IMG/VR virus record: IMGVR_UViG_3300003322_000571
Span: 124,001 to 188,000 of that record
DNA: 64,000 nucleotides
Reading direction: 5' to 3' (one strand)
Part shown: positions 1 through 64,000 of the stretch, in pieces
Numbering within the stretch: position 1 is the stretch's first letter
Layout: the number at the start of each line of letters is the position of its first letter
Position numbers and translations under genes: made by a program
Notes under the pieces: model-generated
Seen by the model: only the letters and a program-made list of their open reading frames with translations
Told to the model about the DNA's origin: nothing
Database searches by the model: none

Positions 1-42
1 CGTGTTGTTCGCTGTGCCATGCTGTTTTGGATAGAATGCCAT
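1..42 (-). CDS. 5' end of a second tail fibre paralogue (runs off window)
   Basis: Reads MAFYPKQHGTANNT, nearly identical to the N-terminus of 42..1481; start overlaps upstream stop (TAATG). Confidence 0.7.
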   Translation of the reverse strand, partial: MAFYPKQHGTANNT

Positions 43-1481
43 TATACACCTTTAGATTCTAGTTGTGCAACTCGTGCACGTAGGTCTTGCACTTCCTTAA
101 CGAGAAGTGGTACGAGTTTGCTGAAATCGACACTCCACGGGTGTGTCTTCTCGTTGTCGCCACCAACCGTGACAGCTGCAGGAACCACGTCATACAGTTC
201 TTGTGCAATAAATCCGGTTACCACGCGACCGATGTCTTCCTTGAATTCGAAGTCGCGAACGCGCATGTTATCGAACTTGTCACCTTGACTAGGTGTATCG
301 ACAATGTTTGTCTTCAAACGTTCATCAGACGACGTATTGAATGCTACCGTTGTAGTAGAGTTCTGGTAGATGCCTCCGTTTTGTGTGCCGGAAGTGTTAT
401 AGCAAGCGAAGTGCCATCCTGTGCCTCCTACAGCTGAAGGATTTAGCTGGGACTGTACACCGTAGCCGAGGCCATCACCAAAGTTATCAATAAACAACGC
501 ACAATCAGCAGCCCCTGTCGAAGCAGACACGCTGAGTTTTGCATTTCCTGTACCGATGCTGGACGAACCCAATCGATTGACGATGAGATTGCCGGTATTG
601 GTCAATCGCATCCAGGCTGTTGCGGTCGAACCGGTATTGTTTGAACCACCTGCTCCATACCAGGCATGCGAACCATCACTAAAGACGTCATAGCTACCTG
701 TATTGGTCAGTGTAGATGATGGCACACGAACTGAAGTAGCATCCAACGTACCAGTAAAGTAATGGCCGATAAGGTTCCTCTGTGTCCATGTAGGTGCTCC
801 ATTGGTGGAGTCAATCGTGATCGCTAGGTTGGTCCGATCTCCTTGACGGAAAGAACGAATCGACCCGTTAACGACAAGTGCAGCACCAGAAGCAGCAGCA
901 GAGCCGATCACGACTTCGCCAACTGGCGTAACACGCATACGTTCCGTATTAGCCGTCGCAACCACCAAAGCTTGCGTGGAACCGTTCGCGTTAATCCAGC
1001 AAGTATTACTGCGGCTAAGGTGTGTAGAACCATACGAAGAGAGACGAAGCAGATTATCATTACCTGTAATTCGTGCTTCACAAAAGTCAACGTTGCTTGT
1101 CGACGTTGATGTGAAATTGACCGTTGTCGTGACAGCCGAAGAAACATCTAGTTTTCCGCTTGGTGAAGCTGTACCAATACCAACATTACCGCCGGACAAC
1201 ACAAATTGATTAGTACCAGCGACAAGTCCGTTCGTAGGCAAAATCAATGTACCTGTCATCGTGTCGCCGGCCTTCAGCACATAGTTTGAACCGACGGGAA
1301 CATCAACCCACGTCAAGTTACCTGCACCGTCTGTAACAAGTGCTTGGCCTGATGAACCGTTACTATTGGGGAATTTAAGCGTACGTGTCGTCGTTAGATT
1401 GCTAGAATCAAGACGCAGTTTGTTGAGACCGACATCAAACGTGTTGTTTGCTGTGCCGGCTTGTTTTGGATAGAAAGCCAT
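42..1481 (-). CDS. Tail fibre/receptor-binding protein with C-terminal intramolecular chaperone (peptidase S74)
   Basis: NVGIGTASP repeat, G/S/T-rich body, C-terminal SSDERLKTNI...GFIAQEL...VD.SKLVPLLVKEVQDL. Confidence 0.9.
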   Translation of the reverse strand: MAFYPKQAGTANNTFDVGLNKLRLDSSNLTTTRTLKFPNSNGSSGQALVTDGAGNLTWVDVPVGSNYVLKAGDTMTGTLILPTNGLVAGTNQFVLSGGNVGIGTASPSGKLDVSSAVTTTVNFTSTSTSNVDFCEARITGNDNLLRLSSYGSTHLSRSNTCWINANGSTQALVVATANTERMRVTPVGEVVIGSAAASGAALVVNGSIRSFRQGDRTNLAITIDSTNGAPTWTQRNLIGHYFTGTLDATSVRVPSSTLTNTGSYDVFSDGSHAWYGAGGSNNTGSTATAWMRLTNTGNLIVNRLGSSSIGTGNAKLSVSASTGAADCALFIDNFGDGLGYGVQSQLNPSAVGGTGWHFACYNTSGTQNGGIYQNSTTTVAFNTSSDERLKTNIVDTPSQGDKFDNMRVRDFEFKEDIGRVVTGFIAQELYDVVPAAVTVGGDNEKTHPWSVDFSKLVPLLVKEVQDLRARVAQLESKGV

Positions 1482-1541
1482 AAGTGCATCCTTTGAAGGA
1501 AAACTCTCTTCCTTGGCTGGTGAGAGAGCAGCGTGATCATT

Positions 1542-1550
1542 TATTTATCA
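1542..1550 (-). promoter_or_regulatory. T4-like late promoter candidate (TGATAAATA)
   Basis: TAAATA motif about 60 nt upstream of the tail fibre start. Confidence 0.45.
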
Positions 1551-1614
1551 CCCTGGAGTTGCCAAAGTTGTGCACTTGTTCTACGATCTAACAAACTCTT
1601 CTAAGAAGAACAAA

Positions 1615-2487
1615 ATGAGCAAAACGAAAAACATTCCAAACCTCGTCCACTACGACGAGAACACCAAAGGACGAGACTTTGTGGTCGGTGATCTACACGG
1701 ATGTGTTGAAGACCTACTGAAGGTTTTGTTGCTACTGAACTTCGATAGTTCGGTCGATCGCGTATTTTCTGTCGGTGACCTCGTTGACCGAGGCCCCAAC
1801 AGCATGAAGACAGCTGATCTTGTCTACGAAGATTGGTTCTTCGCCGTCAAAGGTAACCACGAAGAGCTGATGTACGAATCGATCCTTCGTGACAGTTATC
1901 AACACGTTGGCACGTGGGCGGCGAACGGTGGATTGTGGTCATACAACGAAGACAAGGCAGCACTCAAATCGATCTCGAAGAAGCTCGAGCAACTGCCGTA
2001 TGTGATCACAGTTGGTGAAGGCGCTAACAGGTTCAACATCGTTCACGGTGAACTAAAGTTCTTCGTCACAAACGACGAAGGTGCATACGAACGAGGTGAG
2101 AGCTTCTATAAGCGTGTACCCGTCACTGATGCGATCATTGATCAGTGGTTGTTTACACGCAGCCAAATGGACGATATGTTGTGGGGTCGTACGATCATCT
2201 CGAACGGCAATGAAGACATCAGCAAGGTCAAGCCACATGAGTTCTGGCATGACATGGAAAAGATGTCACTGACGTTTGTTGGTCATACACCTGTTGCTTA
2301 TCCTGTACAGGTACAACGTCAAGTGTACATTGACACAGGTGCTGTCTATCACCACACGAGTAAGAACCAAAGCGAACGTAACATGTTGACAGTCGCTTGC
2401 CCCACAGAAAAGAAGATTTACATGTACAACATGCTTTGGAAGACGATCACGTCGATTGGGTTTGACGAACTACAGGTGCTCGGATGA
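1615..2487 (+). CDS. Calcineurin-like metallophosphoesterase (Ser/Thr phosphatase, NinI/PphA-like)
   Basis: GDLHG, GDLVDRGP, GNHE, GHTP and IDTG motifs. Confidence 0.9.
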   Translation: MSKTKNIPNLVHYDENTKGRDFVVGDLHGCVEDLLKVLLLLNFDSSVDRVFSVGDLVDRGPNSMKTADLVYEDWFFAVKGNHEELMYESILRDSYQHVGTWAANGGLWSYNEDKAALKSISKKLEQLPYVITVGEGANRFNIVHGELKFFVTNDEGAYERGESFYKRVPVTDAIIDQWLFTRSQMDDMLWGRTIISNGNEDISKVKPHEFWHDMEKMSLTFVGHTPVAYPVQVQRQVYIDTGAVYHHTSKNQSERNMLTVACPTEKKIYMYNMLWKTITSIGFDELQVLG

Positions 2488-3095
2488 ACATCACATACAA
2501 CGTTAATCCGTTGAATACCACGATTGAGCTCGATGAAATGGAGACGGAAATCTTCCGTCTTAAGATCAAAATCAATGAGTTGCAAGACATTGCGTTCGAC
2601 GGATACTACTATTCACGTCCAGGACACGTTGATCTAGGCACTCTACGGAAGTATGTCGATCCGAAGTATTTCCTCAACGAAGATGTTGATGGTGGCAAGT
2701 CGAAGCTCGATCAACGAGTTGATGACCTTCTTGCCTACTACATTGACGATCTGAAAGATTCACACTGTGGTGATTGCACATGCATTCCATGTTCTTGCGG
2801 CAAGTGTATGGCAGAACAGTTGCTCGGGATTGATACGATTCCTCGCCTCGGAAAGCACGAAGCTTCGAAGATCAATTCCGCATTCAATAAGTCTGACGGA
2901 ACTATCGAAGGTGCTCTAGAGCATCTAAGGACGTATAATCCTGGTCCGTATGTTGACAAAGGGAATCCACACTGGTCAAAGGAAAAGCACGATTACTGGG
3001 CTCCTCAATGGATTGCACAAGCAGAACGTGCACATCGATGGCTGCTCGAGTATCGCGAGAGACATTTCCCACTATATAACTACGTAGTCAGATAA
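2484..3095 (+). CDS. Hypothetical protein with Cys cluster
   Basis: 203-aa ORF coupled to upstream gene; HCGDCTCIPCSCGKC. Confidence 0.75.
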   Translation: MNITYNVNPLNTTIELDEMETEIFRLKIKINELQDIAFDGYYYSRPGHVDLGTLRKYVDPKYFLNEDVDGGKSKLDQRVDDLLAYYIDDLKDSHCGDCTCIPCSCGKCMAEQLLGIDTIPRLGKHEASKINSAFNKSDGTIEGALEHLRTYNPGPYVDKGNPHWSKEKHDYWAPQWIAQAERAHRWLLEYRERHFPLYNYVVR

Positions 3096-3103
3096 AGGTT
3101 ATC

Positions 3104-3310
3104 ATGAATCAAATCTACGTAGTTGACCATCCTGTTGCGCTGGGAAAGCGCATTCGTGCACAACGTCCTTCGTGTGCCTGTAGAGGTGCAAAAATCGAAC
3201 AGGTTGAGGGAACAGTTGGAAAAGTGATCCACAACTCTAGTGGCTACTGGTACTACTTAACGGAACCAGGTGTAACTGTCAAAGGACAGTGGGTAGATAT
3301 GGTGTACTAA
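3104..3310 (+). CDS. Hypothetical protein
   Basis: ORF with RBS, operonic. Confidence 0.65.
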   Translation: MNQIYVVDHPVALGKRIRAQRPSCACRGAKIEQVEGTVGKVIHNSSGYWYYLTEPGVTVKGQWVDMVY

Positions 3311-3320
3311 GGAGGTACAA

Positions 3321-3917
3321 ATGGCACTTCATGCCGTAATGTTGGCAATGATAATCATTGCTCTGTGGCCAGTTCGTAGAGTATTCACGTACTATAAGTA
3401 TTTGTCTTATGCGCTCAACTTATCGGAAATGCCCGATGTCAAAGAGCGTTTGAAGGATAGCGTATTCAACAACAATATCCTCAAAGCATATCAGATTCGG
3501 CAAGTGCTGATCATGATTTTCCCTGTTGCTTTGCTGGGTCTATTGACGTTGACAGGTTTGATCTGGTGGACGCTTGACAGTAACTACGAACTTGCCGATT
3601 CGTATTTGTTCCTGTACGTGATCTCAATGACAGCTTACATGGCATTGACGTACAAGCTGAATCCAAGGCCTATTTGGTTGCTTAGGTGGATCAACATTCT
3701 GATGTCGACACGCACGACAATCAGGCTCGAGATCATCACCAGTATGTTTGAGCAACTCCAGCAAGTAATCGCTGCTACAAGTGACGAAGACCATGAAAAA
3801 TTGGCCGTACTCGCTCAGCAAGCCGGCCAATTGATTCAGTTAGGTGAGAATGCTGCGATCGAGCTTACTCAGTTGTCGGATGCATATGATCGTCTTACCG
3901 GGAAGCGCGCAACGTAA
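3321..3917 (+). CDS. Membrane protein
   Basis: GGAGG RBS; about three hydrophobic segments and a coiled C-terminus. Confidence 0.75.
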   Translation: MALHAVMLAMIIIALWPVRRVFTYYKYLSYALNLSEMPDVKERLKDSVFNNNILKAYQIRQVLIMIFPVALLGLLTLTGLIWWTLDSNYELADSYLFLYVISMTAYMALTYKLNPRPIWLLRWINILMSTRTTIRLEIITSMFEQLQQVIAATSDEDHEKLAVLAQQAGQLIQLGENAAIELTQLSDAYDRLTGKRAT

Positions 3918-4167
3918 TGCAAACAATCTCTTCGTACGGGAATACTTCAAGCATACCCGTCTGACGATCGGCTGTATGTCCCCACATCAACCAAGGATTG
4001 CCTTTGCTCTCAGCCCATTCCAACAATGCCGCAATTGCGGCATTTTTTCCGTCTGCGGGAATTGGAGAACTGTGATGATACTTGCCATCACGCGTCTGCA
4101 CTTGGAAAGTGAACGTCGTTGCAGTATCAATGATCTTGTTGTAAGAAGCTAGTTCTGAGAAGTACAT
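3895..4167 (-). CDS. Hypothetical protein
   Basis: Last gene of coupled leftward block. Confidence 0.65.
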   Translation of the reverse strand: MYFSELASYNKIIDTATTFTFQVQTRDGKYHHSSPIPADGKNAAIAALLEWAESKGNPWLMWGHTADRQTGMLEVFPYEEIVCITLRASR

Positions 4168-4766
4168 TACACTTTCCTCGCAATAATTTCGTCGTACAAG
4201 TTTTCACCGAACACAAACACATACGTTACACCGTTAACGCTATCGGGAGTGACAACGTGTTCAATGAACACTGTCCAATCAGCAGGATAGTTTAGTTTCG
4301 GCCACACGTTTGCATCCCGCATTGAGACAACGAGAACATACGTCGGACCATTACGGAACGGTTTGACACCGTCGGGCAACGTGCTGTTTGTATAGAACGA
4401 CAAGTTAAATGCGGCCTTCGTGTTGTTATACCAGATTCGACTTGGCAAATAGCCCCGAACATCGTCGCGATCAATCTTCGTTAGTATACCGTGAACAGGT
4501 GCTGTTTCACCGTTGGTGTTTTCCCATTCCATTGTTGTCATCACTGCATCATTGGTGACTCCGGAATCCTTGGACGTACGGAGCGACACAATCTGCATCG
4601 ACATCATCACTTCGTTCTTGACTTCTTCAAATGGAGGCATGAACGATTGTAGTTCAGCTTGACCGATATCATTGTCTTCGGTTGGCAAAGCGGCGCAAGG
4701 GCCATCATGGCCCGGTGCTCGAGTGCAATACCACCCTTCCGGTGGAACATTACATTTATCTGTCAT
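4167..4766 (-). CDS. Hypothetical protein with N-terminal Cys/His motif
   Basis: CNVPPEGWYCTRAPGHDGPCAA. Confidence 0.75.
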   Translation of the reverse strand: MTDKCNVPPEGWYCTRAPGHDGPCAALPTEDNDIGQAELQSFMPPFEEVKNEVMMSMQIVSLRTSKDSGVTNDAVMTTMEWENTNGETAPVHGILTKIDRDDVRGYLPSRIWYNNTKAAFNLSFYTNSTLPDGVKPFRNGPTYVLVVSMRDANVWPKLNYPADWTVFIEHVVTPDSVNGVTYVFVFGENLYDEIIARKV

Positions 4767-4983
4767 TATCTTCCTTTGTTGCTTGGTCTAGATATGTTTG
4801 GAGAACAGCAATCGTCTTGCTATAACGATCAGCATGGCTGTGTCGTTTGTTGGCAACAGCAGCTTTCTTGAAGTGTACAAGACGCGCAATGTCTTCCTTC
4901 AGCAACTTGATCGCCTTGTTGGACATCTCGCGGCCGTCGTAGAATTCATGTGCTGCCTGAACGGTAGTGATATGACCGCTCAT
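4756..4983 (-). CDS. Hypothetical protein
   Basis: Coupled ORF. Confidence 0.65.
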   Translation of the reverse strand: MSGHITTVQAAHEFYDGREMSNKAIKLLKEDIARLVHFKKAAVANKRHSHADRYSKTIAVLQTYLDQATKEDNDR

Positions 4984-5456
4984 TATTTGTCCAAGCCTTC
5001 CAGGCGATGTTGCATCGCCGTAAATGTTGTGATCAGCGAATCGATCAGGCTTTCAGGGCCTCCGCCTTCGCGGACACGGATAGTGTACCGGCACTTGTCC
5101 AGTAGAAACCGAATGTTCTCTTCAACAGTCGATCCGTCTTCAGCCGTCAGACCATCATTCTTGCCAACGACCTTGCACACACATCCGGGACTACCAATAG
5201 GCTTTGTCCAGAAGTTACAGTACGCAAGATGGCCATAGTTTGGCTGAGCTGCTTCCGTTGGATGTGCTTCCCACCACTTCGGTACAGGATCCATCGGACC
5301 TTTGTTAAAGTTCAACTTGCCAGCATACACTGCATCGTTGACGTCAGCAGACATCATCGTTCCAGGGCAGCAAGTAGGTAGTGATCCTTCTGCTCCTCCG
5401 CATACTTTGCAGTGGAGCAAACCGTCATCGCGGTCGTAGTAGGTGTGGGTACTCAA
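4983..5456 (-). CDS. Hypothetical Cys-containing protein
   Basis: HCKVCGGAEGSLPTCCPG motif. Confidence 0.7.
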   Translation of the reverse strand: MSTHTYYDRDDGLLHCKVCGGAEGSLPTCCPGTMMSADVNDAVYAGKLNFNKGPMDPVPKWWEAHPTEAAQPNYGHLAYCNFWTKPIGSPGCVCKVVGKNDGLTAEDGSTVEENIRFLLDKCRYTIRVREGGGPESLIDSLITTFTAMQHRLEGLDK

Positions 5457-5691
5457 TTTGAATCCAGTTTAAGAATTTGTTCAATGTTCGCTTGGCAGCT
5501 TCACGTTCAGGGTCAATCCGACGGTGGTACGTATCAAGTTGTTGAAGGTACAGAAGGTCTTGGCGAATACGTTCAACCATGATACGATCGACGAAATTTC
5601 CTCCGTACTTGTCAACAACTTGTTGAGACGTGACGGGATAATCACGATGATCTGTGATCGTTAACGGATTGCTAGGTAAAATTGGTTCCAT
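5425..5691 (-). CDS. Hypothetical protein
   Basis: GGAGG RBS, coupled. Confidence 0.65.
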   Translation of the reverse strand: MEPILPSNPLTITDHRDYPVTSQQVVDKYGGNFVDRIMVERIRQDLLYLQQLDTYHRRIDPEREAAKRTLNKFLNWIQIEYPHLLRPR

Positions 5692-5692
5692 C

Positions 5693-6364
5693 TCACCTCC
5701 CTACGTACCGCTCTGTCGACTCGAGCAACGACTCCAGACGTTCAAGTGCAAATTGCAGAAGGCGACGATTACCGAAGTCTGCAATCTTGATCGCAGTTTC
5801 CGTTGCACGGATGTCACGACGAATTTCTTCTCGAACGATCGGATGACCGAACGGAACGCGACTATCACCGTACTTCTCGCTGACGTCCTTTGAGCCATAC
5901 AGGCCAACGTTCGGTTCAAATTCCTTGAAAAACGCCTCACGTGCTTGTTCGTGCGGAATCTGCTTACCTTCGTCGATATCAAGAATGTACTGATACAGAC
6001 CCTGAGCTTCAGGTGACATCTTCTTCGTCACCCACTTGTTCAGTTTCAGCTTGAGCATGTCGCTGAACTGAGCAAATAGTTCTTCAACCGACAATTGTGG
6101 ATGTTCAACCTGCAGAATGTCGATCACTTGGAAGAACATGTCAGCAGATTCTTCAAGGACTGAACCAACGCCTTCCTTATCAGAAGCTACGTAGCCGTGA
6201 TTCTGCAGGACTGCTTCGCACAGTTCGCCTGCTTCCTCAACCATCTTTGTCGTCTTAACGAAGATTGGAAGTTGATTGTTATCACAACGGGAAACAGTAA
6301 CAGCGAGTGCAAGCGTGTTAACAATCTGTTCAGTCATAAAATCTTTCTTACTTGGCAATTCCAA
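5693..6364 (-). CDS. mazG: MazG-like nucleotide pyrophosphohydrolase
   Basis: KMVEEAGELCEAV...LEESADMFFQVIDIL (EExxE...EExxD). Confidence 0.8.
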   Translation of the reverse strand: MELPSKKDFMTEQIVNTLALAVTVSRCDNNQLPIFVKTTKMVEEAGELCEAVLQNHGYVASDKEGVGSVLEESADMFFQVIDILQVEHPQLSVEELFAQFSDMLKLKLNKWVTKKMSPEAQGLYQYILDIDEGKQIPHEQAREAFFKEFEPNVGLYGSKDVSEKYGDSRVPFGHPIVREEIRRDIRATETAIKIADFGNRRLLQFALERLESLLESTERYVGR

Positions 6365-6548
6365 CTAAACGGAACACCATCATCAACGAAACCCCAATGA
6401 CAGTGATCCACATAAACGGTGGACCAAAGTACATTGGAAATAACAAAACTGTATATGTCGACAAGAACATCAGGAACCGACGTGGTTCCTTCAAATTGTC
6501 ATACCATTCATTTGCCTTCTTGATCTTGTTCAGCATAGGCACCTCCAT
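6348..6548 (-). CDS. Small membrane protein
   Basis: Two hydrophobic helices. Confidence 0.65.
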   Translation of the reverse strand: MEVPMLNKIKKANEWYDNLKEPRRFLMFLSTYTVLLFPMYFGPPFMWITVIGVSLMMVFRLVGIAK

Positions 6549-6590
6549 AACGATGTCCTATCGTATCTAGTACCCTTACCGAAGACAAGG

Positions 6591-6881
6591 TCACTGGGTG
6601 TAAACACACTGAATGATATTGACGCCATTGATGGTTGTCGAAGTCCAGCTACACGTCGGTGGCTGACCTCGTTCGTACTTACTCATCTCAGCACACGACC
6701 AGCAGAGGACGAACAACCACATGCAACCGACGAAACATGTCCAGATGATCCGACTAAACGTGATGTCGTCATTCCGCTTGTAAGCCCGGACCAAGATCAG
6801 GTCAACGACAAACCACACGACAAACAAACTAGCCGTAGCAACGGCACCAGCAATAAAAGGATGCATACTGACCTCACCCAA
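6591..6881 (-). CDS. Small membrane protein
   Basis: Two hydrophobic helices. Confidence 0.65.
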   Translation of the reverse strand: MGEVSMHPFIAGAVATASLFVVWFVVDLILVRAYKRNDDITFSRIIWTCFVGCMWLFVLCWSCAEMSKYERGQPPTCSWTSTTINGVNIIQCVYTQ

Positions 6882-7041
6882 TAAACCAACTTCCGAACAC
6901 GATCCAGCAGATGATCATCAGACACACCCAAATAATGTTCGGATAGCCTTCGTTAGGATGTGTTCTCTTACACAACATGTCACCGAACAACCACAACAAG
7001 AACAGGATAATCGATCCTGCAATGAATACCAATACACCCAT
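6874..7041 (-). CDS. Small membrane protein (55 aa, not in ORF track)
   Basis: MGVLVFIAGSIILFLLWLFG...; fills the gap in the operon. Confidence 0.6.
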   Translation of the reverse strand: MGVLVFIAGSIILFLLWLFGDMLCKRTHPNEGYPNIIWVCLMIICWIVFGSWFIG

Positions 7042-7050
7042 ATTAACCCT

Positions 7051-7425
7051 TTATGTGCACAACGACTTCTTCAAGTCGCACTTGATTTGCTGAACAGGTT
7101 GTTCAACTGTCACCACTTGTGTCGGAAAGAACAACACTGCAAATGCAACGAACCCCAAAAGGTTACCTACCCTTGCCCACACAACATACTTCGTTGTCGT
7201 CAATACGACAGCCGTATCAAAAGCCCACCACATTAGTAGGCCAATGATACTAAGCACCCACATCGGCTGGCCATACAACGGATAGATCACACACGTTGCC
7301 ATTGACAGATAGAACACACCAATCAACGACATCGCAACCCGGTTGTTGTCACCATTGGTAAACGATTTCCAAATGCAGAACAATCCAATGATGACAACCG
7401 ATGTAACGGCAATCAGATATTGCAT
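7051..7425 (-). CDS. Membrane protein
   Basis: About four hydrophobic segments. Confidence 0.7.
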   Translation of the reverse strand: MQYLIAVTSVVIIGLFCIWKSFTNGDNNRVAMSLIGVFYLSMATCVIYPLYGQPMWVLSIIGLLMWWAFDTAVVLTTTKYVVWARVGNLLGFVAFAVLFFPTQVVTVEQPVQQIKCDLKKSLCT

Positions 7426-7426
7426 T

Positions 7427-7615
7427 TCAACCGCCGTATTGCAGCTTCAAATAGCACGTGATGCAAAACGCAATCAAACTGATCACGGTTGTTGCACAGT
7501 AGATCCAGAACATTGGCTTTTCTTCAGCAGTAGCCATTCTGTATACTCCGCCGACAACCAAGATCAGCAGAACGAAAGAAATCAAACCAAGTCCTGACAT
7601 TTTAGGGACCTCCAC
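7427..7615 (-). CDS. Small membrane protein
   Basis: Two hydrophobic helices. Confidence 0.6.
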   Translation of the reverse strand: MEVPKMSGLGLISFVLLILVVGGVYRMATAEEKPMFWIYCATTVISLIAFCITCYLKLQYGG

Positions 7616-7998
7616 GGTTCAAACAATCCGTACATATTTGCAATCCGGTGAGCAGACAGAGTGAACCAGTATACAAACCGTGTATCATCTCCGTTCTCCA
7701 TCTTTTGACGTGAGTAAGCTGTGTCATGTGCAAACTGCAACATCGCAACCATCTCGGAAATCCCGAGAGACATCACGTCAAACGCCGGTACCCTAGAACG
7801 AATCGCGTCGAACCGTTTCCCTTCGAACGACGAGTCGTACTGTTCATCTGGAATAAGATGACCGACAGCACATCGCAGATCGCCATGTCTGTACTTGCAT
7901 CCTTCCCCGTCAATCGCACTAGCCTTCCCTTGCCTCAACACCGCCGCTACGATATGGACAAACACCGTATCGTACTTCGCGTAGTTGAATGTGCTCAT
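7582..7998 (-). CDS. Tandem paralogue family A, copy 5
   Basis: QG..S...C.YR...CA.G.LI.D..Y...EG...LQ.AHD. Confidence 0.8.
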   Translation of the reverse strand: MSTFNYAKYDTVFVHIVAAVLRQGKASAIDGEGCKYRHGDLRCAVGHLIPDEQYDSSFEGKRFDAIRSRVPAFDVMSLGISEMVAMLQFAHDTAYSRQKMENGDDTRFVYWFTLSAHRIANMYGLFEPWRSLKCQDLV

Positions 7999-8496
7999 TT
8001 AGTTACCAAATTTCCATTCCAAGTTATATTTGTCTGCCACTGTGCTGGCGTATTCCAGGAATTTAGGAACGAAGACATCGTTTGTTCCAGATTCCATCTC
8101 AAAACGAGCTGCATAATCATGAGCAACTTGCAGTTCTTTTGCAAAGCTGTGGAACGACGAGTTGCTAGCTCCATGAGACTGCTTGTTCAGCACAGCAACT
8201 CGTCGTTCAAACTGGTTAGCCAGTTCTCGATGCTCCCTAGCAACAATATGAGATGCATCGTCAAGCAGTGCAGGTGCACTTCGACCTTCAAGATCACGAT
8301 AGTACAGCTCGTCAGGGAGAAGATGACCAACGGCACACATTGTGCCTTCGGGACCCCTGTACTTACAGCGGACACCGTCGGCGTCCTTAACAGCACTTCC
8401 TCTTCCCTGAGCGATCAATGCTTGAACGACGAAGTCAAACACTTCCTGGACAGTATTACACTGAAGCAAGCTCATTGTACATCTCCGTATTTCCAT
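7999..8496 (-). CDS. Tandem paralogue family A, copy 4
   Basis: Same motif set. Confidence 0.8.
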   Translation of the reverse strand: MEIRRCTMSLLQCNTVQEVFDFVVQALIAQGRGSAVKDADGVRCKYRGPEGTMCAVGHLLPDELYYRDLEGRSAPALLDDASHIVAREHRELANQFERRVAVLNKQSHGASNSSFHSFAKELQVAHDYAARFEMESGTNDVFVPKFLEYASTVADKYNLEWKFGN

Positions 8497-8912
8497 TCAA
8501 GGTTAAACTTTGAAGCAATTACCTTTGCTTCAACCTTGAACCACTCAACGAAATTAAGGTGCGTTGCTCGTGCAGTATCGTCGTGAGCGGTTTGAAGTTG
8601 GTCGATCAACTCAAGAAACTTGTCAAGATGATCATTTAAACCGGGACCAAATTGACTGAGGTGTTGTCCTGAGATCACTTCCGATGCGGGTCGCCCTTCC
8701 ATCGATGGATCATACAGATCATCTTTAATCAACCACCCCGCAGCACACTTGTTGCCAGACAGGTCTCGATACCTGCACGAATACGTTGTAAGCCACTTAA
8801 TGTAGAGACCGCTTCCACACCCCTGCGCAATCAAGCTGCTGACAACATGATCAAACGCGTCCTGCAGATTATTGATGTCTTTCAGATCCATTAGGTCCCT
8901 CCAAATTTCCAT
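8472..8912 (-). CDS. Tandem paralogue family A, copy 3
   Basis: Same motif set. Confidence 0.8.
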   Translation of the reverse strand: MEIWRDLMDLKDINNLQDAFDHVVSSLIAQGCGSGLYIKWLTTYSCRYRDLSGNKCAAGWLIKDDLYDPSMEGRPASEVISGQHLSQFGPGLNDHLDKFLELIDQLQTAHDDTARATHLNFVEWFKVEAKVIASKFNLEWKYGDVQ

Positions 8913-9313
8913 TTAAGGTTAAACGCTGCGGCGATTTTCTCTGCCTTCAGCTTAAACCCTTCAACGAAATCAATGCACGTTGCACAAGCTGTATCATCGT
9001 GCGCATTCTGCAACCCTTCAATCATTCCATGAAACTGTTCATATTCAGGACGAATGTACGGATACAGCCGCTCCTTCCAGAATTGAGTCTTAATCAACGT
9101 GCAGAATGCTGCATCTCCCTCAAACCCCTCACTATATTGATTATCGGGGATCAACCATCCTGCTGCACACTTGTTGCCATTCGAATCACGGTAACGGCAA
9201 CTGACGTTACTTGATTCGATCATATCAAAACTACCTCGCCCCTGTGCAATCAGATTGCTGACAACATAGTCAAACGCATCCTGAGTGCAACGAATATCTT
9301 CCAACTTCATCAC
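8891..9313 (-). CDS. Tandem paralogue family A, copy 2
   Basis: Same motif set. Confidence 0.8.
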   Translation of the reverse strand: MMKLEDIRCTQDAFDYVVSNLIAQGRGSFDMIESSNVSCRYRDSNGNKCAAGWLIPDNQYSEGFEGDAAFCTLIKTQFWKERLYPYIRPEYEQFHGMIEGLQNAHDDTACATCIDFVEGFKLKAEKIAAAFNLKWKFGGT

Positions 9314-9759
9314 ATGCTCCCGAAATTCCAGTTCAAATTGTGCTGGTAAGCAACTCCGTACGCCTTGATACGGAACCTGTCAACGAACTCACTATCTGGA
9401 TACATCACCTCTTCTATGTCGTCACTGAACATATCTTGCTCACAAATCGCATAATCATGCGCATGCTGCAAATACTGAATCATATTGACAACATCATCAG
9501 TCAACCTGAAATCCGCTAGCCACAACTGCGAAATCGCATAGAAGTTCTTCCCTTCCATCTCTAGCACATAACGGTCTTCAGGAATCAAATGACCAGCCGC
9601 ACACTTTTCACCAGACGGCATCCAGTACCTACACGCAATCTTGCGGTAGTTGCCATCTAGCTTAATATATGACCCTTTCTCTTGCTTCAGTAAACACGCA
9701 ACAGAATAGTCAAATACGGCCTGCTTGCTCTGAAAATCAACGTTCCTCAGCCCCATCAA
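9310..9759 (-). CDS. Tandem paralogue family A, copy 1
   Basis: Same motif set. Confidence 0.8.
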   Translation of the reverse strand: MMGLRNVDFQSKQAVFDYSVACLLKQEKGSYIKLDGNYRKIACRYWMPSGEKCAAGHLIPEDRYVLEMEGKNFYAISQLWLADFRLTDDVVNMIQYLQHAHDYAICEQDMFSDDIEEVMYPDSEFVDRFRIKAYGVAYQHNLNWNFGSM

Positions 9760-10096
9760 CTACCCCTGGCAACCGAATAACAACCAACGATTCCCGCCCG
9801 TAATGCCGATCAATCTTACTATGCGTCTGCGCCTGGAGCAACATCATCTCACTCATCCCGTAATACGCAGCATTCGCTTCCAGCTCAGCAAGATCATTGA
9901 TCACATCAATATCAAACGACAAGTCATACAAACACGACCCGTCACAATCACGCGAATGCGCAACAACATACAACCGCAACCCGCTACAGGTAACTTCAAC
10001 CAAAGCTCCTAGCGGAATGTCATGCACAACAGCAAGATTGTTCTGACGAACCGTCTTCCCGTTCGCCTCTACAACATCACCAACAATAACAGCCAT
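9737..10096 (-). CDS. Hypothetical protein
   Basis: First clear gene of the leftward block. Confidence 0.7.
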   Translation of the reverse strand: MAVIVGDVVEANGKTVRQNNLAVVHDIPLGALVEVTCSGLRLYVVAHSRDCDGSCLYDLSFDIDVINDLAELEANAAYYGMSEMMLLQAQTHSKIDRHYGRESLVVIRLPGVVDGAEER

Positions 10097-10376
10097 ATTT
10101 CGTCCCGTAAGTCAGTAATCACAGCAACGCCAAAATCCCCGCGAAGCAAGCAACTACAAACAAAAACATTTTTAGGTACGGCAACAATACCAGCAAGGTA
10201 CCTATTACCCGTAACAGGAACCGCAATCGTATCTAAACAGGTAAAAACCCACAACTAATCACCCTGCAGGGGATCATCACACACCACTACCTCCCCCGGG
10301 AAAGAAACACATACTTCCCGCTATATCCCATAGGGGAAAGCAACATAGATTACCTATAGAAGAGAACCACCCCAAC

Positions 10377-10505
10377 TACTAGTAACCTAGCGCTGCGCAC
10401 TAGTAAACCCCGCATCTTCGCAGGGAAAGAGCAATAAAACCTAACGGGGAGAACAGTACACCCCTATAGCAGAAGTACTAGTAACCTAGCGCTGCGCACT
10501 AGTAA
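10377..10505. repeat. 30-bp perfect direct repeat, two copies
   Basis: TACTAGTAACCTAGCGCTGCGCACTAGTAA at 10377-10406 and 10476-10505. Confidence 0.95.
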
Positions 10506-10722
10506 CCACATGAGGCGAACGATAGGGGAGACGATGATTTCTCCCTAGAGAAACGATCACAGGGGATCGTTGTGCAGGGGCACAAAAGCACCCTCGTTGT
10601 GATATATTGCGCACTAACACGTGTCTTACGGACTTTTCTGCCGGGTTTACTAGTAGACAACAGTGTTTTATTCTGTCTAAACGCCGTTTTGGTTAATTTT
10701 CGTGCGTTTGTCTACTGTTCCT

Positions 10723-10875
10723 GTGGGGAATAATCTACGGTTAACCTAGTGTTTAGGTGAAGATTATTGCGTGCTACTGCGGTGAGCAGGAAATTTTCGT
10801 GCGTAAACAGCGTGAAATCCCCGGGGAGGAGCTAAACATTCCCATGTTAGCTATGTAAGGTGGGGAATAATCTAC
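10723..10875. repeat. 16-bp direct repeat, two copies
   Basis: GTGGGGAATAATCTAC at 10723 and 10860; also AATTTTCGTGCGT at 10695 and 10792. Confidence 0.85.
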
Positions 10876-11225
10876 TGCTCTATTCCCTATAGAAGGAAGA
10901 ATCGTGCGTTGACTGTCTTCTCCCTATAGGGGAGGTATAGACGGTCGCAGTGTATCTCTCCCCCTATAGGGAGAAGTAGACCAACCGTGGTGATTGGTCA
11001 ATATGCTAGTGTGGTGACTTTTATCAGGTGGCAGCAGATTAGTCTCGGTAGTTGGTTAGACCAGTCGAGATGCTAGGTTACTGTGGTGAGTAGCCAACTG
11101 ATGAAAGTGACCTATTAATAGGCATAGGCGATCGACCGGCGGACACCGTTAGGTGAAATCAATCGGTGTGCTCTGTTGACTTTGGAAGACCGTACGATTT
11201 GGTAGGGTATAGGTAGGAGGTTGCG

Positions 11226-11254
11226 ATTATCTTACAGAGTGGGTGGAAGGTCAA
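11226..11254 (-). promoter_or_regulatory. Leftward sigma70-type promoter
   Basis: TTGACC-17-GATAAT on the minus strand. Confidence 0.6.
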
Positions 11255-11399
11255 CAGGGCGGTGTTGTGGTTACTGCTCTGCTGCGATTGTTGCATAATA
11301 GCTGGTAGTTGTCTATGGGAGCTAGATGGGGAAGACACCTATTGACTTTTTGTCGTAGGGAGTGATAATGAAGCGGGGTGGTGTGTGGCCGGTGTTTAT

Positions 11400-11487
11400 A
11401 AAGTTGTTGTCCGCTCTCACCGTCCATCCCCAGGTGTGCCTGTTCGAACGCATGTGTGTATTATCGCTGTTTTAGGGTGAAAGTCAA
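11400..11487 (-). ncRNA. Candidate sRNA family X copy 1 with promoter
   Basis: TTGACT-16-GATAAT then CATGCGTTCGA...GGGATGGACGGTGAGAGCG. Confidence 0.55.
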
Positions 11488-11550
11488 CGGGGCTGTTGAG
11501 TGAGTTGGGGTGCTTCTGCAATGTGTTGGTTTTATTGCAGGAGGTTGTTA

Positions 11551-11898
11551 ATGATTGTGACGAATGATGAGGGGTATTTGGTTGGTGATATTAAGGCTTC
11601 GATCGATTCGATTGTATCGTCTGTGCGTGGGAAGCCTGTAGTCGCTTCGTGGTTGGATAGTGTGTGGCCTGATGGGAAGCCGGTGACGTTTGCTGATTTT
11701 GATCCTGCTGTTGGTGATGTGCCGTGTTATCGGTATAGCGCTTGTATTGCAGGGGAGGGGTATGCTGCGTATGCGAAGCGGGTGGTAGAGGAGGTTAACG
11801 ATGTGCTCATTGTTGAGGACATTGTTACTGCGTCGCATGCTCGGCTGCATCCGTACAACGGTGGTTGGAAGTTGGAGTTGTATTTGCATCGCAAGTAA
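11551..11898 (+). CDS. Hypothetical protein, first gene of the rightward early region
   Basis: GGAGG RBS before ATG 11551. Confidence 0.7.
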   Translation: MIVTNDEGYLVGDIKASIDSIVSSVRGKPVVASWLDSVWPDGKPVTFADFDPAVGDVPCYRYSACIAGEGYAAYAKRVVEEVNDVLIVEDIVTASHARLHPYNGGWKLELYLHRK

Positions 11899-11922
11899 TT
11901 GTACGCGTGTTGTCGATTCTGC

Positions 11923-11951
11923 TTGACTTTCTTGCCTGAAGTGAGTATCGT
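11923..11951 (+). promoter_or_regulatory. Sigma70-type early promoter
   Basis: TTGACT-17-TATCGT. Confidence 0.55.
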
Positions 11952-11983
11952 TGCCTTATTGTAATAGCTAGCGGGAGCTAGAG

Positions 11984-12331
11984 ATGAAGCTTGCACCGAA
12001 GGATCCGTACGCTGCGATGTTGTTTGCGACTGTGCCTGGATGTCAGAACATTCGTTCTCGGAAGCAGATGACGGCGCAGGAGCTGAAGGCTCTCAGTCAT
12101 GAGGAGATTCCTCAACACTGGAAGAGGATTCAGAAGCTGGAGAAGCAGCTGAGCTCGCGTCAGCGGAAGATCGTTGATCGTTTGCTGCATGTGTATGCGA
12201 ACAATCTCGGTGCTGCTGAGGAGCTGGGGTTGCCGAAGCGGATGCAGAAGTTTCTCGAGGCGCATATCAATGCGTACTACATCGAGATGGCGATCGATCA
12301 TGATCGTCTGATGCTTGCCAACATGTACTGA
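11984..12331 (+). CDS. Hypothetical protein
   Basis: RBS plus upstream promoter. Confidence 0.75.
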   Translation: MKLAPKDPYAAMLFATVPGCQNIRSRKQMTAQELKALSHEEIPQHWKRIQKLEKQLSSRQRKIVDRLLHVYANNLGAAEELGLPKRMQKFLEAHINAYYIEMAIDHDRLMLANMY

Positions 12332-12338
12332 GGCAATC

Positions 12339-12536
12339 ATGGCACTCTCTGACGAACAGAAGACGCATATCGAGCAGGTCGTCACTTTGTTGAAGAGCGG
12401 CGAGCTGTCGTGGTATGACGTTGACATGGACGATATGTCTGACGACAAGCAGGCGTACTTCGATCAATTGCATGCGGTGTGGCAGGACGAAGCGATTCGT
12501 GGTCCTGCTTTTCTTGCAATGGTCAACAAGGGTTAA
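12339..12536 (+). CDS. Small acidic protein
   Basis: GAGG RBS. Confidence 0.7.
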   Translation: MALSDEQKTHIEQVVTLLKSGELSWYDVDMDDMSDDKQAYFDQLHAVWQDEAIRGPAFLAMVNKG

Positions 12537-12538
12537 TC

Positions 12539-12895
12539 ATGGCAGTATTTCAAGTGCGGCCGTCTTCGCATGACGGCCTAACAGGTAACTGGTCGGATCT
12601 GACGATGATTGCTGAATCGTTGGACGACATCAAGGCAGCGGTGTGTGCTCACCCTCGGGATGAGGAAGCGTACCGTCGTTGTCCTGCGTATGAGATCGCT
12701 GAGATCGTTCGCGGCTGGATCGGTCAAGGACCGATGCGGAATGGCACTCCGTACGATACGTGGGATGAGATTGACTTTGGCTTCATGTCGCTTGAGCATG
12801 ATGTGCTGAAGATCAGCTACTACACTGGCGGTCGTGGCCGTGATCATGAGATCGTTGAGCGGCGTGGTTATATCACGTTCATGCCGGGGAACTGA
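12539..12895 (+). CDS. Hypothetical protein
   Basis: Operonic ORF. Confidence 0.7.
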   Translation: MAVFQVRPSSHDGLTGNWSDLTMIAESLDDIKAAVCAHPRDEEAYRRCPAYEIAEIVRGWIGQGPMRNGTPYDTWDEIDFGFMSLEHDVLKISYYTGGRGRDHEIVERRGYITFMPGN

Positions 12896-12896
12896 T

Positions 12897-13175
12897 ATGT
12901 TCAAGTACACGTTCGATCCTGCATCGAAGTCCGCTCTCGATCATGAGAAGGCTTCGTACGTCGACGGTCCGTATCCGAAGGGTCGGAAGCCGTTCCCGGT
13001 TCGTCGTCTGCTTCAGCAGCAGATGGAGATCGCACATCGTCCTGGCGCTGATCGTATCTTGGACGCAGCGGTCAGCACTGTCTATTATTCCGACAAGAAA
13101 GTCAAGCATATTCCTGTGGAGGGCGTGCTGATTCCCGCGTTCGTTTTCAAGTGCGAGCCCGTTGCCAAGACGTGA
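12897..13175 (+). CDS. Hypothetical protein
   Basis: Operonic ORF. Confidence 0.7.
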   Translation: MFKYTFDPASKSALDHEKASYVDGPYPKGRKPFPVRRLLQQQMEIAHRPGADRILDAAVSTVYYSDKKVKHIPVEGVLIPAFVFKCEPVAKT

Positions 13176-13218
13176 CAGCTCGTTGATACTTGCCGTACTG
13201 AATTAATAGGAGCCAGCG

Positions 13219-13536
13219 ATGGACGTTCAACTGCATGACTGGGCGCACGCTTTCTTCGGTGTGCTCAAGCCGTTGCTGAAGCGTATCGACAAGACGGAGG
13301 ACGAAGCGATCTCTGATCTGATCTTCGGCGACGAAGGTCTGGTGATGCCGAAAGATGTCGTTGACATCTTCATTGTCCGCCTGGTCGACCAGAAGTTCGT
13401 CGAGTTTAATCCTGGAGATGAGACGGACCGTCGTGAGTACACCGATCCGTTGCATCCGCAACGTGGTCTGATGATCGTCGGACATCCGGAAGAGCCCGGT
13501 GTGTTCTGTGTGTCGTTCTTCAACTACGCACTGTGA
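13219..13536 (+). CDS. Hypothetical protein
   Basis: AGGAG RBS. Confidence 0.75.
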   Translation: MDVQLHDWAHAFFGVLKPLLKRIDKTEDEAISDLIFGDEGLVMPKDVVDIFIVRLVDQKFVEFNPGDETDRREYTDPLHPQRGLMIVGHPEEPGVFCVSFFNYAL

Positions 13537-13546
13537 TGTGACCTAG

Positions 13547-13575
13547 TTGACGTTTGGCAAAGAAAGCTGGATACT
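13547..13575 (+). promoter_or_regulatory. Sigma70-type promoter
   Basis: TTGACG-17-GATACT; short wobble hairpin AAGCTGG/CTGGCTT. Confidence 0.7.
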
Positions 13576-13605
13576 GGCTTCACTGTCTAAACAAAGGAGT
13601 CCGAG

Positions 13606-14364
13606 ATGGACATCTCTCCGAAGCTGCACAAGATGAACATCAACCACCGGTCGGCGGCTGCTGCTGTGCAGCACACGCGAGATTGGATCGAGGGGATTGT
13701 GGACGGCGACATCGTCGTCAACAACAAGGTGATCGTCGATCCCGCACCTCCGAGCCGTGATGTGATCGCCAACGCGGTCTACTTCGTCAACCATCTGCTC
13801 AGCACCGAGCTGACCACGCAACAACTGGTCGAGCACTACGAGTTGCACAAGACGGAGTCGCGGGCGAAAGCCGATTCGTGGGCGATCACGTTCGCACAGG
13901 CGATCGTCGAGCAACTGGTCAAGGCTGACTGTGTGCTGCTCGCTGGTTCGACCGCTGATCTGATCAAGATGGCGTGGGAACGCGCAACGAAGTCGATCAC
14001 GTGCGCCCGCTATCCCGAAGTGTTCTCGAAGGCAGAAGTCGCTTCGACCACTGGCGGTGAAGTCAAGGCTGTTTCCGACATGGTCGATGTCAAGGTCGAA
14101 GTGAAGGCCGATGGCAAGATCAAGAAGGGCGGCAAGGAGCAGCTGGCGATCGCATTGTACCAGAAGTACGTCGCGTCGCTCAACGGTGCACCGTACGTCA
14201 ACCAGGACTTCATCAAGATCCTCGTCGAAGAGGCTGGCATGACCAAGCCGGGTGCAACGACGTACAACTACAACATGAAGAAGAAGTTCGGTGGTCAGAT
14301 CGAGAAGCGTGCGGACGCTGAGCCGGTTCGCATGCTGGCAGCGCCCAAGAAGAAGGCTGCTTGA
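13606..14364 (+). CDS. Family B protein (C-terminal E.G.T..GA.TY helical domain)
   Basis: EEAGMTKPGATTYNYNMKK; strongly C/G-biased codons. Confidence 0.8.
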   Translation: MDISPKLHKMNINHRSAAAAVQHTRDWIEGIVDGDIVVNNKVIVDPAPPSRDVIANAVYFVNHLLSTELTTQQLVEHYELHKTESRAKADSWAITFAQAIVEQLVKADCVLLAGSTADLIKMAWERATKSITCARYPEVFSKAEVASTTGGEVKAVSDMVDVKVEVKADGKIKKGGKEQLAIALYQKYVASLNGAPYVNQDFIKILVEEAGMTKPGATTYNYNMKKKFGGQIEKRADAEPVRMLAAPKKKAA

Positions 14365-14368
14365 CCTG

Positions 14369-14411
14369 TTGATCAAAATGGTTAGTGAGGGGATGATCTC
14401 TTCACTAACCA
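14369..14411 (+). promoter_or_regulatory. Hairpin-centred promoter
   Basis: TTGATC-17-GATGAT; 14-bp stem 14379-14411 with 2 G-T pairs. Confidence 0.7.
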
Positions 14412-14430
14412 ACTACATCTGTTAGGAGAG

Positions 14431-14895
14431 GTGATGAAATATGTCGTCAGTGTCGCGATCAGCGACCAGATTCCTCATGTCAAGACCACTCTGGCGCGGT
14501 CGGGGATCATCGATGTTTCGTGCGAGCACCAGACCGCTAAGCGTGCAATGGATGATTTCGCCGCAGTGATGACGGCGATTGCTGATCATCCGGGTTCTGG
14601 TCCGTACTGGCAGGTCAACCCGATGCAAGTACTGGACGCGATCCTCAGTCCTCCGCAGGAGAACGAGCAATCGAACGTCAAGATCGAGTTCGAGGCACGT
14701 GACGCCAACGGTGGTCCCACGTTCTCGCTGATCACCGTGGCGCTGAAAAGCGAAGAAGGCGAGACGGCGAACACGACCAATTCGTGCATGCATGCGATGG
14801 CATGCAAGATGCTCGACGTGCTCGAAACCATGATCCACGGTGGTGACCTCCCGACTGAGGAAGCTTCGATCCCTGAAGGTGAAACGATTCACTGA
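14431..14895 (+). CDS. Hypothetical protein
   Basis: GGAGAGG RBS. Confidence 0.75.
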   Translation: MMKYVVSVAISDQIPHVKTTLARSGIIDVSCEHQTAKRAMDDFAAVMTAIADHPGSGPYWQVNPMQVLDAILSPPQENEQSNVKIEFEARDANGGPTFSLITVALKSEEGETANTTNSCMHAMACKMLDVLETMIHGGDLPTEEASIPEGETIH

Positions 14896-14897
14896 TC

Positions 14898-15179
14898 ATG
14901 ATCAAGCTGACCGTTAAGGCAGACTACAAACACCGCCCTCCGGCGGTGTTTTTCGTTACCGGTTACATCGACATGGTGTTCGTGAGCTGGAAGATCCTGT
15001 GGGCACTTACACGGGCTGCTTCCAAGCAGAAAGCGAACATTGTACAGGAAGGTGAGAGCGAAAGCTACGGAGTGCACACACTTCACTTCGTACAAAAGGA
15101 CGGGAACAATTCAACTCCGTTCATTAGCATTGATTTCGAAGAAGTTGACGAGGTCCCCGACGGTTGGGAGCCCACGTAG
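14898..15179 (+). CDS. Hypothetical protein
   Basis: Coupled ORF followed by terminator. Confidence 0.65.
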   Translation: MIKLTVKADYKHRPPAVFFVTGYIDMVFVSWKILWALTRAASKQKANIVQEGESESYGVHTLHFVQKDGNNSTPFISIDFEEVDEVPDGWEPT

Positions 15180-15195
15180 CACACAGCGCCCAGAC

Positions 15196-15228
15196 AAAAG
15201 CCCACCATTGTGTGGGCTTTTTCTTTTG
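15196..15228 (+). terminator. Intrinsic terminator
   Basis: AAAAGCCCAC/GTGGGCTTTT plus T tract. Confidence 0.85.
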
Positions 15229-15471
15229 CAGCTATACAAAAATGCTCCATTGGTTTGAATGCTTGCTCTGAAGACAAACGAGCAGAGACGGATGTCGTTT
15301 CTGCATGATAATGAAATTGTGTGAGCGCAGGAGTCGCTCGGGTCTGTGCGCGATAAGCGTGTCGTTAAGACGGTTTAAAGTGCTCTGTTGTCAAGACTCG
15401 ACAGATGACTGATAGTTCACTCACTGGTTCGGAAACGCAACCGCAGGGACACAAGCAAGAAACTGCTCCTG

Positions 15472-15500
15472 TTGACAAGTTACCCTGAATCAGAGATAGT
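15472..15500 (+). promoter_or_regulatory. Sigma70-type promoter
   Basis: TTGACA-17-GATAGT. Confidence 0.75.
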
Positions 15501-15551
15501 TACCGCACTGAATCAAGTTTCTCTCAACCACCTGTAACAAGGAGTTTCATC

Positions 15552-16196
15552 ATGACCCAAGCCCAAGCCGCTCTGTCGTCCGCCATCGCCCTCCTGGCCA
15601 ACACCGATGCGTTCCGCCCCGTGGCGGCCGACGCCGGTGAAGTCAAGGCGCTCGTCGGCGACAAGATCGTGTTCCTGACCGCCGACAAGAAGGAATCCGA
15701 CGTCCTGACCGTCGTGATGGTCAAAAAGAAGGTGACCAACACCGTGTCCGACGTGAACGGCGAGAAGATGAGCGTGCCGATGACGCACTTCGGCGCCGAC
15801 GACATCGAGCTGGAAGACGGCACGTTCATCCGCCTGGTCAAGTCGGTGATCCCGCCGAAGCCGGGCAAGAAGGGCCGCGGCCGCGTCGAAGGCGCGCCGA
15901 CCAAGGCTGACATCTGCCGCGGCCTGTTCATCGCCGCCCCGGATGCGCCGAAGGCCGTGATGTGCAAGCTGTTCCAGTCGGAAGCCGGCTGCACCCGGAT
16001 GGGCGCGAACACGTACTTCCTGTCGATCGCCAAGGCCTACGCGGCCGGCAAGCTGAAGGACCTCGTTCTGGACGAAGGCGTCGTCGCCCTCGTGAAGAAG
16101 GCGATCGAGGCGGCGCGCGCCGAAGCGGAAGCCCAGGCGGCGGAAGCGTCGGCCGAGACCACGACCGAGCAGTCGACCGAAGAAGCCTCCGCCTGA
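15552..16196 (+). CDS. Family B protein
   Basis: SEAGCTRMGANTYF; acidic Ala/Glu tail. Confidence 0.85.
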   Translation: MTQAQAALSSAIALLANTDAFRPVAADAGEVKALVGDKIVFLTADKKESDVLTVVMVKKKVTNTVSDVNGEKMSVPMTHFGADDIELEDGTFIRLVKSVIPPKPGKKGRGRVEGAPTKADICRGLFIAAPDAPKAVMCKLFQSEAGCTRMGANTYFLSIAKAYAAGKLKDLVLDEGVVALVKKAIEAARAEAEAQAAEASAETTTEQSTEEASA

Positions 16197-16278
16197 TCCT
16201 TGATCGGGTGAAGTGAGAGGGTAGGGGGCATAGCCCCCTTCCTTCGTTGTGTGCATCCACCATTCTACTAGTAAACAT

Positions 16279-16629
16279 ATGCCGATCCTCTCTCAAGATG
16301 AACTGGTGCAACTGATGGTTGCGAATCTGGAAGACGGTACGAAGGAGATCCGCTTCGGTGATCATCTCCGTCCCTATGGAATGATGGATGCGCTCGTGAT
16401 TCGTCGTATCCGCACACCCGCAGGAATCCAGTACTGCGTCCGTGAAACGTCGTACCGCGGCGAAGGCAGCGGCATCTACGACCACGGTGCCGTCGAGATT
16501 GCGAAGTGGGCACGCCGGATCGCTGAACGGTACATGAAACCGCATCAGTCTGTTGTTGTTCAAAAGGTTATCGCTGAAGCTCGTGGCCTCAATGAGCCGA
16601 GCTTCTACGTGACCGAATGCAACACCTGA
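16279..16629 (+). CDS. Hypothetical protein
   Basis: ORF from MPILSQ. Confidence 0.65.
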   Translation: MPILSQDELVQLMVANLEDGTKEIRFGDHLRPYGMMDALVIRRIRTPAGIQYCVRETSYRGEGSGIYDHGAVEIAKWARRIAERYMKPHQSVVVQKVIAEARGLNEPSFYVTECNT

Positions 16630-16895
16630 TCTTCTGCCACGACCGCCAGTACGGCGGTCTCGGTATCCAGTTCGTGATCACCCCGAACGATGTGTTCGAG
16701 GCGACAGGCGAGCTAGTTGCCCACACAGCCCTCCTCCCGGAGGGCTTTCGTCCGTCTCAGTCGTCGAGATGGAAGTACGTGCCCCCGTATGGTACAGCAC
16801 CTGAGTACGGAGTTCAACAGGGCGTGATCGAACTGATCGCTGCTGGAGTCAAATACTCCGAGGCCCTCGATCAATATGTCAACGGGACAACATGA
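16617..16895 (+). CDS. Hypothetical protein
   Basis: Coupled ORF. Confidence 0.6.
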   Translation: MQHLIFCHDRQYGGLGIQFVITPNDVFEATGELVAHTALLPEGFRPSQSSRWKYVPPYGTAPEYGVQQGVIELIAAGVKYSEALDQYVNGTT

Positions 16896-17002
16896 CTGCT
16901 AAACAAGCACTTGAGCGAGCTCGAATGGCTCGTGCTCGGTCGTACTACGTTGCACTGATGAAACAACTTGGTGTGCGCCAGTTGACGTTGTTCCTTGTTT
17001 GA
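16892..17002 (+). CDS. Small basic peptide (36 aa)
   Basis: ATGA overlap; MTAKQALERARMARARSYY... Confidence 0.45.
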   Translation: MTAKQALERARMARARSYYVALMKQLGVRQLTLFLV

Positions 17003-17033
17003 GGGTCTGGGTAAAAATACTCAAAAGTGACCC

Positions 17034-17076
17034 GTTGTTAAGTCACCTAGTTTTACATATAGTTGACTTCAACAAC
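17034..17076 (+). promoter_or_regulatory. Hairpin-enclosed promoter
   Basis: TTGTTA-17-TATAGT; GTTGTTAAGTCA/TGACTTCAACAAC arms. Confidence 0.6.
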
Positions 17077-17112
17077 TGAGGAAATGTTCCTCGCAACGAA
17101 AGGAGAGAGCAA

Positions 17113-17298
17113 ATGCGTCATCCCGCACAGGGCAAACCGAATCGTTCTGAAGAAGGACGTGCCCAACGTGCCGCTCGCCACGCCCGCGCTGGCCGCCTGC
17201 AAGAGGTGCGCAACCGCGAGCTGGAGGCCGCTGACGACGCATTCTCCGATGGTGATCACGAGGCCGATGTCTGGGCCGATGAGCACGAGCTCGCGTGA
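17113..17298 (+). CDS. Small hypothetical protein
   Basis: AAGGAGAG RBS. Confidence 0.7.
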   Translation: MRHPAQGKPNRSEEGRAQRAARHARAGRLQEVRNRELEAADDAFSDGDHEADVWADEHELA

Positions 17299-17309
17299 TC
17301 GTTTCTAGT

Positions 17310-17705
17310 GACCACTAGTAAACATTAAGCCGGGCTTCGTGAGGTGGCCCACCGATGCAGTAATCTTTTGTACGCTCAACATCAGATGACATACGGCATG
17401 AAGGTGCTCAAGTAGCACCTGGGAGGCGCGCCGGCCGGACATACCGCGCCGTGGCCGGCGCGCAACTCCCAAACCTGCACAGCGGCAAGCATTTCGCCCC
17501 GCAACCGACAACCAGTGAGTCACGACATAGTGCGTTACGCATAGGGCTTTTGACATGTGCCCGCCCCGAAGTCTAACCGATGGCCATAGGGTCGCTCGCC
17601 GGGATGAAAGCGAGCACACACTAACCAAGTGGTAACCGAGTGCGCTGGCGACCGGAATTGCTGGCGCATTCAACATTTCCAGACTTCGAATTCAGACTAG
17701 AAAGG
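17310..17705 (+). ncRNA. Structured non-coding RNA or long leader candidate
   Basis: Several strong stems (17402-17420, 17421-17470, 17638-17671 with 4 G-T pairs). Confidence 0.45.
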
Positions 17706-17710
17706 TCTAC

Positions 17711-17893
17711 ATGTCCCGCAATTCCAAGAACGCCAAGCGCCACATCGCCGAGAAGGCCGCCTCCACCCAGCGCGTGAAGGGCGACAAGGGCCCCACCAAG
17801 ACGACGCCGAAGCACGGCAAGAAGAAGGCGTGGTGGCAGCTGTTCCCGTCGTACGAGGCGTACATCAAGGGCGCCAAGAAGCAGAAGGACTAA
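17711..17893 (+). CDS. Small Lys-rich basic protein
   Basis: GPTKTTPKHGKKKAWWQ; strong codon bias. Confidence 0.8.
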   Translation: MSRNSKNAKRHIAEKAASTQRVKGDKGPTKTTPKHGKKKAWWQLFPSYEAYIKGAKKQKD

Positions 17894-17923
17894 GCGGTTC
17901 TCCGCACTGTCGCTGCAGACACT

Positions 17924-17950
17924 AAAGGGCTCAACAGAGCCCTTTTGTTT
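17924..17950. terminator. Bidirectional-type intrinsic terminator
   Basis: AAAGGGCTC-AACA-GAGCCCTTT. Confidence 0.8.
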
Positions 17951-18045
17951 TGTCCGCACTATAAGACAGTGAGGCGCTCTCGCCGTCCATCCCGCGTTAG
18001 CTTCGAATCATGTGGTGATTATATTCGAAAGAGGGTAAAAGTCAA
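17950..18045 (-). ncRNA. Candidate sRNA family X copy 2 with promoter
   Basis: TTGACT-16-TATAAT then CATGATTCGA...GGGATGGACGGCGAGAGCG, running into the terminator. Confidence 0.6.
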
Positions 18046-18079
18046 CGAGAGAATTTGCCGGGCGGCGGGGGCGCCCCCG

Positions 18080-18108
18080 TTGTCAACTTACTCTGGTTGT
18101 GTGATAGT
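18080..18108 (+). promoter_or_regulatory. Sigma70-type promoter
   Basis: TTGTCA-17-GATAGT. Confidence 0.65.
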
Positions 18109-18139
18109 TGACTCATCAGTTAACAACCACGAGAACAAA

Positions 18140-18445
18140 ATGACGTTCGAACAAGAGCTGTCGGTCATCGAACAACTGTTCGGTGTCAAGATCGAAATCC
18201 AAGCCGCGCCGGGTTCGCCTGTGTGGTACACCTTCAGTGGCCGACAGTTGACGGTCGAATGCATCGAGGGCATCATCACGCAGAACAGCGGGGTGCTTGA
18301 GTGGCAAGACCCGTTGTCGTGGCATTGCAACAACAACGACAATGTCGCGTACCTGGTGGTCAAGCTGACCGACACCGATGAAGATGTCGTGTATGATCGG
18401 CTGTTCGCGTTCGACTTGACCGACAACGAATTCCACATTGTCTGA
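18140..18445 (+). CDS. Hypothetical acidic protein
   Basis: ORF from MTFEQEL. Confidence 0.7.
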   Translation: MTFEQELSVIEQLFGVKIEIQAAPGSPVWYTFSGRQLTVECIEGIITQNSGVLEWQDPLSWHCNNNDNVAYLVVKLTDTDEDVVYDRLFAFDLTDNEFHIV

Positions 18446-18466
18446 CAACTGACCGGGGAGGTCAAC

Positions 18467-18736
18467 ATGTTCGCCTTCGCCTATGCGGTGTACAGCCGCA
18501 ATCAAGCCCAGCCTCCGCACATTGTTGTCGGTGGCAGTGGCATGGAGTGCGTCAACCGCATCAAGCCGTACATCGAACGCCTGCTCGAGGATGAGCACAA
18601 GGAACGTTTCGGTGGCAATGCAGTCAAGACCGCATACGAAGACCTCAAGCAGGTCGGCACGGTCGCTGAGCTGGAGGTGTTTCTCAGCCGGTGGCTGCCG
18701 TATCGCGGCATGCTGGTTTCCGACCAGATCAAGTAA
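18467..18736 (+). CDS. Hypothetical protein
   Basis: GGAGG RBS. Confidence 0.75.
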   Translation: MFAFAYAVYSRNQAQPPHIVVGGSGMECVNRIKPYIERLLEDEHKERFGGNAVKTAYEDLKQVGTVAELEVFLSRWLPYRGMLVSDQIK

Positions 18737-18898
18737 CGAGTGCCCTGTTGATCCCACGTGGGATCTTTGGGATAGTACACACATCGCGAGCGCAAACAAC
18801 AAAGCGCTTGCGAGACGGACAGAATCAAAACTGACCCGTTGTCCAGAAACGAAATTGTGGGATAGTAGACACATCCCAACGCAACCAGGAGAGATGAA

Positions 18899-19537
18899 AT
18901 GACCACGCTGATCCAAACCCTGTTCGCTGCCAACGAAGGCCGCACCGTCGAAGCGAACAACGACCAGAACAAGGGCATCTTCAAGGTCGCCAAGCTGGCC
19001 GACAAGATCGGCACGATGAAGAACGGCGACAAGGCCGAGTACGTCGTGCTGACGAACGAGAACGACGAAGCGGTCGTCATCATGCTCCACCCGAACGTCG
19101 CCAAGAGCCTGTTCGAGAAGGGCGAAGACGCCAAGACCGGCTACAAGATGGTGCCCGTCGAGACGACCGACGAGCAGACCGTCACGACCGCTGAAGTCGG
19201 TGGTGCCCCCGCGGAAGTGATCCTGGCGACGTCGGAAGGCGAAGTGCTCGCCGCTGTCCCCGCCGGCACGACCGAAGAAGCGTCCGCTGAAACGGCTCCG
19301 GAAGACAACGGTGCCGCCGAAGCGAGCACGGAAACGACCGAAGCTGCCGCGGAAGAGCCGAAGGAGCCGTCGAAGAAGGAGCTGACGATCGCTCTGGTGC
19401 ACGCCGGCTGGGATGCCAAGCTCGCGCGCAAGGACATCATCGCCAAGATGATCGCCGAAATCGGCATGAGCGGCCCCTGCGCGAACACGTACTACCAGAA
19501 CGTGAAGTCGGGCACCTGGGGCGGCCGTAAGGGCTAA
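18899..19537 (+). CDS. Family B protein
   Basis: AEIGMSGPCANTYYQNVK after an Ala/Glu/Thr linker. Confidence 0.85.
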   Translation: MTTLIQTLFAANEGRTVEANNDQNKGIFKVAKLADKIGTMKNGDKAEYVVLTNENDEAVVIMLHPNVAKSLFEKGEDAKTGYKMVPVETTDEQTVTTAEVGGAPAEVILATSEGEVLAAVPAGTTEEASAETAPEDNGAAEASTETTEAAAEEPKEPSKKELTIALVHAGWDAKLARKDIIAKMIAEIGMSGPCANTYYQNVKSGTWGGRKG

Positions 19538-19546
19538 TCCCCACGC

Positions 19547-19573
19547 CAAGAGGGCTTCGGCCCTCTTGCTTTG
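19547..19573 (+). terminator. Intrinsic terminator (UUCG loop)
   Basis: CAAGAGGGC-TTCG-GCCCTCTTG. Confidence 0.8.
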
Positions 19574-19626
19574 ACAAGCGTATTGGTATACAGTACGCTT
19601 ATCCAAGCAACTCTCAAGGACATATC

Positions 19627-19836
19627 ATGCCTTTGACGTGGTACATCGTTTTCTCGCTGCTGATGTCGTTCTGCGTGCTGTTCGCTTCGAAGCCGGGGAC
19701 GACTGGCATCCTGATCAAGCTCGCCGCCATCGTCCACATTGCGCTGTCGCTGTGGACTCTCCACCAAAACCACGACCTCGTCAAGCAAGCGCATCTCTTC
19801 GCTGAGAAGCTGCCGAGCGTCACGATCGAGAAGTGA
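19627..19836 (+). CDS. Small membrane protein
   Basis: Two hydrophobic helices; AAGGA RBS. Confidence 0.7.
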   Translation: MPLTWYIVFSLLMSFCVLFASKPGTTGILIKLAAIVHIALSLWTLHQNHDLVKQAHLFAEKLPSVTIEK

Positions 19837-19843
19837 GGGCAAC

Positions 19844-19999
19844 ATGCTCCCCGTCAAGATCAAACAGCCGCTGGAACGGCTCGAGAAGATGGTGCTCGTC
19901 AGCATCTACGAGGGCAAGCGTCTGCTCGGCTGGCGCTTGGTCAAAGCGCGCAAGACCGGCAACGAGTATCGCATTCCTCACGACTCACGTTGCAAGTGA
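19844..19999 (+). CDS. Small basic protein
   Basis: GAGG RBS. Confidence 0.55.
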   Translation: MLPVKIKQPLERLEKMVLVSIYEGKRLLGWRLVKARKTGNEYRIPHDSRCK

Positions 20000-20003
20000 T
20001 ACC

Positions 20004-20744
20004 ATGAACAACATCAAAGACATGCTCCAGTTCGACGGCGTGGCCGCTGCTGAGGATATGACCGGGCGCAGTGCTCGTTTCGACGAGAATACCGGTTTGT
20101 TGGCGCTCGCTCTGTCGGTAGCGCACAACGATGCGCTGTCCAAGGCTCTGGCGTCCGAGGACGACACGCAGTACAACAACAAGCTGACCAACTACCAGCG
20201 GATCATCACCAGCATGGGGTTCGAGCTCGCGCTGCGCACTCCGTTCGTCGGTCAGGCGTGGGGTGATGAGCCTGTACCGGATGAAGCGCAGTACATCTAC
20301 GCGCACCGTGCCGGCATGCTGCTGATCTTCGATACGTACGGAGGCGACAGCGTCAACTCCGCCAAGGTGTACTACGCGCACCGTCCTCACCAGCTCTCGA
20401 GCTGTCATTACAGCAGCGGTGGCTGGTACTCTGCAGAAGAATGGAAGGATTCACGTTATCCTTCTGACATGTGGTGGTTTGGCGATCACGATGCACGGGT
20501 CGCTCTCCGTCACACGATTCGGCGGCTGCACGATAGTGGGCAATTCCTGACTCCGTGGCCGAAGCCGCATAGCACGCGCAGCTCTCCGTCGGTCTGGATG
20601 TGCCATTACATGGACCACAAGAAGTTGGACAAGTTGGGCAGTCCGGAGTACAAGGAGGCGATCCGCAATGCGGAGGCCAGGCTCCATCAACTCCCGGATT
20701 GGGTCAAGGAGATGATTTCCCCGGTCCTTCCCGTCCAGGACTGA
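20004..20744 (+). CDS. Hypothetical protein
   Basis: Long ORF with phage-like codon use. Confidence 0.75.
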   Translation: MNNIKDMLQFDGVAAAEDMTGRSARFDENTGLLALALSVAHNDALSKALASEDDTQYNNKLTNYQRIITSMGFELALRTPFVGQAWGDEPVPDEAQYIYAHRAGMLLIFDTYGGDSVNSAKVYYAHRPHQLSSCHYSSGGWYSAEEWKDSRYPSDMWWFGDHDARVALRHTIRRLHDSGQFLTPWPKPHSTRSSPSVWMCHYMDHKKLDKLGSPEYKEAIRNAEARLHQLPDWVKEMISPVLPVQD

Positions 20745-20803
20745 CTCGACGACGAGGACGAAGATCAAGGGTGATATTACCCAGTTGATTTCCACAATGA
20801 GAC

Positions 20804-20830
20804 AGGGGAGCGTTAACGCTCCCCTTCCTA
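20804..20830 (+). terminator. Terminator-like hairpin
   Basis: AGGGGAGCG-TTAA-CGCTCCCCT. Confidence 0.65.
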
Positions 20831-20850
20831 TTACAACTGCAGAGGTCCTT

Positions 20851-21129
20851 GTGGAAGCAACACTTGACGAGAAGTTCGTCGGCACCGTGAGGTCGCCGAT
20901 TGAATCATTCTGGCAGGGTTGTACGCTGAAGAAGGCCGCTGATGCGGAGCACTTCTTTGACGTGCCGAATGTCGATGCGATAGGCTATTGCCTTGACCAC
21001 AACCACTTTTCCAGTCTGTCCCCAGAAGCAAAGCGGCTGATCCACCGTGTGATCGATATCTACGGCCGCCATGCTGTCTGCGATTATCTGGCTGACCACA
21101 TCAAGCTGGTCAAGCAGAAAACACACTGA
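20851..21129 (+). CDS. Hypothetical protein
   Basis: GAGG RBS, GTG start. Confidence 0.6.
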   Translation: MEATLDEKFVGTVRSPIESFWQGCTLKKAADAEHFFDVPNVDAIGYCLDHNHFSSLSPEAKRLIHRVIDIYGRHAVCDYLADHIKLVKQKTH

Positions 21130-21622
21130 TGTCCTGTTTGCACTTGTTGCACTGATACGCCTTGCCCTTGCGGGCTTGCGTATGCTGATAGTACGACAGT
21201 TGGTGCGACATACAGCCACAGTTCCACAGGTACGTCTTGACGGTTTTCGCCGTGTCGTACCTGTGCGTGATCTCAGCCTTCGCTTCGAATAGCTTCATCA
21301 TCGACTGCCATTCCCGTCCATGCTGGAAAGGGACGTTGCCGTTGATGTCTTGCACGATCAAGTGCGCCAGCTCATGCGGAACGCTGTTCGCGATGTACGC
21401 GTCAGTGTTGTCCCGCAGGTAAATCATGTTCAAATCGATCGTGCGCGTAGCGTATTCGGCGTAGCCTGCGCTCGCACCACGGATACGATACACGATATTC
21501 GGACGTTCGACAACGATGCGGAGCTCCCGCTCAGCGATCGCGATCAGGTTGTCAACGCGGGCATTGACCCGCTTTTGTAGTTCCAGCTTAGTCACATTTA
21601 ACTCCCTGGCGAACTGCCCCAT
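21110..21622 (-). CDS. sprT: SprT-like zinc metalloprotease
   Basis: PHELAH, HG.EW, C-terminal CGC...CNKC zinc motif. Confidence 0.85.
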   Translation of the reverse strand: MGQFARELNVTKLELQKRVNARVDNLIAIAERELRIVVERPNIVYRIRGASAGYAEYATRTIDLNMIYLRDNTDAYIANSVPHELAHLIVQDINGNVPFQHGREWQSMMKLFEAKAEITHRYDTAKTVKTYLWNCGCMSHQLSYYQHTQARKGKAYQCNKCKQDISVFSA

Positions 21623-21818
21623 TATTGTTATTGAGCAGGACGCAATGTAACGATGCAAATACGTGGTTTACGATGTGGTCTGTAAAAATAATTTGGTGTA
21701 TAACAACCAGTTCAATCGATGACGATGTCGCTAGCGAACGTTATTGACCAATGAAATAAAAGTTGCCGAAAGGGTGAAACAGCGTTGATCAAACCGCGTG
21801 GTTCAAGTAGCTGCCTCG

Positions 21819-21926
21819 TTGATCTTTACCCTAACTAGTCAGATAGTGTGCTTCATGCGATAGGGATTCGTTGTTGAGAAGCAGCTACAACTGCTAATCA
21901 ACATTCAAACGAGTTAGCGATCGCAT
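21819..21926 (+). promoter_or_regulatory. Promoter plus long hairpin 5' leader
   Basis: TTGATC-17-GATAGT; 72-nt four-segment hairpin 21855-21926. Confidence 0.65.
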
Positions 21927-21970
21927 CAGTCCTCTTCTTTTGTGTTCGTCAATCTTTGAAAGGAATCATC

Positions 21971-22426
21971 ATGAGCAACGTCACCGAAAAGGGCCTCATC
22001 GTTCTGAAGGCCGCTTCCAAGCACAACACGCGCGAGAAGATCGCCCGCCGCCTCGGCCAAAGCGTCGCCCAAGTCAACGGCGCCCTGACCGGTCTCAAGC
22101 GCAACGGCCTGATCGAGATCGATGCCGAAGGCGTGATCACCGTGACCCCCGACGCCGCTCCCTACCTGAGCAAGCGCGCCGGTGGCACCGCTGAACGCGC
22201 CACCCGCACCAACACGAAGATGGCCGCTGCGCGTCGCCTGTTCGACAAGTACGCGTCGAAGGAAGGTCGTGGCGGTCTGATCGCTCGCTTCATGAAGGAG
22301 ATCGGCCTGACCGAGAAGGGCGCGTCGACCTACTTCCAGACGATCCGTGTGCAGGCCGGTGTGCCGGCGGGCGCTTTCCAGCGTGCTCCGCGCAAGCCTT
22401 CGACCGTTTCGCGCAAGACGTCGTGA
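21971..22426 (+). CDS. Family B protein with N-terminal HTH
   Basis: REKIARRLGQSVAQVNGALTGLKRNGLI (winged-HTH-like) plus KEIGLTEKGASTYFQ. Confidence 0.8.
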   Translation: MSNVTEKGLIVLKAASKHNTREKIARRLGQSVAQVNGALTGLKRNGLIEIDAEGVITVTPDAAPYLSKRAGGTAERATRTNTKMAAARRLFDKYASKEGRGGLIARFMKEIGLTEKGASTYFQTIRVQAGVPAGAFQRAPRKPSTVSRKTS

Positions 22427-22446
22427 ACCCTCACCTCGTCCGCTGC

Positions 22447-22475
22447 AAGGGGAGCCATCGGCTCCCCTTTTTTAT
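22447..22475 (+). terminator. Intrinsic terminator
   Basis: AAGGGGAGCC/GGCTCCCCTT plus T tract. Confidence 0.85.
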
Positions 22476-22719
22476 TTGCTGCGTTCTCTCGTGACATGCT
22501 GTGTTGCTTATTGATTATTGAATCAGTGAACTGATTGTCATGATAAAGATTTCTAAACACAACGCATCCATGCAATTTTTGCTGCAAAAAGATGGTGGAG
22601 AAAACCCCCTAGCAGGCAAAAATTGCTAGACACTTTTATATAGAGCACCCGCTCTATCCTGTTGTCTTCTCGGACATCTGGTAGTATCATTCTCCCATCG
22701 TTAAACAAACGAGGCAGAC

Positions 22720-23073
22720 ATGGCCAAGATCGTTACGAAAGATTCCCTGCGAGACCTGCTGCTGAGCTCGCCTCAAGACAAGCAGGTCCGAATCATCGGT
22801 CGCGCTCTCGTTCGGATCATGGAGCGGCAAACGGAAGCCGAAAAGAGCCTGAAGATGACAACCGATTCGAACAACATCGGTTTCACCAGTGCAGATGCGA
22901 AGACGGGAACCAAGTCAGCGGAGTACTTCAAGCGGACTGGCCGTCTGATGCCGTTCGCGTTCGAGCGGTGGATCAGTGCTGACAGCACCGGCTATCCTCG
23001 GATCTGCCGCTACCATCGTCAACTCAACGAAGTCGCTGAGGCAAAAGCCGAAAGTGCCCAGTTGACTCTGTAA
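22720..23073 (+). CDS. Hypothetical protein
   Basis: GAGG RBS; N.IGFTSADA..G motif. Confidence 0.8.
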   Translation: MAKIVTKDSLRDLLLSSPQDKQVRIIGRALVRIMERQTEAEKSLKMTTDSNNIGFTSADAKTGTKSAEYFKRTGRLMPFAFERWISADSTGYPRICRYHRQLNEVAEAKAESAQLTL

Positions 23074-23098
23074 CCAAATGGGAGTATTATACTCCCAT
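23062..23098 (+). promoter_or_regulatory. Hairpin promoter class A
   Basis: TTGACT-17-TATTAT inside ATGGGAGTA-TTA-TACTCCCAT. Confidence 0.85.
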
Positions 23099-23116
23099 CA
23101 ATCAACGGAGTGCGAA

Positions 23117-23410
23117 ATGCAATTCTCGAAGGAACAGCTGATCTACATCGCGAGCAGCCTCGGCAACATGGACGTTGACTTCATGAAGCAGCTGGCGTGG
23201 GGAATGGTCGCCAATCACGCGGAAGTGATGGCGGAAATCTCCGAAAGCAGCGACATCCATACGCTGCCGAACACGAAGGACACCAAGGAACACGTCAAGG
23301 AGTACCTGTCCGACATGTTCCCGGAAATCCTCACGAAGCTGAAGGAGGAGATCGACGCGTGCCCGATCAACGTCAAGTACTCGTGGAGCGTCGACGTCAA
23401 GATGGAATGA
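23117..23410 (+). CDS. Acidic hypothetical protein
   Basis: GGAG RBS. Confidence 0.75.
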   Translation: MQFSKEQLIYIASSLGNMDVDFMKQLAWGMVANHAEVMAEISESSDIHTLPNTKDTKEHVKEYLSDMFPEILTKLKEEIDACPINVKYSWSVDVKME

Positions 23411-23527
23411 TGGACGGGGCCGGCTCAGGGGCAAGGGAGGGAGGAGGTGCCTGAGCGGTCAGGTGGCGATCCCGTCTCTCCCTGACCAGAGTCCGTCTAT
23501 AATACCGGAATCCATGCAGGAATGCAA
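23410..23527 (-). ncRNA. Candidate sRNA with anti-SD loop, with promoter
   Basis: TTGCAT-17-TATTAT; two 7-bp stems, loop CACCTCCTCCCTCCCTTGCC. Confidence 0.5.
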
Positions 23528-23639
23528 CGCCCATTAATAATGAGCTTGCAGTCCAGTATGGTATTGCTCTTTCTGTTGACTGTCTGATTTGTGCACTTAA
23601 TAATCTGCACAACTTAACAACCAACAGAAAGGGTCAATC

Positions 23640-23816
23640 ATGATCGTCGACAACTTCACGCGAGATATCCCCCAAGAAGACGAAAACCTGTCGCCGGCAC
23701 TGGGTGCGATGATGGGTGTGCTCGCCATGCCGCACCAGTACAGCCGTTTCGTCAACGACACGATGCTGTCGCTCAACATGCAGTGCCCGCAGTCTGCGCA
23801 CGTGATGGAAAAGTGA
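23640..23816 (+). CDS. Small hypothetical protein (58 aa)
   Basis: AAGGG RBS; fills the cassette. Confidence 0.6.
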   Translation: MIVDNFTRDIPQEDENLSPALGAMMGVLAMPHQYSRFVNDTMLSLNMQCPQSAHVMEK

Positions 23817-23820
23817 ACTG

Positions 23821-23858
23821 TTGACTTGTCGGCCGGATGGGAGTATTATGCTCCCATC
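23821..23858 (+). promoter_or_regulatory. Hairpin promoter class A
   Basis: TTGACT-17-TATTAT; GATGGGAGTA-TTA-TGCTCCCATC (T-G wobble). Confidence 0.85.
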
Positions 23859-23879
23859 GGTTAACAACCAGGAACACAA

Positions 23880-24275
23880 ATGTTCAAGACCACCCTGCAG
23901 AACATCCACGAAGTCGACGAGAGCGATTTCGGCTACGGACCGCACGTGTACGGCCTACTGCTCGAAGCGCAGGCCGAAGAGCTGGAAGTGACCGTCGTGC
24001 AACGTGTAATCGACAACGGCAACCCCGCGCACGACAATTACGACATCGTGCTCGATAACGGCCTGAAGGTCGATGCGGTGAGTGGTTACCACCTTGCCGA
24101 CATTCACAACTTCGTGGAGAATACGCACGAGTCGCAGTTCTGCCTCGCTGTGCAACATGGTGTCGATTTCGATCACGGTGTGTGGTCTGAACGGATCGAG
24201 TCCATGCTGCGCGATGCGGAGCAGAATCCGCATATTTCCATCTCGTACGAAACGACGTACGCCATTTCCAAGTGA
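23880..24275 (+). CDS. Acidic hypothetical protein
   Basis: AGGA RBS. Confidence 0.75.
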   Translation: MFKTTLQNIHEVDESDFGYGPHVYGLLLEAQAEELEVTVVQRVIDNGNPAHDNYDIVLDNGLKVDAVSGYHLADIHNFVENTHESQFCLAVQHGVDFDHGVWSERIESMLRDAEQNPHISISYETTYAISK

Positions 24276-24283
24276 AGGTCAAC

Positions 24284-24529
24284 ATGAAAAAGCACAACGG
24301 TTTCACGCTGATTGAACTGTTGATCGTTCTCGCGATCATCGGTATCCTGCTGGCAGTGGCGTTGCCTGCATGGCACAACTACCGCAACAACACCGCAGAA
24401 CCGAGCGGCCGCTACGGGCAGATCGGGCACGACCAGCCGCAAGCAGAATACGAATGCCGCGCTGGCGTTGTGATGAAACGCGACGGCAAGGCGCTGAAGT
24501 CGAGCAACGGCTCGATCGTGACCTGCTAA
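24284..24529 (+). CDS. Short type IV pilin-like protein
   Basis: MKKHNG/FTLIELLIVLAIIGILLAVALP prepilin motif with E5; C-terminal Cys pair. Confidence 0.9.
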   Translation: MKKHNGFTLIELLIVLAIIGILLAVALPAWHNYRNNTAEPSGRYGQIGHDQPQAEYECRAGVVMKRDGKALKSSNGSIVTC

Positions 24530-24549
24530 TACAAGTTACCTCCCTGTTT

Positions 24550-24590
24550 GGGCCGGGTTGAGCGCAAGCTCCCCGGCTCGTTTTTTATTC
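24550..24590 (+). terminator. Intrinsic terminator
   Basis: GGGCCGGG..GAGC-GCAA-GCTC-CCCGGCTC plus T tract. Confidence 0.8.
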
Positions 24591-24630
24591 CGAATCCAGC
24601 GCAGCAAACACACCTTCCCACTTTCCAAAT

Positions 24631-24659
24631 AGCATACGGCAAACTAGATGGTTTGGCAA
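24631..24659 (-). promoter_or_regulatory. Antisense sigma70-type promoter
   Basis: TTGCCA-17-TATGCT on the minus strand. Confidence 0.5.
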
Positions 24660-24725
24660 GTGTGGAAAGCCCTATTGTCCGTCTATCTCGTTTGGTGTAT
24701 ACTTGGTCATCAAGTGGAGATTTAG

Positions 24726-24851
24726 ATGCGACTCGTTGCTTACGTACTGATCCTTGGTTTTGCGTCGGGGTTGCTCGCACGCAATCCGTACATCGGTGCG
24801 TTGGCGGGAGTTGTGTGCTGGATCGTTGACACAATCATCAACAGGGAGTAA
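24726..24851 (+). CDS. Small membrane peptide (41 aa)
   Basis: GGAG RBS; MRLVAYVLILGFASGLLA... Confidence 0.55.
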   Translation: MRLVAYVLILGFASGLLARNPYIGALAGVVCWIVDTIINRE

Positions 24852-24853
24852 TC

Positions 24854-25048
24854 ATGGCACTCGTCATCACAATCATTTCCGCACTGATCCTTGTGATCGG
24901 CGGCATCGGTGCAATCGTTGGCGTTCTCGTTGGCGCAGCGTGGTGGGCGGGAGCGCTCACTGCGCTGATCAGCACGGTCGTGTTCATTATCATCCTGGTC
25001 GTCAGCCTGCTCGTGCTGGGATTCGCCAAGATGGACTCGTTGATCTGA
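24854..25048 (+). CDS. Very hydrophobic small membrane protein
   Basis: Two long TM helices. Confidence 0.75.
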   Translation: MALVITIISALILVIGGIGAIVGVLVGAAWWAGALTALISTVVFIIILVVSLLVLGFAKMDSLI

Positions 25049-25075
25049 ACAGCGAGACAGGTTACAATTGATCCC

Positions 25076-25327
25076 ATGAGTGGATATCTTGGTAACCCGG
25101 ACGCAGAGTCCGAACACGCACTGATCCTCGCTGAGAACGGGATCGATGCGGCACGTGCAATGTTGGCAGGTCCTGTTCTGGAAGACTGTCAGAACTGCGA
25201 TGAGCCGATCGATCCGAAGCGAGTCGCTGCGCTCCGTGCAAACGGCATGAAGTGCATGTACTGCATTATTTGCCAATCGAAGTTTGACGCTGCACCAAAG
25301 ATCAAAATGCTTGACCGCATCCTGTAA
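25076..25327 (+). CDS. TraR/DksA-type C4 zinc-finger protein
   Basis: CQNCDEPIDPKRVAA...CMYCIICQ; no DksA N-terminal extension. Confidence 0.85.
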   Translation: MSGYLGNPDAESEHALILAENGIDAARAMLAGPVLEDCQNCDEPIDPKRVAALRANGMKCMYCIICQSKFDAAPKIKMLDRIL

Positions 25328-25365
25328 GTGTGGGATAGTAGTCACATCAACAACTGAGGTGCAAC

Positions 25366-25626
25366 ATGCCTGCGATCAACATCTCCAACGAACTCGTCCG
25401 TGCCATCAATGCTGTGTGGGACTACATCGGTTCCGACTGCGAGCAGTGCGCCAATGAGTGCGGTGAAGAACTGACGAACGAGATGGCCATTGAGAGCTGC
25501 ATCGACGCCGATCGCCTGAAGACGAACGGTCACAAAGCTGCTGACAAGGAACTCCATGCGCTGATCGAGCAGCACGGTTACGGCCCCGTTGCCAAAGCCC
25601 TCGAGAAGAAGATCAGCCTGGCCTGA
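25366..25626 (+). CDS. Hypothetical protein
   Basis: GAGG RBS. Confidence 0.75.
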   Translation: MPAINISNELVRAINAVWDYIGSDCEQCANECGEELTNEMAIESCIDADRLKTNGHKAADKELHALIEQHGYGPVAKALEKKISLA

Positions 25627-25630
25627 TCTG

Positions 25631-25661
25631 TTGACAAAGCTAGTGTCCTACGGGACACTAG
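25631..25661 (+). promoter_or_regulatory. Hairpin promoter
   Basis: TTGACA-17-GACACT; CTAGTGTCC-TACG-GGACACTAG. Confidence 0.65.
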
Positions 25662-25691
25662 TAAACATCAACACAGTCACAGGTAAACATC

Positions 25692-25913
25692 ATGCCGATC
25701 ATCACTGCCCACGAGCTCGCTCGTCAACTGCTTGCGCAAGGCGACTACGAAGTGTGCTTGCTTGACGAAGGTGCAACGCACGGCTGGAGTATCGGCTCTG
25801 TTGTCTCTTGCCAAGGTCGGAGTGATGATTCCGAGCTGACGAAACCAATGGTCGTCATCACGATCGGCAACGGTCTGACGGAACTTCTTCCAAAACCGGA
25901 GCGTATGCAATGA
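25692..25913 (+). CDS. Hypothetical protein
   Basis: Cassette ORF. Confidence 0.7.
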   Translation: MPIITAHELARQLLAQGDYEVCLLDEGATHGWSIGSVVSCQGRSDDSELTKPMVVITIGNGLTELLPKPERMQ

Positions 25914-26212
25914 CAAGCGAAATGTTCAACAATGAGCCGACCGAGGAGCGGAAGGCGAAGCTTGAGCAGTTGCTCGGGCGGATGGAAGCTCCCGACGTGA
26001 TCGCGAAGCAATGTCAGATGTCGCACGCTGCGGTGTTCGCTCTGATCAACGCTCGGTCGTACACGGGGTTCAACAAGTGGTGGGCCCAGCAGGTCAGCGG
26101 CAGGCGTGCGATGCTGATCAACGACAAGTGGGCACTCGCAGAGGCTGCATATAGCGCAGGCCGTGAGGCACTCGCCGAAGAGATCGCGAAGTTGCGTGAT
26201 CAGCCGTTGTAA
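25910..26212 (+). CDS. Hypothetical protein
   Basis: Coupled ORF. Confidence 0.7.
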   Translation: MTSEMFNNEPTEERKAKLEQLLGRMEAPDVIAKQCQMSHAAVFALINARSYTGFNKWWAQQVSGRRAMLINDKWALAEAAYSAGREALAEEIAKLRDQPL

Positions 26213-26309
26213 TGTAGCAACTACAACACTCCAAAGGCAACAGGGCACTGCCCTGTTGCCTTCGCTGGTCAATTGTGCGATACTGGCTTCATTGTAATAA
26301 GGAGCTGAT

Positions 26310-26606
26310 ATGAGCCGACCGACGTCAGAAGAGATCCGCGCATTCGCTGCTCGTATGGAGCAGAACGACTTCTTTGAGCTCGTTGCTCATCATATGCTGT
26401 TCGTCGAGCAGGCGATCGCGACCGATGCGTTGGCAACAGAGCTCGACGCTGACGATACGTACAATCGCTCGTTGGCTCAGGAGCTGTTCCACGACCCAGA
26501 GTACCTCGCAAACTGCTGTGAGGCAACGCTGTCTGGCATGGGGTTTGAAGAAGCTGTCGTCGAGCAGCTGAAGCTGCTCGCTCCGTCGTACGTTCGGCCC
26601 CGTTGA
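26310..26606 (+). CDS. Acidic hypothetical protein
   Basis: AAGGAG RBS. Confidence 0.75.
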   Translation: MSRPTSEEIRAFAARMEQNDFFELVAHHMLFVEQAIATDALATELDADDTYNRSLAQELFHDPEYLANCCEATLSGMGFEEAVVEQLKLLAPSYVRPR

Positions 26607-26657
26607 TCAGTTTGGTCATTTGGGCGATACTGGACGCATTCAATCAAGGAGCGAGCT

Positions 26658-26983
26658 ATGAAGTACTGGAACGGCGTTGGCCGCCATCAGGCTGCGTACG
26701 ACGAGGTCAGCAAGCTGATCCCCGTCGAAGGTGCGTGCAATGACGCACAGACGACGAACAAGTCGCTCGACCTCCTGCGTCGTGCTACTACGATCTGTAC
26801 AACAACGGCCTGTGCAATCGCGCCAAGGAGTTCCGCACGATCTTCGGGTTTGGCGGTGAGAGTATCGCCAAGAACTTCGCAGATGTCAACGGGATGAACC
26901 TCCTTGACGAGAAGATGGATGTCCTGATCGAGAAGGCGTGCGTCGAACAAGGTCTCGCCCACTTGACATATCGCAAGAGCTGA
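26658..26983 (+). pseudogene. Frameshifted gene
   Basis: MKYWNG...LLRRA continues in the -1 frame from 26786 as YYDLYNNGLCNRAKEF... to TGA 26983. Confidence 0.65.
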
Positions 26984-27021
26984 GGGATACTGGCTTCACT
27001 GTCAACCACTGGAGAGCAAAC

Positions 27022-27315
27022 ATGGCGTACGTGATCTACAACGAAAAGACGTGCAAGCGATACGAGACCGAGCGTCGCACCGCGTCGTGGGCTCAGAAGG
27101 GCAGCGCCAAGAGCGTGCTGACCAAGGCGATCAAGAGCGGCGACATCAAGAACGGAGACGACTGGAAGGTCGGCACGTACGAAGAGTGGCAAGCGAACGA
27201 TCGCGACATCGAAGTGATCAGCGCGATGGACGGCAAGACCGTCTGCAAGATCAAGGCGAGCGAGAAGGGCAATCGCGTCAGCGACCCGAGCATGGAAGGT
27301 TACTGGACGATGTAA
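27022..27315 (+). CDS. Hypothetical protein
   Basis: GGAGAG RBS, own promoter TTGACA..GATACT. Confidence 0.8.
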   Translation: MAYVIYNEKTCKRYETERRTASWAQKGSAKSVLTKAIKSGDIKNGDDWKVGTYEEWQANDRDIEVISAMDGKTVCKIKASEKGNRVSDPSMEGYWTM

Positions 27316-27319
27316 GAAC

Positions 27320-27349
27320 AAGGAGCCTACGGGCTCCTTTTCGTTTTGT
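27320..27349. terminator. Bidirectional-type intrinsic terminator
   Basis: AAGGAGCC-TACG-GGCTCCTT plus T tract. Confidence 0.8.
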
Positions 27350-27446
27350 CAACTGGCAAAGTCGTTGTTCCGCTCTCGCTGTCCATCCCCAGGGTGCCTG
27401 ATCGAACGCATGCTGCTAGTATCGCATAGCTGTCCGTCGAAGTCAA
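27350..27446 (-). ncRNA. Candidate sRNA family X copy 3 with promoter
   Basis: TTGACT-17-GATACT then CATGCGTTCGA...GGGATGGACAGCGAGAGCG. Confidence 0.6.
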
Positions 27447-27449
27447 CTG

Positions 27450-27793
27450 TTGACAAGTTGGTTGTTTGGGCATATACTAGAACCATCTAATCGAGGATCA
27501 AAGACATGGACGTTCTAATCTTCCAAGGTGGTGAGTGCGTTACGGATGACCACCATGTTGTGATTGATGCATGGACCCAAGAAGCAATCGTCAAAGCATT
27601 GATTGAGCGTGAAGGGACTGACGAATGGCTCGAAGAGCAAGTAACTTTCCTTGAAGGAAACGTCACTGTACGTGATACGTTTGAATTTGTCAACGTCAAT
27701 ATGGCACAAATCGTGCTCGACGGGTACAACGGCGGAATGCTCTATATTATTCGTTGCTGACCCATTGACAAGTTGGTTGTTTGGGCATATACT
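27450..27793 (+). repeat. Identical 29-bp promoter duplicated
   Basis: TTGACAAGTTGGTTGTTTGGGCATATACT at 27450 and 27765. Confidence 0.9.
27506..27760 (+). CDS. Acidic small protein
   Basis: Cassette ORF. Confidence 0.75.
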   Translation: MDVLIFQGGECVTDDHHVVIDAWTQEAIVKALIEREGTDEWLEEQVTFLEGNVTVRDTFEFVNVNMAQIVLDGYNGGMLYIIRC

Positions 27794-27821
27794 GGCTTCA
27801 TTGATTCACAAAGGAGCAACC

Positions 27822-28064
27822 ATGTTTGGTCTGACGTTCGAACAAGTCAAGGCGATGTCCTCTGATCAAATCGCTGACGAAATCCTCCATAGCGACGAGA
27901 TGCAACGAGGCTACAGTGATGGCCACATGGACGCGCTGTTCGATGACGACCAAATCCTCAGCGAAAAGGATGCGTGCGAACAAGCAACGATCCGCAAGCA
28001 GCAAGAGGGCAACCATCCTGATTATCTCAAGGGCTATTGGGTTGGTCAAGTGTCGTTTGGCTGA
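27822..28064 (+). CDS. Acidic small protein
   Basis: AAGGAG RBS. Confidence 0.75.
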   Translation: MFGLTFEQVKAMSSDQIADEILHSDEMQRGYSDGHMDALFDDDQILSEKDACEQATIRKQQEGNHPDYLKGYWVGQVSFG

Positions 28065-28076
28065 ACGACTGCCCTG

Positions 28077-28114
28077 TTGACAAAGTGACCTGATGGGAGT
28101 ATTATACTCCCATC
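28077..28114 (+). promoter_or_regulatory. Hairpin promoter class A
   Basis: TTGACA-17-TATTAT; perfect 10-bp stem. Confidence 0.85.
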
Positions 28115-28136
28115 TTAAACGCATTGGAGAAACGAA

Positions 28137-28355
28137 ATGCCTCATCCGACACGAGCACAAGTTGAGAAGTTCCTCAACTACTACGAGCATGATCTCTCGG
28201 ACGAAGACGCAGCTGACCTCATCAACGAAGAGTATAGCGACCTCTATACTGATGACGAGATCGACAATGGTGCGATGGATCAACTGTTCGTGTACGTCGA
28301 CCACTATCGCAAACATGGTGTGTGGCCTGACGACTGTGTGCTCGCTGTTGCCTAA
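28137..28355 (+). CDS. Highly acidic small protein
   Basis: GGAG RBS; D/E-rich. Confidence 0.8.
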   Translation: MPHPTRAQVEKFLNYYEHDLSDEDAADLINEEYSDLYTDDEIDNGAMDQLFVYVDHYRKHGVWPDDCVLAVA

Positions 28356-28384
28356 GTGACCAAATGGGAGTATTATACTCCCAT
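28348..28384 (+). promoter_or_regulatory. Hairpin promoter class A
   Basis: TTGCCT-17-TATTAT. Confidence 0.8.
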
Positions 28385-28403
28385 CACTTACTGGAGAGCA
28401 GAC

Positions 28404-28547
28404 ATGAGCCACATCGCTACCCTCGAACGTCTACACGACGAAGCTGTTGCCTTCGGTGACGAAGAGGCAGCGGAGTTCTACTCCGAAGAGATCGACAACT
28501 ATTGGACGTGTCGCGAGGAAGAAGATCGTTTCGATCGCGACGCTTGA
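28404..28547 (+). CDS. Highly acidic peptide (47 aa)
   Basis: GGAGAG RBS. Confidence 0.75.
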   Translation: MSHIATLERLHDEAVAFGDEEAAEFYSEEIDNYWTCREEEDRFDRDA

Positions 28548-28551
28548 ACTG

Positions 28552-28589
28552 TTGTCTGTCTGACAATAAGATGGGATACTTATCCCATC
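28552..28589 (+). promoter_or_regulatory. Hairpin promoter
   Basis: TTGTCT-17-GATACT; GATGGGAT-ACTT-ATCCCATC. Confidence 0.8.
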
Positions 28590-28611
28590 TTAAACGCGCT
28601 GGAGAAGCGAA

Positions 28612-28941
28612 ATGGCACTGCAAGTTACGAAGTATTCGGTTGAACATTCGAAGTCGATGTCTTTTAACGACACTCGAACTGTGTTGTTCGTGTCGTCGTT
28701 CGATATTCATTCTATGCACATTACTGAACTGACGGGGACAATCGAAGAGATTGCGAAGTACATGATCGGTGTGTGGGCGTTCGGTGAAGATGGTGACTAC
28801 GAATACGATGAAGTTCAACAACTTCAGATCGATGAGTACTACAACGAACTCGCTGAAGAATACGAAGCTTGGGAGATTCTCGATGGTGTGATCGATATGA
28901 TCAACGGTGACGGAGTATATCAGTTGATCTACAAAAACTGA
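28612..28941 (+). CDS. Acidic protein, paralogue of 29001
   Basis: GTIEEIAKYM...INGDGVY. Confidence 0.8.
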   Translation: MALQVTKYSVEHSKSMSFNDTRTVLFVSSFDIHSMHITELTGTIEEIAKYMIGVWAFGEDGDYEYDEVQQLQIDEYYNELAEEYEAWEILDGVIDMINGDGVYQLIYKN

Positions 28942-28945
28942 CCTG

Positions 28946-28982
28946 TTGTCCAAATGACCAAATGGGAGTATTATACTCCCAT
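28946..28982 (+). promoter_or_regulatory. Hairpin promoter class A
   Basis: TTGTCC-17-TATTAT. Confidence 0.85.
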
Positions 28983-29000
28983 CAATCAACGGAGGCCCAA

Positions 29001-29351
29001 ATGGCTTTGAAAGTCGAAGACTACTATCCCGACCAAGGTAAGTGCAACGCTTCGTCGTTGCAAGACGACGTCAAGATCATCCTGACGATCACGCCGTGGG
29101 ATCGCGGTGGCGACACGTCGCCCGAGTACAAGCGCATCGAGGGCACGGTCGAAGAGGTCGTCAAGTACTTGCTCCTCCTCGGCAACTACGGTGGTGCGGA
29201 AAGCGTCGACGACCTCGAAGACGAGGACGAAGTCGAAGAGTTCAACGAAGATTTCAACGTTTTCGTCGCGAACAACGCTCCGCACAAGATCATCGACGCA
29301 ATCATCATTACCATCAACGGCGACGATGGTTACGAGGTAACGTACCTCTAA
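29001..29351 (+). CDS. Acidic protein, paralogue of 28612
   Basis: GTVEEVVKYL...INGDDGY. Confidence 0.8.
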   Translation: MALKVEDYYPDQGKCNASSLQDDVKIILTITPWDRGGDTSPEYKRIEGTVEEVVKYLLLLGNYGGAESVDDLEDEDEVEEFNEDFNVFVANNAPHKIIDAIIITINGDDGYEVTYL

Positions 29352-29368
29352 TCCGTCTTACGGACAAC

Positions 29369-29398
29369 AAAAAGCTCTCCTCGTGAGAGCTTTTTTAA
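29369..29398 (+). terminator. Intrinsic terminator
   Basis: AAAAAGCTCTC-CTCGT-GAGAGCTTTTT. Confidence 0.85.
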
Positions 29399-29487
29399 TT
29401 GCTCCTGTTGCCCAAACCCTATATTCGTGTATACTTGGCTTCATCGGTTAACACAACTCACACGAGTTTTTCAACAGGAGAGCTGAG

Positions 29488-30003
29488 ATGGATGCACGAG
29501 TCGTCGAGAGTGTTCTGGGCAACATCAAGGGCGCGACGTTCGTCGGCCTCGACACGGAAACGGTCGTCGATCTGAAGGGCGGCAAGAAGAACGAGATGCA
29601 GGGCCGCGTCACGAAGGTGATGACCGGCGCTCTCGTGCAAGTGTTCGCCCGCGGTGGCGAAGGCGGTGGCTACGAGAACAAGGTCAACCGTCGCCTCGAC
29701 AAGGAAGGCAAGGAAGTCGAGTTCGAAGTCGGTCCGCGTAAGTGGGGCACGCGTCTCGAAGGCAAGCCGTTCGTCGAGCACAAGGGTGAACTGTACCTCG
29801 AAGTCATCTTCGAGCGCCCGGGGGAATCCCACTACCTGCTGGACGGCAAACCGATCCAAGCTGCCGAAATCATCGGCCTCGACGAAGGCCCCGTGAAGGC
29901 TGGTGAACAGGGCGGCCTGGAAGACAAGGTCATCCTGCGCACGTTCAAGTTCGACAGCATCAAGGCGCTGCGCGTCAACAAGACGGAAGTCAAGGCGCGC
30001 TGA
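29488..30003 (+). CDS. Hypothetical phage protein (strong codon bias)
   Basis: Own promoter, RBS and terminator. Confidence 0.85.
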   Translation: MDARVVESVLGNIKGATFVGLDTETVVDLKGGKKNEMQGRVTKVMTGALVQVFARGGEGGGYENKVNRRLDKEGKEVEFEVGPRKWGTRLEGKPFVEHKGELYLEVIFERPGESHYLLDGKPIQAAEIIGLDEGPVKAGEQGGLEDKVILRTFKFDSIKALRVNKTEVKAR

Positions 30004-30020
30004 AAGTCAACAGCGCCAAC

Positions 30021-30050
30021 AAAGAGCCCACCTCGTGTGGGCTTTTTTAT
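30021..30050 (+). terminator. Intrinsic terminator
   Basis: AGCCCAC-CTCGT-GTGGGCT plus T tract. Confidence 0.85.
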
Positions 30051-30112
30051 TGCCCACTTGATCAATCGACATAGTTGTGTTATTATATCAGCATTGTCAA
30101 ACGGAGATCGAA

Positions 30113-30445
30113 ATGCCGCAAGTTGCCATCCAAGAATTTGGCGTTGAACAGTTGATCGAGGTTCTATCGAACGCCGGTTATGAGCACGACGCGACCGAGT
30201 TCAACGATTCGCTGATTCACTATTTCGGTGAGAAGGACAACCAGTACGTGTTCGCTGTGTCGTTCCTCAATACTGAGGACACGGGCGACGAGGGATTGTA
30301 CTACGTGACGACACTGTTCGTCGAGCGCGACGAAACCGGCCTGCTGTGCGGTGAGTGGGAAGGAAGGCCTTCCAAAGAAGACCTGACGAACGACCAAGTC
30401 ATTGCGTACTTCGACGGTCTCAAAGACCAAGCGTCGTACAAATAA
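30113..30445 (+). CDS. Acidic hypothetical protein
   Basis: GGAG RBS. Confidence 0.75.
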   Translation: MPQVAIQEFGVEQLIEVLSNAGYEHDATEFNDSLIHYFGEKDNQYVFAVSFLNTEDTGDEGLYYVTTLFVERDETGLLCGEWEGRPSKEDLTNDQVIAYFDGLKDQASYK

Positions 30446-30550
30446 TCGTCAAAGTCAACAGCTACAAAGAGTCCTGCAGAGATGTATGGGCTCTGTAGCT
30501 GTTTGGTTCGTTTGGTTGTATACTAGACGCACTGTCCAACGGAGATCAAC

Positions 30551-30757
30551 ATGTCGATTAAGCTCGCTCTAGTCCAGCACAACCGTCCTGGTTTCTATGT
30601 GACGTTGGTGGAAGTGCCCAGCACGTTTACACCTTCGCAAGAACTCCAGCTACGTTACGACGTTGCACGTGAGTTTGAAATGACCGACAACGACGGTGAG
30701 TTCCTCGTGATCGAGAACGGTAACGTGATCGATCGTCGTCAGATTCCTCGCTTCTAA
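30551..30757 (+). CDS. Small hypothetical protein
   Basis: GGAG RBS. Confidence 0.75.
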   Translation: MSIKLALVQHNRPGFYVTLVEVPSTFTPSQELQLRYDVAREFEMTDNDGEFLVIENGNVIDRRQIPRF

Positions 30758-30769
30758 CAGACTGCCCTA

Positions 30770-30807
30770 TTGACCAGAGATGCGTCTGGTGGGATACTGG
30801 ACGCATC
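30770..30807 (+). promoter_or_regulatory. Hairpin promoter class B
   Basis: TTGACC-17-GATACT; 12-bp stem with 2 G-T pairs. Confidence 0.85.
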
Positions 30808-30824
30808 CAATCAAGGAGCGACAA

Positions 30825-31091
30825 ATGCACACGACGCAACAAGAGTTCATTCAATTGACCGTGCTGATGGCGGTCGGCACTGGCCTGACGGGCACGAACC
30901 CCGTCCGCTACCTCAACCAACTGCTTCGTCAGAACCAGTGGTCGGAGGAGACCGATGTCGTCAAGCTGACGGTTGCTTTCCAACCGCAACTGAACTCGAT
31001 CCGTGTGCACGTCGATGCGATCGAGCGTACGATCACGTACTGGATCTCGATCAACATCGATACGCTCGCCGTCGAGTTCGACGTCAGCTGA
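30825..31091 (+). CDS. Hypothetical protein
   Basis: AAGGAG RBS. Confidence 0.75.
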   Translation: MHTTQQEFIQLTVLMAVGTGLTGTNPVRYLNQLLRQNQWSEETDVVKLTVAFQPQLNSIRVHVDAIERTITYWISINIDTLAVEFDVS

Positions 31092-31095
31092 CCTG

Positions 31096-31136
31096 TTGTT
31101 AGACGAGTGCGTTTGGGCGATACTAGACGCACTCGT
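31096..31136 (+). promoter_or_regulatory. Hairpin promoter class B
   Basis: TTGTTA-17-GATACT; 14-bp stem 31103-31136. Confidence 0.85.
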
Positions 31137-31154
31137 TCAACAAAGGAGTGCCAA

Positions 31155-31370
31155 ATGGCCAACACGCTTCCCAAGGAAATCCTCGAACAGCTCTCGTTCA
31201 TTCCCTTTCCCGAAGGTCTGGACTGTGAACAGGTGGGCGACTGGCTCGCGAGCGAAGGTGTGGATGGTGACGTGATCGTGCTCGAGACGGGTCTGGTCGT
31301 GCCGTTCGATAGCGTTGAATACACGGAAACGCTGCTCAAGAAGTGCGTCAAGTTCTTTAACGACGACTGA
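31155..31370 (+). CDS. Acidic small protein
   Basis: AAGGAG RBS. Confidence 0.75.
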   Translation: MANTLPKEILEQLSFIPFPEGLDCEQVGDWLASEGVDGDVIVLETGLVVPFDSVEYTETLLKKCVKFFNDD

Positions 31371-31459
31371 CGGACAAGATCAACAGGGGGCTTAGCCCCC
31401 TTGATTGAAGTGTCGTTGTGGTAGACGATAGCTCAATCAAAGTCACACAGGGATCGATC

Positions 31460-31681
31460 ATGAAGAAAGTTCCGAAGGACTACGCTGCGTTCCTCAAGCC
31501 GTACATCGATGCTCGAGTGCTGACGATCGAATCCGGATCGAAGCACAACAAGGCGGTTCGATCGGACGGTCGGTTCTGGGTGATCCCCAGCAGCCCGAGC
31601 GATCATCGCGGGTTCCTCAACTTCAAGAGCGATATCCGCCGGTTCGTCAGCCAAGCGCCGCAGCACCCCGTTGTCCAGTGA
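31460..31681 (+). CDS. HicA-like (dsRBD-fold) protein
   Basis: GSKHNK...PSSPSDHRGFLNFKSDIRRF. Confidence 0.65.
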   Translation: MKKVPKDYAAFLKPYIDARVLTIESGSKHNKAVRSDGRFWVIPSSPSDHRGFLNFKSDIRRFVSQAPQHPVVQ

Positions 31682-31711
31682 CGATCGTTGTGGGATAGTA
31701 CTCCCATCAAC
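31671..31711 (+). promoter_or_regulatory. Hairpin promoter
   Basis: TTGTCC-17-GATAGT; TGGGA/TCCCA stem. Confidence 0.8.
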
Positions 31712-31725
31712 AACTGGAGAGCAAC

Positions 31726-31914
31726 ATGCACACGGGCCACCACATCTCCAACTTCGTCCAGCGATTCGGCTGCACTGACGAGGTTATTGACGACGATCGG
31801 TTCATCGTTCTGTTCAACTGCATCGATGCTCCCGACCACATCGCGTGCGGTAGCGTGATCAACAACGGGCGTGATCAGCCTATCCAGAACTTCATCAGTC
31901 GCGACGATGAGTGA
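31726..31914 (+). CDS. Small hypothetical protein
   Basis: GGAGAG RBS. Confidence 0.7.
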   Translation: MHTGHHISNFVQRFGCTDEVIDDDRFIVLFNCIDAPDHIACGSVINNGRDQPIQNFISRDDE

Positions 31915-31918
31915 TCAG

Positions 31919-31959
31919 TTGACTTGAACGGCGGTTGGTGGGATAGTACTCCCATCAAC
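31919..31959 (+). promoter_or_regulatory. Hairpin promoter
   Basis: TTGACT-17-GATAGT; GTTGGTGGGA/TCCCATCAAC. Confidence 0.85.
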
Positions 31960-31973
31960 AACTGGAGAGCAAC

Positions 31974-32237
31974 ATGACTCTGTCGTACGAAGCCGCCAAG
32001 CAAGTGCAAATCGCCCTCGCCCTGCACGAGCGATATGTGCAGACGCTCGGCGCGGAGCAAGCGAAGGTGCAACTCGCAATCGGCTTCACGTGGCTTGCCG
32101 GCCACTATGTGACCGAAGCACCGCAAGCTGCTGACCTGCTGAACAAGGTCGGCGGTAGTGTCTTCTACGGATGCGGTAACGGTCAACGGAATTACGTCGA
32201 GATCAAGAACGACGTGTTCGTCACCGAAGTCCGTTGA
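31974..32237 (+). CDS. Hypothetical protein
   Basis: GGAGAG RBS. Confidence 0.75.
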   Translation: MTLSYEAAKQVQIALALHERYVQTLGAEQAKVQLAIGFTWLAGHYVTEAPQAADLLNKVGGSVFYGCGNGQRNYVEIKNDVFVTEVR

Positions 32238-32271
32238 CCTAAACATGGGATGGGAGTATGATACTCCCATC
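32234..32271 (+). promoter_or_regulatory. Hairpin promoter class A
   Basis: TTGACC-17-TATGAT; perfect 10-bp stem. Confidence 0.85.
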
Positions 32272-32294
32272 TTAACCGCACTGGAGGAACAACA

Positions 32295-32663
32295 ATGAAG
32301 AGCCAACAACCTCGACGCTCCGCTGGTGAAGGTCCTTGGATCGCGCTCGATGACATGCGCGCGTTCAAGCAGTTCCTCACCGACAACGGCTTCCAGTGGC
32401 GTGAGCATCCTGGCCTGAACAGCACCGGCTATCAAGTCCGCCACCAAGGGCACTGGATGGCGCTGCTGTGGAACAAGGGGTTCAAGCGGTTCACAGCAGA
32501 CCGTCGATTGTCGCTGATCGTCCAGTCGTTTGCAACGGAGAAGCCGAAGGATCAACGCGTTCCCGAGCTGCCGAAAGGCCCGATGGTCAAGTGCGTTCAC
32601 TGCGGCAACCTGTTCGAGCAGTACTTCGAGGGCGAAGACATGTGCGTTGACTGCGACGACTAA
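32295..32663 (+). CDS. Hypothetical protein with C-terminal C4 zinc ribbon
   Basis: CVHCGN...CVDC. Confidence 0.75.
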   Translation: MKSQQPRRSAGEGPWIALDDMRAFKQFLTDNGFQWREHPGLNSTGYQVRHQGHWMALLWNKGFKRFTADRRLSLIVQSFATEKPKDQRVPELPKGPMVKCVHCGNLFEQYFEGEDMCVDCDD

Positions 32664-32690
32664 TTGTGGGATAGTCGTCGCATAGTCAAC
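32646..32690 (+). promoter_or_regulatory. Hairpin promoter
   Basis: TTGACT-17-GATAGT; TGCGACGACTA/TAGTCGTCGCA plus GTTGAC/GTCAAC. Confidence 0.85.
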
Positions 32691-32701
32691 AGGAGTGCAC
32701 G

Positions 32702-32983
32702 ATGGAGTTCAAGATCACCGAGAAGACGGTTGAGATCCACGGCTACAAGGTCACGTGCAAGTGGACCGAAGAGCGAAATGCGATGTTCGGCCACAAGACG
32801 GGATCGGGATGGCTGCTGACGCGCACTCCGCTCGATAAGCACAGCGGCAAGACGAATGACACGTTGATCTACTGCGAGATCGGCGAGTACATGTGGGTGC
32901 CGAACGGCCGTGTTGGCACCACGAACGAGTCGGATCTGATTTCCGACAAGCGCCTGGAAGAAGTGCTGTGCACGTACTGGTGA
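32702..32983 (+). CDS. Hypothetical protein
   Basis: AGGAG RBS. Confidence 0.75.
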   Translation: MEFKITEKTVEIHGYKVTCKWTEERNAMFGHKTGSGWLLTRTPLDKHSGKTNDTLIYCEIGEYMWVPNGRVGTTNESDLISDKRLEEVLCTYW

Positions 32984-32984
32984 G

Positions 32985-33034
32985 CCGTTGACAAACAATC
33001 AGCTTGGTGGGATACTAAGCTCATTGTTCAACGG
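32985..33034 (+). promoter_or_regulatory. Hairpin promoter reaching the RBS
   Basis: TTGACA-17-GATACT; about 20-bp interrupted stem. Confidence 0.85.
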
Positions 33035-33042
33035 AGTACATC

Positions 33043-33336
33043 ATGTACGCATTCCTCTGCATCAATCCCGATCCCGCCAAGGACGGTGTTGCGATCCACC
33101 TGAGCGATGTCGCCTCGGTTGTTGCTTTCGAGCGCCTGTGGGAACGCATGAGCGACAAGATCCAGGACGAGTACAACTACGATCTGCCGGTCTTCGTCAA
33201 GGAAAGCGACGGCGAAACGCCGGTCGTCAACGTCAAGCCTGCGCAGTTCAAGCGCCTGTACATCGACAGCGTCGTGACGATGACTTTCGCTGGTTTCATC
33301 CAAGAAATCAACAAGTACATCGCCAGCCAAGAATGA
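33043..33336 (+). CDS. Hypothetical protein
   Basis: GGAG RBS. Confidence 0.75.
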   Translation: MYAFLCINPDPAKDGVAIHLSDVASVVAFERLWERMSDKIQDEYNYDLPVFVKESDGETPVVNVKPAQFKRLYIDSVVTMTFAGFIQEINKYIASQE

Positions 33337-33340
33337 CCAG

Positions 33341-33385
33341 TTGATCTTGGATCCGTTTGGTCAGATACTAGACGGATCTAATCAA
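33341..33385 (+). promoter_or_regulatory. Hairpin promoter class B
   Basis: TTGATC-17-GATACT; 15-bp stem, 3 G-T pairs. Confidence 0.85.
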
Positions 33386-33394
33386 GGAGTCAAC

Positions 33395-33700
33395 ATGTCC
33401 CGAATCGCTTTAGCTCACGGCTACATTGAGCAGCTGGTGGCAGGTGCTGAGATCGTGAGCACTCGCGAGACCGATCACGCTGTCGACTGCATGGTCGTGC
33501 ACCCGAAGCGAAAGATCGACCCGACCAGCTTTGCCCGCGCTGCGAAGAAGTACAGCCTGATCGTTGGTTGCACACCGAGTGCGAGCAACCGCAACAAGCT
33601 GATCGTCGCCTACATCACCGTGGCCGACCGCTCTGCCGAGCTGTGCGTCAAGGGCACGAATGAGGGCCCTGTGCACGTCGAAGTGCGCTTTAGGGGTTGA
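33395..33700 (+). CDS. Hypothetical protein
   Basis: AAGGAG RBS. Confidence 0.75.
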   Translation: MSRIALAHGYIEQLVAGAEIVSTRETDHAVDCMVVHPKRKIDPTSFARAAKKYSLIVGCTPSASNRNKLIVAYITVADRSAELCVKGTNEGPVHVEVRFRG

Positions 33701-33732
33701 CCTCAACTGCGTTCGGTGGGATACTGGACGCA
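33697..33732 (+). promoter_or_regulatory. Hairpin promoter class B
   Basis: TTGACC-17-GATACT; 10-bp stem, 2 G-T pairs. Confidence 0.8.
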
Positions 33733-33752
33733 TCCAATCAAAGGAGGCCATC

Positions 33753-33995
33753 ATGGTCAAGGTGATTCAAGTCGAAAGCGGTGTCGTTCGTCAGATGGAG
33801 TTCGAGCAGTTCAACAAGAGCACGATCCTTAGCCTGGTCAACGACGACTCGGACAACGTGTTCGAAGACAAGCACATCCATGTCGTCGAGCAGCCCGGCA
33901 TTGTCGCCTGTTCCGTTCTCCATGACAACGGCCTGGCGCTGGTGACGTTCATCGGTGACACCGCATCGTGGCAGGTCGGCCAGTTGACCGAGTGA
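33753..33995 (+). CDS. Hypothetical protein
   Basis: AAGGAGG RBS. Confidence 0.75.
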   Translation: MVKVIQVESGVVRQMEFEQFNKSTILSLVNDDSDNVFEDKHIHVVEQPGIVACSVLHDNGLALVTFIGDTASWQVGQLTE

Positions 33996-34019
33996 GCGGT
34001 TGGGAGTATCATACTCCCA
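33984..34019 (+). promoter_or_regulatory. Hairpin promoter class A
   Basis: TTGACC-17-TATCAT. Confidence 0.85.
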
Positions 34020-34038
34020 TCACTTCAAGGACCTCATC

Positions 34039-34251
34039 ATGAGTCTACCGCACATTGGCGTCGGAATGGACGTCTGCTTCCGCAGTAAGGTGTTCACTGC
34101 ACCTTACACGCCGCACTTTGACGCGTACAAGGGACACAAGTTCACCGTCGTTGCGATCCATCCTGGCGAACACGTTGCGCTCAAGTGTACGTCTGATCCA
34201 TCGCTGACCGTCAATGGACACGTTCACGCAGACGAGTTGAAGCGGCTGTGA
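34039..34251 (+). CDS. Small SH3/KOW-like hypothetical protein
   Basis: Beta-rich, VGMDV.F...FTVVAI. Confidence 0.65.
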   Translation: MSLPHIGVGMDVCFRSKVFTAPYTPHFDAYKGHKFTVVAIHPGEHVALKCTSDPSLTVNGHVHADELKRL

Positions 34252-34255
34252 CCTG

Positions 34256-34291
34256 TTGTCTTAGTAAGCGTTTGGGAGTACCATACTCCCA
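34256..34291 (+). promoter_or_regulatory. Hairpin promoter class A
   Basis: TTGTCT-17-TACCAT. Confidence 0.8.
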
Positions 34292-34309
34292 TCACTTCAA
34301 GGAGCCGAC

Positions 34310-34522
34310 ATGTTCTTCACGATGACGCCCGAACAAGAAGCAACGTTCAACCGAGTGTGCGAACGAGCTCGCCAGGCATCGCACGACGACTCGTGCACAC
34401 AGCACGTCAACATGCGTGTCCATCTTCGCGGGAACGAGATCCATGCGGAGTTCCTCGTCTCCGACTGGTACGACAGCGACTGCACAGTCCGTTCGTACGA
34501 CGACGGGCGGCTGAAGGACTGA
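34310..34522 (+). CDS. Small hypothetical protein
   Basis: AAGGAG RBS. Confidence 0.75.
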   Translation: MFFTMTPEQEATFNRVCERARQASHDDSCTQHVNMRVHLRGNEIHAEFLVSDWYDSDCTVRSYDDGRLKD

Positions 34523-34599
34523 GCGAAGAGGGCAGATGCCCTCTTGATCTGAGTGTTGTTCTAGGGGACAATACTCACATCATTTACGCTTACGGAATC

Positions 34600-34836
34600 A
34601 TGACCCTCGTTGTCGAAAATGTCAACGCGCTGATGACAGCGCCCGTCGAAGAAACGCAGATCGAACTGCACAGCGTCACTCTGACACTGCGTCGCACAAA
34701 CGGCCACAGCTTCTACCTGCAGGGGAAGATCGATGGCCGCATCGTTCATGTCCGAGACCGCAACACGCACGTTGCAACGTTCAGCCGCAATGAGCTCGTC
34801 CAGCGGCTGCTCGACGGCAATTACGAAATCGGTTGA
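34600..34836 (+). CDS. Small hypothetical protein
   Basis: Cassette ORF. Confidence 0.7.
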   Translation: MTLVVENVNALMTAPVEETQIELHSVTLTLRRTNGHSFYLQGKIDGRIVHVRDRNTHVATFSRNELVQRLLDGNYEIG

Positions 34837-34870
34837 CATCGCCGGTGATAGGTGGGATACTCACTTATCA
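34833..34870 (+). promoter_or_regulatory. Hairpin promoter
   Basis: TTGACA-17-GATACT; TGATAGGTGGG/CTCACTTATCA. Confidence 0.8.
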
Positions 34871-34885
34871 ATAGGGAGAGCAGGC

Positions 34886-35116
34886 ATGCGCAACTTTCTG
34901 TTCCGTATCGGCGATGCAGAGATGAAAAACGGCAAGTGGGCGGCGGTGATCGATTCGTATGCGACCCGCCCCAACGGTGAAGTGTCGCACAAGTCGTCGC
35001 GGATCACTTCCGCAGCGATCTTTGAGTCGGAGGTCGCTGCAATCGAGGGCGCTGATCGTGCTCTCGTCCACCTGGAAGCGACTGGTGAGTTCCCCAACCT
35101 TTGTGAGCCTTTCTGA
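34886..35116 (+). CDS. Small hypothetical protein
   Basis: GGGAGAG RBS. Confidence 0.7.
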   Translation: MRNFLFRIGDAEMKNGKWAAVIDSYATRPNGEVSHKSSRITSAAIFESEVAAIEGADRALVHLEATGEFPNLCEPF

Positions 35117-35391
35117 TGGACATCATTATCACCCAGCAGATCGCCACGCACAACGGCTGGACGGTCCGAATCAACCGCAACGCCGCTGGTCACTGGACGC
35201 TGCTGCGCAATGCGTCCCATCATCCGATGATTCCGCCGTTGACACAACAGCTGATCCAACGTGACGGGATGACGATGTGGGTCGGCATCATCGGTGAAGA
35301 AAAGAAGGCCGGCGACATCGTTGTCGTGGTCAGCTCGGAAGTGCTTGAGGACATCATCAAGCAGACGTGCGCCACTCCTCCCTCTCGTTGA
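35116..35391 (+). CDS. Hypothetical protein
   Basis: TGATG coupling. Confidence 0.65.
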   Translation: MDIIITQQIATHNGWTVRINRNAAGHWTLLRNASHHPMIPPLTQQLIQRDGMTMWVGIIGEEKKAGDIVVVVSSEVLEDIIKQTCATPPSR

Positions 35392-35429
35392 CCTTACGTG
35401 CAACTTGGTATACAATTACCACATTGCAC
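35388..35429 (+). promoter_or_regulatory. Hairpin promoter
   Basis: TTGACC-17-TACAAT; GTGCAA/TTGCAC plus TGGTA/TACCA. Confidence 0.75.
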
Positions 35430-35443
35430 AATAGGAGCCAACA

Positions 35444-35650
35444 ATGGCACACGTACTACCGGAACAACTGATTGATGAGCTGAAGAAGTCCGCTGCTCGT
35501 CAAACCGCTCGAGAGCAAGCAGGTGACTACCTGTTCATCGAGCGTGCCCACTTCGACAGCGACTTCGAAGCGACGTACGCAGGCGGCGTTGACGATGGTC
35601 ATACGATCGCAGCGCGCTCTGTGTTGACTGCGCTCGGCATCCAGTGGTGA
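35444..35650 (+). CDS. Small hypothetical protein
   Basis: AGGAG RBS. Confidence 0.7.
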   Translation: MAHVLPEQLIDELKKSAARQTAREQAGDYLFIERAHFDSDFEATYAGGVDDGHTIAARSVLTALGIQW

Positions 35651-35657
35651 AGTCAAC

Positions 35658-35927
35658 ATGATCGTCGTCATCCATGAAGACCAGTGCGAGCACCTCGCTG
35701 CACTGTCACACTACAACCACAACTACTACAAGCTGCCATTCAAGGTCAACGACTGCGACACCGTGTTCGCGTCGTACGACGGTGCTGACAACTTCAACGG
35801 CCACGAGCTCGGCAATATCGTCGACGGCAAGTTCGAGGTCAAATTCTACCTCCATACGTACGACAAAGATGATAGCACATTCATCTTCGACAGCAAAGAG
35901 CTGAGCGAGACGAACAAGTGGACGTGA
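35658..35927 (+). CDS. Hypothetical protein
   Basis: Operonic ORF. Confidence 0.7.
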   Translation: MIVVIHEDQCEHLAALSHYNHNYYKLPFKVNDCDTVFASYDGADNFNGHELGNIVDGKFEVKFYLHTYDKDDSTFIFDSKELSETNKWT

Positions 35928-35931
35928 CCTG

Positions 35932-35972
35932 TTGACATTGGTCAATTGTTACCTTATAGTTGTTGTAACAAT
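35932..35972 (+). promoter_or_regulatory. Hairpin promoter
   Basis: TTGACA-17-TATAGT; ATTGTTAC/GTAACAAT. Confidence 0.8.
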
Positions 35973-35987
35973 AAAAGGGGTAACTAA

Positions 35988-36287
35988 ATGGCAGTCGATT
36001 TTCTCAATCAGCCGCTGGAAGTCAACGCAGTCGTCATCATGACGCTGCCGAAGTATGCTGACATCTGCGTCGGTGTTGTCAAGAAGGTGACGCCGCAGCG
36101 AGTGCGTGTGGTCTACCGAGACCATAACGACTACGCCAGTGAGATTGTCGTCGAGCACGGCACGGTGATGGTGACTACGCACGAGGTCGCGCTCAAGCGG
36201 GCACGGTTCATTCGCCTGAAGGCGGTTGAAGCTGATCTGCTCAACCGTGCAGACATGAACGACGGCGATCTTCCGGCAGGGCGCTGA
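35988..36287 (+). CDS. Hypothetical protein
   Basis: Cassette ORF. Confidence 0.75.
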   Translation: MAVDFLNQPLEVNAVVIMTLPKYADICVGVVKKVTPQRVRVVYRDHNDYASEIVVEHGTVMVTTHEVALKRARFIRLKAVEADLLNRADMNDGDLPAGR

Positions 36288-36294
36288 TGCTCCG

Positions 36295-36348
36295 TTGATC
36301 TCGACCTCACACGGTGGGATAGTACTCCCATCATGTGAGGGAGATCAA
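36295..36348 (+). promoter_or_regulatory. Hairpin promoter sequestering the RBS
   Basis: TTGATC-17-GATAGT; stem runs from the -35 to the A of ATG 36348. Confidence 0.85.
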
Positions 36349-36677
36349 TGATGACTGTCGCAGCACCGTTCCATCCAGCAAAGCACGTCTACCAAAAAGA
36401 CGACCAAGTTGCCGTTGAGTATCAATACGGCCGGTGGTACTTTGGCACGATCCTATGGATCGAACAAGGCTTTGGCAACCTCAAGTTCGCTGTCGTCCGT
36501 CCCGACGATGATCGGTACATCGCGACGTTCGGTAGCAGCCGTGACATGAGCAACGGCTACAAGGGTTACATCTGCAACGACCCGCTGCTCAACCACATCG
36601 TCCCTCTCGAGCACTATGTGTGGGCGAGTGAGCTGACTGCACAGCAGCGGATGGAAGCGTACAAGCTGATTGCTTAA
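36348..36677 (+). CDS. Hypothetical protein
   Basis: GAGGGAG RBS. Confidence 0.75.
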   Translation: MMTVAAPFHPAKHVYQKDDQVAVEYQYGRWYFGTILWIEQGFGNLKFAVVRPDDDRYIATFGSSRDMSNGYKGYICNDPLLNHIVPLEHYVWASELTAQQRMEAYKLIA

Positions 36678-36762
36678 TTGTCAACATGTGGGCTATCAAC
36701 TGCCCACTGTTGACTTTCGTCGTGGGCGACGTTATGATCGAGTCATTGTACAGGAGGTAGAG

Positions 36763-37008
36763 ATGTCTCTCAAAGACGAGATCGAAGCAAAGCGCAAGGA
36801 GATTGCGGCGCTCGAGCAATCGATTGGCGATCGCAAGCGTGAGCTGACCGCACTGGAGAACAGCCGCGTCAAGTGTGCACATACGTTCTCCGCTGCCGTC
36901 CGTGGCTACGAACACGAAGGTGGTCACTGCACGAAGTGCGGGATCAATCAGCTCCACGCCGACACGCTTGCGTGGCAATATCGCACTGGCCGCCCGTTGA
37001 CGGCTTAA
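36763..37008 (+). CDS. Coiled-coil plus Cys/His motif protein
   Basis: GGAGG RBS; CAH...HCTKCG. Confidence 0.7.
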   Translation: MSLKDEIEAKRKEIAALEQSIGDRKRELTALENSRVKCAHTFSAAVRGYEHEGGHCTKCGINQLHADTLAWQYRTGRPLTA

Positions 37009-37028
37009 CATTTTTAAAGGACAATACT

Positions 37029-37460
37029 ATGTCGGTTCGACAACAAGCGATCGCTGACGTCAAGCTGTGCGAGCGAGTGACGGCGCGCGACGGTGAAGAC
37101 TCTGTCCGTCACTACATGGCGGCGTTCAAGAAGACGTTCGCTCCGCTCGTCAAGGCGGCGCTCGGCACGTCGATCGAGCATGACGACATCGAATCGCTCG
37201 AGATCGACAGCGCAGGTGACCTGTACATCCGCACGTCGTGGGTCAGCATGGGATGTGCTGACGGCAACACGTACATCCTCCCCGCTCACATCATCGACGC
37301 TGCCGATCCGTTGCATGCTGCGACTGTACATCATCTGAAGAAGCAAATCAACGATGCGCAGTCGTACGTCGCACACAAAGAGGCAGAACTGGAACGTGCC
37401 GAACGGTCGCTGGAAGAGCTGAAGAACAGCCTCGCACTTGTTCTCGAACAGAACAGTTGA
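37029..37460 (+). CDS. Family C paralogue
   Basis: LEID..GDLYI...W...G...Y.LP..I. Confidence 0.75.
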   Translation: MSVRQQAIADVKLCERVTARDGEDSVRHYMAAFKKTFAPLVKAALGTSIEHDDIESLEIDSAGDLYIRTSWVSMGCADGNTYILPAHIIDAADPLHAATVHHLKKQINDAQSYVAHKEAELERAERSLEELKNSLALVLEQNS

Positions 37461-37499
37461 CATCTAGTTGAGTGTGGTGTATGCTGCACTCAACTAGAT
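37457..37499 (+). promoter_or_regulatory. Hairpin promoter
   Basis: TTGACA-17-TATGCT; 16-bp stem with 2 G-T pairs. Confidence 0.85.
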
Positions 37500-37514
37500 C
37501 AATAGGGGCCTATC

Positions 37515-37775
37515 ATGGCATCGACTGCGGAGTACAAGTGCAAGAACGACGGCTGTGGCAAGATGTTCACAGCTCGTACTGCCGACCGCAAACGAGGATG
37601 GGCTCTGTTCTGCAGCAAGCGGTGCAAGGCGGTTGAGCAGGAGAAGCGGACAGGGCAGCACGCCGCGTATCAAGCTCGGCGCGATGCCGCTCACGCAAGC
37701 ACGTTCGATAGTGACTGGGAAGTCGCTATGGCTGACAATGAGGCGGGCTGGGACGGGCATAAGAACGCGTTCTGA
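37515..37775 (+). CDS. Small C4 zinc-finger-like protein
   Basis: CKNDGCGK.F...RGWALFCSKRC. Confidence 0.75.
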   Translation: MASTAEYKCKNDGCGKMFTARTADRKRGWALFCSKRCKAVEQEKRTGQHAAYQARRDAAHASTFDSDWEVAMADNEAGWDGHKNAF

Positions 37776-37832
37776 TCATTGACCTAAGTAAGGGTCAACG
37801 GTAACGTGTGCAGTTCTCAATAGGAGCTGCAT

Positions 37833-38051
37833 ATGTCTGAGTTTACCAGGTACACGATCGATTTCGCAACGACAAAGTTCACAACTGTCGCCATCTGTCT
37901 GACGGTTGTCTTGATGATGGCGTTCGTGTACGATATCTGCACTGCGAATGCAATCACGCAGTGTAAAGTCGTTGCTGCGACAACTCGCGTCTACGGTGAA
38001 GAGCAGCAATTGCGGACCGTTGAACAAATCCGTAAGTTGTGCGACCGTTGA
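37833..38051 (+). CDS. Small membrane-anchored protein
   Basis: TM plus C...EQI...C. Confidence 0.65.
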   Translation: MSEFTRYTIDFATTKFTTVAICLTVVLMMAFVYDICTANAITQCKVVAATTRVYGEEQQLRTVEQIRKLCDR

Positions 38052-38104
38052 TATCGCCTATAGGGTTAACCTAAAGTGTACAACATTACGGGTAAGGAGT
38101 CAAC

Positions 38105-38263
38105 ATGGAAATGAAGTGGTATTGCATTGCTGTCGCTGTAGTGATCTCCGTTGTCAGCATCAGTGAAGCTGTTGACAAGTGGCAGCACAATCAGTGCAAG
38201 ATCGAGCTCGCCAAGAGCACAACGAAGACCGCTGAACAGATTGAAGCTGTATGCGGCAAGTGA
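38105..38263 (+). CDS. Small membrane-anchored protein (52 aa)
   Basis: AAGGAG RBS; TM plus QCK...EQIEAVC. Confidence 0.65.
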   Translation: MEMKWYCIAVAVVISVVSISEAVDKWQHNQCKIELAKSTTKTAEQIEAVCGK

Positions 38264-38541
38264 ACACCGTCGTCGTCAATTCTGATGATCCGGATGACGG
38301 GTATTCGTATTCGTACATCGACGTCAGTGGTCAACAACATCCGATGTCTGATCAACAGGTCAGTCACTATCTGTTCGGTAGCCTGACTGAGGACCAACTT
38401 GCGCTCCACTTTGCCCGCGAGAAGGTCGCTAAGTCCGATCATCCTTCACTTGCTGAACTTCGTCAACGGCTGAAGGGCGTTCTGCCTGACGATGTGTCGG
38501 GTGTTGTCAAACGTCACCAAGTAGGTGACAATCATGCGTGA
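38251..38541 (+). CDS. Hypothetical protein
   Basis: Operonic ORF. Confidence 0.65.
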   Translation: MRQVNTVVVNSDDPDDGYSYSYIDVSGQQHPMSDQQVSHYLFGSLTEDQLALHFAREKVAKSDHPSLAELRQRLKGVLPDDVSGVVKRHQVGDNHA

Positions 38542-38782
38542 ACTTGGCCGAGGCGTTTCAGGGACGATTGAGTTCCAAGCTAAGCTCGTTGTCAATGACC
38601 TTCCGATGATCGGCAAGGCTGTTGAATATGCGCAGCGGGTCGATCCGTGGGCTCACTATAAGTTGTGCATGGTCTCTGGTACTGTGACAATCGGCAGCAC
38701 GAACTTCGAAGTGATCGACTATCTGAAGGGACTGTGCAAAATGAACACTACTCCTACACACAGCCAACAAGCAGGACAATAA
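38534..38782 (+). CDS. Hypothetical protein
   Basis: Operonic ORF. Confidence 0.65.
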   Translation: MRELGRGVSGTIEFQAKLVVNDLPMIGKAVEYAQRVDPWAHYKLCMVSGTVTIGSTNFEVIDYLKGLCKMNTTPTHSQQAGQ

Positions 38783-38784
38783 CA

Positions 38785-39093
38785 ATGGCATCGGACATTA
38801 TGACACCAATTACCATTCTAGACAACGAGTATCCTGGTTTCGAAGCCGCTGTTGACATTGAGCGGGACATCAGCGAGATGTGGATGGAACCAGAAGTAGT
38901 CGACATCCCCAGTGAGTATCAAGGGACGATTCGCGTCGTCGTTACGTACATTCCGGATGAAGCAGATCCACCATCACTGTTGAACATCGACCGTCTCCGT
39001 CATGCAATTGAAGGTCAAGTGCTTGGCCTAACTGCGAACATGACGCGTGAGCAGCGCCGTCATGTACTGCTTGCGATCGCGAACGGTGACTGA
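38785..39093 (+). CDS. Hypothetical protein
   Basis: Operonic ORF. Confidence 0.7.
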   Translation: MASDIMTPITILDNEYPGFEAAVDIERDISEMWMEPEVVDIPSEYQGTIRVVVTYIPDEADPPSLLNIDRLRHAIEGQVLGLTANMTREQRRHVLLAIANGD

Positions 39094-39094
39094 T

Positions 39095-39400
39095 ATGACT
39101 AACGGTGACGTACTAGATCAGATCATCGAACAGTTCACGGAAGATGTCAACAGGGCGATTAGCCATGCGAAGTTCTGGGTCGGTGTATGCAACACGAACG
39201 GGTCGATGCGAGACGTTGCTAATGCGATGGTTGCTGTCAACAAAGTAATCACTGTTGTCGATGACCTAATCATTGTGTGCCGGATTGGCAAGAAGCCTGT
39301 TCCGGAGATTGCGCTTGCCGCTGCACACAATGCTCATAATGAGTACGGTGAGCTAGTCTCACGGTTGTACCGCCTTGCAAGTGAGGCAAAGACGCAATAG
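39095..39400 (+). CDS. Hypothetical protein
   Basis: Operonic ORF. Confidence 0.7.
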   Translation: MTNGDVLDQIIEQFTEDVNRAISHAKFWVGVCNTNGSMRDVANAMVAVNKVITVVDDLIIVCRIGKKPVPEIALAAAHNAHNEYGELVSRLYRLASEAKTQ

Positions 39401-39429
39401 ATTGTTGCACAATTTTGGGTTATTAAAGA

Positions 39430-39464
39430 AGCTCCTGGTCAGTTAAAGACCAAGGAGCTTTTTG
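39430..39464 (+). terminator. Intrinsic terminator
   Basis: AAGCTCCTGGTC/GACCAAGGAGCTT plus T tract. Confidence 0.65.
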
Positions 39465-40046
39465 TTTATGAAAGATCACATCCAAGAAGAAGTGCTCAAG
39501 GCGATTCGCGGGGGCAAGTTGACAAGGGCTGAGCTGCTTGAAATGATTGAGAATGCGGACGTTACTGTTGACGACGAGCAGCAGTGGAGAGTCAGTGAGC
39601 ATGTGCCTGTTACACCACCGCGTCCACCGACTCCAGAAGAGATTGTCGCACAGCGTCTCAAGATGATCAACGATTCGATTGATGCGCTCCGCGTATATGC
39701 TGATCCGGATCTCAGTGAAATCAAAGCTCTGTTGAAGGAAGTCGCTGAAGCAGGTAAGCTGGGACCTACGGACGGATGGATTCAAGCACTTGAGATTCAC
39801 CACAACGATATGTTGTTTGTAGAGATTGCTTGGTCGTGTCGTGGCTACACGAATTCAATCCTGCATTATATTCCGATGAGCATCTTCCGTTCTGTTGACC
39901 ATGTTCGTGCTGCAAAGGTATACAGTGCATGTCAGCGTCGCGATGGTTACGAGGCTGAGCTGAAGATCGCTAAGTCGAACGTCGAACGGTACACGAGACT
40001 GATTGCTGAAGAGACAAAGTTGCTTGACGAGTTGGGAGAACAATGA
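39462..40046 (+). CDS. Family C paralogue (C-terminal domain)
   Basis: LEIHHNDMLFVEIAW..RG...YIP. Confidence 0.75.
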   Translation: MFMKDHIQEEVLKAIRGGKLTRAELLEMIENADVTVDDEQQWRVSEHVPVTPPRPPTPEEIVAQRLKMINDSIDALRVYADPDLSEIKALLKEVAEAGKLGPTDGWIQALEIHHNDMLFVEIAWSCRGYTNSILHYIPMSIFRSVDHVRAAKVYSACQRRDGYEAELKIAKSNVERYTRLIAEETKLLDELGEQ

Positions 40047-40477
40047 TGTCGCGTGAACTAATCAAACAAACAATCAGTCAACTGAACACATACCGTAGGC
40101 CAGACATTACTGCTTGTCAAAAGGAGATTGCTTGTGCGATCTATTGGGCAAAGCTAGGCAACATTGACAAAGAGATCATTGTTGACCTTGAGATCGATGA
40201 AGAAGATATTCTCCATGTGACAACGGAGTGGGGCAGCAAGGGAAGCGTGTGCGCTGATACGTACAAGCTACCGATGTACATCTTCGAAGCTCCGTGCCTG
40301 ATCACTGCATCTATGAAATACGGCCTTGAACTGAAGCTCGAGTACAGTCAGGACCAGCTTCAGATGTCCAAAGAGAATGTAGCACACTACGAGCAGGAAG
40401 TCAACAAATATACAAAGTGGCTGGACGAAGTGAACAACGACCGATATACCAAGTCAGTTGCTACGGGGAGCAAATAA
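40043..40477 (+). CDS. Family C paralogue
   Basis: LEIDEEDILHVTTEW..KG...YKLP. Confidence 0.75.
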   Translation: MMSRELIKQTISQLNTYRRPDITACQKEIACAIYWAKLGNIDKEIIVDLEIDEEDILHVTTEWGSKGSVCADTYKLPMYIFEAPCLITASMKYGLELKLEYSQDQLQMSKENVAHYEQEVNKYTKWLDEVNNDRYTKSVATGSK

Positions 40478-40650
40478 TGCCTAATAATCCACACGGTCAT
40501 TTGATCATGGACGAAGATGAGCTTATCTATGTCCGTCCAAGAGATCAACAAGAGTTTACGCTGACGAACTATCAGTATACGAATTACATGGCTGGCCTGA
40601 TGACTGTTGAGCAACTATTCAGCATCTACGAGAATATCGAAGTATGCTGA
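40477..40650 (+). CDS. Small hypothetical protein
   Basis: Coupled ORF. Confidence 0.6.
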   Translation: MPNNPHGHLIMDEDELIYVRPRDQQEFTLTNYQYTNYMAGLMTVEQLFSIYENIEVC

Positions 40651-40955
40651 TCGACCTAACTCAAACTCCCGAAGCTGTGCTCACAGTCAACGAAGACGAT
40701 GTCGTTACGTTCAACGGTGTTCAGTTCGTTGTCCACAGTTACAACGGACCGTTCAATGACAATTCGTACATCCACTTTGTCTCTGTTGACAGTGATTCAG
40801 TCGCACTGGCGAAAGCAGTAGTTGATCAACCGAAAGCTTCTTACGATCAACTGTACAAGCAGTTCATCAAACAGATCCGGATTGGACAGTATGCTGCAAA
40901 CTCTCGTCAAGAGTTTTATTCTGCGCTAAAAGACGGCACTGCGAGGATTGACTGA
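40644..40955 (+). CDS. Hypothetical protein
   Basis: N-terminus resembles 41337 ORF (ID...PE..LTV..DD.V). Confidence 0.7.
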   Translation: MLIDLTQTPEAVLTVNEDDVVTFNGVQFVVHSYNGPFNDNSYIHFVSVDSDSVALAKAVVDQPKASYDQLYKQFIKQIRIGQYAANSRQEFYSALKDGTARID

Positions 40956-41368
40956 TGGACAGTAGTTTCGATCAAATGTGGGATAAGGTCGGTCACGATC
41001 TGGGATGGTTCGATCATAACATGAGTCGTGACCGTCCGTACAATGGTCAGCCACATACTTCAACAGGCGTGCGAGGTTCTACAGAAGTCAAGGGGATTAC
41101 TTTCCGAGACCTGAGAGACTGTTTCATTCGCGCGTACATTCTCAGCCATAATCACCACCGTGACAACGGTCTAAATCGTGCTGAACCAAACGCAACGTTG
41201 CGTGATGAAGCAAACAAGGGTGAGCGAGCTGCACTGTGCGAGGATGACGTCTACAAGTTGAAAGGTAATGTTGACCCTATTGCAATCGCTCAAAATCTGT
41301 GTTGTGAAGTTGAAAAGATAATGGGAATCTTTCCTAATGTTCCACGTTTTGAGCACAGTGATGATTGA
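40955..41368 (+). CDS. Hypothetical protein
   Basis: Coupled ORF. Confidence 0.75.
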   Translation: MDSSFDQMWDKVGHDLGWFDHNMSRDRPYNGQPHTSTGVRGSTEVKGITFRDLRDCFIRAYILSHNHHRDNGLNRAEPNATLRDEANKGERAALCEDDVYKLKGNVDPIAIAQNLCCEVEKIMGIFPNVPRFEHSDD

Positions 41369-41678
41369 CGTCAAGCAATATCCTGAACATCTGTTGACCG
41401 TACAACAGGATGATCACGTTCTGTATGGTGAGCAAGAGATGGTTGTTTCATTTTTGCCGGTGCACCAAGGCGAAGATGAGCAAAAAATTTATTTGACGAC
41501 GGTCGAGAGTGACGTTGCAGGATACAACGATCTTGTATGGCAGTACCATCGTGGTGAGATTGATATCTATCCACAGTACAAAGTGATGATCAAGCACCTT
41601 CGTGTTGGTTATCCTTGTGCTATGTGCCGTCATGAGATGGTCGAAGCGATTCGAAATGGTCTTGCTGTGATTGGTTGA
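41337..41678 (+). CDS. Hypothetical protein
   Basis: Coupled ORF. Confidence 0.7.
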   Translation: MFHVLSTVMIDVKQYPEHLLTVQQDDHVLYGEQEMVVSFLPVHQGEDEQKIYLTTVESDVAGYNDLVWQYHRGEIDIYPQYKVMIKHLRVGYPCAMCRHEMVEAIRNGLAVIG

Positions 41679-41688
41679 GTTGACCCTG

Positions 41689-41725
41689 TTGACTTGGTTG
41701 AATAAATGGGTATTATTGTACCCAT
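41689..41725 (+). promoter_or_regulatory. Hairpin promoter
   Basis: TTGACT-16-TATTAT; ATGGGTA/TACCCAT. Confidence 0.7.
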
Positions 41726-41752
41726 CTTTTGACTGATCTAGGAGATCAAACC

Positions 41753-41944
41753 ATGAACGCTTCGCAACGCCGTATCGCCCGTCGTCACATCCTGTCGGTT
41801 CTGCCGGTCAAGTCTCAAGTCGTCGTTCCGACTGGCTCGATCGGTTCGGTCGTCGGTGTTGACAACAGCCAGAATGTCGTCGTCAAGCTGAAGAACAATT
41901 CGACGAAGACGTATCGTCAGCAACAACTGAAGCTGGCTGCGTGA
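41753..41944 (+). CDS. Small basic KOW/SH3-like protein
   Basis: AGGAG RBS. Confidence 0.7.
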   Translation: MNASQRRIARRHILSVLPVKSQVVVPTGSIGSVVGVDNSQNVVVKLKNNSTKTYRQQQLKLAA

Positions 41945-42201
41945 AACGTCTGCTGATCATCAGCATGCTATCGCTGGCGGGCCATGTGTCCGCCAGCGAC
42001 ACGTCGTTTGTTATTTCGACTAAGTGTGCCGGTGAATTGTGCACGATTACAATCAAAGCTAATGTCCGTGTAATTGTCACTGCGTCTTTGAACGGGCGTA
42101 CTGACAAGTTCACGTTAGCTGCTGGCGGAGTGTACGTTACGAAGTACAAGCCGTCAACGGAAGACAATGTTTCTGTATCGGTAGACAAGGGGAATGTATG
42201 A
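41941..42201 (+). CDS. Secreted/periplasmic small protein
   Basis: Signal peptide MKRLLIISMLSLAGHVSA. Confidence 0.7.
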   Translation: MKRLLIISMLSLAGHVSASDTSFVISTKCAGELCTITIKANVRVIVTASLNGRTDKFTLAAGGVYVTKYKPSTEDNVSVSVDKGNV

Positions 42202-42467
42202 GCAAGCTGATCAGCAAGTCGGAGTGGGAAATCATGTACTCCGACTTGCAGGGCCAGATGGCGTCGGTTGACTCATGGATGTACATTGGTCGTAAGTACA
42301 AAGACAAGTCTGCTGTCCGTAATGCCGCATTTGCTCTTGGCAAAGTCGCTGGATCATTGAAGGCGATCACCGGTTATCTGCGGTCGATCGGTGAACCTGT
42401 CCCTTCGCATGTGACGGAGATTTCCGACAAGTACGAAGACATGTGGACGGAAGTCGGTAGCTGGTAA
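42198..42467 (+). CDS. Hypothetical protein
   Basis: Coupled ORF. Confidence 0.7.
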   Translation: MSKLISKSEWEIMYSDLQGQMASVDSWMYIGRKYKDKSAVRNAAFALGKVAGSLKAITGYLRSIGEPVPSHVTEISDKYEDMWTEVGSW

Positions 42468-42475
42468 AGGAGCGG

Positions 42476-42504
42476 TTGAGATTATCTCGCAAACGTGGGA
42501 TAAT
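42476..42504 (+). promoter_or_regulatory. Hairpin promoter
   Basis: TTGAGA-17-GATAAT; ATTATCTCGC/GTGGGATAAT with 2 G-T pairs. Confidence 0.7.
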
Positions 42505-42539
42505 GTTCCGTTGTTTTGACCCGCCCATTAGGAGCAATA

Positions 42540-42842
42540 ATGTTTAACTGGCTAAAGCGTCTGTTCGACAAGCAGAACGATCAACAGATGCTCGACGGCG
42601 ATGCCCACCCTGTTCTTCGTGACTACGTCGTCATTCTCGGACAGTGCCCGAAGTGCGCTCTGGCGGTCGTCGAAGGGACTGAGAGCAATGTTGCGGTCGG
42701 CCCTGCGATTCACAAAGTGTGCCACACTGAGCTGCTTCGTGAGGCGACGAACGACGATCCAGAAATGATCATCATGATGTTGCGCGAACTGCGCGACTTT
42801 CGTAACAAAACCGGGATCACGCCGAATGTATCAGTGATATAA
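42540..42842 (+). CDS. Hypothetical protein (Cys/His motif)
   Basis: AGGAG RBS; CPKC...HKVC. Confidence 0.7.
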   Translation: MFNWLKRLFDKQNDQQMLDGDAHPVLRDYVVILGQCPKCALAVVEGTESNVAVGPAIHKVCHTELLREATNDDPEMIIMMLRELRDFRNKTGITPNVSVI

Positions 42843-42850
42843 GGATACCA

Positions 42851-43168
42851 ATGACGGAGAAGTATTGCATTTGCTGCGATAAGGAAGGACACTACACGAA
42901 CGAATGCTGGAGCACACACGGGCTGAATACGCCGTACGATCGGGAGATCGACCGGCTATGTCAGCTCGCTTCGTTTGTAGAGGGCCACACCAAACCGACG
43001 GGAGTCGTCACGGTGACAGGCTGGCCGTCATTGACGTCTAATAATCTCGAGAACAACGTCTATACGCCTCTGTATAGCTTGCCGCCTGGCAGGTGGAATG
43101 TATATGCATTGAGGCTTGCTGACGGTAACCCTGAACCGAAGCAACCAAACGGTAGGTTGATCAAATAA
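42851..43168 (+). CDS. Hypothetical protein with N-terminal zinc knuckle
   Basis: CICCDKEGHYTNEC (CX2CX4HX4C). Confidence 0.7.
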   Translation: MTEKYCICCDKEGHYTNECWSTHGLNTPYDREIDRLCQLASFVEGHTKPTGVVTVTGWPSLTSNNLENNVYTPLYSLPPGRWNVYALRLADGNPEPKQPNGRLIK

Positions 43169-43183
43169 GGGGTAGTTGCTACA

Positions 43184-43795
43184 GTGTTGACATTGGTTCA
43201 ACACTTGCTACTTACCCTTATGAACGTATCCAAAGCAACAACTGTTAGCCGCCTTCGCAAACTAGCGGACACCCTGTCAGACGTCGATCCAAAGTACTTC
43301 AACATTGATTCATGGTTGAAGATCAACGGAAGTCATCACCTGCACAGCAGTGATGAGGCGTTCCTTGGTCTAAACAGGAATGATATTGACGTTACCGAGG
43401 TCGTCAATAAGGCAAAGAAAAACGAATGTGGCGCCGCTGCTTGCGCGCTTGGTTGGGCATGTTCGATTCCATCGTTCAAGGAGGCGGGATTGATTATGCG
43501 TGCTCAGGCTGATTCCGATTCGTGGAACACGGTGAAACCTTCGTTGGTTGTTGGTGGCCGGGTAATCGCAACGGATTATGACGCTGGGGCGAGGTTCTTC
43601 GGTGTTAATGATGCAACGTCTGAATACCTGTTCGACCCCGATTCGTACGTAACTGAACCGTCCGCAAAACAAGTTGCGCGCCGGATCCGTGCGGTCGCGA
43701 ATAAAATCGAACAAGGTTTTGTGATTCGCGACGTTAACTATACATACGACTGCTTCAGCCGTGTGCGTGTCAACTACGTCAAACGAAAAGGTTAA
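43184..43795 (+). CDS. Tandem paralogue family D, copy 1
   Basis: RL.KLAD.L...FN...W...CG.AACA.GWA..IP.F...FFG...LF.P..Y...VA.RIR. Confidence 0.85.
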   Translation: MLTLVQHLLLTLMNVSKATTVSRLRKLADTLSDVDPKYFNIDSWLKINGSHHLHSSDEAFLGLNRNDIDVTEVVNKAKKNECGAAACALGWACSIPSFKEAGLIMRAQADSDSWNTVKPSLVVGGRVIATDYDAGARFFGVNDATSEYLFDPDSYVTEPSAKQVARRIRAVANKIEQGFVIRDVNYTYDCFSRVRVNYVKRKG

Positions 43796-43797
43796 TT

Positions 43798-44406
43798 ATG
43801 ACAACAATCGCTACAGCAATTCGCCGCCTAAACAAACTGGCGGACTTCCTGGACACAGTTCCACCTAAGCAATTCAACATCAATCGTTGGTTTGAAACGG
43901 ACGTTGAAGCTGATCACAAACTTCACTTGTACAAGAATAGCAAGAACGTTCCGGTCAAGCAATACATCGAGCGGAGGCACAAGGAGGACAATGAATGCGG
44001 AGCGGCTGCATGTGCTTTTGGCTGGGCTTGTACGATTCCGTCGTTCAAGAAGGCTGGTCTCAAGATGGTCGGCATGATTGGTGAATTTGAGCCACGGTAC
44101 ACGGCAAAAGATGGCCAGGTGTTCCACAATTTCTCCGCCGCTGAGCAATTCTTCGGTATCAACTACGAAACCGCTGAATACCTGTTTGATCCGACGTGCT
44201 ATATTGCACCTCCGTCTGCCAAGGGCGTTGCTCGCCGTATTCGAAGCGTCGTTGCTCAGCTTGAGAAGGGCAATGAGCTGACGTACTATTCGTCGCGTTA
44301 CGGTCACGATACACAGCGGCGCGGTCGCATTGTGACGAAGTACACGAAGATTCAAACATCTAACAAGTCGAAGGAAGACGTCGATGGCATCAATTGGTAC
44401 TGGTAA
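43798..44406 (+). CDS. Tandem paralogue family D, copy 2
   Basis: Same motif set. Confidence 0.85.
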   Translation: MTTIATAIRRLNKLADFLDTVPPKQFNINRWFETDVEADHKLHLYKNSKNVPVKQYIERRHKEDNECGAAACAFGWACTIPSFKKAGLKMVGMIGEFEPRYTAKDGQVFHNFSAAEQFFGINYETAEYLFDPTCYIAPPSAKGVARRIRSVVAQLEKGNELTYYSSRYGHDTQRRGRIVTKYTKIQTSNKSKEDVDGINWYW

Positions 44407-44986
44407 TAAGCGACTGCTGAAGCTGGCGGATTTTCTTCAGACTGTTCCCGAGGAAAGCTTCAACTTGGACAATTGGTTGGAGCACCAAGAAGGGTACAAG
44501 CTGACTGCCGTACAAGAGAAGTTCCGTGAACAGCATCGAACGAATGCACAAAATGTGATTGATAAGAAGGGTGTTGACCTTCTTAATATCGACGTTGAAA
44601 GCCTAACGACACCTCAATGCGGGTTCGCAGCTTGTGCAGTTGGGTGGGCATGTGCAATTCCAGCGTTCCGCAAGGCTGGTCTCCGCATGCGGACTACACA
44701 TCAAACGTCACTCAACTTTTACCCAACACTTGTTGTCAAGGAAGAACATCCTTCAGAATGGCCTCAAGGATTTGATGCTGTTAATCAATTCTTCGGTCTT
44801 TCAAACGATGCGTCTGAGTACATGTTCAATCCGTGTGGTTATATCAACCCACCGTCAGCCAAGCAAGTTGCCAAACGTATTCGTGCGTTCGTTGCAAAGC
44901 GAGAACAAGGATACGACTTGTTCAACTTTGAGGTAGAAACAAACCGCGTCCGTGCGAAGTATTCCAAGAGCAAAGGTTCGAAATGA
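44384..44986 (+). CDS. Tandem paralogue family D, copy 3
   Basis: Same motif set. Confidence 0.85.
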   Translation: MASIGTGNKRLLKLADFLQTVPEESFNLDNWLEHQEGYKLTAVQEKFREQHRTNAQNVIDKKGVDLLNIDVESLTTPQCGFAACAVGWACAIPAFRKAGLRMRTTHQTSLNFYPTLVVKEEHPSEWPQGFDAVNQFFGLSNDASEYMFNPCGYINPPSAKQVAKRIRAFVAKREQGYDLFNFEVETNRVRAKYSKSKGSK

Positions 44987-45462
44987 GTGAACGCCAACTA
45001 GATGTAAGTAACCGCCGTCTACTTAAGCTGGCCGAGCACCTTGATACGATTCCCGTAGAAGCGTTCAACATCCACCACTGGGTTAGTCTCAACGAAAAAG
45101 ATACCGTCTGGGCGCCTGAAGTTAAAAAACTGGAACAGTACGATAGTATTTCTGAAGGCGTACTGGCCAACGTCGAATGTGGATTTGCAGCTTGTGCTGT
45201 TGGTCATGCTTCAAGCATCAAGGAATTCCAGCAGGAAGGTTTCCGTATGCTGCATGATGAGGAATTCGGTCCTATCTATCCGTCGTACAGAGGTCGACAT
45301 AGTTTTGCCGCTGTCAATCTGTTCTTTGGTTTGGATGATGAAGAAGCACAGATGCTGTTTCAATCAACTGGCTACGGGACTAGAAATGTAACACCGTATG
45401 ATGTTGCGAAACAGATTCGCACGTTTGTCAATACACGGACAGAATATAACGGCGAGTATTGA
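44983..45462 (+). CDS. Tandem paralogue family D, copy 4
   Basis: Same motif set. Confidence 0.85.
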   Translation: MSERQLDVSNRRLLKLAEHLDTIPVEAFNIHHWVSLNEKDTVWAPEVKKLEQYDSISEGVLANVECGFAACAVGHASSIKEFQQEGFRMLHDEEFGPIYPSYRGRHSFAAVNLFFGLDDEEAQMLFQSTGYGTRNVTPYDVAKQIRTFVNTRTEYNGEY

Positions 45463-45469
45463 TCGCTTG

Positions 45470-45520
45470 TTGTGAATGAAATAAGGTGAGAGTATCATGA
45501 CTCTCACCTTTTCTTTTATT
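45470..45520 (+). promoter_or_regulatory. Promoter embedded in a terminator-like hairpin
   Basis: TTGTGA-17-TATCAT; AAGGTGAGAGT/ACTCTCACCTT followed by TTCTTTTATT. Confidence 0.75.
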
Positions 45521-45531
45521 AGGTAACTGAA

Positions 45532-45801
45532 ATGCCTCGTCATCTTGAAGTCAATGTTTCTACGATTGGTCATTTGGATCTTCGTGAGTACAAGCCGGAG
45601 CCTTGTGTGTACGGCGGGTTCAGGATTCCGTCCCGGTTCTTCCGTGAAGGGGCTGACCAACTGACACGGGAACAGTTTGCAGAGATGCTCGTTCGTGAAT
45701 TCGAAGCTGGTATTCAGCGCTTGGAGGATGAAGTCAACGAGTATCACGCCAATGCCGGACGTGAACTGGTCAAGTTGCCATTTAGCTACAAACAATCATG
45801 A
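45532..45801 (+). CDS. Hypothetical protein
   Basis: ORF after promoter. Confidence 0.7.
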   Translation: MPRHLEVNVSTIGHLDLREYKPEPCVYGGFRIPSRFFREGADQLTREQFAEMLVREFEAGIQRLEDEVNEYHANAGRELVKLPFSYKQS

Positions 45802-46160
45802 GTCTAGTCACTTATACTGCTGCTCAAGCGAAGCGTGATTACTCACAGTCAACAGCGGCAATTAGACAAGCTGTTCGTGAAATCGAGCAGATCATTGCAC
45901 AAGCTGCAAATGACGGAAAAGCATCAGTCGAAGTTCATTCACTGAAGCACAACAATGAATTTGTCCACTACCATCTTCCGACATACACGTGTTTGCAGAT
46001 GTCAGAAGCGTCCGCTGCTATTGTTGATGCTTTCAAAGCAGCTGGTTACCGCTGCGGATTTGTCCGCGATGAAGGTTACATTCCAGCCAGTCGCGCAGGT
46101 GAATGCAACGAAGAACAATATCGTCTCCACCGCTGGGTGTTGACATTTTACTGGGATTAA
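45798..46160 (+). CDS. Hypothetical protein
   Basis: Coupled ORF. Confidence 0.7.
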   Translation: MSLVTYTAAQAKRDYSQSTAAIRQAVREIEQIIAQAANDGKASVEVHSLKHNNEFVHYHLPTYTCLQMSEASAAIVDAFKAAGYRCGFVRDEGYIPASRAGECNEEQYRLHRWVLTFYWD

Positions 46161-46163
46161 TAC

Positions 46164-46880
46164 ATGAGTCACAATGATAAGCGAAGCGTCCATACCGACG
46201 CTCTAGAAACCCTCGGCACAATCATTTCTGATAGTGAGAAGCGAGACGCAATCCACCTAGCTGTCGAACCGATCGAAGCGGGTGAAATGCTCGTTCCTGG
46301 TCAAGACGTTGGTATCGCCTATGGTAAGGCGTTCCACCGTGGTGTTAACCATGTTGGTATCGTTGATCCGTTCCTCAAGGTCGCCGTCAGGCCTGGTCAG
46401 AAGTTCTGGCTAGTTGTTTATCCGCGGAAGATCACATCGCTTCGTCATGTGTGGACACATCCCGACTTTGCAGAAGTTCCGGAGGTCGCCGCCGTGCAAG
46501 CCCCTTTCGTCGAACCCAATCCGGAGGTTCCCGCCGTTAAAGCGACAACTCCTCGGAAGCGAAAGTCGCAAGCACGCATCAACGATGAAGTAGCCGTCCC
46601 GCCAGAGCTAAACGATCCAAGGGTTGCTGCTGATCTATGGCTACGTAATTATGCTGGCCTCGTTGATGCTGACTATGACGAGATGATGTACGTTGCTCAA
46701 CAACACTACAATTACACGATCGGACTGTCGAAAAGTTGGCCTGACTATCTTATCGACGGTGGTAAGTGGGAAGGTGAAAGTGTGCCAAGCGAGTTTTGGG
46801 ATCATTTCGTTGTGTTGAAGGGCCTTGAACCACTAGCAGACGACGTGTGGAAGCCGTCGTTCTTTAGCTGCAGCTGCTGA
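46164..46880 (+). CDS. Conserved phage hypothetical protein
   Basis: RDAIHLAV...GIVDPFL...ITSLRHVWTHP. Confidence 0.8.
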   Translation: MSHNDKRSVHTDALETLGTIISDSEKRDAIHLAVEPIEAGEMLVPGQDVGIAYGKAFHRGVNHVGIVDPFLKVAVRPGQKFWLVVYPRKITSLRHVWTHPDFAEVPEVAAVQAPFVEPNPEVPAVKATTPRKRKSQARINDEVAVPPELNDPRVAADLWLRNYAGLVDADYDEMMYVAQQHYNYTIGLSKSWPDYLIDGGKWEGESVPSEFWDHFVVLKGLEPLADDVWKPSFFSCSC

Positions 46881-46881
46881 T

Positions 46882-47265
46882 ATGAGAACACCGAAACCAA
46901 ACCTTGGTGTCCTGTACCGGTACGACTACACTGCTTATTTCAATGGTGCATACGACATGAACGGTGAAATGTACAGGGTAGGACCACCTAAGCCGGTTAT
47001 TCACTGTGACAAGTTCAGGATTGTCAAAGTCACTCCGAAAGGAAACTGGATTGACGTTCATGGCAAACGGAAGTTTGTTCTGGGAACAGCACAAAAGCAG
47101 TATGCTTGTAGGACTCAGGAAGAAGCTCTCGTGTCATTCAAAGCACGGAAAGAGCGACATCTGAGTATTCTCCAACAGAAGATGAATGAACTCGAACGAG
47201 TGCTCGAGTTGGCAGAAACCGCTGATAAACTGGAAGCGAGGCAAACATGGTGGTCCAATACGTAA
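46882..47265 (+). CDS. Hypothetical protein
   Basis: VKVTPKG.WI motif. Confidence 0.75.
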   Translation: MRTPKPNLGVLYRYDYTAYFNGAYDMNGEMYRVGPPKPVIHCDKFRIVKVTPKGNWIDVHGKRKFVLGTAQKQYACRTQEEALVSFKARKERHLSILQQKMNELERVLELAETADKLEARQTWWSNT

Positions 47266-47687
47266 TTGTCAAATACGCAGATGAAGTATACGATACCGCT
47301 GGTACGTTCAAACACGGTGCTTTTGCTGATGCGAGCGCTCACGACACGTACACAGGACGAAAGCTTCATTGCAAGACGGTATACGACACTGAGCAAGAAG
47401 CACAAGTGAAGTGTGATGAGATGCGTAAGTTTAACCCTCACGGATACTACGCAGTCAAGCGAGTCCTCGACTTGTATGACCTCACTGATCGCATTGCACG
47501 TTTGGAAACTATTGTAGAAGCCGCTAATGCGATTGCATCGCATTTTACGACTTGCGAACAGCAGCGTGGAGAACTGTATCCAGAAACGTGTCGCAATCCA
47601 ATCAACAACAGTGTGATTCCAAACGCTGTGATGATTCCGATTGCGATGCTACGGAAGTTGCAACAGGCAACGAACCAGACCCAATAA
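47247..47687 (+). CDS. Hypothetical protein
   Basis: Coupled ORF. Confidence 0.7.
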   Translation: MVVQYVIVKYADEVYDTAGTFKHGAFADASAHDTYTGRKLHCKTVYDTEQEAQVKCDEMRKFNPHGYYAVKRVLDLYDLTDRIARLETIVEAANAIASHFTTCEQQRGELYPETCRNPINNSVIPNAVMIPIAMLRKLQQATNQTQ

Positions 47688-47720
47688 CAAAACTGAGATA
47701 TTAAGGTAACAACCTACAGG

Positions 47721-47750
47721 ATAGCCGCCTGAGCGCGGCTACTTTCTCTG
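47721..47750 (+). terminator. Terminator-like hairpin
   Basis: TAGCCGC-CTGAGC-GCGGCTA plus CTTTCTCT. Confidence 0.55.
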
Positions 47751-47754
47751 CAAC

Positions 47755-48030
47755 AAAAGATTAGTCCGTGAAACACCGGGCGCAAAATGGCATACGGAGG
47801 TCGCAAAAGCGATATACGGTTCGTCAGGCGGCTTGCAGCGCATAGGACGATAAACGGCAGCGGAACAAGAGGTCAATCTCTCCGCCGGCTGAAGCAACAA
47901 TATTGACTAACCATTGAAATGGCGGCGGAGACACGGCTCTGCTTGTTACCGGCTGTGCCTAACTTCGCTTTGCATAAAAGCTGGGAGCTTCCCGGCTATA
48001 CCTCCATCGTTTGCATGCACATGTGGTTAA
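47755..48030 (+). ncRNA. Structured non-coding RNA candidate
   Basis: About 280 nt ORF-free, at least 6 hairpins, G-T pairs favour the + strand. Confidence 0.4.
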
Positions 48031-48064
48031 ATTGTACATTTTGTGTGTTTTATAAGGAGCTACC

Positions 48065-48274
48065 ATGTGGCTTATGATTGCCTTGTTTGTTGTCATTGCG
48101 GTACTGACGCTGTTCGCATTCATTACTGACAACCAGTCGCATACGTATACCAGTGAGTTGATTTGCCGTGCCCTGTGTGTATGCGCAATAGTCGCGTACT
48201 TTAATGTCTGGGCTGGCTTTGCCAGTGTCGTCTTGACGTATATCTACTTTAGGTTTGTGAGGAAATATGATTGA
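48065..48274 (+). CDS. Small membrane protein
   Basis: AAGGAG RBS; hydrophobic. Confidence 0.7.
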   Translation: MWLMIALFVVIAVLTLFAFITDNQSHTYTSELICRALCVCAIVAYFNVWAGFASVVLTYIYFRFVRKYD

Positions 48275-48467
48275 TGTGATTGCGCAGATTCTTCTGCTGA
48301 CAACGATTATGATGGTCGTTCTTGGATTCGTTTTCAGGGACAGTGACTACAAGCGATGGGCTGCTTATTGCTTTGTTCCAGGTATTTTGCTGTACCTGTT
48401 TGGCTTCTACTTGACGGTGCTGATCTTTGGTGTGTACGCACTGGTCAAGTACTTTGACAAGAGGTGA
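48267..48467 (+). CDS. Small membrane protein
   Basis: Hydrophobic, coupled. Confidence 0.7.
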   Translation: MIDVIAQILLLTTIMMVVLGFVFRDSDYKRWAAYCFVPGILLYLFGFYLTVLIFGVYALVKYFDKR

Positions 48468-48470
48468 AGT

Positions 48471-48680
48471 ATGATCGCCGTTAACGACTTAGTTTCACTT
48501 TTGTTGGTTGTAGGCGGCGTATGTGCCTTCTTCATCGGCCTGTTCTCCATTCACACGCAAACATTGATTTGGGGCGTCCGAGGGGTATTGACAGGGATTC
48601 TGTTGTGCACTGTCGGTTTCTCGATTACTTGTGTGATCCTCTTTGTGTACTACGTGTATCAGTGGTTTGACTCACGTTGA
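48471..48680 (+). CDS. Small membrane protein
   Basis: Hydrophobic, coupled. Confidence 0.7.
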   Translation: MIAVNDLVSLLLVVGGVCAFFIGLFSIHTQTLIWGVRGVLTGILLCTVGFSITCVILFVYYVYQWFDSR

Positions 48681-48739
48681 CGCGTATAGGGTTAGGTTAC
48701 ATAGTTGACTGGTAACTTTTAACTGAGGTTGTCTAACCC

Positions 48740-48991
48740 ATGCGTACTGATTTCGCCGATGAGCACAAAGACTACAACCGTTTCGAATTCGCTGGTCAAG
48801 CTGTTTGGGCTGAGAAGGATCTGGAAGCGAAGCGGGACTTGTTCATCAAGACGATGGTCGATAAGTTTGCCTACCCAAAGAAAGCAGACCAATTCCGTCA
48901 GAAAGCAATCAAAACGACGAATCCGACCGTGATCGACAAGATGGTTGGTGATTTGATCTTGCTGCAGAGCGGCGATAAGGTGATTCGATGA
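48740..48991 (+). CDS. Hypothetical protein
   Basis: GAGG RBS, upstream promoter TTGACG..CATAGT. Confidence 0.75.
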   Translation: MRTDFADEHKDYNRFEFAGQAVWAEKDLEAKRDLFIKTMVDKFAYPKKADQFRQKAIKTTNPTVIDKMVGDLILLQSGDKVIR

Positions 48992-49572
48992 ACAAGTTTC
49001 ACGTCCAACCGATCACGGAAACTGACAAAACGATAGTTGGCCAGATTGCTCACCTCGAGCAAGTCGCAACACGTGTCGATCAGGCGATGGTGATTATGTC
49101 TAAACTGGGAATTGAATTGGCTCAATTCCCAGAGATGTTCAACGAGCTTGTTAAGCGGTACGTTGAACTCCAACCGAAACAACGACCAGCATCTCCTGGT
49201 CATCTGAACCATTGCAATCTCAACTTCCCAGCAACGATCGATTCTGTTGACGATTACTGTTCGTGTCAGTTTCACACGGTTGTCGCATTCCCGAGTGATC
49301 ATGTGTTTACGAGAAGGGAGAACGGCGAAGCCCTGCGTAAGCAATGGCACCTTGATGGTCGAGATACTAACGATGAAATCGTCATTGTTCAGATTCCTGA
49401 CACGATGTACACTATTTCTTCGTCGTTTTTCATCGGGTTGTTTGCTGACTCCCTGCGTAAGATGGGTCGTGAGCGGTTCAAGGAAAAATACAGGTTCGTC
49501 GGTTCGTCCAAAACAGATACGATCCAAGACGTGCTGAATGTTCACATTCAGACGACACTTCGCTGGATATAA
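48988..49572 (+). CDS. Protein with C-terminal STAS-like (DUF4325-type) domain
   Basis: GEALRK...IVIVQIPD..YTISSSFFIGLF..S...G...F..KY.F. Confidence 0.6.
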   Translation: MNKFHVQPITETDKTIVGQIAHLEQVATRVDQAMVIMSKLGIELAQFPEMFNELVKRYVELQPKQRPASPGHLNHCNLNFPATIDSVDDYCSCQFHTVVAFPSDHVFTRRENGEALRKQWHLDGRDTNDEIVIVQIPDTMYTISSSFFIGLFADSLRKMGRERFKEKYRFVGSSKTDTIQDVLNVHIQTTLRWI

Positions 49573-49573
49573 T

Positions 49574-49798
49574 ATGAAATACACACAATATACTCTCATC
49601 GTTGAGGGAGATGATGAGGATGTCTTCGTCGCTCAAATCAACGAGAAAATTCAACAAGGATGGCAACCGATTGGCGGTGTTGCTGCTTCGAACGGTTTTC
49701 TGCTGCAGGCCATGGGTCTGCCCGAACAAACAACTTTGATCACAGAGGTCGGCAATGATCTACACGCAAGTCAACTCGCAGCCTCTAGCCACCACTGA
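49574..49798 (+). CDS. DUF1737-like small protein
   Basis: FVAQINEKIQQGWQPIGGV...QAM. Confidence 0.65.
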   Translation: MKYTQYTLIVEGDDEDVFVAQINEKIQQGWQPIGGVAASNGFLLQAMGLPEQTTLITEVGNDLHASQLAASSHH

Positions 49799-50099
49799 GT
49801 ACGAGGCACTGATCCAGCAGTTCACCGAGAAGTTCTTCTTCGACTTCATGGAATACGGCAAGGGCGGAATCAAGCGCGTTAGTGAAGACTTCATCGACAC
49901 AATCGAGGCGTGGTACAAGGCTCGTTATCCTGAGTATGCAAACACAAACATCTCAACTGCGGATCACAAGCGGACAACGCTGTACATCATGCAAGAGATC
50001 GTCAATGCGTTGATCACTCAAGGGACAGGTGGCATCAAATCTGTGTGCTACAGCTCCACGTCGTATGTGTTTAGTATGTTGAAGGGCTCCGTACAATGA
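49755..50099 (+). CDS. Hypothetical protein
   Basis: Coupled ORF. Confidence 0.65.
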   Translation: MIYTQVNSQPLATTEYEALIQQFTEKFFFDFMEYGKGGIKRVSEDFIDTIEAWYKARYPEYANTNISTADHKRTTLYIMQEIVNALITQGTGGIKSVCYSSTSYVFSMLKGSVQ

Positions 50100-50371
50100 A
50101 ACCGGTTATTCCTCTTCATTTGTTTCATAACGACCGTCCAAACGAACTTTGGATTGACAGTATCGAGTTGCAACAATATGCTGGATGGAAGTCGGGTTTC
50201 ATTGTCGAGATGCATGATTCAGCACTCGCTGAGGCGACTTTCACCTCTGCGGAAACGAAAGCTGGTGGTCAGCAACTGAAGTTTGAACTGTTGTCGACGA
50301 CCGTAATTACAATCTGGCACACACCCAACGCACGTATGGGGTGGGTGTCTTCCGATGATATTGCAAGATGA
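50096..50371 (+). CDS. Hypothetical protein
   Basis: Coupled ORF. Confidence 0.65.
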   Translation: MKPVIPLHLFHNDRPNELWIDSIELQQYAGWKSGFIVEMHDSALAEATFTSAETKAGGQQLKFELLSTTVITIWHTPNARMGWVSSDDIAR

Positions 50372-50643
50372 ACGTATACCAAACTGAATCAGTCCGCCTG
50401 ATGGAAGAAGTCTTCGATATTGATTACTTCGTTGAGACGTTCTTCTTTGTTTTGAAGATGAACGCTATGACGGTCGACGGAATTCGCAAAGGTAAATTTT
50501 CGAACACCAAGCTGCTCACACTGTGGAATCGTTTTTGGGAATATCTTCCGGACACTGAAAGCATTCGAACGTTGACGTTCTTCCATCTGTGTGATATGTG
50601 CGACGGTACATATGATCCAGAAGACGACACTGATATTGGGTGA
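50368..50643 (+). CDS. Hypothetical protein
   Basis: Coupled ORF. Confidence 0.7.
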   Translation: MNVYQTESVRLMEEVFDIDYFVETFFFVLKMNAMTVDGIRKGKFSNTKLLTLWNRFWEYLPDTESIRTLTFFHLCDMCDGTYDPEDDTDIG

Positions 50644-50658
50644 TGGAGGAGTCGTAAC

Positions 50659-51087
50659 ATGACAAAGATGTATATTCCTCAGCTGCGGGACAAGATCCAA
50701 TTGACTGCTGATTGGACATTCAAATTGTACTGTGAGTCGCGCAATAGTTCGTTGTTCGAAGAAACAGATATCCGGCAGAAGCAACAAGCAGCGTGGCAAC
50801 GGTACCGAGACATTGAAGATCAAATCCAACAACTGGGTGGGAAGTATTCAGTAACTCAGGACCTACGAGACCAGTGTAAACAAGCGTATCATGATGCATA
50901 TCATGTTTACGTTGACTACACGTTCCCTGTCGGCACAGTCTTGTCGATCGACCGGATCTACATCAAGAACGGTCAGACGGATTACAATAGTGTGACGTTC
51001 CGCTTGGTTGATCCGTATCGCAAGGGCGTCCGGTTCTGGGCGAAACTCGCTGATGTTAACACGATCGAATTCGACCTCTTACCCTGA
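50659..51087 (+). CDS. Hypothetical protein
   Basis: GGAGG RBS; W.F.L..E.RN...GT.L.IDRIYI...S.TF...RFWAKL.D.N. Confidence 0.8.
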   Translation: MTKMYIPQLRDKIQLTADWTFKLYCESRNSSLFEETDIRQKQQAAWQRYRDIEDQIQQLGGKYSVTQDLRDQCKQAYHDAYHVYVDYTFPVGTVLSIDRIYIKNGQTDYNSVTFRLVDPYRKGVRFWAKLADVNTIEFDLLP

Positions 51088-51153
51088 GGTCTGAGTGTTG
51101 ACACCCATGGCTGACGTTCCTATAGTGGAGTTGTTCATTTAAGGAGAACAGTC

Positions 51154-51279
51154 ATGGAATACGTAACGTTGATTCTGTTGGTGATCGTCGGTATTGGTGG
51201 TGGTTTGGCTTTCCGTCAACATCGCCGCACTACACGGCAAGAGCCGTTCAAGACGCAGCTGCACGACAGCCGCAAGTAA
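51154..51279 (+). CDS. Single-TM peptide (41 aa)
   Basis: AAGGAG RBS, own promoter. Confidence 0.6.
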   Translation: MEYVTLILLVIVGIGGGLAFRQHRRTTRQEPFKTQLHDSRK

Positions 51280-51288
51280 AGGATTTGT

Positions 51289-52047
51289 ATGACGAAGTCG
51301 ACGTTCGGCTTTCACAAACTAATTGGCGCAACGATCAAAACCGTTGTTTCAGATGGCGTTGGCGACGTTATCACCCTGATCGACACAGACGGTGTCAAGT
51401 ATCGTGTGTTGGTCGAAGGTGATGGATTGGTGTCTCTTACCAAGAAGTCACCTCGTAAGCCTCGCGCGAAGAAATCTGGTCTTTCTGACGACTGGCCGGT
51501 GCCTAAGGGGCCGAGTCATCCTAGCGTCAAGGAGATCGCTGAGTTCAATAAACTAAACGAACGTCTGATTGAAGTTAAGAAGTCGTTCCCTGCTTGGCCT
51601 TATCCGACCAAAGAGCAGTATGAAGTACGATCGGAAGAGCGTTCTTCGATAGCCAAGGAGCTGAAGAAGAATAAGAAGCTGTGGAAGAAGCACAAAGCAC
51701 AACAGCATTCTGCTGACACTCTATCACAGTCGTCGCTTAACTTGCACTATGTGTCGATCCATGTGATCGAGAAGGTGCTTAAGCCGATCGTTGCTAGCCG
51801 TTTGCACTTCGAAGAACGGAAGATCGTCCCGCATACGTTGATCTTCAAGGATTCGATCACAGACGAACTTGATCGCGTTGAGTTTTTGATGGCGGTTGAA
51901 GATGCGTTTGGACTCGAACTACCTGATACCTGGTTGACTGAGAACTACGACAACGTGAAGTTCGAACGTTTCGTCACCGAGCTTCATGTTCGGTTGAATA
52001 GCAAGTTGTTCGTTGAAACACGCAAGTATGTCCCCGGACTGCGGTAA
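51289..52047 (+). CDS. Lys-rich protein with C-terminal acyl-carrier-protein-like domain
   Basis: DSITDELDRVEFLMAVEDAFGLELPD matches ACP helix II, with Glu at the Ser site. Confidence 0.65.
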   Translation: MTKSTFGFHKLIGATIKTVVSDGVGDVITLIDTDGVKYRVLVEGDGLVSLTKKSPRKPRAKKSGLSDDWPVPKGPSHPSVKEIAEFNKLNERLIEVKKSFPAWPYPTKEQYEVRSEERSSIAKELKKNKKLWKKHKAQQHSADTLSQSSLNLHYVSIHVIEKVLKPIVASRLHFEERKIVPHTLIFKDSITDELDRVEFLMAVEDAFGLELPDTWLTENYDNVKFERFVTELHVRLNSKLFVETRKYVPGLR

Positions 52048-52068
52048 TTAGGCGATTTAAGTAGTACT

Positions 52069-52098
52069 ACGGGAGCTACACGCTCCCGTTTTTATTTG
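52069..52098 (+). terminator. Intrinsic terminator
   Basis: ACGGGAGC/GCTCCCGT plus T tract. Confidence 0.75.
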
Positions 52099-52353
52099 AG
52101 GTTTTGTATGTTGATGACACAATACACGTACTTGCTGTGGCAAGATGACCGTGGAACACACATCAAACTGATGCATAAAGAACTGCAAGAGAAAGTCAAG
52201 CATTTCTTCATCGCTGGACAGCGAGATCCTGGTCCAATTCATTCCCATATGCGCAGCCTTACTGATGAACTGTGTGACGGATTCTTCCCTGATCCAAACC
52301 GTCGTAAGAAGAAAGAGAAGAAGCCAAAAGAGGAAACTGTTGAGGTCAAATAA
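52096..52353 (+). CDS. Hypothetical protein, basic tail
   Basis: ORF. Confidence 0.6.
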   Translation: MRFCMLMTQYTYLLWQDDRGTHIKLMHKELQEKVKHFFIAGQRDPGPIHSHMRSLTDELCDGFFPDPNRRKKKEKKPKEETVEVK

Positions 52354-52385
52354 CTTGCCACTATAATTGCGGTAAGTTAAATCTC

Positions 52386-52691
52386 TTGGAGTTGGTCGTG
52401 AATCGTCTTCCGATGGTCGGTGATATTGTTCGTACGTCGTGCGGGGTTGATCAATTGGTAGTTAGCGTCGATAACAAAGTGCCGCAGAGCAACGACTTTG
52501 TTTTTAACACGGTTCCGTTCATGGACGACATGCCGATGTCAAAACTGAACCACAATGCCTACCACATTTCTTTCGACCGCAAGACGGTCGTTGGTGGACG
52601 TAGTGTCATCCTGAAAGACCTTGAGTTCATCAACAGCGCAAAGATCAAAGAAACAAAGACGGACTATGTGTTTGTCAAATACAATAAGTGA
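52386..52691 (+). CDS. Hypothetical protein
   Basis: Downstream of hairpin promoter 52340-52379. Confidence 0.65.
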   Translation: MELVVNRLPMVGDIVRTSCGVDQLVVSVDNKVPQSNDFVFNTVPFMDDMPMSKLNHNAYHISFDRKTVVGGRSVILKDLEFINSAKIKETKTDYVFVKYNK

Positions 52692-52699
52692 GGTAGCTT

Positions 52700-53137
52700 T
52701 TGGGACGAGTTAACCATCAGCAGATTCAGCAAGGGAACGTTCCGTCGTTCATTAAATTGCTGAGCATGCAAATGACTACGGGTAGCGGATACCTGACAGT
52801 TGGAAGTATCCTCGAGGGGATGTCCGATGTTGATTTGATGCAGATTCTTCGCTTTGCTGATCAACTTGGCGAAGAGAACGATGAGTATGCATCGATTGTA
52901 ATGGTAATCCTGACAATCCTGATGTTACAGGCAGACGGAAGTGACGATCCAACAGATCTGGAAACGATCCACACAGCATTGAACCAAATTGTCAATCTGT
53001 TTGCATGGGAATACCTTGCACGCAAAGGACGAATGAAGATGCATTACCAGAACATTACTCTGTCGCCTGACGCTGACAACCGAGTGATCGCTGAAGTTAT
53101 TGACCCCAAAGGGATTGAAGATGATCTTGAAGACTAA
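52700..53137 (+). CDS. Hypothetical protein
   Basis: GAGG RBS. Confidence 0.7.
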   Translation: MGRVNHQQIQQGNVPSFIKLLSMQMTTGSGYLTVGSILEGMSDVDLMQILRFADQLGEENDEYASIVMVILTILMLQADGSDDPTDLETIHTALNQIVNLFAWEYLARKGRMKMHYQNITLSPDADNRVIAEVIDPKGIEDDLED

Positions 53138-53567
53138 TTCGTGGCACTACCGTCTTGCATCAAAGTATGCACACATGGACGAACGACCTCACGATTTCTG
53201 CTCATACGCGCGCAAAGTGTTGCAGGGTGGCATTCTCGCACTGATGCTTGCTCTCGTTGGAGCAGCAGTCTTGTTCTTTTATGTGTACCTAGGTGCGCAG
53301 CTAGTTGCCGCTTACGTTTCGGGCGTCTGGATGCTTGAATGGTACTCCGATGCTGTATGGGGTGCTGTGTGGGAAACTGTTACACTCGGCAGCATCGCCG
53401 CGTACATCGGATACCAAATCTGGGATCAGAACACGTATCAAGCACGATTGGAGAAGAAGCGAGCTGCCTTGAAGGCGAACGGCGGCGTGGCTCGTCAGCC
53501 AGGATTCTTTACCATGTTGTACCGCACGATCCGTGAAAAGACGTGCTTCACTGTGACCTACAAATGA
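53121..53567 (+). CDS. Membrane protein
   Basis: Two to three TM segments. Confidence 0.75.
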   Translation: MILKTNSWHYRLASKYAHMDERPHDFCSYARKVLQGGILALMLALVGAAVLFFYVYLGAQLVAAYVSGVWMLEWYSDAVWGAVWETVTLGSIAAYIGYQIWDQNTYQARLEKKRAALKANGGVARQPGFFTMLYRTIREKTCFTVTYK

Positions 53568-54118
53568 TTGAACTTATCGACAAGATCAAGGACGTCCGTT
53601 CGTATATTCGGAATCGTTTCATCACGAAGTCTCACGCTGTTATTACGTCCCTCAAGAAGGGATCGTGGCACGAGTGTGAAGAGCTGATGTTGCATTCGAA
53701 CTTCCAGATTCTTGTCGATTATGTAGAAGTCCAGTGTGCTTGGATGCACATTACCAGTGATCCTGGTAGGCAACACTTGAAGAAGTACGGCTATCCAACG
53801 AACAGTTGGTCACCTGTGTCGTGGGTTCGTAAGATGTTGTGGCGGAACCGTGAAGCAGGTATCGCTCGTCTCCGCTACGAATCGGAAGTGATGGATCAGA
53901 ACTTCTCTGACCAACACACCAAAGGTGGCGATTACGCCCGCGAGCAACTTGAGTTGTATCTTTGGTGGACTGATATCTACCCTGCTCGCCCTGATCCGTA
54001 CGACTTGTATGAATGGTCCGACTATACGAAGATTGGCGTGCTGGAGAAGCAGTATGCCGATGAAGAAAACGAAAACTTGATCCGTCTGATCAAGATCCGT
54101 AACACGATGTGGACGTAA
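53564..54118 (+). CDS. Conserved phage hypothetical protein
   Basis: F..LVD.VE...A.M...LYLWW...P.R.DP...LI.LIKIR..MWT. Confidence 0.8.
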   Translation: MIELIDKIKDVRSYIRNRFITKSHAVITSLKKGSWHECEELMLHSNFQILVDYVEVQCAWMHITSDPGRQHLKKYGYPTNSWSPVSWVRKMLWRNREAGIARLRYESEVMDQNFSDQHTKGGDYAREQLELYLWWTDIYPARPDPYDLYEWSDYTKIGVLEKQYADEENENLIRLIKIRNTMWT

Positions 54119-54369
54119 TGACCCCATTTGATATTGCTGCGATTGAGGGTGACAAGATCCTCAAGATCACCGTCAACAGTGAGCGACACCTGACAATTCA
54201 CGGCGAAAAGTTCACATTTCAGTTGACGAACATGATCGATCAGACTGACAGTGACCAGATTCCGGTCTTCAATGTTCGTACAACTGAAAACCGAAGTGGC
54301 CCTCGACCTCGCGTTAAGGCGCCTGAAAAGTCAGCAACCATTTTTGAGTTCAAGAGGAAAAACGAATGA
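54109..54369 (+). CDS. Hypothetical protein
   Basis: Coupled ORF. Confidence 0.6.
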   Translation: MDVMTPFDIAAIEGDKILKITVNSERHLTIHGEKFTFQLTNMIDQTDSDQIPVFNVRTTENRSGPRPRVKAPEKSATIFEFKRKNE

Positions 54370-54788
54370 CAAAGCCAAAGAATCCTGTGACGATGACTCG
54401 TGATCAGGCGTTCCAGAAGACGATCGACATCATTACGAACGGATTCGATGCAACTGCGATCGCTCAGGCTCTCGCAAAAGCAAATCCTGTGTTGTTCGTT
54501 GAACTGCACGCCAAAACGGTTGCACAATCGACCTTTGTAGCGACCAACTTGTCGGCCGATCATTTCTTCGTGGTTGATCAAATTCGTGACGGTAGTATCG
54601 TTACTGCGATCAAGAAGCTTCGTGAAATGACTGGCTTCGGCCTCAAGCATGCAAAGGACGTTGTCGACCACGTTCGTGGTACTCTCGACCCGACGGCTGA
54701 TGGATCGTCGTACCGTCTAGACGCTGAACAGCAGGCTGTGTACGAACAATTGGTTATCGCTGGTCGTCAACGTTACGCTGCTGCCTAA
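54366..54788 (+). CDS. Protein with ribosomal bL12 C-terminal-like domain
   Basis: IVTAIKKLREMTGFGLKHAKDVVD. Confidence 0.75.
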   Translation: MTKPKNPVTMTRDQAFQKTIDIITNGFDATAIAQALAKANPVLFVELHAKTVAQSTFVATNLSADHFFVVDQIRDGSIVTAIKKLREMTGFGLKHAKDVVDHVRGTLDPTADGSSYRLDAEQQAVYEQLVIAGRQRYAAA

Positions 54789-54796
54789 CTGTTACT

Positions 54797-54804
54797 AATA
54801 AATA
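54797..54804 (+). promoter_or_regulatory. Late promoter candidate (AATAAATA)
   Basis: Upstream of the MKLFE gene. Confidence 0.5.
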
Positions 54805-54835
54805 GTTTCACGCTTAGTATCTGAAGGAGATAAGC

Positions 54836-55192
54836 ATGAAACTATTCGAAATGGCAAAACCAAAGGTTTGCGAAAAGTGCGGTAAGACGATGTCAAAGAA
54901 CCACTACTGGTACAAGGGTGGTTGGAAGTGCAGCGACAAGATGGGGACAAAGCCTCGTAAGCCTAAGGACGGTTCGGAAGCACCGGCTAAGGCAGAGAAG
55001 AAAGAGTCTCCTCCGCAACGCGTCGAGCGTAAGGATGTTCCGGAGACGGATCACACACGTGAGATGAAGAAGAAAATGGCTGCTGCAAACGAAGAAGCAG
55101 CTAAGAAGCGCGATATGGAATTCTACAAGAAAATGGAAAAACAAAAGCGCAAGGACGACGGCGGTATTGCAGACGAGCACAACGAAGATTAA
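54836..55192 (+). CDS. Lys/Glu-rich late protein with CxxC motif
   Basis: MKLFEMAKPKVCEKCG; AAGGAG RBS. Confidence 0.75.
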   Translation: MKLFEMAKPKVCEKCGKTMSKNHYWYKGGWKCSDKMGTKPRKPKDGSEAPAKAEKKESPPQRVERKDVPETDHTREMKKKMAAANEEAAKKRDMEFYKKMEKQKRKDDGGIADEHNED

Positions 55193-55239
55193 TCGTTGAG
55201 TAACCAAAGGGTTAGCTAAGAATATGGCAGCAAGGCAAC

Positions 55240-55662
55240 TTGACTGCCATTTCTTTTATGCTTGACGATTATATGACTAAAGCAGCAAATGCTGCATTTG
55301 AGTCGTTCGTTCAAAGCTTCGACGATTTCCTCGCAGGATCATTTCCCAATCTCTGGATATACGGAGACGACATCATTTCCGTGTATGTTCGCAAAGGGAA
55401 GAGGTTTATTAACGGAGGTTGGTTCACGTGCTTTGACATTGGAACGATCACAATCAATGAACAATACCAAGGCAACGGTATTGGTATAAAGGTGATTGAC
55501 TATTTGCACAGCAATCATCCGTATAGAGCAACGCTAGTTGAGAGTATCCTGAATCAACGTCTATACGACAGATTGAAGAGGGAGCATTGGAATGATGTCC
55601 AAAATAGTGTACCCCCTTCTTTGTTCAAACTGAAGCCGCTGAAACACGGAGAACAACTGTAA
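55240..55662 (+). CDS. GNAT-family acetyltransferase-like protein
   Basis: IGTITINEQYQGNGIG motif A. Confidence 0.65.
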   Translation: MTAISFMLDDYMTKAANAAFESFVQSFDDFLAGSFPNLWIYGDDIISVYVRKGKRFINGGWFTCFDIGTITINEQYQGNGIGIKVIDYLHSNHPYRATLVESILNQRLYDRLKREHWNDVQNSVPPSLFKLKPLKHGEQL

Positions 55663-55663
55663 G

Positions 55664-55714
55664 TTGACCTTTTGTTTACTATGTGATATGCTTCTCCTGA
55701 TTAAATAGGAGAAG
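55664..55714 (+). promoter_or_regulatory. Promoter with RBS-sequestering hairpin
   Basis: TTGACC-17-TATGCT; CTTCTCCT/AGGAGAAG. Confidence 0.75.
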
Positions 55715-55716
55715 TA

Positions 55717-55974
55717 ATGCATATGGTGTATTGGACCGTGTGGTCCGACGGTGAAGCAACAGCGCTTCAAAAAGATTTCGACAACAGCCAGCTTAAGCAG
55801 GCTCTTGATTTCTGCAAATCGCTGCGCAAGCGAATTGACCTTGGCGAACCGCTTGGTTTCGTCACAATGGCAACGGAGGATCCCAACATGGTTGGGAAAA
55901 TGGGCGTAGACTCCATTGTCGATGGTATGTGCCCTGATGGTGTCCCGTACACATGGAAAAAGCGTCGCATCTGA
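55717..55974 (+). CDS. Conserved hypothetical protein
   Basis: FVTMATEDPNMVGKMGVDSI.DG.CPDG..YTWKKRR. Confidence 0.8.
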   Translation: MHMVYWTVWSDGEATALQKDFDNSQLKQALDFCKSLRKRIDLGEPLGFVTMATEDPNMVGKMGVDSIVDGMCPDGVPYTWKKRRI

Positions 55975-56178
55975 TCGAATTCCAACAGAAGGTCGTTGAT
56001 ACGTTGAATCAAGCAACGAACGACCTCGATATTGCTTTCACAGAAGGCTGGAATCCTATTGTCCCGCCGATGCCAATGACGTTTGGTCAAGTCCAATTCT
56101 TAAAATCAGGTACGACGGAAATGATGACGATCCGTCATCCAACGTCATGGTATTATATGTTATACAGATGGAGAACAG

Positions 56179-56523
56179 ATGAAAAGAGTAACGGAGAAGA
56201 CTGACTTCTATTTGTCGAAGTACGAGCTAGAAGGCTCTTTTGATGATGTTGTTGCCAGTATTCGTGCAGTTGAAAAACAAGCACTCGATGCATATCACGA
56301 AATGTGCTACGACCATCTTAATCCGGAGTTTTACTTTGATTGGGAACCTGCAGAAGACGGTGGTGATGTGTTAACGCTGTACGTTAAACGCGACGAACTA
56401 CACCACGAAGCGCTTGTTCGTATTATGGAAGAGCAAGCACGTCAAGCAGATTTCGAGAAGTACGAACAAGAGCTATACTTGAGACTACATGAAAAATACG
56501 GAAAAGTACTCCGTGAACAATGA
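56179..56523 (+). CDS. Hypothetical acidic protein
   Basis: GGAG RBS. Confidence 0.7.
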   Translation: MKRVTEKTDFYLSKYELEGSFDDVVASIRAVEKQALDAYHEMCYDHLNPEFYFDWEPAEDGGDVLTLYVKRDELHHEALVRIMEEQARQADFEKYEQELYLRLHEKYGKVLREQ

Positions 56524-56528
56524 GCAAT

Positions 56529-56553
56529 AAGCCGGTTTGACCGGCTTTTTTTG
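56529..56553 (+). terminator. Intrinsic terminator
   Basis: AAGCCGGT/ACCGGCTT plus T tract. Confidence 0.85.
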
Positions 56554-56606
56554 TTGTTCGGTATTGGGTTCATTGTTACAATGTTGGTTCTTTACAGGAG
56601 TATTCT

Positions 56607-56780
56607 ATGCAAGTGTACGAATCGAATCTTTCAGCTGCTTTGTCAGTCGCAATTGCAGAACGCCGTAAGGTAGAAGCTCAACTTGGATATACGGGCGACT
56701 CAGCGTTTGTTGCTGGTCTCGTACAAGTGCTAGAGGCATTCGAGCGCGGTGAACACATTGAAATCGTTCGAGGAGCCTAA
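56607..56780 (+). CDS. Small hypothetical protein (57 aa)
   Basis: AGGAG RBS; MQVYESNLSAAL... Confidence 0.6.
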   Translation: MQVYESNLSAALSVAIAERRKVEAQLGYTGDSAFVAGLVQVLEAFERGEHIEIVRGA

Positions 56781-56845
56781 TATGACGCTCGACGATCTGT
56801 ATCCACAACGAAAGATTTGCCGTCTCCTGCAACGACCTTCACAAT

Positions 56846-57715
56846 ATGAACAACATCAACGACATTCCTCTTCAAACGACCAGCAACCTACTCAACGCGT
56901 TCCCGTCCAATCTCCAGAAGAGAGATCCGTGGCCACGAAAGGTTCCTGTTGGTATTGAGGTGGAAGTTCCTTGGCGTGGTTATTTTCCGGATTTGTGGGT
57001 AGACGGGTTTCCAAATGTAGATGAAGAAACTCTTGCACGAATCACTGAGGAATGCACTAAGCGTGAGGAAACACTTATTCCTAAGCTGCGTAAAACGCAA
57101 GAATGTGGCGTGAAACGAGGTGCTGACAAGTACTGGGAATTCGCATTCGATCCTGTCACAGATGTTCGTATCACGTGCGACCATGTTGAGATTCTCCGTC
57201 AGCATAATCTGATTCCTGAAGGGCCGCATTCTTTACACATTACGTTTGGTGGCTTGCGAGCTACTCGTGACATGCATTACGTTGCAATGATTCTCGAGTG
57301 TTTTGCTTGTTCTCCTGAGCGAATTTTGTCGGGATTCCATCCAACGAGCGAAGCACAATCTGTTGGGTGGGCTCGTAAGGGATTTGCTGGTCTATTTGAA
57401 AAGACAGGTTCTCATGATCTTTTGCACGGATATCAATACGGTTGTGAGATCCGGCTACTGACCCTACCACAGACAGACGATGAATTGTTCTATCTGCTCG
57501 ACATTGGTCAGTGTTTTGCCGTACTTGCATTGAACAAAGATCCAATGTGGACGAGGATTCGTGATACGTTGAAAATGATTCTGTTGAAGAACGGACTTCC
57601 AGATGAGAACTGGAAGAAGCCACATATTAACCCTGAACTGTGGAAGGATGTTGCTGAAAAGTGGCCTGCAGTTCAAGCCAAGGTTGTAGACTTCATCTCT
57701 GACGTCTACCCTTAA
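56846..57715 (+). CDS. Putative amidoligase (GS/GCS2-fold)
   Basis: VGIEVEV...WEF...HITFG...CEIR pattern. Confidence 0.55.
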   Translation: MNNINDIPLQTTSNLLNAFPSNLQKRDPWPRKVPVGIEVEVPWRGYFPDLWVDGFPNVDEETLARITEECTKREETLIPKLRKTQECGVKRGADKYWEFAFDPVTDVRITCDHVEILRQHNLIPEGPHSLHITFGGLRATRDMHYVAMILECFACSPERILSGFHPTSEAQSVGWARKGFAGLFEKTGSHDLLHGYQYGCEIRLLTLPQTDDELFYLLDIGQCFAVLALNKDPMWTRIRDTLKMILLKNGLPDENWKKPHINPELWKDVAEKWPAVQAKVVDFISDVYP

Positions 57716-57742
57716 TGACTAGCCTATATACTGGAGTAATGG

Positions 57743-58003
57743 ATGGAAACCACCAAGACGGATTTGATTGCCATTGTTGAGAGCGTATGGGGCGTTCAAC
57801 CGATGGAAGTGGTTGAGGAGTTGTTGTTTTCAACGACAGCTTTTCCATTCGCTCCGGTTGAGAAGATTGCAGTCCAGTTGAAAGAGTACTTCGACCGAAG
57901 CGGTGGTAATCCCGGTAAAGCGATCAATCTTGCGTACGAAGATTTTGATAGGGAATGGGAAGAATACAAAGCGAGGGAGAAGGAAAATGAAGAATCGAGT
58001 TAG
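57743..58003 (+). CDS. Hypothetical protein
   Basis: GGAG RBS; LF.TTAFPF. Confidence 0.75.
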   Translation: METTKTDLIAIVESVWGVQPMEVVEELLFSTTAFPFAPVEKIAVQLKEYFDRSGGNPGKAINLAYEDFDREWEEYKAREKENEESS

Positions 58004-58106
58004 GGAAAAGTTTGGATTGGTGTTCGTGATCGCAGTTGTTATTGCGTCGTGTGCAGCCGCATACGTATCAGCCCTGCATTAATTGCCGTATTTGTTTGGG
58101 TGACAA

Positions 58107-58114
58107 TATAAATA
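58107..58114 (+). promoter_or_regulatory. T4 gp55-type late promoter (TATAAATA)
   Basis: Perfect consensus 27 nt upstream of ATG 58142. Confidence 0.65.
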
Positions 58115-58141
58115 TGCCCAACAAATATAGGAACACCAATC

Positions 58142-58444
58142 ATGGAATTTCTGAGGGAACTGCTAAGCGAGAGTAAGAAGGACAAGAATAAAGCTCCTGT
58201 CCTTAAGATGTTGCCAATCAAGTCATTCGTGGCTGGTAATATGGTTACGTCTAATCCAGAAGATGATGAGTGTGAATCTGTGACAGAAGGTAAAGACAAA
58301 GTGAAAGTACCGGTTTCAAAGCCACGCGCCAAGGACATCAACGATGCTCTCGTTCACACGAAGAGTGGTCGCCACTATGATCCAAAGCGTGATTATGTCC
58401 GCGCGAAGGAGAAGTCGCGTAGCCGTAAGGAAATGCAAGACTAA
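58142..58444 (+). CDS. Basic late (possibly virion) protein
   Basis: MEFLRELLSE start; late promoter. Confidence 0.75.
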   Translation: MEFLRELLSESKKDKNKAPVLKMLPIKSFVAGNMVTSNPEDDECESVTEGKDKVKVPVSKPRAKDINDALVHTKSGRHYDPKRDYVRAKEKSRSRKEMQD

Positions 58445-58453
58445 ACCCTTTAG

Positions 58454-58507
58454 TTGAACAACTAAACAACCCTCAGTATAGTGTATGCAAGTACATTACT
58501 GAGGGTT
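58454..58507 (+). promoter_or_regulatory. Promoter with RBS-sequestering hairpin
   Basis: TTGAAC-17-TATAGT; AACCCTCAGTA/TACTGAGGGTT covers the GAGGG RBS. Confidence 0.75.
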
Positions 58508-58513
58508 TCCTTT

Positions 58514-58942
58514 ATGCGAGCTTACTCGTTCACTAACTTCTATCTGTCGTCGATCCAGCAAGGTATCCAACCCGCTCATGCGATCGTCGAAATGTTTGTC
58601 AAGTACAAGAACCATGTGCAGGAAAGCAAACACTTGTTTGATTGGGCAACCAATCACAAGACGATGATTTGCTTGAACGGTGGTACTTCTGCCGACATTC
58701 GTGATCTGTACTTCGAATTGATACACGTTGCTGAAGCATTGCAATTGCCGTACAGTCCGTTCAATGAAGACGAAGCATCTCTGGACGGAGCATTGACGTC
58801 CGTGGCGATCATCGTTCCTGAGAAAATTTACATGGAAGCTGCTGAGATGCGTGATCGCGATTACGATCCGACGACTTCTTTGCTGAATCCAGCTGAAACA
58901 CAGCTTGCTAAAATCCTGAATCGCTATAGCTTGGCCAAATAA
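58514..58942 (+). CDS. Peptidyl-tRNA hydrolase PTH2-like protein
   Basis: HKTMICLNGG...LPY..F.ED...L.GALTSVAI.VP. Confidence 0.55.
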   Translation: MRAYSFTNFYLSSIQQGIQPAHAIVEMFVKYKNHVQESKHLFDWATNHKTMICLNGGTSADIRDLYFELIHVAEALQLPYSPFNEDEASLDGALTSVAIIVPEKIYMEAAEMRDRDYDPTTSLLNPAETQLAKILNRYSLAK

Positions 58943-58943
58943 C

Positions 58944-59309
58944 ATGAATAAGAAACAATACATCTGGGTTACGTTCCAAAAAGAAGGTCTTCATCTCTAT
59001 CCTGCGGCTGCACATGATCCGAAGCTCGCCTCTGTCGATTTCCTCGGAGTACTGCATCGTCACATTTTCCACTTCCGTGTTGAACTGGAAGTGATGCATG
59101 ATGACCGCGATATTGAATTCATTATGTTCAAGCGCGAATTGGAAAAACTGTACACCGAGGAAACTTTGAAGCTGAACCACAAGTCATGCGAAATGATCAG
59201 TGATGACCTCGCTCAGTACATTCGTAAAAACTATCCTGACCGCGAAATCATCATTGAAGTCGCGGAAGACGGTGAAAATGGATCGCGTACGATCTATCCA
59301 AAGGACTAA
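58944..59309 (+). CDS. queD: QueD-like (6-carboxytetrahydropterin synthase/T-fold) protein
   Basis: H.YP.A...LG..HRH.FHF.V...V.HDDRDIEFI.FKR...SCEMI..DL. Confidence 0.75.
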   Translation: MNKKQYIWVTFQKEGLHLYPAAAHDPKLASVDFLGVLHRHIFHFRVELEVMHDDRDIEFIMFKRELEKLYTEETLKLNHKSCEMISDDLAQYIRKNYPDREIIIEVAEDGENGSRTIYPKD

Positions 59310-59310
59310 T

Positions 59311-59820
59311 ATGCCAACCCTCCACGGGCATCCCGCACCACAACGACTATTCGGTGAAGTGTTTCAATTTGAAGCGGACATCACAACCGTAACTGGTGGC
59401 CTGATTTGTCATGGCGTTAACTGCCAAGGTAAAATGGGATCTGGCGTTGCTTTGGCGATTCGAAAGAAGTGGCCACAGGTAGCAGAAGGCTATTTTGAAC
59501 ACATTAAGGTCAACGGGACGGGCGAACAGAACCTCGGAATGGTTAACTTCGTCAAGATTACCGATGAACTACATGTTGCCAACTGCTTTACGCAGAACTT
59601 CTACGGTTACGACGGTAAGAAGTATGCTGACGTCAGTGCAATTGCGATGTCGTTGGATCGTGCATTCAACTTTGCATATCACAATGACCTTGCAGTGTAT
59701 CTGCCTGAAATTGGTGGTCTCCGTGGTGGTTTGAACTTCCAAGAAGAAGTGTTGCCAACAATCTTCGAACTATCGAGGTACTACCATACGACTGCTAACG
59801 TCTTGACGTTTAGGGAGTAA
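59311..59820 (+). CDS. Macrodomain (Appr-1''-p processing) protein
   Basis: ADI...ICHGVNCQGKMGSGVA.AI..KWP...ANCFTQ...IGGLRGGL. Confidence 0.9.
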   Translation: MPTLHGHPAPQRLFGEVFQFEADITTVTGGLICHGVNCQGKMGSGVALAIRKKWPQVAEGYFEHIKVNGTGEQNLGMVNFVKITDELHVANCFTQNFYGYDGKKYADVSAIAMSLDRAFNFAYHNDLAVYLPEIGGLRGGLNFQEEVLPTIFELSRYYHTTANVLTFRE

Positions 59821-59823
59821 CGA

Positions 59824-60096
59824 ATGCATATCCCTAAATTGACAGGACCGTTGGAATCTAGTTTGATTGGACGTAAAGTCAAACTCAAGATTTCGATTAT
59901 CGAATATCCCTCTGGTCGCAAGTACGAGAGGTATGAAGTCGACGATCCACAGTTTGTTGCTGACGCAAAAGCTGAACATGGTGATGGTGTAACTATTATG
60001 CCACCTGGTACAGCAAGTGACGGTTCTGTCCGGCTAGGTCGTGTTAGGATTTGGATCCAAAAGAACGGTAAAGTTGATAGTGTTGTAAGAGGGTAA
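59824..60096 (+). CDS. Hypothetical protein (I78-inhibitor-like C-terminus)
   Basis: RIMPPG-like TIMPPG...D....RVRI......V..V..G. Confidence 0.6.
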   Translation: MHIPKLTGPLESSLIGRKVKLKISIIEYPSGRKYERYEVDDPQFVADAKAEHGDGVTIMPPGTASDGSVRLGRVRIWIQKNGKVDSVVRG

Positions 60097-60099
60097 TTG

Positions 60100-60128
60100 T
60101 TGATCGAACGAAAGTTCGCATATATAGT
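60100..60128 (+). promoter_or_regulatory. tRNA promoter
   Basis: TTGATC-17-TATAGT. Confidence 0.7.
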
Positions 60129-60170
60129 TATCTACATTGCTGAGGACGACTGGACTCAGCAATGTCCAGC

Positions 60171-60242
60171 GGGGGATTAGTATAGCTGGGAAAACACCGC
60201 CCTTGCAAGGCGAAGTCACCGGTTCGACCCCGGTATCCTCCA
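60171..60242 (+). tRNA. tRNA-Ala(UGC), CCA not encoded
   Basis: Acceptor GGGGGAT/ATCCTCC with G3-U70, loop CTTGCAA, T-arm ACCGG-TTCGACC-CCGGT. Confidence 0.92.
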
Positions 60243-60392
60243 CAGTATCTCAAGAAGGCCTGTTAGTACGTGCTCTAAGCGTCTTCTTTCACTGACTCGC
60301 ATAGAATGCAGAGAAACATCACGTAAATGTCTCTGTAGACCACTAGCGAAAGTCGTTTAGTCGATGGTTACGGTGCAAGCCCGGAACAAAAT

Positions 60393-60466
60393 CGGAGTAT
60401 AGCGCAGCCTGGTAGCGCAACTGCTTTGGGAGCAGTGGGTCGGGAGTTCGAATCTCTCTACTCCGA
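60393..60466 (+). tRNA. tRNA-Pro(UGG), CCA not encoded
   Basis: CGGAGTA/TACTCCG acceptor, loop TTTGGGA, GTTCGAATC T-loop. Confidence 0.95.
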
Positions 60467-60492
60467 CATAATATAACACAGCGAGATTGTAC

Positions 60493-60945
60493 ATGAAGTA
60501 CACTGGTGCTCTCCTCTTCACTGCGCTTGTTCTTGGCGTAGTTCTCTTCGTCGGTCCCGCACCAATGCCTGAGTATTCCAGGCCAGGCAAGCCAACCCCT
60601 CCCACCTCCGCAACTCCATCTGAAAGTGATCAGTTTATTGCTTTGTGTTCTGGCCTTGATGTGTCAGATGAAGCAGTAAAGCTACTCGGCTTGTCGAATT
60701 GCCTTGGTCGTCTGCGTGGTTTTGTTGATGGTCATCAGCTGACTGTTCAACTGATGAAGTCCAAGGACAGGATGTGGTGCGTTGACGCTGATGTCAAGGA
60801 CAAAGAGGTGTTCGATGCTGTGATTGATTGGGCAGTTGAAAACCCTAAGCAGGTCAGCGAAATTACTCGTGATTTCGAAGGAATCAACGCTGCGACCGCA
60901 ATTGCGATTCGTGCGATCCATCACAAGTTTCCCTGCAAGGTGTAG
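60493..60945 (+). CDS. Exported Rap1a-like (T6SS amidase immunity fold) protein
   Basis: Signal/TM; CLGRLRGFVDG...WC...VIDWAVENP...AI..KFPC. Confidence 0.65.
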   Translation: MKYTGALLFTALVLGVVLFVGPAPMPEYSRPGKPTPPTSATPSESDQFIALCSGLDVSDEAVKLLGLSNCLGRLRGFVDGHQLTVQLMKSKDRMWCVDADVKDKEVFDAVIDWAVENPKQVSEITRDFEGINAATAIAIRAIHHKFPCKV

Positions 60946-60947
60946 TA

Positions 60948-61289
60948 ATGAGCAATCTCAACCCACAAGCATCTGACCTGAAGGTCTATACCGCTTACAA
61001 CCGGCTTGATCGCAGCCAAAGCCTGATGGTTGTTGCTGCTGAAGATGTCGAAGCGAAGTTTAAGGTACTTGACAAGATTGGCTACTGGATCGTTGAAGAT
61101 ACAAACGACCGTAAGCGTTGGAATCTTGTCGATGCTGATGATATTTCGATCGTCGAAGCTGCTTTGAAAAGTGCTGATTTGGAAGACGCGTACAATGAAG
61201 CCTTGGGATTGATTTCGTGGACGGTTACTGAACCTACAGAATTGATCGGCGGATCTCTCGGCGCTGGTTTTGGACTGGAAGAACAATGA
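60948..61289 (+). CDS. Hypothetical acidic protein
   Basis: Coupled ORF. Confidence 0.7.
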   Translation: MSNLNPQASDLKVYTAYNRLDRSQSLMVVAAEDVEAKFKVLDKIGYWIVEDTNDRKRWNLVDADDISIVEAALKSADLEDAYNEALGLISWTVTEPTELIGGSLGAGFGLEEQ

Positions 61290-61531
61290 GTATCACAGAA
61301 CAACTCGCAGCGATTGCTGAAGTAACCGACGACGTTATTATTCGGTCGTTGCTGGAAACTCGCAAGATTAATCCCGAACTGTACCCCGATGATCAGGAAT
61401 TTCTGATCATCGTCATTCAATGCTTGGCACTGAATGCACAAATCACAAGATCATCACTGGTTGATTACGTAAAGAACCTCCGTCCGGAAGCTTATTACAT
61501 CAACCAACAGAACGAACAAAACTGGACATAA
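61286..61531 (+). CDS. Hypothetical protein
   Basis: Coupled ORF. Confidence 0.7.
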   Translation: MSITEQLAAIAEVTDDVIIRSLLETRKINPELYPDDQEFLIIVIQCLALNAQITRSSLVDYVKNLRPEAYYINQQNEQNWT

Positions 61532-61541
61532 GGAATAGAAT

Positions 61542-62129
61542 ATGAAACTGACGTTGCGCCAAGCTCACAAGATCGTTGACAAGATCAACGCACGACTCGT
61601 CGAAGTTAACGTAGATGCAAACCCGACGCTGTCGGCGTATAACATCACCGATCCGGCGGTTGCTTTGGACGAAGCTAAGAAGGCGTTCGAAGCTGAACTC
61701 GGCCGATACATGTCGTTGATCGCCGCCCGTTCGTTCATTCGTGCACAAGTCGCGTACGCAAACGCACATGAAGTCGACACGCTGGTTGCTCGCCGTAAGG
61801 CTTCGCTCGATATCATCGCGAAGTACCGTTCGGTCAAGGAATCGTACAACGAACGTGCTCTGGCAACGCCTGAAGCACTTGGTGCAAAGGTTAATGCAGT
61901 TCTTGAAGCTGCAAAGACAACGACGTCGCTGTACGGGTCGACTGACCAAATCACGGTCAGCGTGATGGACAAGCAGTACGTCGCTGATCTGGACGACAAG
62001 ATCCAGAGCCTGCAGTTGACGATCGAAGCGATCGAAGATCAACTGACGACGGCAAACGCCAGCACGACGATCGAACTGCAAGAAGACGTTCGTCTCGTCC
62101 TGGTTAACGAGAAGATTTTGGGAGAGTGA
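61542..62129 (+). CDS. Coiled-coil hypothetical protein
   Basis: AAGGA RBS; strong codon bias. Confidence 0.8.
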   Translation: MKLTLRQAHKIVDKINARLVEVNVDANPTLSAYNITDPAVALDEAKKAFEAELGRYMSLIAARSFIRAQVAYANAHEVDTLVARRKASLDIIAKYRSVKESYNERALATPEALGAKVNAVLEAAKTTTSLYGSTDQITVSVMDKQYVADLDDKIQSLQLTIEAIEDQLTTANASTTIELQEDVRLVLVNEKILGE

Positions 62130-62368
62130 TCTCACACGCGAAGTGGACCAGCTTCGAATCGAGGACTACAGCGTTTTTCTTTCGCAAGAAAGAACAACAA
62201 CCACCTTAATGGCAACTGGTCTCTTGTTATACGTGCGCTAATTACACCCTGTTTGTTGGATTGATGGATAGTCGTACGTTCTCAGGCCTCTAATTGTTAG
62301 ATTGTGCAATTGTTTGATTGTCAGAAATTGTACCTTCTTTCGTTGTCTACCACTTCGCACCTGATGTA

Positions 62369-62398
62369 AAAAGCCGGCTAAACACCGGCTTTTCTTAT
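62369..62398 (+). terminator. Intrinsic terminator
   Basis: AAAAGCCGG/CCGGCTTTT. Confidence 0.75.
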
Positions 62399-62408
62399 TG
62401 GAGAAAAC

Positions 62409-63161
62409 ATGTCACACCTTTCATTTGTTTCGTACACTGGTGCGGACGATAACACAAACGTAGAAGCACTTGCACGTTTTGTCGAAGGAAACTCACCTAC
62501 GCCTCTTTCCAAAAACGTTGAGATTGCATTGCTGTACTTCCCGGAAAAGGAAGGTCAGAACCGTAATCCAACAAAGAATAAGCGGCTTGAGATCATTGAA
62601 GCGCTTCCAAGGCACAATCTTGCAGTCCATCTCTGCGGTGAGCAAGTGTTTCGACAGATTCTCGAAAACGACAAAGATGTGTTCGATGAACTCGATCAGT
62701 ATAGTCGCATTCAGTTGAACATCAATGCTCGGAAACAGTTGTTTACGCCGCAGGAAGTCGAAGATGTGTATTACACATTGTGGAACCGTGATTATCAATT
62801 GATCTTGCAACACCACGAGAGCACACGATTCATTGTTGAAGATTTTGCGTACTCTCGTTTCCGTACGGGGTATAACGTTCCGCACATTTTGTTTGATACA
62901 TCTCGCGGAAAGGGAATTGCACCTGAAATCGTGCCGCATCCTTTGCCGTGGTTGTCGTGCGGTTACGCCGGCGGTCTTAACAAAGACAACATTGCAACTG
63001 TGCGTTGTGATGTCGAAGCAATCTATCAACACATTGAGAACAGTATTACGAGCTACATTGGTGAATTTTGGATGGATCTGGAAACGGGTGCTCGAACCAA
63101 TAACGAATTTGACCTTGACGTTTGCCAACAAATCCAGGATGCTGTCAGCATTACAAAATAA
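62409..63161 (+). CDS. TIM-barrel protein, phosphoribosylanthranilate-isomerase-like
   Basis: TGAD...HLCG...RIQLN...LFD.S.G.G...GYAGGL..DN...W.D.E.G.R. Confidence 0.65.
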   Translation: MSHLSFVSYTGADDNTNVEALARFVEGNSPTPLSKNVEIALLYFPEKEGQNRNPTKNKRLEIIEALPRHNLAVHLCGEQVFRQILENDKDVFDELDQYSRIQLNINARKQLFTPQEVEDVYYTLWNRDYQLILQHHESTRFIVEDFAYSRFRTGYNVPHILFDTSRGKGIAPEIVPHPLPWLSCGYAGGLNKDNIATVRCDVEAIYQHIENSITSYIGEFWMDLETGARTNNEFDLDVCQQIQDAVSITK

Positions 63162-63176
63162 GAGGGAAGACCCGTA

Positions 63177-63740
63177 ATGCTATTCGCCATTTCAGGTTCA
63201 CAAGGAACCGGTAAGAGCACATTGCTGAACGCACTTAACTACCCGACTATCGAGCGAAAAACGTCTCGTTCGATTCTTGCGGATTGGGGTGTGACGCTTT
63301 CGCAAGTAAATAACGACCGACCGCTAACGATCAAATTTCAAGACGAAATCCTGCTACGCAAAGTACAGGATGAAAAAGATGCGGTCGACTCGAGTGAAAT
63401 CTACTTCACCGAACGCACATATGCCGATCTGTTTGTTTATGCGCTTGTTGCAATTGGCAAGGATAACGAATACAGTGATTGGCTCGATGATTATTACCAT
63501 CGCTGTGCGGAAGCACAAAAATCGTACCAACGTGTGTTCTATCTAACCGGTGGTCATTTTCGCCCTGTAAACGACGGTGTTCGCGCTATCAACCAGCATT
63601 ACAGCAAGATGGTTGATATGACGATGCTCGAATACACGAAGCGGATGTTTGACCTAGGTGGTGGACTTCAATTCATTGATACGCCTGATATCAATGAGCG
63701 CGTACGATTGGTCCAGCAACAAGTTCAAATCCAACAATAA
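63177..63740 (+). CDS. P-loop nucleotide kinase (AAA_28/NadR-like)
   Basis: ISGSQGTGKSTLL, FTERT..D. Confidence 0.85.
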   Translation: MLFAISGSQGTGKSTLLNALNYPTIERKTSRSILADWGVTLSQVNNDRPLTIKFQDEILLRKVQDEKDAVDSSEIYFTERTYADLFVYALVAIGKDNEYSDWLDDYYHRCAEAQKSYQRVFYLTGGHFRPVNDGVRAINQHYSKMVDMTMLEYTKRMFDLGGGLQFIDTPDINERVRLVQQQVQIQQ

Positions 63741-63755
63741 GAGAAACGTTTTTAT

Positions 63756-64000
63756 ATGTCCAATAACGAAGGTAAGTACCTGAAGCAAGCTGGCGGCCGA
63801 CTGTTCCGCTTTAATGATTACTCGAAGCACATGCCTCACCTCAAGTTCGAGTATGACGAGGACTACTACCCTGAAGATAGCGATCTGCCAGATCCACAGA
63901 TTGATCCGTTCATCCCTGGTCTTCGTGTCGAACTAAACAAGGTCGGCGTTAACGGCGTCCATCTTCCTATCAAGTTCCTCCGTCGGGACGGTACGGTGCA
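63756..64000 (+). CDS. folE2: GTP cyclohydrolase I type FolE2 (5' part)
   Basis: DLPDPQ...LNKVGVNGVHLPI matches the FolE2 N-terminus; runs off window. Confidence 0.75.
   Translation, partial: MSNNEGKYLKQAGGRLFRFNDYSKHMPHLKFEYDEDYYPEDSDLPDPQIDPFIPGLRVELNKVGVNGVHLPIKFLRRDGTV

What the first reader, a model, noticed from the sequence alone, without database searches (positions are those of the whole stretch)
10260..11500. Repeat-rich strand-switch: origin or genome-end signal
Seen: about 1.2 kb without genes, where gene direction and AC/GT skew invert. It holds a 30-bp perfect repeat twice (99 bp apart, each flanked by ACTAGT), GTGGGGAATAATCTAC twice, AATTTTCGTGCGT twice, and roughly 8 variants of CCCTATAG(GGGA) at about 10326, 10353, 10461, 10543, 10885, 10921 and 10960. 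Leftward promoters sit at 11254 and 11487. Inference: a replication origin or terminal-repeat/packaging site that precedes the first-injected early region.
Basis: partly seen in the sequence, partly recalled or inferred. Interest (0 to 1): 0.6.

Follow-up and report, generated by a model that had tools for sequence, protein, structure and literature searches.

The report
Repeat-rich gap heading phage early genes
A 1.3-kb gene-free stretch packed with repeats and palindromes in a 350-kb jumbo phage sits where genes diverge and heads a 26-kb block of small, host-transcribed early genes. It is that block's control and boundary region, possibly a physical DNA end, which is a well-marked but familiar kind of phage feature.

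Summary
The window is bases 124001-188000 of a circularly assembled 350,089-bp jumbo phage whose large terminase is closest to Xanthomonas phage XacN1. Window 10097-11550 has no plausible gene and holds the genome's longest ORF-free stretch. Its repeats far exceed shuffles. It is the densest CTAG/TAG spot in a genome that otherwise avoids CTAG threefold. The G+T/A+C skew flips at about 10550, inside the gap.

To the right lies a 26-kb GC-richer block (about 12.0-37.75 kb) of about 50-60 small ORFs with consensus sigma-70 promoters, so this is a host-polymerase early region. The gap carries three such promoters. One drives a short conserved RNA-like element that recurs in the block and in two related phage lineages.

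A relative (TerL 76% identical) has the same gap at the same place, and the only alignable DNA is that element and one 15-mer. In XacN1, PA5oct and T5, gaps of this kind mark a boundary of a long terminal repeat that holds early genes. The only other CCTATAGGG in this genome lies at the far edge of the block.

So "start of the early region" is supported, "terminal-repeat boundary" is plausible but untested because reads were unavailable, and "replication origin" is weakly supported.

The parts
10097..11550 (.). Whole gene-free divergent gap, between the start of the leftward gene (ATG at 10096) and the first rightward gene (ATG at 11551, GGAGG at 11540).
   Evidence: Frames opened by reading TAG as sense look non-protein. 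No Rfam or tRNA hit.
10374..10505 (+). Two copies of a 33-nt direct repeat (10374-10406 and 10473-10505). Each holds two ACTAGT sites and three CTAG, two of them spaced 8 bp.
   Evidence: This is the densest 300-bp CTAG window of the genome.
10327..10971 (.). Seven CCCTATAG-type palindromic sites at 10327, 10353, 10462, 10543, 10885, 10922 and 10962.
   Evidence: CCCTATAGGG occurs only at 10922 and 10962 in 350 kb.
10645..10659 (+). GTTTACTAGTAGACA, the only 15-mer conserved with the related phage. It sits at the skew flip and the local AT maximum (10644-10703).
   Evidence: The related YACTAGTAAAC motif occurs in intergenic DNA of the early block, upstream of or overlapping promoter-like sequences.
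10695..10875 (+). Two-copy motifs: AATTTTCGTGCGT (10695, 10792) and GTGGGGAATAATCTAC (10723, 10860).
   Evidence: TTTTCGTG-type motifs also occur in the relative's gap and near the XacN1 and PA5oct repeat boundaries.
10917..10976 (.). Perfect 16-nt inverted repeat with a 28-nt spacer, giving a hairpin or cruciform of about 20 pairs.
   Evidence: The DNA fold is -17.6 kcal/mol, z -4.1.
11170..11493 (.). Promoter cluster: leftward TTGACC-N17-GATAAT (11254 to 11226), rightward TTGACT-N16-GATAAT (11342 to 11369), leftward TTGACT-N16-GATAAT (11487 to 11460), and a -35-like box at 11175.
11409..11469 (-). Conserved short RNA-like element that begins at the -10 box of the 11487 promoter. Its core 21-mer is GGGGATGGACGG(T/C)GAGAGCGG.
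   Evidence: A 1-nt indel between copies rules out a conserved protein.
17974..18024 (-). Weaker copy of the RNA-like element, behind the leftward promoter at 18045.
   Evidence: E 3e-5.
27369..27430 (-). Second strong copy of the RNA-like element. It runs into a two-way terminator at 27322-27344.
11551..37750 (+). GC-richer block (0.549 against 0.473) of about 50-60 small plus-strand ORFs with sigma-70 consensus promoters. This is the presumed host-polymerase early region and the candidate collapsed terminal repeat.
   Evidence: The same GC contrast is seen in the relative.
38040..38073 (+). Composite site at the far edge of the block: TGCGACCGT, then CCTATAGGG, then GGTTAACCTA. Each of these words is otherwise found only in the gap.
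   Evidence: GGTTAACCTA occurs twice in the genome, and CCTATAGGG occurs only in the gap and here.

Best explanation
The gap is the non-coding control and boundary region at the head of the phage's host-polymerase early-gene block.

Shown:
- Genes diverge from it.
- It carries three consensus sigma-70 promoters. The rightward one (11342) can serve the first early gene. The leftward one at 11487 drives a roughly 55-90-nt conserved RNA-like element, one of a small family scattered antisense through the block.
- Its centre (10600-10720) is where strand composition flips. That centre holds the one 15-mer conserved with a relative.
- The rest is arrays of CTAG- and TATAG-containing palindromes in a genome that otherwise avoids CTAG.

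Inferred:
- The palindromes and two-copy motifs are binding sites for dimeric DNA-binding proteins.
- In the relatives XacN1 and PA5oct, and in T5, the same anatomy marks a boundary of a long direct terminal repeat that contains the early genes. By that analogy the gap is probably one boundary of a repeat of about 27 kb (window about 10.6-10.9 kb to about 38.05 kb), collapsed in this circular assembly. It would then be the terminase recognition and cut region, and one physical end of the virion DNA, from which early genes are read inward.

My sub-confidences: early-region head and promoter hub 0.8; terminal-repeat boundary 0.4.
For: - Divergent ORFs and the longest ORF-free stretch in the genome.
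- Promoters in the gap. 33 of 90 strong sigma-70 matches lie in genome 130-170 kb, mostly on the plus strand.
- The flanking early ORFs have no relatives or known families.
- The RNA-like element is present 3 times here, 3 times in relative G001 and once in G005, always behind a -10 box.
- G001 (TerL 76% identical) is collinear and has a 1.75-kb gap at the same place. Only the element and GTTTACTAGTAGACA can be aligned.
- CTAG/TAG maximum of the genome; palindrome density at the 99.6th percentile.
- TerL is nearest to XacN1 (47%) and PA5oct (40%).
- XacN1 has a 65,875-bp terminal repeat whose inner boundary lies in a 735-bp divergent gene-free gap.
- PA5oct has a 39,080-bp repeat with about 105 genes, many highly transcribed early; the phage relies on host RNA polymerase. 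Its inner boundary lies in a 595-bp gene-free gap. TCTATAGGT follows both boundaries at +31 to +39 nt, accounting for 4 of the 12 sites in 287 kb.
- In this genome CCTATAGGG lies only in the gap and at 38057, fused to a second genome-unique word. That is 300 bp from the GC change-point.
- T5 Repeat Region 3 is a 1.2-kb untranslated maze of repeats and palindromes that straddles the inner end of its terminal repeat.
Against: - No reads could be examined, so there is no coverage step and no molecule ends.
- The 25-bp end overlap only shows a circular assembly.
- In XacN1 the repeat carries the tRNA cluster. Here the tRNAs lie about 90-155 kb away around the circle, next to another gene-free gap. 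The repeat, if any, could be there instead.
- XacN1's own small-ORF block is headed by a short gap internal to its repeat.
- The CCTATAGG motif is absent from relative G001, and no motif pair brackets its block.
- The motifs next to the XacN1 cut are not conserved in Xoo-sp13.
- Sigma-70 promoters and a paralogous gene pair continue past 38.06 kb.
- The composite site's significance is post hoc.
Confidence: 0.5

Rival explanations
1. The gap is a transcription-control hub only: divergent early promoters, operators for phage or host repressors, and a small regulatory RNA. The genome would be packaged headful, or its terminal repeat would lie elsewhere, so the gap has no role in DNA ends.
For: - Everything actually shown fits this reading: the promoters, the palindromes and the RNA-like element family.
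- The YACTAGTAAAC motif is shared between the gap and intergenic, partly promoter-like sites in the block, in both phages.
- The 33-nt repeat has CTAG sites spaced 8 bp, as in operators of CTAG-reading repressors. This is recalled from memory and was not tested.
- XacN1's small-ORF block is headed by a gap internal to its repeat.
Against: - It does not explain why the only other CCTATAGGG plus GGTTAACCTA lies at the far edge of the block.
- It does not explain why 1.3-1.75 kb is kept gene-free in two lineages whose flanking genes turn over.
- No repressor gene was identified. The Trp-repressor family search gave 11.8 bits, which is not significant.
Confidence: 0.3
2. The gap is a replication origin. 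Transcription from the local promoters would open the AT-richer core at 10644-10703, the repeats would bind an initiator, and replication would leave in both directions, giving the local skew flip.
For: - The keto skew flips inside non-coding DNA at about 10550 with the polarity expected of an origin.
- The local AT maximum is 65% over 60 nt, at the genome's 99th percentile.
- Direct and inverted repeats sit next to promoters, as in the T7 and T4 origins (established knowledge).
- The XacN1/Xoo-sp13 boundary gap conserves about 9 GTTAA repeats in AT-rich DNA.
Against: - The genome-wide cumulative GC skew has its minimum near 320 kb and its maximum near 195 kb. The dip here is as wide as the leftward gene block.
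- No DnaA box with 1 mismatch or fewer.
- Repeat families have two copies or are irregular, not spaced iterons.
- Neighbouring ORFs match no replication family.
Confidence: 0.15
3. The gap and the 38.05-kb site are recombination scars that flank a horizontally acquired 26-kb module of different GC content.
For: A GC step of 0.473 to 0.549 with related words at both edges. Synteny with G001 breaks just beyond the far edge.
Against: The same GC contrast, gene order and gap exist in G001, whose TerL is only 76% identical. The arrangement is therefore old and maintained. A plausible alternative cause of the higher GC is that early genes are tuned to the host's translation before the 55 phage tRNAs are made.
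Confidence: 0.05

Closest known systems
Inner boundary of the 66-kb direct terminal repeat of Xanthomonas phage XacN1 (PMC5852040; record AP018399.1, 65391-66126)
   Same: It is the nearest characterised TerL relative (47%). Its boundary gap is gene-free and divergent and carries back-to-back sigma-70 boxes and short repeat arrays. Small ORFs are read away from it. An AAATTTTGGTGCGT motif (15 of 17 like ours) lies 16 nt inside the cut, and the cut falls at TACTAG.
   Different: There is no alignable DNA. The XacN1 repeat carries the tRNA cluster. Its arrays are GTTAA and TGATATCA, not CTATAG or ACTAGT. Its ends were mapped by coverage and PFGE, while ours are unmapped.
Boundaries of the 39-kb terminal repeat of Pseudomonas phage PA5oct (PMC7318152; NC_071039.1)
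   Same: The repeat holds about 105 genes, many highly transcribed early; the phage relies on host RNA polymerase, and its promoters have TTGAC and TATAATA boxes. The repeat also holds two abundant ncRNAs. The inner boundary lies in a gene-free gap and is followed by an array of CTATAGG/CTTATAAG repeats. The same 9-mer follows the other boundary.
   Different: PA5oct is AT-rich and the motif flanks differ. Its large gap lies at the tail of the early block, not the head. TerL is only 40% identical.
Phage T5 Repeat Region 3 / injection-stop region (bioRxiv 10.1101/866236)
   Same: [quoted passage not shown] It is conserved while neighbouring ORFs are not, sits at the inner end of a terminal repeat of pre-early genes, and has HNH endonuclease genes inserted nearby. 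The relative G001 also has an HNH_3 gene in its gap.
   Different: T5 has paired DnaA boxes and this gap has none. T5 is an unrelated phage lineage. Two-step injection is unknown here.
Left end of phage T7 (terminal repeat, repeat arrays, promoters A0 and A1-A3, secondary origin); from established knowledge
   Same: About 0.9 kb of non-coding DNA between the genome end and the first early gene, with several strong host promoters including a leftward one.
   Different: Here genes diverge on both sides. No single-subunit RNA polymerase gene was detected (but that control search also rang nowhere). CTATAGGGAGA resembles a T7 promoter start but is confined to this gap.

Membership tests
Long direct-terminal-repeat boundary / terminase cut region | Twofold read coverage across the repeat in virion DNA. 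| not testable with these tools
Long direct-terminal-repeat boundary / terminase cut region | Fixed molecule ends (read-start pile-ups) at the boundary. | not testable with these tools
   Same reason. Contig ends of the relative's ten contigs show no common break, which is uninformative.
Long direct-terminal-repeat boundary / terminase cut region | The boundary lies in a gene-free, repeat-rich gap beside a block of small early genes. | tested here: met
   The same is true in XacN1 and PA5oct.
Long direct-terminal-repeat boundary / terminase cut region | A related short motif at both boundaries. | tested here: inconclusive
   CCTATAGGG and GGTTAACCTA recur only at 38057-38073. There is no such pair in relative G001.
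Long direct-terminal-repeat boundary / terminase cut region | The terminase belongs to a clade that makes long terminal repeats. | tested here: met
   The best tblastn hits are XacN1 and its relatives, then PA5oct. Repeats are documented for XacN1 and PA5oct.
Iteron/DnaA-type replication origin | Three or more regularly spaced iterons. | tested here: not met
   Repeat families have two copies. The CCCTATAG variants are irregularly spaced and in both orientations.
Iteron/DnaA-type replication origin | DnaA boxes. | tested here: not met
   None with 1 mismatch or fewer in 10000-11700.
Iteron/DnaA-type replication origin | AT-rich unwinding element. | tested here: inconclusive
   65% AT over 60 nt at 10644, at the genome's 99th percentile but not extreme.
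Iteron/DnaA-type replication origin | Genome-wide cumulative skew extreme. | tested here: not met
   The global minimum is near 320 kb and the maximum near 195 kb. Only a local dip occurs here.
Host sigma-70 early promoter cluster | Near-consensus -35 and -10 hexamers with 16-18 nt spacing, upstream of early genes. | tested here: met
   Three sites score 10 of 12 matches. This exact form occurs 4 times in the genome, 3 of them here.
Host sigma-70 early promoter cluster | Transcripts start there early in infection. | not testable with these tools
   No RNA data are available.
T5 injection-stop region | Eight paired DnaA boxes within inverted repeats. | tested here: not met
Rfam RNA families | Covariance-model match. 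| tested here: not met
   No match at E of 1 or lower in 9500-12500.
T7-type single-subunit RNA polymerase promoter | The promoter motif recurs before many genes, and the phage encodes the polymerase. | tested here: not met
   The motif is confined to this gap. PF00940 was not found, although the control search also rang nowhere.

The most novel reading that the evidence does not exclude
The CTAG/TATAG palindrome arrays plus the conserved 15-mer form a DNA-entry or packaging signal. That would be a terminase site or a T5-like injection stop, and it would define a terminal repeat of about 27 kb in an uncultured XacN1-like jumbo-phage lineage. The repeated 21-mer-bearing transcripts would be a new family of small early antisense RNAs shared by at least three phage lineages.
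Probability: 0.12. Interest if true: 0.6.

Novelty: new member of a known kind. Interest (0 to 1): 0.4.

Why it matters
Long terminal repeats of jumbo phages are collapsed and invisible in metagenome assemblies. A sequence signature that marks their boundaries would allow genome ends, true genome length and the first-expressed genes to be predicted for uncultured giant phages. The signature here is a gene-free gap, the densest CTAG and palindrome content in the genome, a promoter cluster, a compositional step, and a motif that recurs at the far edge.

The conserved short RNA-like element and the CTAG-rich sites are concrete handles for studying how such phages time their early genes. If the gap turns out to be only a promoter and operator region, it is ordinary.

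Tried and rejected
- **Reading TAG as sense.** I tried this only because the genome carries two tRNA-CUA genes. It opens 263- and 189-codon frames, but they overlap a real gene, need 7-8 read-throughs and look non-protein. Rejected; table 11 was used throughout.
- **RNA and origin scans.** Rfam, tRNA and DnaA-box scans of the gap found nothing.
- **T7-like promoter idea** (from CTATAGGGAGA). The motif is confined to the gap and no such polymerase was found.
- **DNA searches for relatives.** Searches in cultured phages found none. The 27-nt repeat core is absent from IMG/VR. A scan for CTCCCTATAGGGRAG returned only single, unrelated hits.
- **Other contigs.** Locus L004 (a partial homologue of the left flanking gene) and G005 gave no comparable gap.
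- **Population variation.** Ten contigs of the relative are 100% identical in the gap, so population variation could not be used.
- **Covariation in the RNA-like element.** I inspected the five aligned copies by eye and found no consistently covarying stem. No formal test (fold_alignment or the count of structure pairs) was run.
- **Trp-repressor family.** The search of the phage gave 11.8 bits, which is not significant.
- **Second boundary motif.** The AATTTT[CG]G site near 39.4 kb is just a terminator context.
- **XacN1 repeat genes.** Genes in the first 35 kb of the XacN1 repeat map to our genome only once, ORF012 to window 20.1-20.6 kb. Synteny therefore cannot place the repeat.

Full report
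**Setting**

The window is bases 124001-188000 of a single 350,089-bp IMG/VR virus record. Its "terminal repeat" is only a 25-bp end overlap, so the record is a circular assembly. The genome has 55 tRNA genes. Its large terminase is most like those of the jumbo phages XacN1 (47%), Xoo-sp13, Stenotrophomonas CM1/RAS14, RsoM2USA, Atu_ph07 and PA5oct (40%). The finding lies at genome positions 134260-135500, far from the arbitrary ends of the assembly.

**Observation**

- Repeated 11-mers exceed dinucleotide shuffles by one to two orders of magnitude.
- Six of the seven CCCTATAG hits in the genome lie here. So do three of the four matches to TTGACY-N16/17-GATAAT.
- The gap contains the longest ORF-free stretch of the genome.
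- CTAG is avoided threefold genome-wide (424 seen, 1363 expected). The gap is nonetheless the genome's maximum for CTAG and for TAG/CTA.
- Palindromes of 8 bp or more are at the 99.6th percentile.
- Genes leave the gap in both directions. Five tandem phrog_17693 paralogs and one more ORF lie on the minus strand, and ORFans run on the plus strand from ATG 11551.
- The G+T/A+C bias flips at about 10550, inside non-coding DNA.

**What lies to the right**

From about 12.0 to 37.75 kb the GC content is 0.549, against 0.473 elsewhere (two-change-point fit). The DNA is tiled by about 50-60 small plus-strand ORFs. Many of them follow TTGACA-N17-TATACT-type promoters and hairpin terminators. Of the 90 strong sigma-70 matches in the genome, 33 fall in genome 130-170 kb. 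This is the signature of a host-polymerase early region.

In PA5oct, RNA-seq showed that many genes of its equivalent block are highly transcribed early, that the phage relies on host RNA polymerase, and that the block lies within a 39,080-bp terminal repeat.

**Anatomy of the gap**

1. *Promoter cluster, 11170-11493.* There are two leftward promoters and one rightward promoter.
2. *RNA-like element.* The 11487 promoter is followed at once by a conserved element of about 55 nt.
   - It recurs behind leftward promoters at 27.4 kb and 18.0 kb.
   - It occurs three times in relative G001 and once in a third lineage, G005.
   - A 1-nt indel between copies, with conservation continuing past it, excludes a conserved peptide.
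   - The 27.4-kb copy runs into a two-way terminator, giving a transcript of about 90 nt.
   - By eye I found no consistently covarying stem. The invariant part is a purine-rich 21-mer.
3. *Centre, 10600-10720.* It holds the skew flip, the local AT maximum (65%) and GTTTACTAGTAGACA.
4. *Left and middle parts.* These carry the 33-nt repeats (ACTAGT, with CTAG sites spaced 8 bp), the seven CCCTATAG-type palindromes and the two-copy motifs.

**Comparative evidence**

IMG/VR contig G001 (TerL 76% identical) is collinear with genome positions 107-276 kb. At the syntenic place it has a 1.75-kb, divergent, gene-poor gap that heads a GC-rich small-ORF block. That gap carries an inserted HNH_3 gene.

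The flanking ORFs are barely conserved. The only alignable DNA is the RNA-like element, in two tandem copies, and the 15-mer, in two copies. TTTTCGTG-type motifs are also present. The related word YACTAGTAAAC(AT) recurs in intergenic DNA of the early block in both phages. One copy overlaps a -10 box and another directly abuts an ATG. This links the gap to regulation of the block. CCTATAGG is absent from G001. The leftward block beside the gap is about 7 kb here but only two genes in G001, so it is variable accessory DNA next to a conserved gap.

**The terminal-repeat lead**

- *XacN1.* Its repeat is 65,875 bp, mapped by coverage and PFGE. The inner boundary lies in a 735-bp divergent gene-free gap. 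Both cuts are preceded by AAATTTT (30-38 nt away) and CGTYAGTT (17-19 nt away). One cut falls at TACTAG, 16 nt after AAATTTTGGTGCGT; ours is AAATTTTCGTGCGT.
- *PA5oct.* The inner boundary of its repeat lies in a 595-bp gene-free gap and is followed by three CGTCTATAGGTT units and four related units. The other boundary is followed at +39 nt by the same TCTATAGGT. Those are 4 of the 12 sites in 287 kb.
- *T5.* Its 1.2-kb untranslated Repeat Region 3 straddles the inner end of its terminal repeat.
- *This genome.* The only CCTATAGGG outside the gap is at 38057. It is fused to GGTTAACCTA, which occurs only there and at 10739, and is preceded by TGCGACCGT, the reverse complement of 10941-49. It lies 300 bp from the GC change-point, and synteny with G001 breaks just beyond it.

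A collapsed repeat of about 27 kb, bounded by the gap and this site, would fit all of this.

**Cautions**

- This is analogy plus one post-hoc motif coincidence.
- The XacN1 repeat contains the tRNA cluster. Ours lies about 90-155 kb away around the circle, next to another gene-free gap that turned out to hold a GOLLD RNA.
- XacN1's own small-ORF block starts at a short gap inside its repeat.
- The motifs next to the XacN1 cut are not conserved in Xoo-sp13. What is conserved there are back-to-back -35 boxes, GTTAA arrays and TGATATCA palindromes.
- G001 shows no bracketing motif pair.
- Promoters and a paralogous gene pair continue past 38.06 kb.
- Reads could not be consulted.

**Origin reading**

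The flip has the polarity of an origin. However, it is as wide as the leftward gene block, and the global skew extremes lie near 320 and 195 kb. There are no DnaA boxes, no regular iterons and no replication genes nearby. The skew of the flanks is equally well explained by strong divergent transcription. The origin reading is not excluded, because ends and origins coincide in T7.

**Verdict**

The gap is the head and control region of the early block (about 0.8). It is plausibly a terminal-repeat boundary and genome end (about 0.4). It is less likely an origin (about 0.15). It is a new member of a known kind of phage feature. The small RNA-like family and the CTAG singularity are its most original details.

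Noticed in passing
L075:1098-1509 (genome 330097-330508, + strand; outside the window): A full-length GOLLD RNA (RF02032, 207 bits, E 1.9e-58) fills the genome's second-longest ORF-free stretch, just upstream of the large tRNA cluster.
   Followed up: partly
Whole genome; tRNA-CUA genes at genome 332868-332944 and 344214-344286: The genome has 55 tRNA genes, including two amber suppressors. TAG ends only 8 of 436 called genes and none of the 88 long ones. CTAG is depleted threefold. XacN1 also has two CUA suppressors. There is no sign of wholesale TAG recoding.
   Followed up: partly
window 17974-18024 (-) and 27369-27430 (-): Further copies of the short RNA-like element, each behind a strong leftward sigma-70 promoter and antisense to the early genes. 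The core 21-mer is also present in IMG/VR contigs G001 and G005.
   Followed up: partly
window 38040-38073: A composite of three words otherwise unique to the gap, lying between two paralogous small membrane-protein ORFs (37833-38051 and 38105-38263) at the GC step.
   Followed up: partly
window 16267, 17314, 25657; G001 131.5-141.9 kb: YACTAGTAAAC(AT) recurs in intergenic DNA of the early block in both phages. One copy overlaps a -10 box and another directly abuts an ATG. It may be an operator or a promoter element of one temporal class.
   Followed up: no
window 7582-9759 (-): Five tandem paralogs of phrog_17693 (function unknown; distant homologues in phiRSL1, BcepSauron and Sinorhizobium phiM12-like phages), followed at 5693-6364 by a MazG-like ORF. 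This leftward block is largely absent from relative G001.
   Followed up: partly
L066:3291-3731 (relative's gap): An HNH_3 homing-endonuclease gene sits inside the homologous gap of the related phage, as HNH genes do between T5's repeat regions.
   Followed up: no
window 10598-10609: TGATATATT, an extended -10-like sequence on the plus strand about 50 nt to the right of the skew flip. It is a possible start of rightward transcription through the repeats. This was seen by eye only.
   Followed up: no
window 42-1481 (-): A 479-aa ORF whose C-terminal half resembles tail-fibre or endosialidase-chaperone proteins of many podophages.
   Followed up: no
L039:3140-3270 and L073 (XacN1 and Xoo-sp13): The terminal-repeat boundary gap of XacN1 is conserved in Xoo-sp13. 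The conserved parts are about 9 GTTAA(C/A) repeats in AT-rich DNA and two TGATATCA palindromes. This could be an origin or a terminase-binding array, and as far as I read it is not discussed in the XacN1 paper.
   Followed up: partly

What the first reader, a model, noticed from the sequence alone, without database searches (positions are those of the whole stretch)
11400..27446. Three dispersed copies of an unannotated sRNA with its own antisense promoter
Seen: a 19-nt core, GGGATGGAC(G/A)G(T/C)GAGAGCG on the minus strand, occurs at 11412-11430, 17975-17993 and 27371-27389 (17/19 identical). Each copy is preceded by CATG(C)RTTCGA and a sigma70 promoter (TTGACT-16/17-GATAAT/TATAAT/GATACT). Two copies run straight into bidirectional terminators (17924, 27320), giving RNAs of about 90 nt. 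No reading frame is conserved, because the indels scramble it. GGGAUGGA lies in a loop closed by different but complementary flanks, followed by a Y-GAGA-G tetraloop. Established: CsrA/RsmA binds ANGGA in loops. Inference: a multicopy phage early sRNA acting as a protein sponge (RsmA/CsrA-type) or a decoy for a host RNA-sensing defence.
Basis: partly seen in the sequence, partly recalled or inferred. Interest (0 to 1): 0.85.

Follow-up and report, generated by a model that had tools for sequence, protein, structure and literature searches.

The report
Widespread promoter-attached structured phage small RNA
The three repeats are copies of a real, previously uncatalogued small phage RNA that carries its own strong promoter and occurs in at least 46 other uncultured phage contigs; its function is unknown, and the best lead is that it mimics a CRISPR guide RNA.

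Summary
The 19-nt core occurs three times on the minus strand (0.02 expected by chance). Each copy sits 24-29 nt downstream of a sigma70-type promoter, and copies 2 and 3 end at hairpin terminators.

The same module occurs in at least 46 other IMG/VR phage contigs, as 40 distinct sequences, often 2-3 copies per contig. It is absent from Rfam and from cultured phages.

Family covariation supports a 5' H-type pseudoknot with UUCGAA in its first loop, followed by a G-rich box GGGG(A/G)UGGACG..GAG. A start codon is not conserved.

The CsrA-sponge idea has no specific support. Two leads emerged:
- **CRISPR mimic.** The box matches the 3' stem strand plus 5' handle of type I-E CRISPR repeats. The layout (promoter, repeat-like unit, 37-39 nt, hairpin) resembles a crRNA mimic of the Racr/Cracr kind. 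However, the Cas6 hairpin is missing and handle position -2 is never C.
- **Replication origin.** In seven related loci from about four sequence groups the RNA is transcribed into DnaA-box clusters. Copy 1 likewise points into a repeat-rich, origin-like region.

Verdict: a genuine new phage sRNA family. The most likely mechanism is a trans-acting decoy, with moderate-to-low confidence.

The parts
11460..11487 (-). Promoter of copy 1 (TTGACT-16-GATAAT)
   Evidence: The distance from the -10 box to the core is the same as in 17 other group-A family members.
11404..11459 (-). Copy 1 of the RNA element. Pseudoknot S1 pairs 11450-11452 with 11437-11439; S2 pairs 11440-11442 with 11431-11433. The G-box core is 11412-11430.
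   Evidence: Covariance-model hit of 63.5 bits; core match; helices from family covariation.
11342..11369 (+). Convergent plus-strand promoter (TTGACT-16-GATAAT) facing copy 1. Its transcript would be antisense to the element and lead into the gene starting at about 11551.
   Evidence: The same face-to-face arrangement, with the -10 end at +55 to +63, is seen in 8 family instances.
10260..11340 (.). Repeat-rich non-coding region into which copy 1 is transcribed. It lies at the divergence of the leftward and rightward gene clusters and at the cumulative GC-skew minimum. It is a candidate origin or control region.
   Evidence: Sequence; repeats; skew; ORF and GC3 map.
18018..18045 (-). Promoter of copy 2 (TTGACT-16-TATAAT, 11 of 12)
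17967..18018 (-). Copy 2 of the RNA element (core 17975-17993). The pseudoknot is degenerate in this copy.
   Evidence: Covariance-model hit of 42.6 bits with unpaired S1 positions; core.
17924..17945 (.). Hairpin ending the copy 2 RNA and the convergent plus-strand gene 17711-17893. The stem starts at the 38th nt after the AUGGACGG octamer.
27418..27446 (-). Promoter of copy 3 (TTGACT-17-GATACT, extended TG). It is back-to-back with the plus-strand promoter at 27450-27478.
27363..27417 (-). Copy 3 of the RNA element. S1 pairs 27408-27410 with 27395-27397; S2 pairs 27398-27400 with 27390-27392. The core is 27371-27389.
   Evidence: Covariance-model hit of 56.5 bits; core.
27320..27339 (.). Hairpin ending the copy 3 RNA and the convergent plus-strand gene at about 27022-27315. 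The stem starts at the 40th nt after the octamer.

Best explanation
The three sites are paralogous copies of a widespread, previously uncatalogued phage RNA module.

Anatomy. A strong host-type (sigma70) promoter fires almost directly into a conserved RNA of about 45 nt. The 5' end of this RNA is locked in a small H-type pseudoknot whose first loop carries UUCGAA. A near-invariant G-rich box follows, for which no covarying pairing was found: GGGG(A/G)UGGACG(G/U)(C/G)GAG.

The window copies. Copies 2 and 3 are self-contained genes for RNAs of about 92-98 nt. Each ends at a hairpin shared with the convergent plus-strand gene. Copy 1 fires into a repeat-rich non-coding region and faces the promoter of the rightward early operon.

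Proposed mechanism. I think the RNA is made immediately on infection and acts in trans as a stable decoy for a conserved host RNA-binding machine. The best candidate is the host type I-E CRISPR complex.
- The G-run plus the octamer AUGGACGG copies the 3' stem strand plus the 8-nt 5' handle of I-E repeats (...GYGGGG|AUGGACCG).
- A GUUC lies upstream of it, as in many I-E repeats.
- In the terminated copies a hairpin of 8-10 bp begins 38-40 nt after the octamer. In a I-E crRNA it begins at nt 38.
- On this reading the RNA would soak up Cascade subunits (Cas5/Cas7/Cas8) or misdirect them, like the known Racr and Cracr RNAs, but without needing Cas6 cleavage.

Shown: sequence, copy number, promoters, terminators, the pseudoknot covariation, family distribution, and the resemblance to I-E repeats.
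Inferred: transcription, action in trans, and any contact with Cas proteins.
For: - Family and promoters. The core is found in 46 other IMG/VR contigs as 40 distinct sequences. A promoter lies at a fixed distance in 37 of 44 instances, many matching 11-12 of 12 consensus positions.
- Pseudoknot. S2 is 99% paired and the three core S1 pairs are 70-93% paired (S1 as a whole, five pairs: 63.5%). All eight pairs show changes on both sides. The covariation score is 0.467, against at most 0.089 when partners are slid and 0.147 in shuffles.
- Stand-alone copies. Copies ending at a terminator occur in the window and in other contigs.
- Multi-copy. 2-3 copies per contig are common.
- I-E arrays. CRISPR arrays with 61-nt periodicity whose 29-nt repeat ends ...G(U/C)GGGGAUGGACCG are abundant in metagenomes. 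Some of these repeats begin GCGUUC or GUGUUC.
- Published precedent. [quoted passage not shown] A viral Cracr is described as a single repeat-like sequence, a spacer-like sequence and a rho-independent terminator (bioRxiv 10.1101/2024.10.29.618823).
- Geometry. The octamer-to-hairpin spacing is 38, 40, 39 and 40 nt in four terminated copies.
- Conservation. A nearly constant box of about 19 nt in phages whose shared proteins are only about 45-52% identical argues for a conserved external partner.
Against: - The I-E hairpin that Cas6e needs is absent. GAA replaces CCC, so the lower stem cannot form.
- Genuine I-E solitary repeats and mini-arrays in IMG/VR keep the hairpin and are not followed by the GAG(A/G)G part of the box.
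- Octamer position -2 is G or A in every one of more than 40 variants, and C in all arrays found. This looks like selection for something other than a perfect handle.
- In diverged copies the A of the octamer becomes G.
- 1,758 spacers from such arrays gave no full match to the window or to related loci.
- There is no enrichment of the post-octamer 'seed' in 120 I-E loci.
- Hosts are unknown. The nearest cultured relatives infect Xanthomonas, Stenotrophomonas and Erwinia.
- The resemblance was noticed post hoc. A 10-12-nt match to one of many repeat families is not overwhelming on its own.
- The association with origin-like DNA is not explained by this model.
- The invariance of GGGATGGAC and TCGA is partly by construction of the search patterns.
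Confidence: 0.3

Rival explanations
1. Origin-coupled RNA. The promoter and its structured, G-rich leader are part of the phage replication origin. The transcript runs into DnaA boxes or iterons. It either activates the origin by transcription, or forms a persistent RNA-DNA hybrid through the G-rich box that serves as a primer or helps unwinding, in the manner of ColE1 RNA II, T4 oriF/oriG, or transcriptional activation of the lambda origin. The stand-alone copies would be secondary start sites or would supply the RNA in trans.
For: - Clusters of 3-6 DnaA boxes, mostly exact TTATCCACA and often about 11 bp apart, lie 45-320 nt downstream of the element in 7 distinct loci from about 4 sequence groups. 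They never lie upstream. The background is 0.16 one-mismatch boxes per kb.
- L265 adds at least 12 ACCGGT repeats. L255 has GTAGCAC iterons. L109 has AAGTGTG repeats.
- Downstream DNA is more repeat-rich than upstream DNA (median 104.5 versus 45.5 of 600 nt; Wilcoxon p = 0.003).
- Copy 1 points into a repeat-rich non-coding region of about 1.1 kb at the cumulative GC-skew minimum.
Against: - Copies 2 and 3, and the short variants in L268, L249 and L027, stop at terminators within about 95 nt and have no repeats or DnaA boxes nearby.
- The non-G positions of the box (U, A, C) are as invariant as the G positions. That points to specific recognition rather than generic R-loop or G-quadruplex propensity.
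- Early control regions and origins often coincide in phages, so the association may be indirect.
- The loci are not phylogenetically independent.
Confidence: 0.22
2. A trans-acting small RNA with some other partner: a base-pairing regulator, an sRNA sponge, or a decoy for an unidentified host or phage protein. Possible partners include Hfq-dependent networks, a tRNA-elbow reader attracted by the T-loop-like UUCGA, or a phage protein.
For: - It has the same anatomy as classical sRNAs: a conserved 5' domain, an A-rich tract and a terminator hairpin.
- It is multi-copy with a diverged 3' part.
- UUCGA matches the canonical T-loop pentamer (my own knowledge, not tested).
- It has no Rfam family.
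Against: - Complementary sites in the window are not enriched: 7 non-self matches of at least 9 nt, against 2-12 in shuffles.
- A G-rich seed is unusual for sRNAs that target ribosome-binding sites.
- No candidate partner can be named from the data.
Confidence: 0.2
3. Cis-acting antisense or transcriptional-interference module. The strong minus-strand promoter opposes neighbouring plus-strand transcription. At copy 1 the promoters are face to face. At copies 2 and 3 it is convergent at the ends of operons, insulating or timing early operons. The RNA structure would only stabilise the antisense transcript.
For: - Eight instances have a convergent promoter at a fixed distance, with start sites about 76 bp apart.
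- Copies 2 and 3 and the short variants sit convergent to operon ends and share the terminator hairpin.
Against: - Interference needs no conserved sequence, yet the box is nearly invariant across unrelated genomes.
- The contexts differ (divergent, convergent, face to face) while the RNA stays the same.
Confidence: 0.1
4. RsmA/CsrA sponge. GGA motifs in the box would sequester the host translational repressor.
For: - GGGGAUGGAC contains two GGA motifs (AUGGA fits ANGGA).
- Many group-A copies carry a third GGA in GCGGA(C/A), 13-17 nt further on.
Against: - There are only 3-4 GGA per RNA.
- CsrA binding would not hold about 19 nt and the UUCGAA loop constant.
- No Rfam Csr/Rsm family matches, even at E up to 10.
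Confidence: 0.06
5. Promoter-proximal antitermination RNA of the HK022 put type, a DNA-level operator, or a tiny leader peptide (MDGES...).
For: - The position is promoter-proximal, and terminators follow directly.
- An AUG lies in the box.
Against: - The covariance model finds nothing in the HK022 early region.
- There are no genes behind copies 2 and 3.
- Dozens of plus-strand early promoters lack the element.
- Two interleaved helices covary, and the distance from the promoter varies between 26 and 70 nt, which argues against an operator.
- AUG becomes GUG, the ORF lengths range from 6 to 58 codons, and no Shine-Dalgarno sequence lies at a workable spacing.
Confidence: 0.05

Closest known systems
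RNA anti-CRISPRs (Racr; solitary repeat units, e.g. RacrIE1/2, RacrIF1; PMC10651486)
   Same: - Encoded by phages and solitary.
- Not next to cas genes.
- Directly downstream of its own strong promoter, giving a small non-coding RNA.
- The element shares the GUUC 5' flank and the YUGGGGAUGGAC.G 3' part with type I-E repeats.
   Different: - Racrs keep the whole repeat, including the Cas6 hairpin. Here the lower stem is destroyed and the centre is replaced by a pseudoknot that pairs with the RNA's 5' end.
- Handle position -2 is never C.
- A further 8-10 nt after the 'repeat' are conserved.
Viral crRNA-like regulatory RNAs (Cracr, e.g. CracrVA1, CracrIE array; bioRxiv 10.1101/2024.10.29.618823)
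   Same: - Architecture: promoter, single repeat-like unit, spacer-like stretch, rho-independent terminator.
- A conserved PAM-proximal 'seed' directly after the handle would fit the conserved GAG(A/G)G(C/U)G.
- Several copies per genome.
   Different: - No matching host cas or toxin promoter could be identified.
- No Cas6-processable hairpin.
- The spacer-like part is 37-39 nt rather than 21-24 nt.
CsrB/RsmY/RsmZ-type protein sponges
   Same: Small RNA with GGA motifs and its own promoter and terminator.
   Different: - Far fewer GGA motifs, and none in supported loops.
- Long invariant sequence and a pseudoknot.
- No Rfam match.
Origin-associated phage and plasmid RNAs (lambda oop RNA, ColE1 RNA II/RNA I, T4 oriF/oriG transcripts)
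   Same: - A short RNA driven by the host polymerase next to an origin-like region.
- Antisense or convergent to neighbouring genes.
- Face-to-face promoters with overlapping 5' ends in 8 loci.
- A G-rich stretch that could hold an RNA-DNA hybrid.
   Different: - No sequence or structural similarity to these RNAs.
- Stand-alone copies lie far from any origin-like DNA.
- The element is conserved across very different phages, whereas those RNAs are lineage-specific.
HK022 put antitermination RNA
   Same: A structured RNA at a fixed short distance from an early promoter, followed by a terminator.
   Different: - No similarity.
- No operon behind copies 2 and 3.
- Not present at the many plus-strand early promoters.

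Membership tests
Racr (RNA anti-CRISPR, solitary repeat unit) | Encoded on a phage or plasmid, solitary, not associated with cas genes | tested here: met
   There are three dispersed copies in a phage window. Sampled neighbouring ORFs had no Pfam or PHROG match and none is cas-like. There are no arrays of element-like repeats in IMG/VR.
Racr (RNA anti-CRISPR, solitary repeat unit) | Own promoter close upstream | tested here: met
Racr (RNA anti-CRISPR, solitary repeat unit) | Similarity in sequence and secondary structure to a CRISPR repeat over its length, including the Cas6-binding hairpin | tested here: not met
   Only the flanks match (GUUC, and YUGGGGAUGGAC.G). The CCC:GGG lower stem is absent. 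Genuine I-E units in IMG/VR keep the hairpin.
Racr (RNA anti-CRISPR, solitary repeat unit) | Binds Cas proteins and inhibits interference | not testable with these tools
   Needs phage challenge assays and pull-downs.
Cracr / crRNA-like regulatory RNA | Repeat-like unit, then a spacer-like stretch, then a second repeat or a terminator | tested here: met
   In copies 2 and 3, L268a and L249a the order is octamer, 37-39 nt, then a hairpin of 8-10 bp.
Cracr / crRNA-like regulatory RNA | At least 9 PAM-proximal nucleotides matching a host cas or toxin promoter, or the host CreR/CreA | tested here: inconclusive
   Seeds are not enriched in 120 metagenomic I-E loci. One spacer starting TCGAGAGCGC is an ordinary array spacer. 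A 21-nt hit beside casA in a Streptomyces plasmid lies in a coding-like fragment. The hosts are unknown.
Cracr / crRNA-like regulatory RNA | Cas-dependent processing to an 8-nt 5' handle | not testable with these tools
   Needs small-RNA sequencing with and without Cas6e. The sequence predicts no Cas6e hairpin.
CsrA/RsmA sponge RNAs | Many GGA motifs exposed in hairpin loops | tested here: not met
   There are 3-4 GGA per RNA. The helix proposed to close the loop has no covariation.
CsrA/RsmA sponge RNAs | Match to a described Csr/Rsm RNA family | tested here: not met
   Rfam gives no match at the gathering threshold or at E up to 10.
HK022 put-type antiterminator | Sequence or structure similarity to putL/putR, lying in front of an operon that contains terminators | tested here: not met
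   The covariance model finds nothing in HK022 24-32 kb. There are no genes behind copies 2 and 3.
Origin primer or activator RNA (ColE1 RNA II-like) | Transcribed towards and into the replication origin | tested here: inconclusive
   True for 7 loci with DnaA-box clusters, and plausible for copy 1. Not true for copies 2 and 3. No origin has been mapped.
Any Rfam 15 family | Score at or above the gathering threshold | tested here: not met
   Only two tRNAs are found in the window. Permissive scans of copies 1 and 2 and of L076 found nothing relevant. Control: Rfam also fails to flag a genuine I-E solitary repeat, so Rfam's silence says nothing about CRISPR-likeness.

The most novel reading that the evidence does not exclude
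A new kind of RNA anti-CRISPR. It would be a Cas6-independent crRNA mimic in which a 5' pseudoknot replaces the repeat hairpin and presents only the G-run and a deliberately imperfect 5' handle. With a crRNA-like spacing to a 3' hairpin, it would trap or misassemble type I-E Cascade subunits. It would be deployed in 2-3 copies from immediate-early promoters by many uncultured phages, jumbo phages included. An equally unexcluded alternative is a conserved RNA that couples early transcription to DnaA-dependent origin firing.
Probability: 0.22. Interest if true: 0.85.

Novelty: new variant of a known kind. Interest (0 to 1): 0.68.

Why it matters
Few phage-encoded small RNAs are conserved beyond one phage group. 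This module keeps a box of about 19 nt and a covarying pseudoknot across at least 47 contigs, from fragments of about 4-6 kb to contigs above 300 kb. That implies a conserved, important partner.

If the partner is the type I-E CRISPR machinery, the repertoire of RNA anti-CRISPRs would extend to mimics that need no Cas6 processing. Repeat-similarity searches would miss such mimics.

If the partner is the replication origin, it would be a new RNA component of DnaA-dependent phage origins.

Either way, the family offers:
- a clean covariance model for annotating uncultured phages;
- a marker of immediate-early promoters;
- a compact, testable RNA of about 95 nt.

Tried and rejected
- **Rfam.** The gathering threshold on the whole window and permissive scans on copies 1 and 2 and on L076 found nothing relevant.
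- **Cultured phages, plasmids, E. coli.** There was no megablast hit for the region. There was no blastn hit for canonical or diverged elements in 50,697 phage records. Only chance partial hits appeared in plasmids. E. coli genomes gave none.
- **Bacterial genome scan.** It returned only protein-coding ...PGMDGE... in high-GC bacteria, with gap lengths in steps of three.
- **Streptomyces plasmid.** A 21-nt identity next to casA looked exciting, but it lies in a coding-like fragment (RMDGESAL) between degenerate arrays. I treat it as chance.
- **Spacer in L366.** A spacer beginning TCGAGAGCGC is an ordinary spacer in a regular array.
- **Spacer matching.** 1,758 I-E spacers gave no full match against the window and the viral loci.
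- **Seed search.** No enrichment in 120 I-E loci.
- **Arrays of element-like repeats in IMG/VR.** Only collagen-like coding repeats and a 60-nt satellite were found.
- **Target search.** Complementarity to the box in the window is not above shuffles.
- **HK022 put and XacN1 19-32 kb.** No similarity.
- **Micro-ORF MDGES.** Rejected.
- **Minus-strand ORF 17305-17676 as a gene behind copy 2.** It has flat GC1/2/3 and no family hit, so it was rejected.
- **Strand assignment by G:U versus A:C counts.** Not decisive. The strand rests on the promoters.
- **Literature.** String searches for the box found nothing relevant, and it was not in the held supplementary tables of the Racr paper.

Full report
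**1. Observation**

The degenerate 19-mer GGGATGGACRGYGAGAGCG matches the minus strand at 11412-11430, 17975-17993 and 27371-27389. Dinucleotide-preserving shuffles give 0.02 matches. Reading the minus strand shows CATGCGTTCGA or CATGATTCGA just upstream of each core.

The consensus scan places minus-strand sigma70-like promoters at three sites:
- 11487-11460: TTGACT-16-GATAAT
- 18045-18018: TTGACT-16-TATAAT
- 27446-27418: TTGACT-17-GATACT

G+C-rich hairpins lie at 17924-17945 and 27320-27339. A covariance model built later finds exactly these three copies in the window, at 63.5, 56.5 and 42.6 bits. The next hit scores 14 bits.

**2. Setting**

The window is part of IMG/VR contig UViG_3300003322_000571, which is 350 kb long. 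Nothing similar exists at the DNA level among cultured phages. Some of its proteins resemble those of jumbo phages of Xanthomonas and Erwinia and of N4-like phages.

Genes from about 11.5 to 38 kb run on the plus strand behind dozens of sigma70-like promoters. Genes from about 5.4 to 10.3 kb run on the minus strand. The stretch between them, 10.26-11.5 kb, is non-coding and repeat-rich. It lies at the minimum of cumulative GC skew.

Copy 1 sits at the right edge of that stretch and points into it. It faces a plus-strand promoter at 11342-11369 that would read through it, in antisense, into the gene starting at about 11551.

Copies 2 and 3 lie in short gaps between plus-strand genes. Each is back-to-back with the next plus-strand promoter and convergent with the preceding gene, whose terminator hairpin it shares. 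No credible minus-strand gene follows them. The neighbouring ORFs match no family.

**3. The element is a widespread family**

Pattern scans of IMG/VR recovered the module in 46 further contigs, ranging from fragments of about 4-6 kb to 364 kb. They give 40 distinct sequences.

- In 37 of 44 distinct instances a sigma70-like promoter, often matching 11-12 of 12 consensus positions, lies at a fixed distance. The -10 box ends 26-29 nt before the core in 'group A', the window type. It ends 48-70 nt before the core in 'group B', which carries an extra leader.
- Model searches also found diverged second copies 0.1-3 kb away in six contigs. Two or three copies per genome is therefore common.
- In these diverged copies AUG becomes GUG. 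Three 'short' variants lack the pseudoknot but keep UCGAAC, a G-run and UGGACG..GAG, and at least two of them end in clear terminal hairpins.
- No Rfam family matches. No cultured phage, plasmid or E. coli genome carries the element.

Caveat: the patterns fixed GGGATGGAC and TCGA, so the invariance of those letters is partly by construction. The model-found copies show what is free to vary.

**4. Structure**

On the 40-sequence alignment two interleaved helices are supported:
- S1 joins the three to five nucleotides just 5' of G-UUCGAA to the loop of the following hairpin.
- S2 (CAG:CUG and its variants CUG:CAG, CGG:CCG, GAG:CUC) closes that hairpin.

All eight pairs show changes on both sides. 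S2 is 99% paired. The covariation score is 0.467, against at most 0.089 when partners are slid and 0.147 in shuffles. This is an H-type pseudoknot that engages the extreme 5' end of the group-A RNA.

Single-sequence folds are inconsistent between copies. Counts of G:U against A:C do not decide the strand, so the strand assignment rests on the promoters.

The micro-ORF that starts in the box varies from 6 to 58 codons and loses its AUG in diverged copies. It is not a gene.

**5. Lead one: type I-E CRISPR repeats**

From memory, the box resembled the end of the Thermus type I-E repeat. I tested this. Metagenomes hold many arrays with 61-nt periodicity whose 29-nt repeat ends ...G(U/C)GGGG|AUGGACCG. 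These include the exact Thermus repeat and variants that begin GUGUUC or GCGUUC.

Points of resemblance:
- The element reads G(C/G/U)GUUC-GAA-CAG...CUG-GGG-AUGGACGG. It shares the 5' flank, the 3' strand of the stem and seven of the eight handle nucleotides with these repeats.
- A viral Cracr is described as one repeat-like unit, a spacer-like stretch and a rho-independent terminator (bioRxiv 10.1101/2024.10.29.618823). That is the layout of copies 2 and 3.
- In four terminated copies the final hairpin (8-10 bp) starts at nt 38, 40, 39 and 40 after the octamer. In a I-E crRNA it starts at nt 38, after a 32-nt spacer and 5 nt.

Points against:
- The Cas6e hairpin cannot form, because GAA replaces CCC.
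- Genuine I-E solitary units and mini-arrays in IMG/VR keep the hairpin and lack the conserved GAG(A/G)G tail.
- Handle position -2 is never C in the element and always C in the arrays.
- There are no spacer hits, no seed enrichment in I-E loci and no arrays of element-like repeats.
- Two apparent hits turned out to be chance: a Streptomyces plasmid sequence beside casA, and one spacer.
- Rfam cannot arbitrate, because it also misses a genuine I-E unit.

**6. Lead two: replication origins**

- In seven distinct loci from about four sequence groups, clusters of 3-6 DnaA boxes lie 45-320 nt downstream of the element and never upstream. Most boxes are exact TTATCCACA, and they are often about 11 bp apart.
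- L265 adds a dozen ACCGGT repeats. L255 has GTAGCAC iterons. L109 has AAGTGTG repeats.
- Across 30 instances the downstream 600 nt are more repeat-rich than the upstream 600 nt (p = 0.003; the instances are not phylogenetically independent).
- Copy 1 fits this pattern. Copies 2 and 3 and the short variants do not.
- Eight instances, copy 1 among them, have a convergent promoter at a fixed distance. That gives face-to-face start sites about 76 bp apart.

**7. Other tests**

- Sequences complementary to the box are not enriched in the window.
- The HK022 early region and a XacN1 segment show no similarity.
- For CsrA, there are three or four GGA per RNA, none in a supported loop. A GGA motif would not hold UUCGAA and about 19 nt constant.

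**8. Judgement**

It is firmly shown that this is a real, conserved, promoter-attached structured RNA family, and that two of the window copies are stand-alone sRNA genes.

The mechanism is inferred. I rank the possibilities as follows:
- A trans-acting decoy with a crRNA-like layout aimed at type I-E Cas proteins: about 0.3. It explains both conserved blocks, the spacing, the promoter-proximal solitary architecture, the multi-copy immediate-early design and the cross-phage invariance.
- An origin-coupled RNA: about 0.22. It explains the strongest contextual signal but not the terminated copies.
- An sRNA with an unidentified partner: about 0.2.
- Interference-only, CsrA-sponge, put-like, operator or peptide models are less likely.

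The family is new relative to Rfam and to the literature searched.

Noticed in passing
window 22651-36333, e.g. 23051-23119, 28066-28134, 28935-29003: At least eight plus-strand early promoters share an extended module. It reads CCnGTTGAC, then 17 nt, then a -10 box embedded in a perfect palindrome (ATGGGAGTATTATACTCCCAT), followed by a Shine-Dalgarno sequence and ATG. A second class has GGGATACT or GGGATAGT. This looks like an operator for a dimeric regulator overlapping the -10 box of early genes.
   Followed up: partly
window 10260-11340: A non-coding region of about 1.1 kb holds many repeats. They include inverted CTTCTCCCTATAGGGG arms, several CCCTATAG(G/A) units, two 33-nt direct repeats (10374-10406 and 10473-10505) and two exact 16-mers GTGGGGAATAATCTAC. 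The region lies at the cumulative GC-skew minimum. It is a candidate origin, packaging or control region.
   Followed up: partly
window 17300-17700 (+): A gap of about 400 nt between two small plus-strand genes has no plausible ORF. It contains a long G+C-rich hairpin at about 17420-17470 (GGGAGGCGCGCCGGCC...GGCCGGCGCGC..CTCCC). It may be a structured non-coding RNA. Rfam gives no hit at the gathering threshold.
   Followed up: no
window 18131-18160 and 27831-27850 (+): The plus-strand genes next to copies 2 and 3 both begin ATGACGTTCGAACAAG (MTFEQ...). They therefore carry the 8-nt palindrome GTTCGAAC, which also forms the pseudoknot loop of copy 1. The 8-mer occurs only 4 times in the window (about 1 expected). 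This could reflect paralogy or a loop-loop target; I did not resolve which.
   Followed up: partly
window 27223-27241 (+): A 16-of-19 match to the core lies on the opposite strand, inside the plus-strand gene about 130 nt from copy 3. A read-through copy 3 transcript would contain its complement. It is probably chance (covariance-model E = 0.047).
   Followed up: partly
window 8396-9633 (-) and 43184-45243 (+): Two tandem arrays of paralogous genes: three copies at about 420-bp spacing on the minus strand, and four copies of about 200 aa at about 560-620-bp spacing on the plus strand.
   Followed up: no
window 60171-60243 and 60393-60467 (+): tRNA-Ala(TGC) and tRNA-Pro(TGG) genes.
   Followed up: yes
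window 42-1481 (-), 1570-2487 (+), 5693-6364 (-): A tail-fibre-like protein with an endosialidase-chaperone-type C-terminus, a NinI-like Ser/Thr phosphatase and a MazG-like pyrophosphatase lie at the left end of the window.
   Followed up: partly
L265:2735-3110; L257, L076, L247, L253, L274, L278 downstream of the element: Origin-like architecture in related phages. There are 3-6 mostly exact DnaA boxes, often about 11 bp apart. In L265 they are followed by at least 12 ACCGGT repeats and further promoters.
   Followed up: partly
Group-B loci, e.g. L248:7885-7910, L057:5597-5620, L123: A conserved imperfect palindrome of about 20 bp (GTTAGTTGGCGCCAACTAAC type) lies 22-23 nt after the box. It shows a compensatory variant (AGTAAGT...ACTTACT in L123). 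In some loci it is followed by a U-rich tail, so it may be the terminator of the group-B RNA or a protein-binding site.
   Followed up: no
L400, L412, L415, L433 and others: Genuine type I-E solitary repeats and two-repeat mini-arrays lie in viral contigs, some directly behind promoter-like sequences. They are candidates for canonical Racr/Cracr elements and are unrelated to the window phage.
   Followed up: no
L472:939-1608: A 60-nt tandem satellite (at least 8 copies) in a viral contig happens to contain GGGATGGACG.
   Followed up: no
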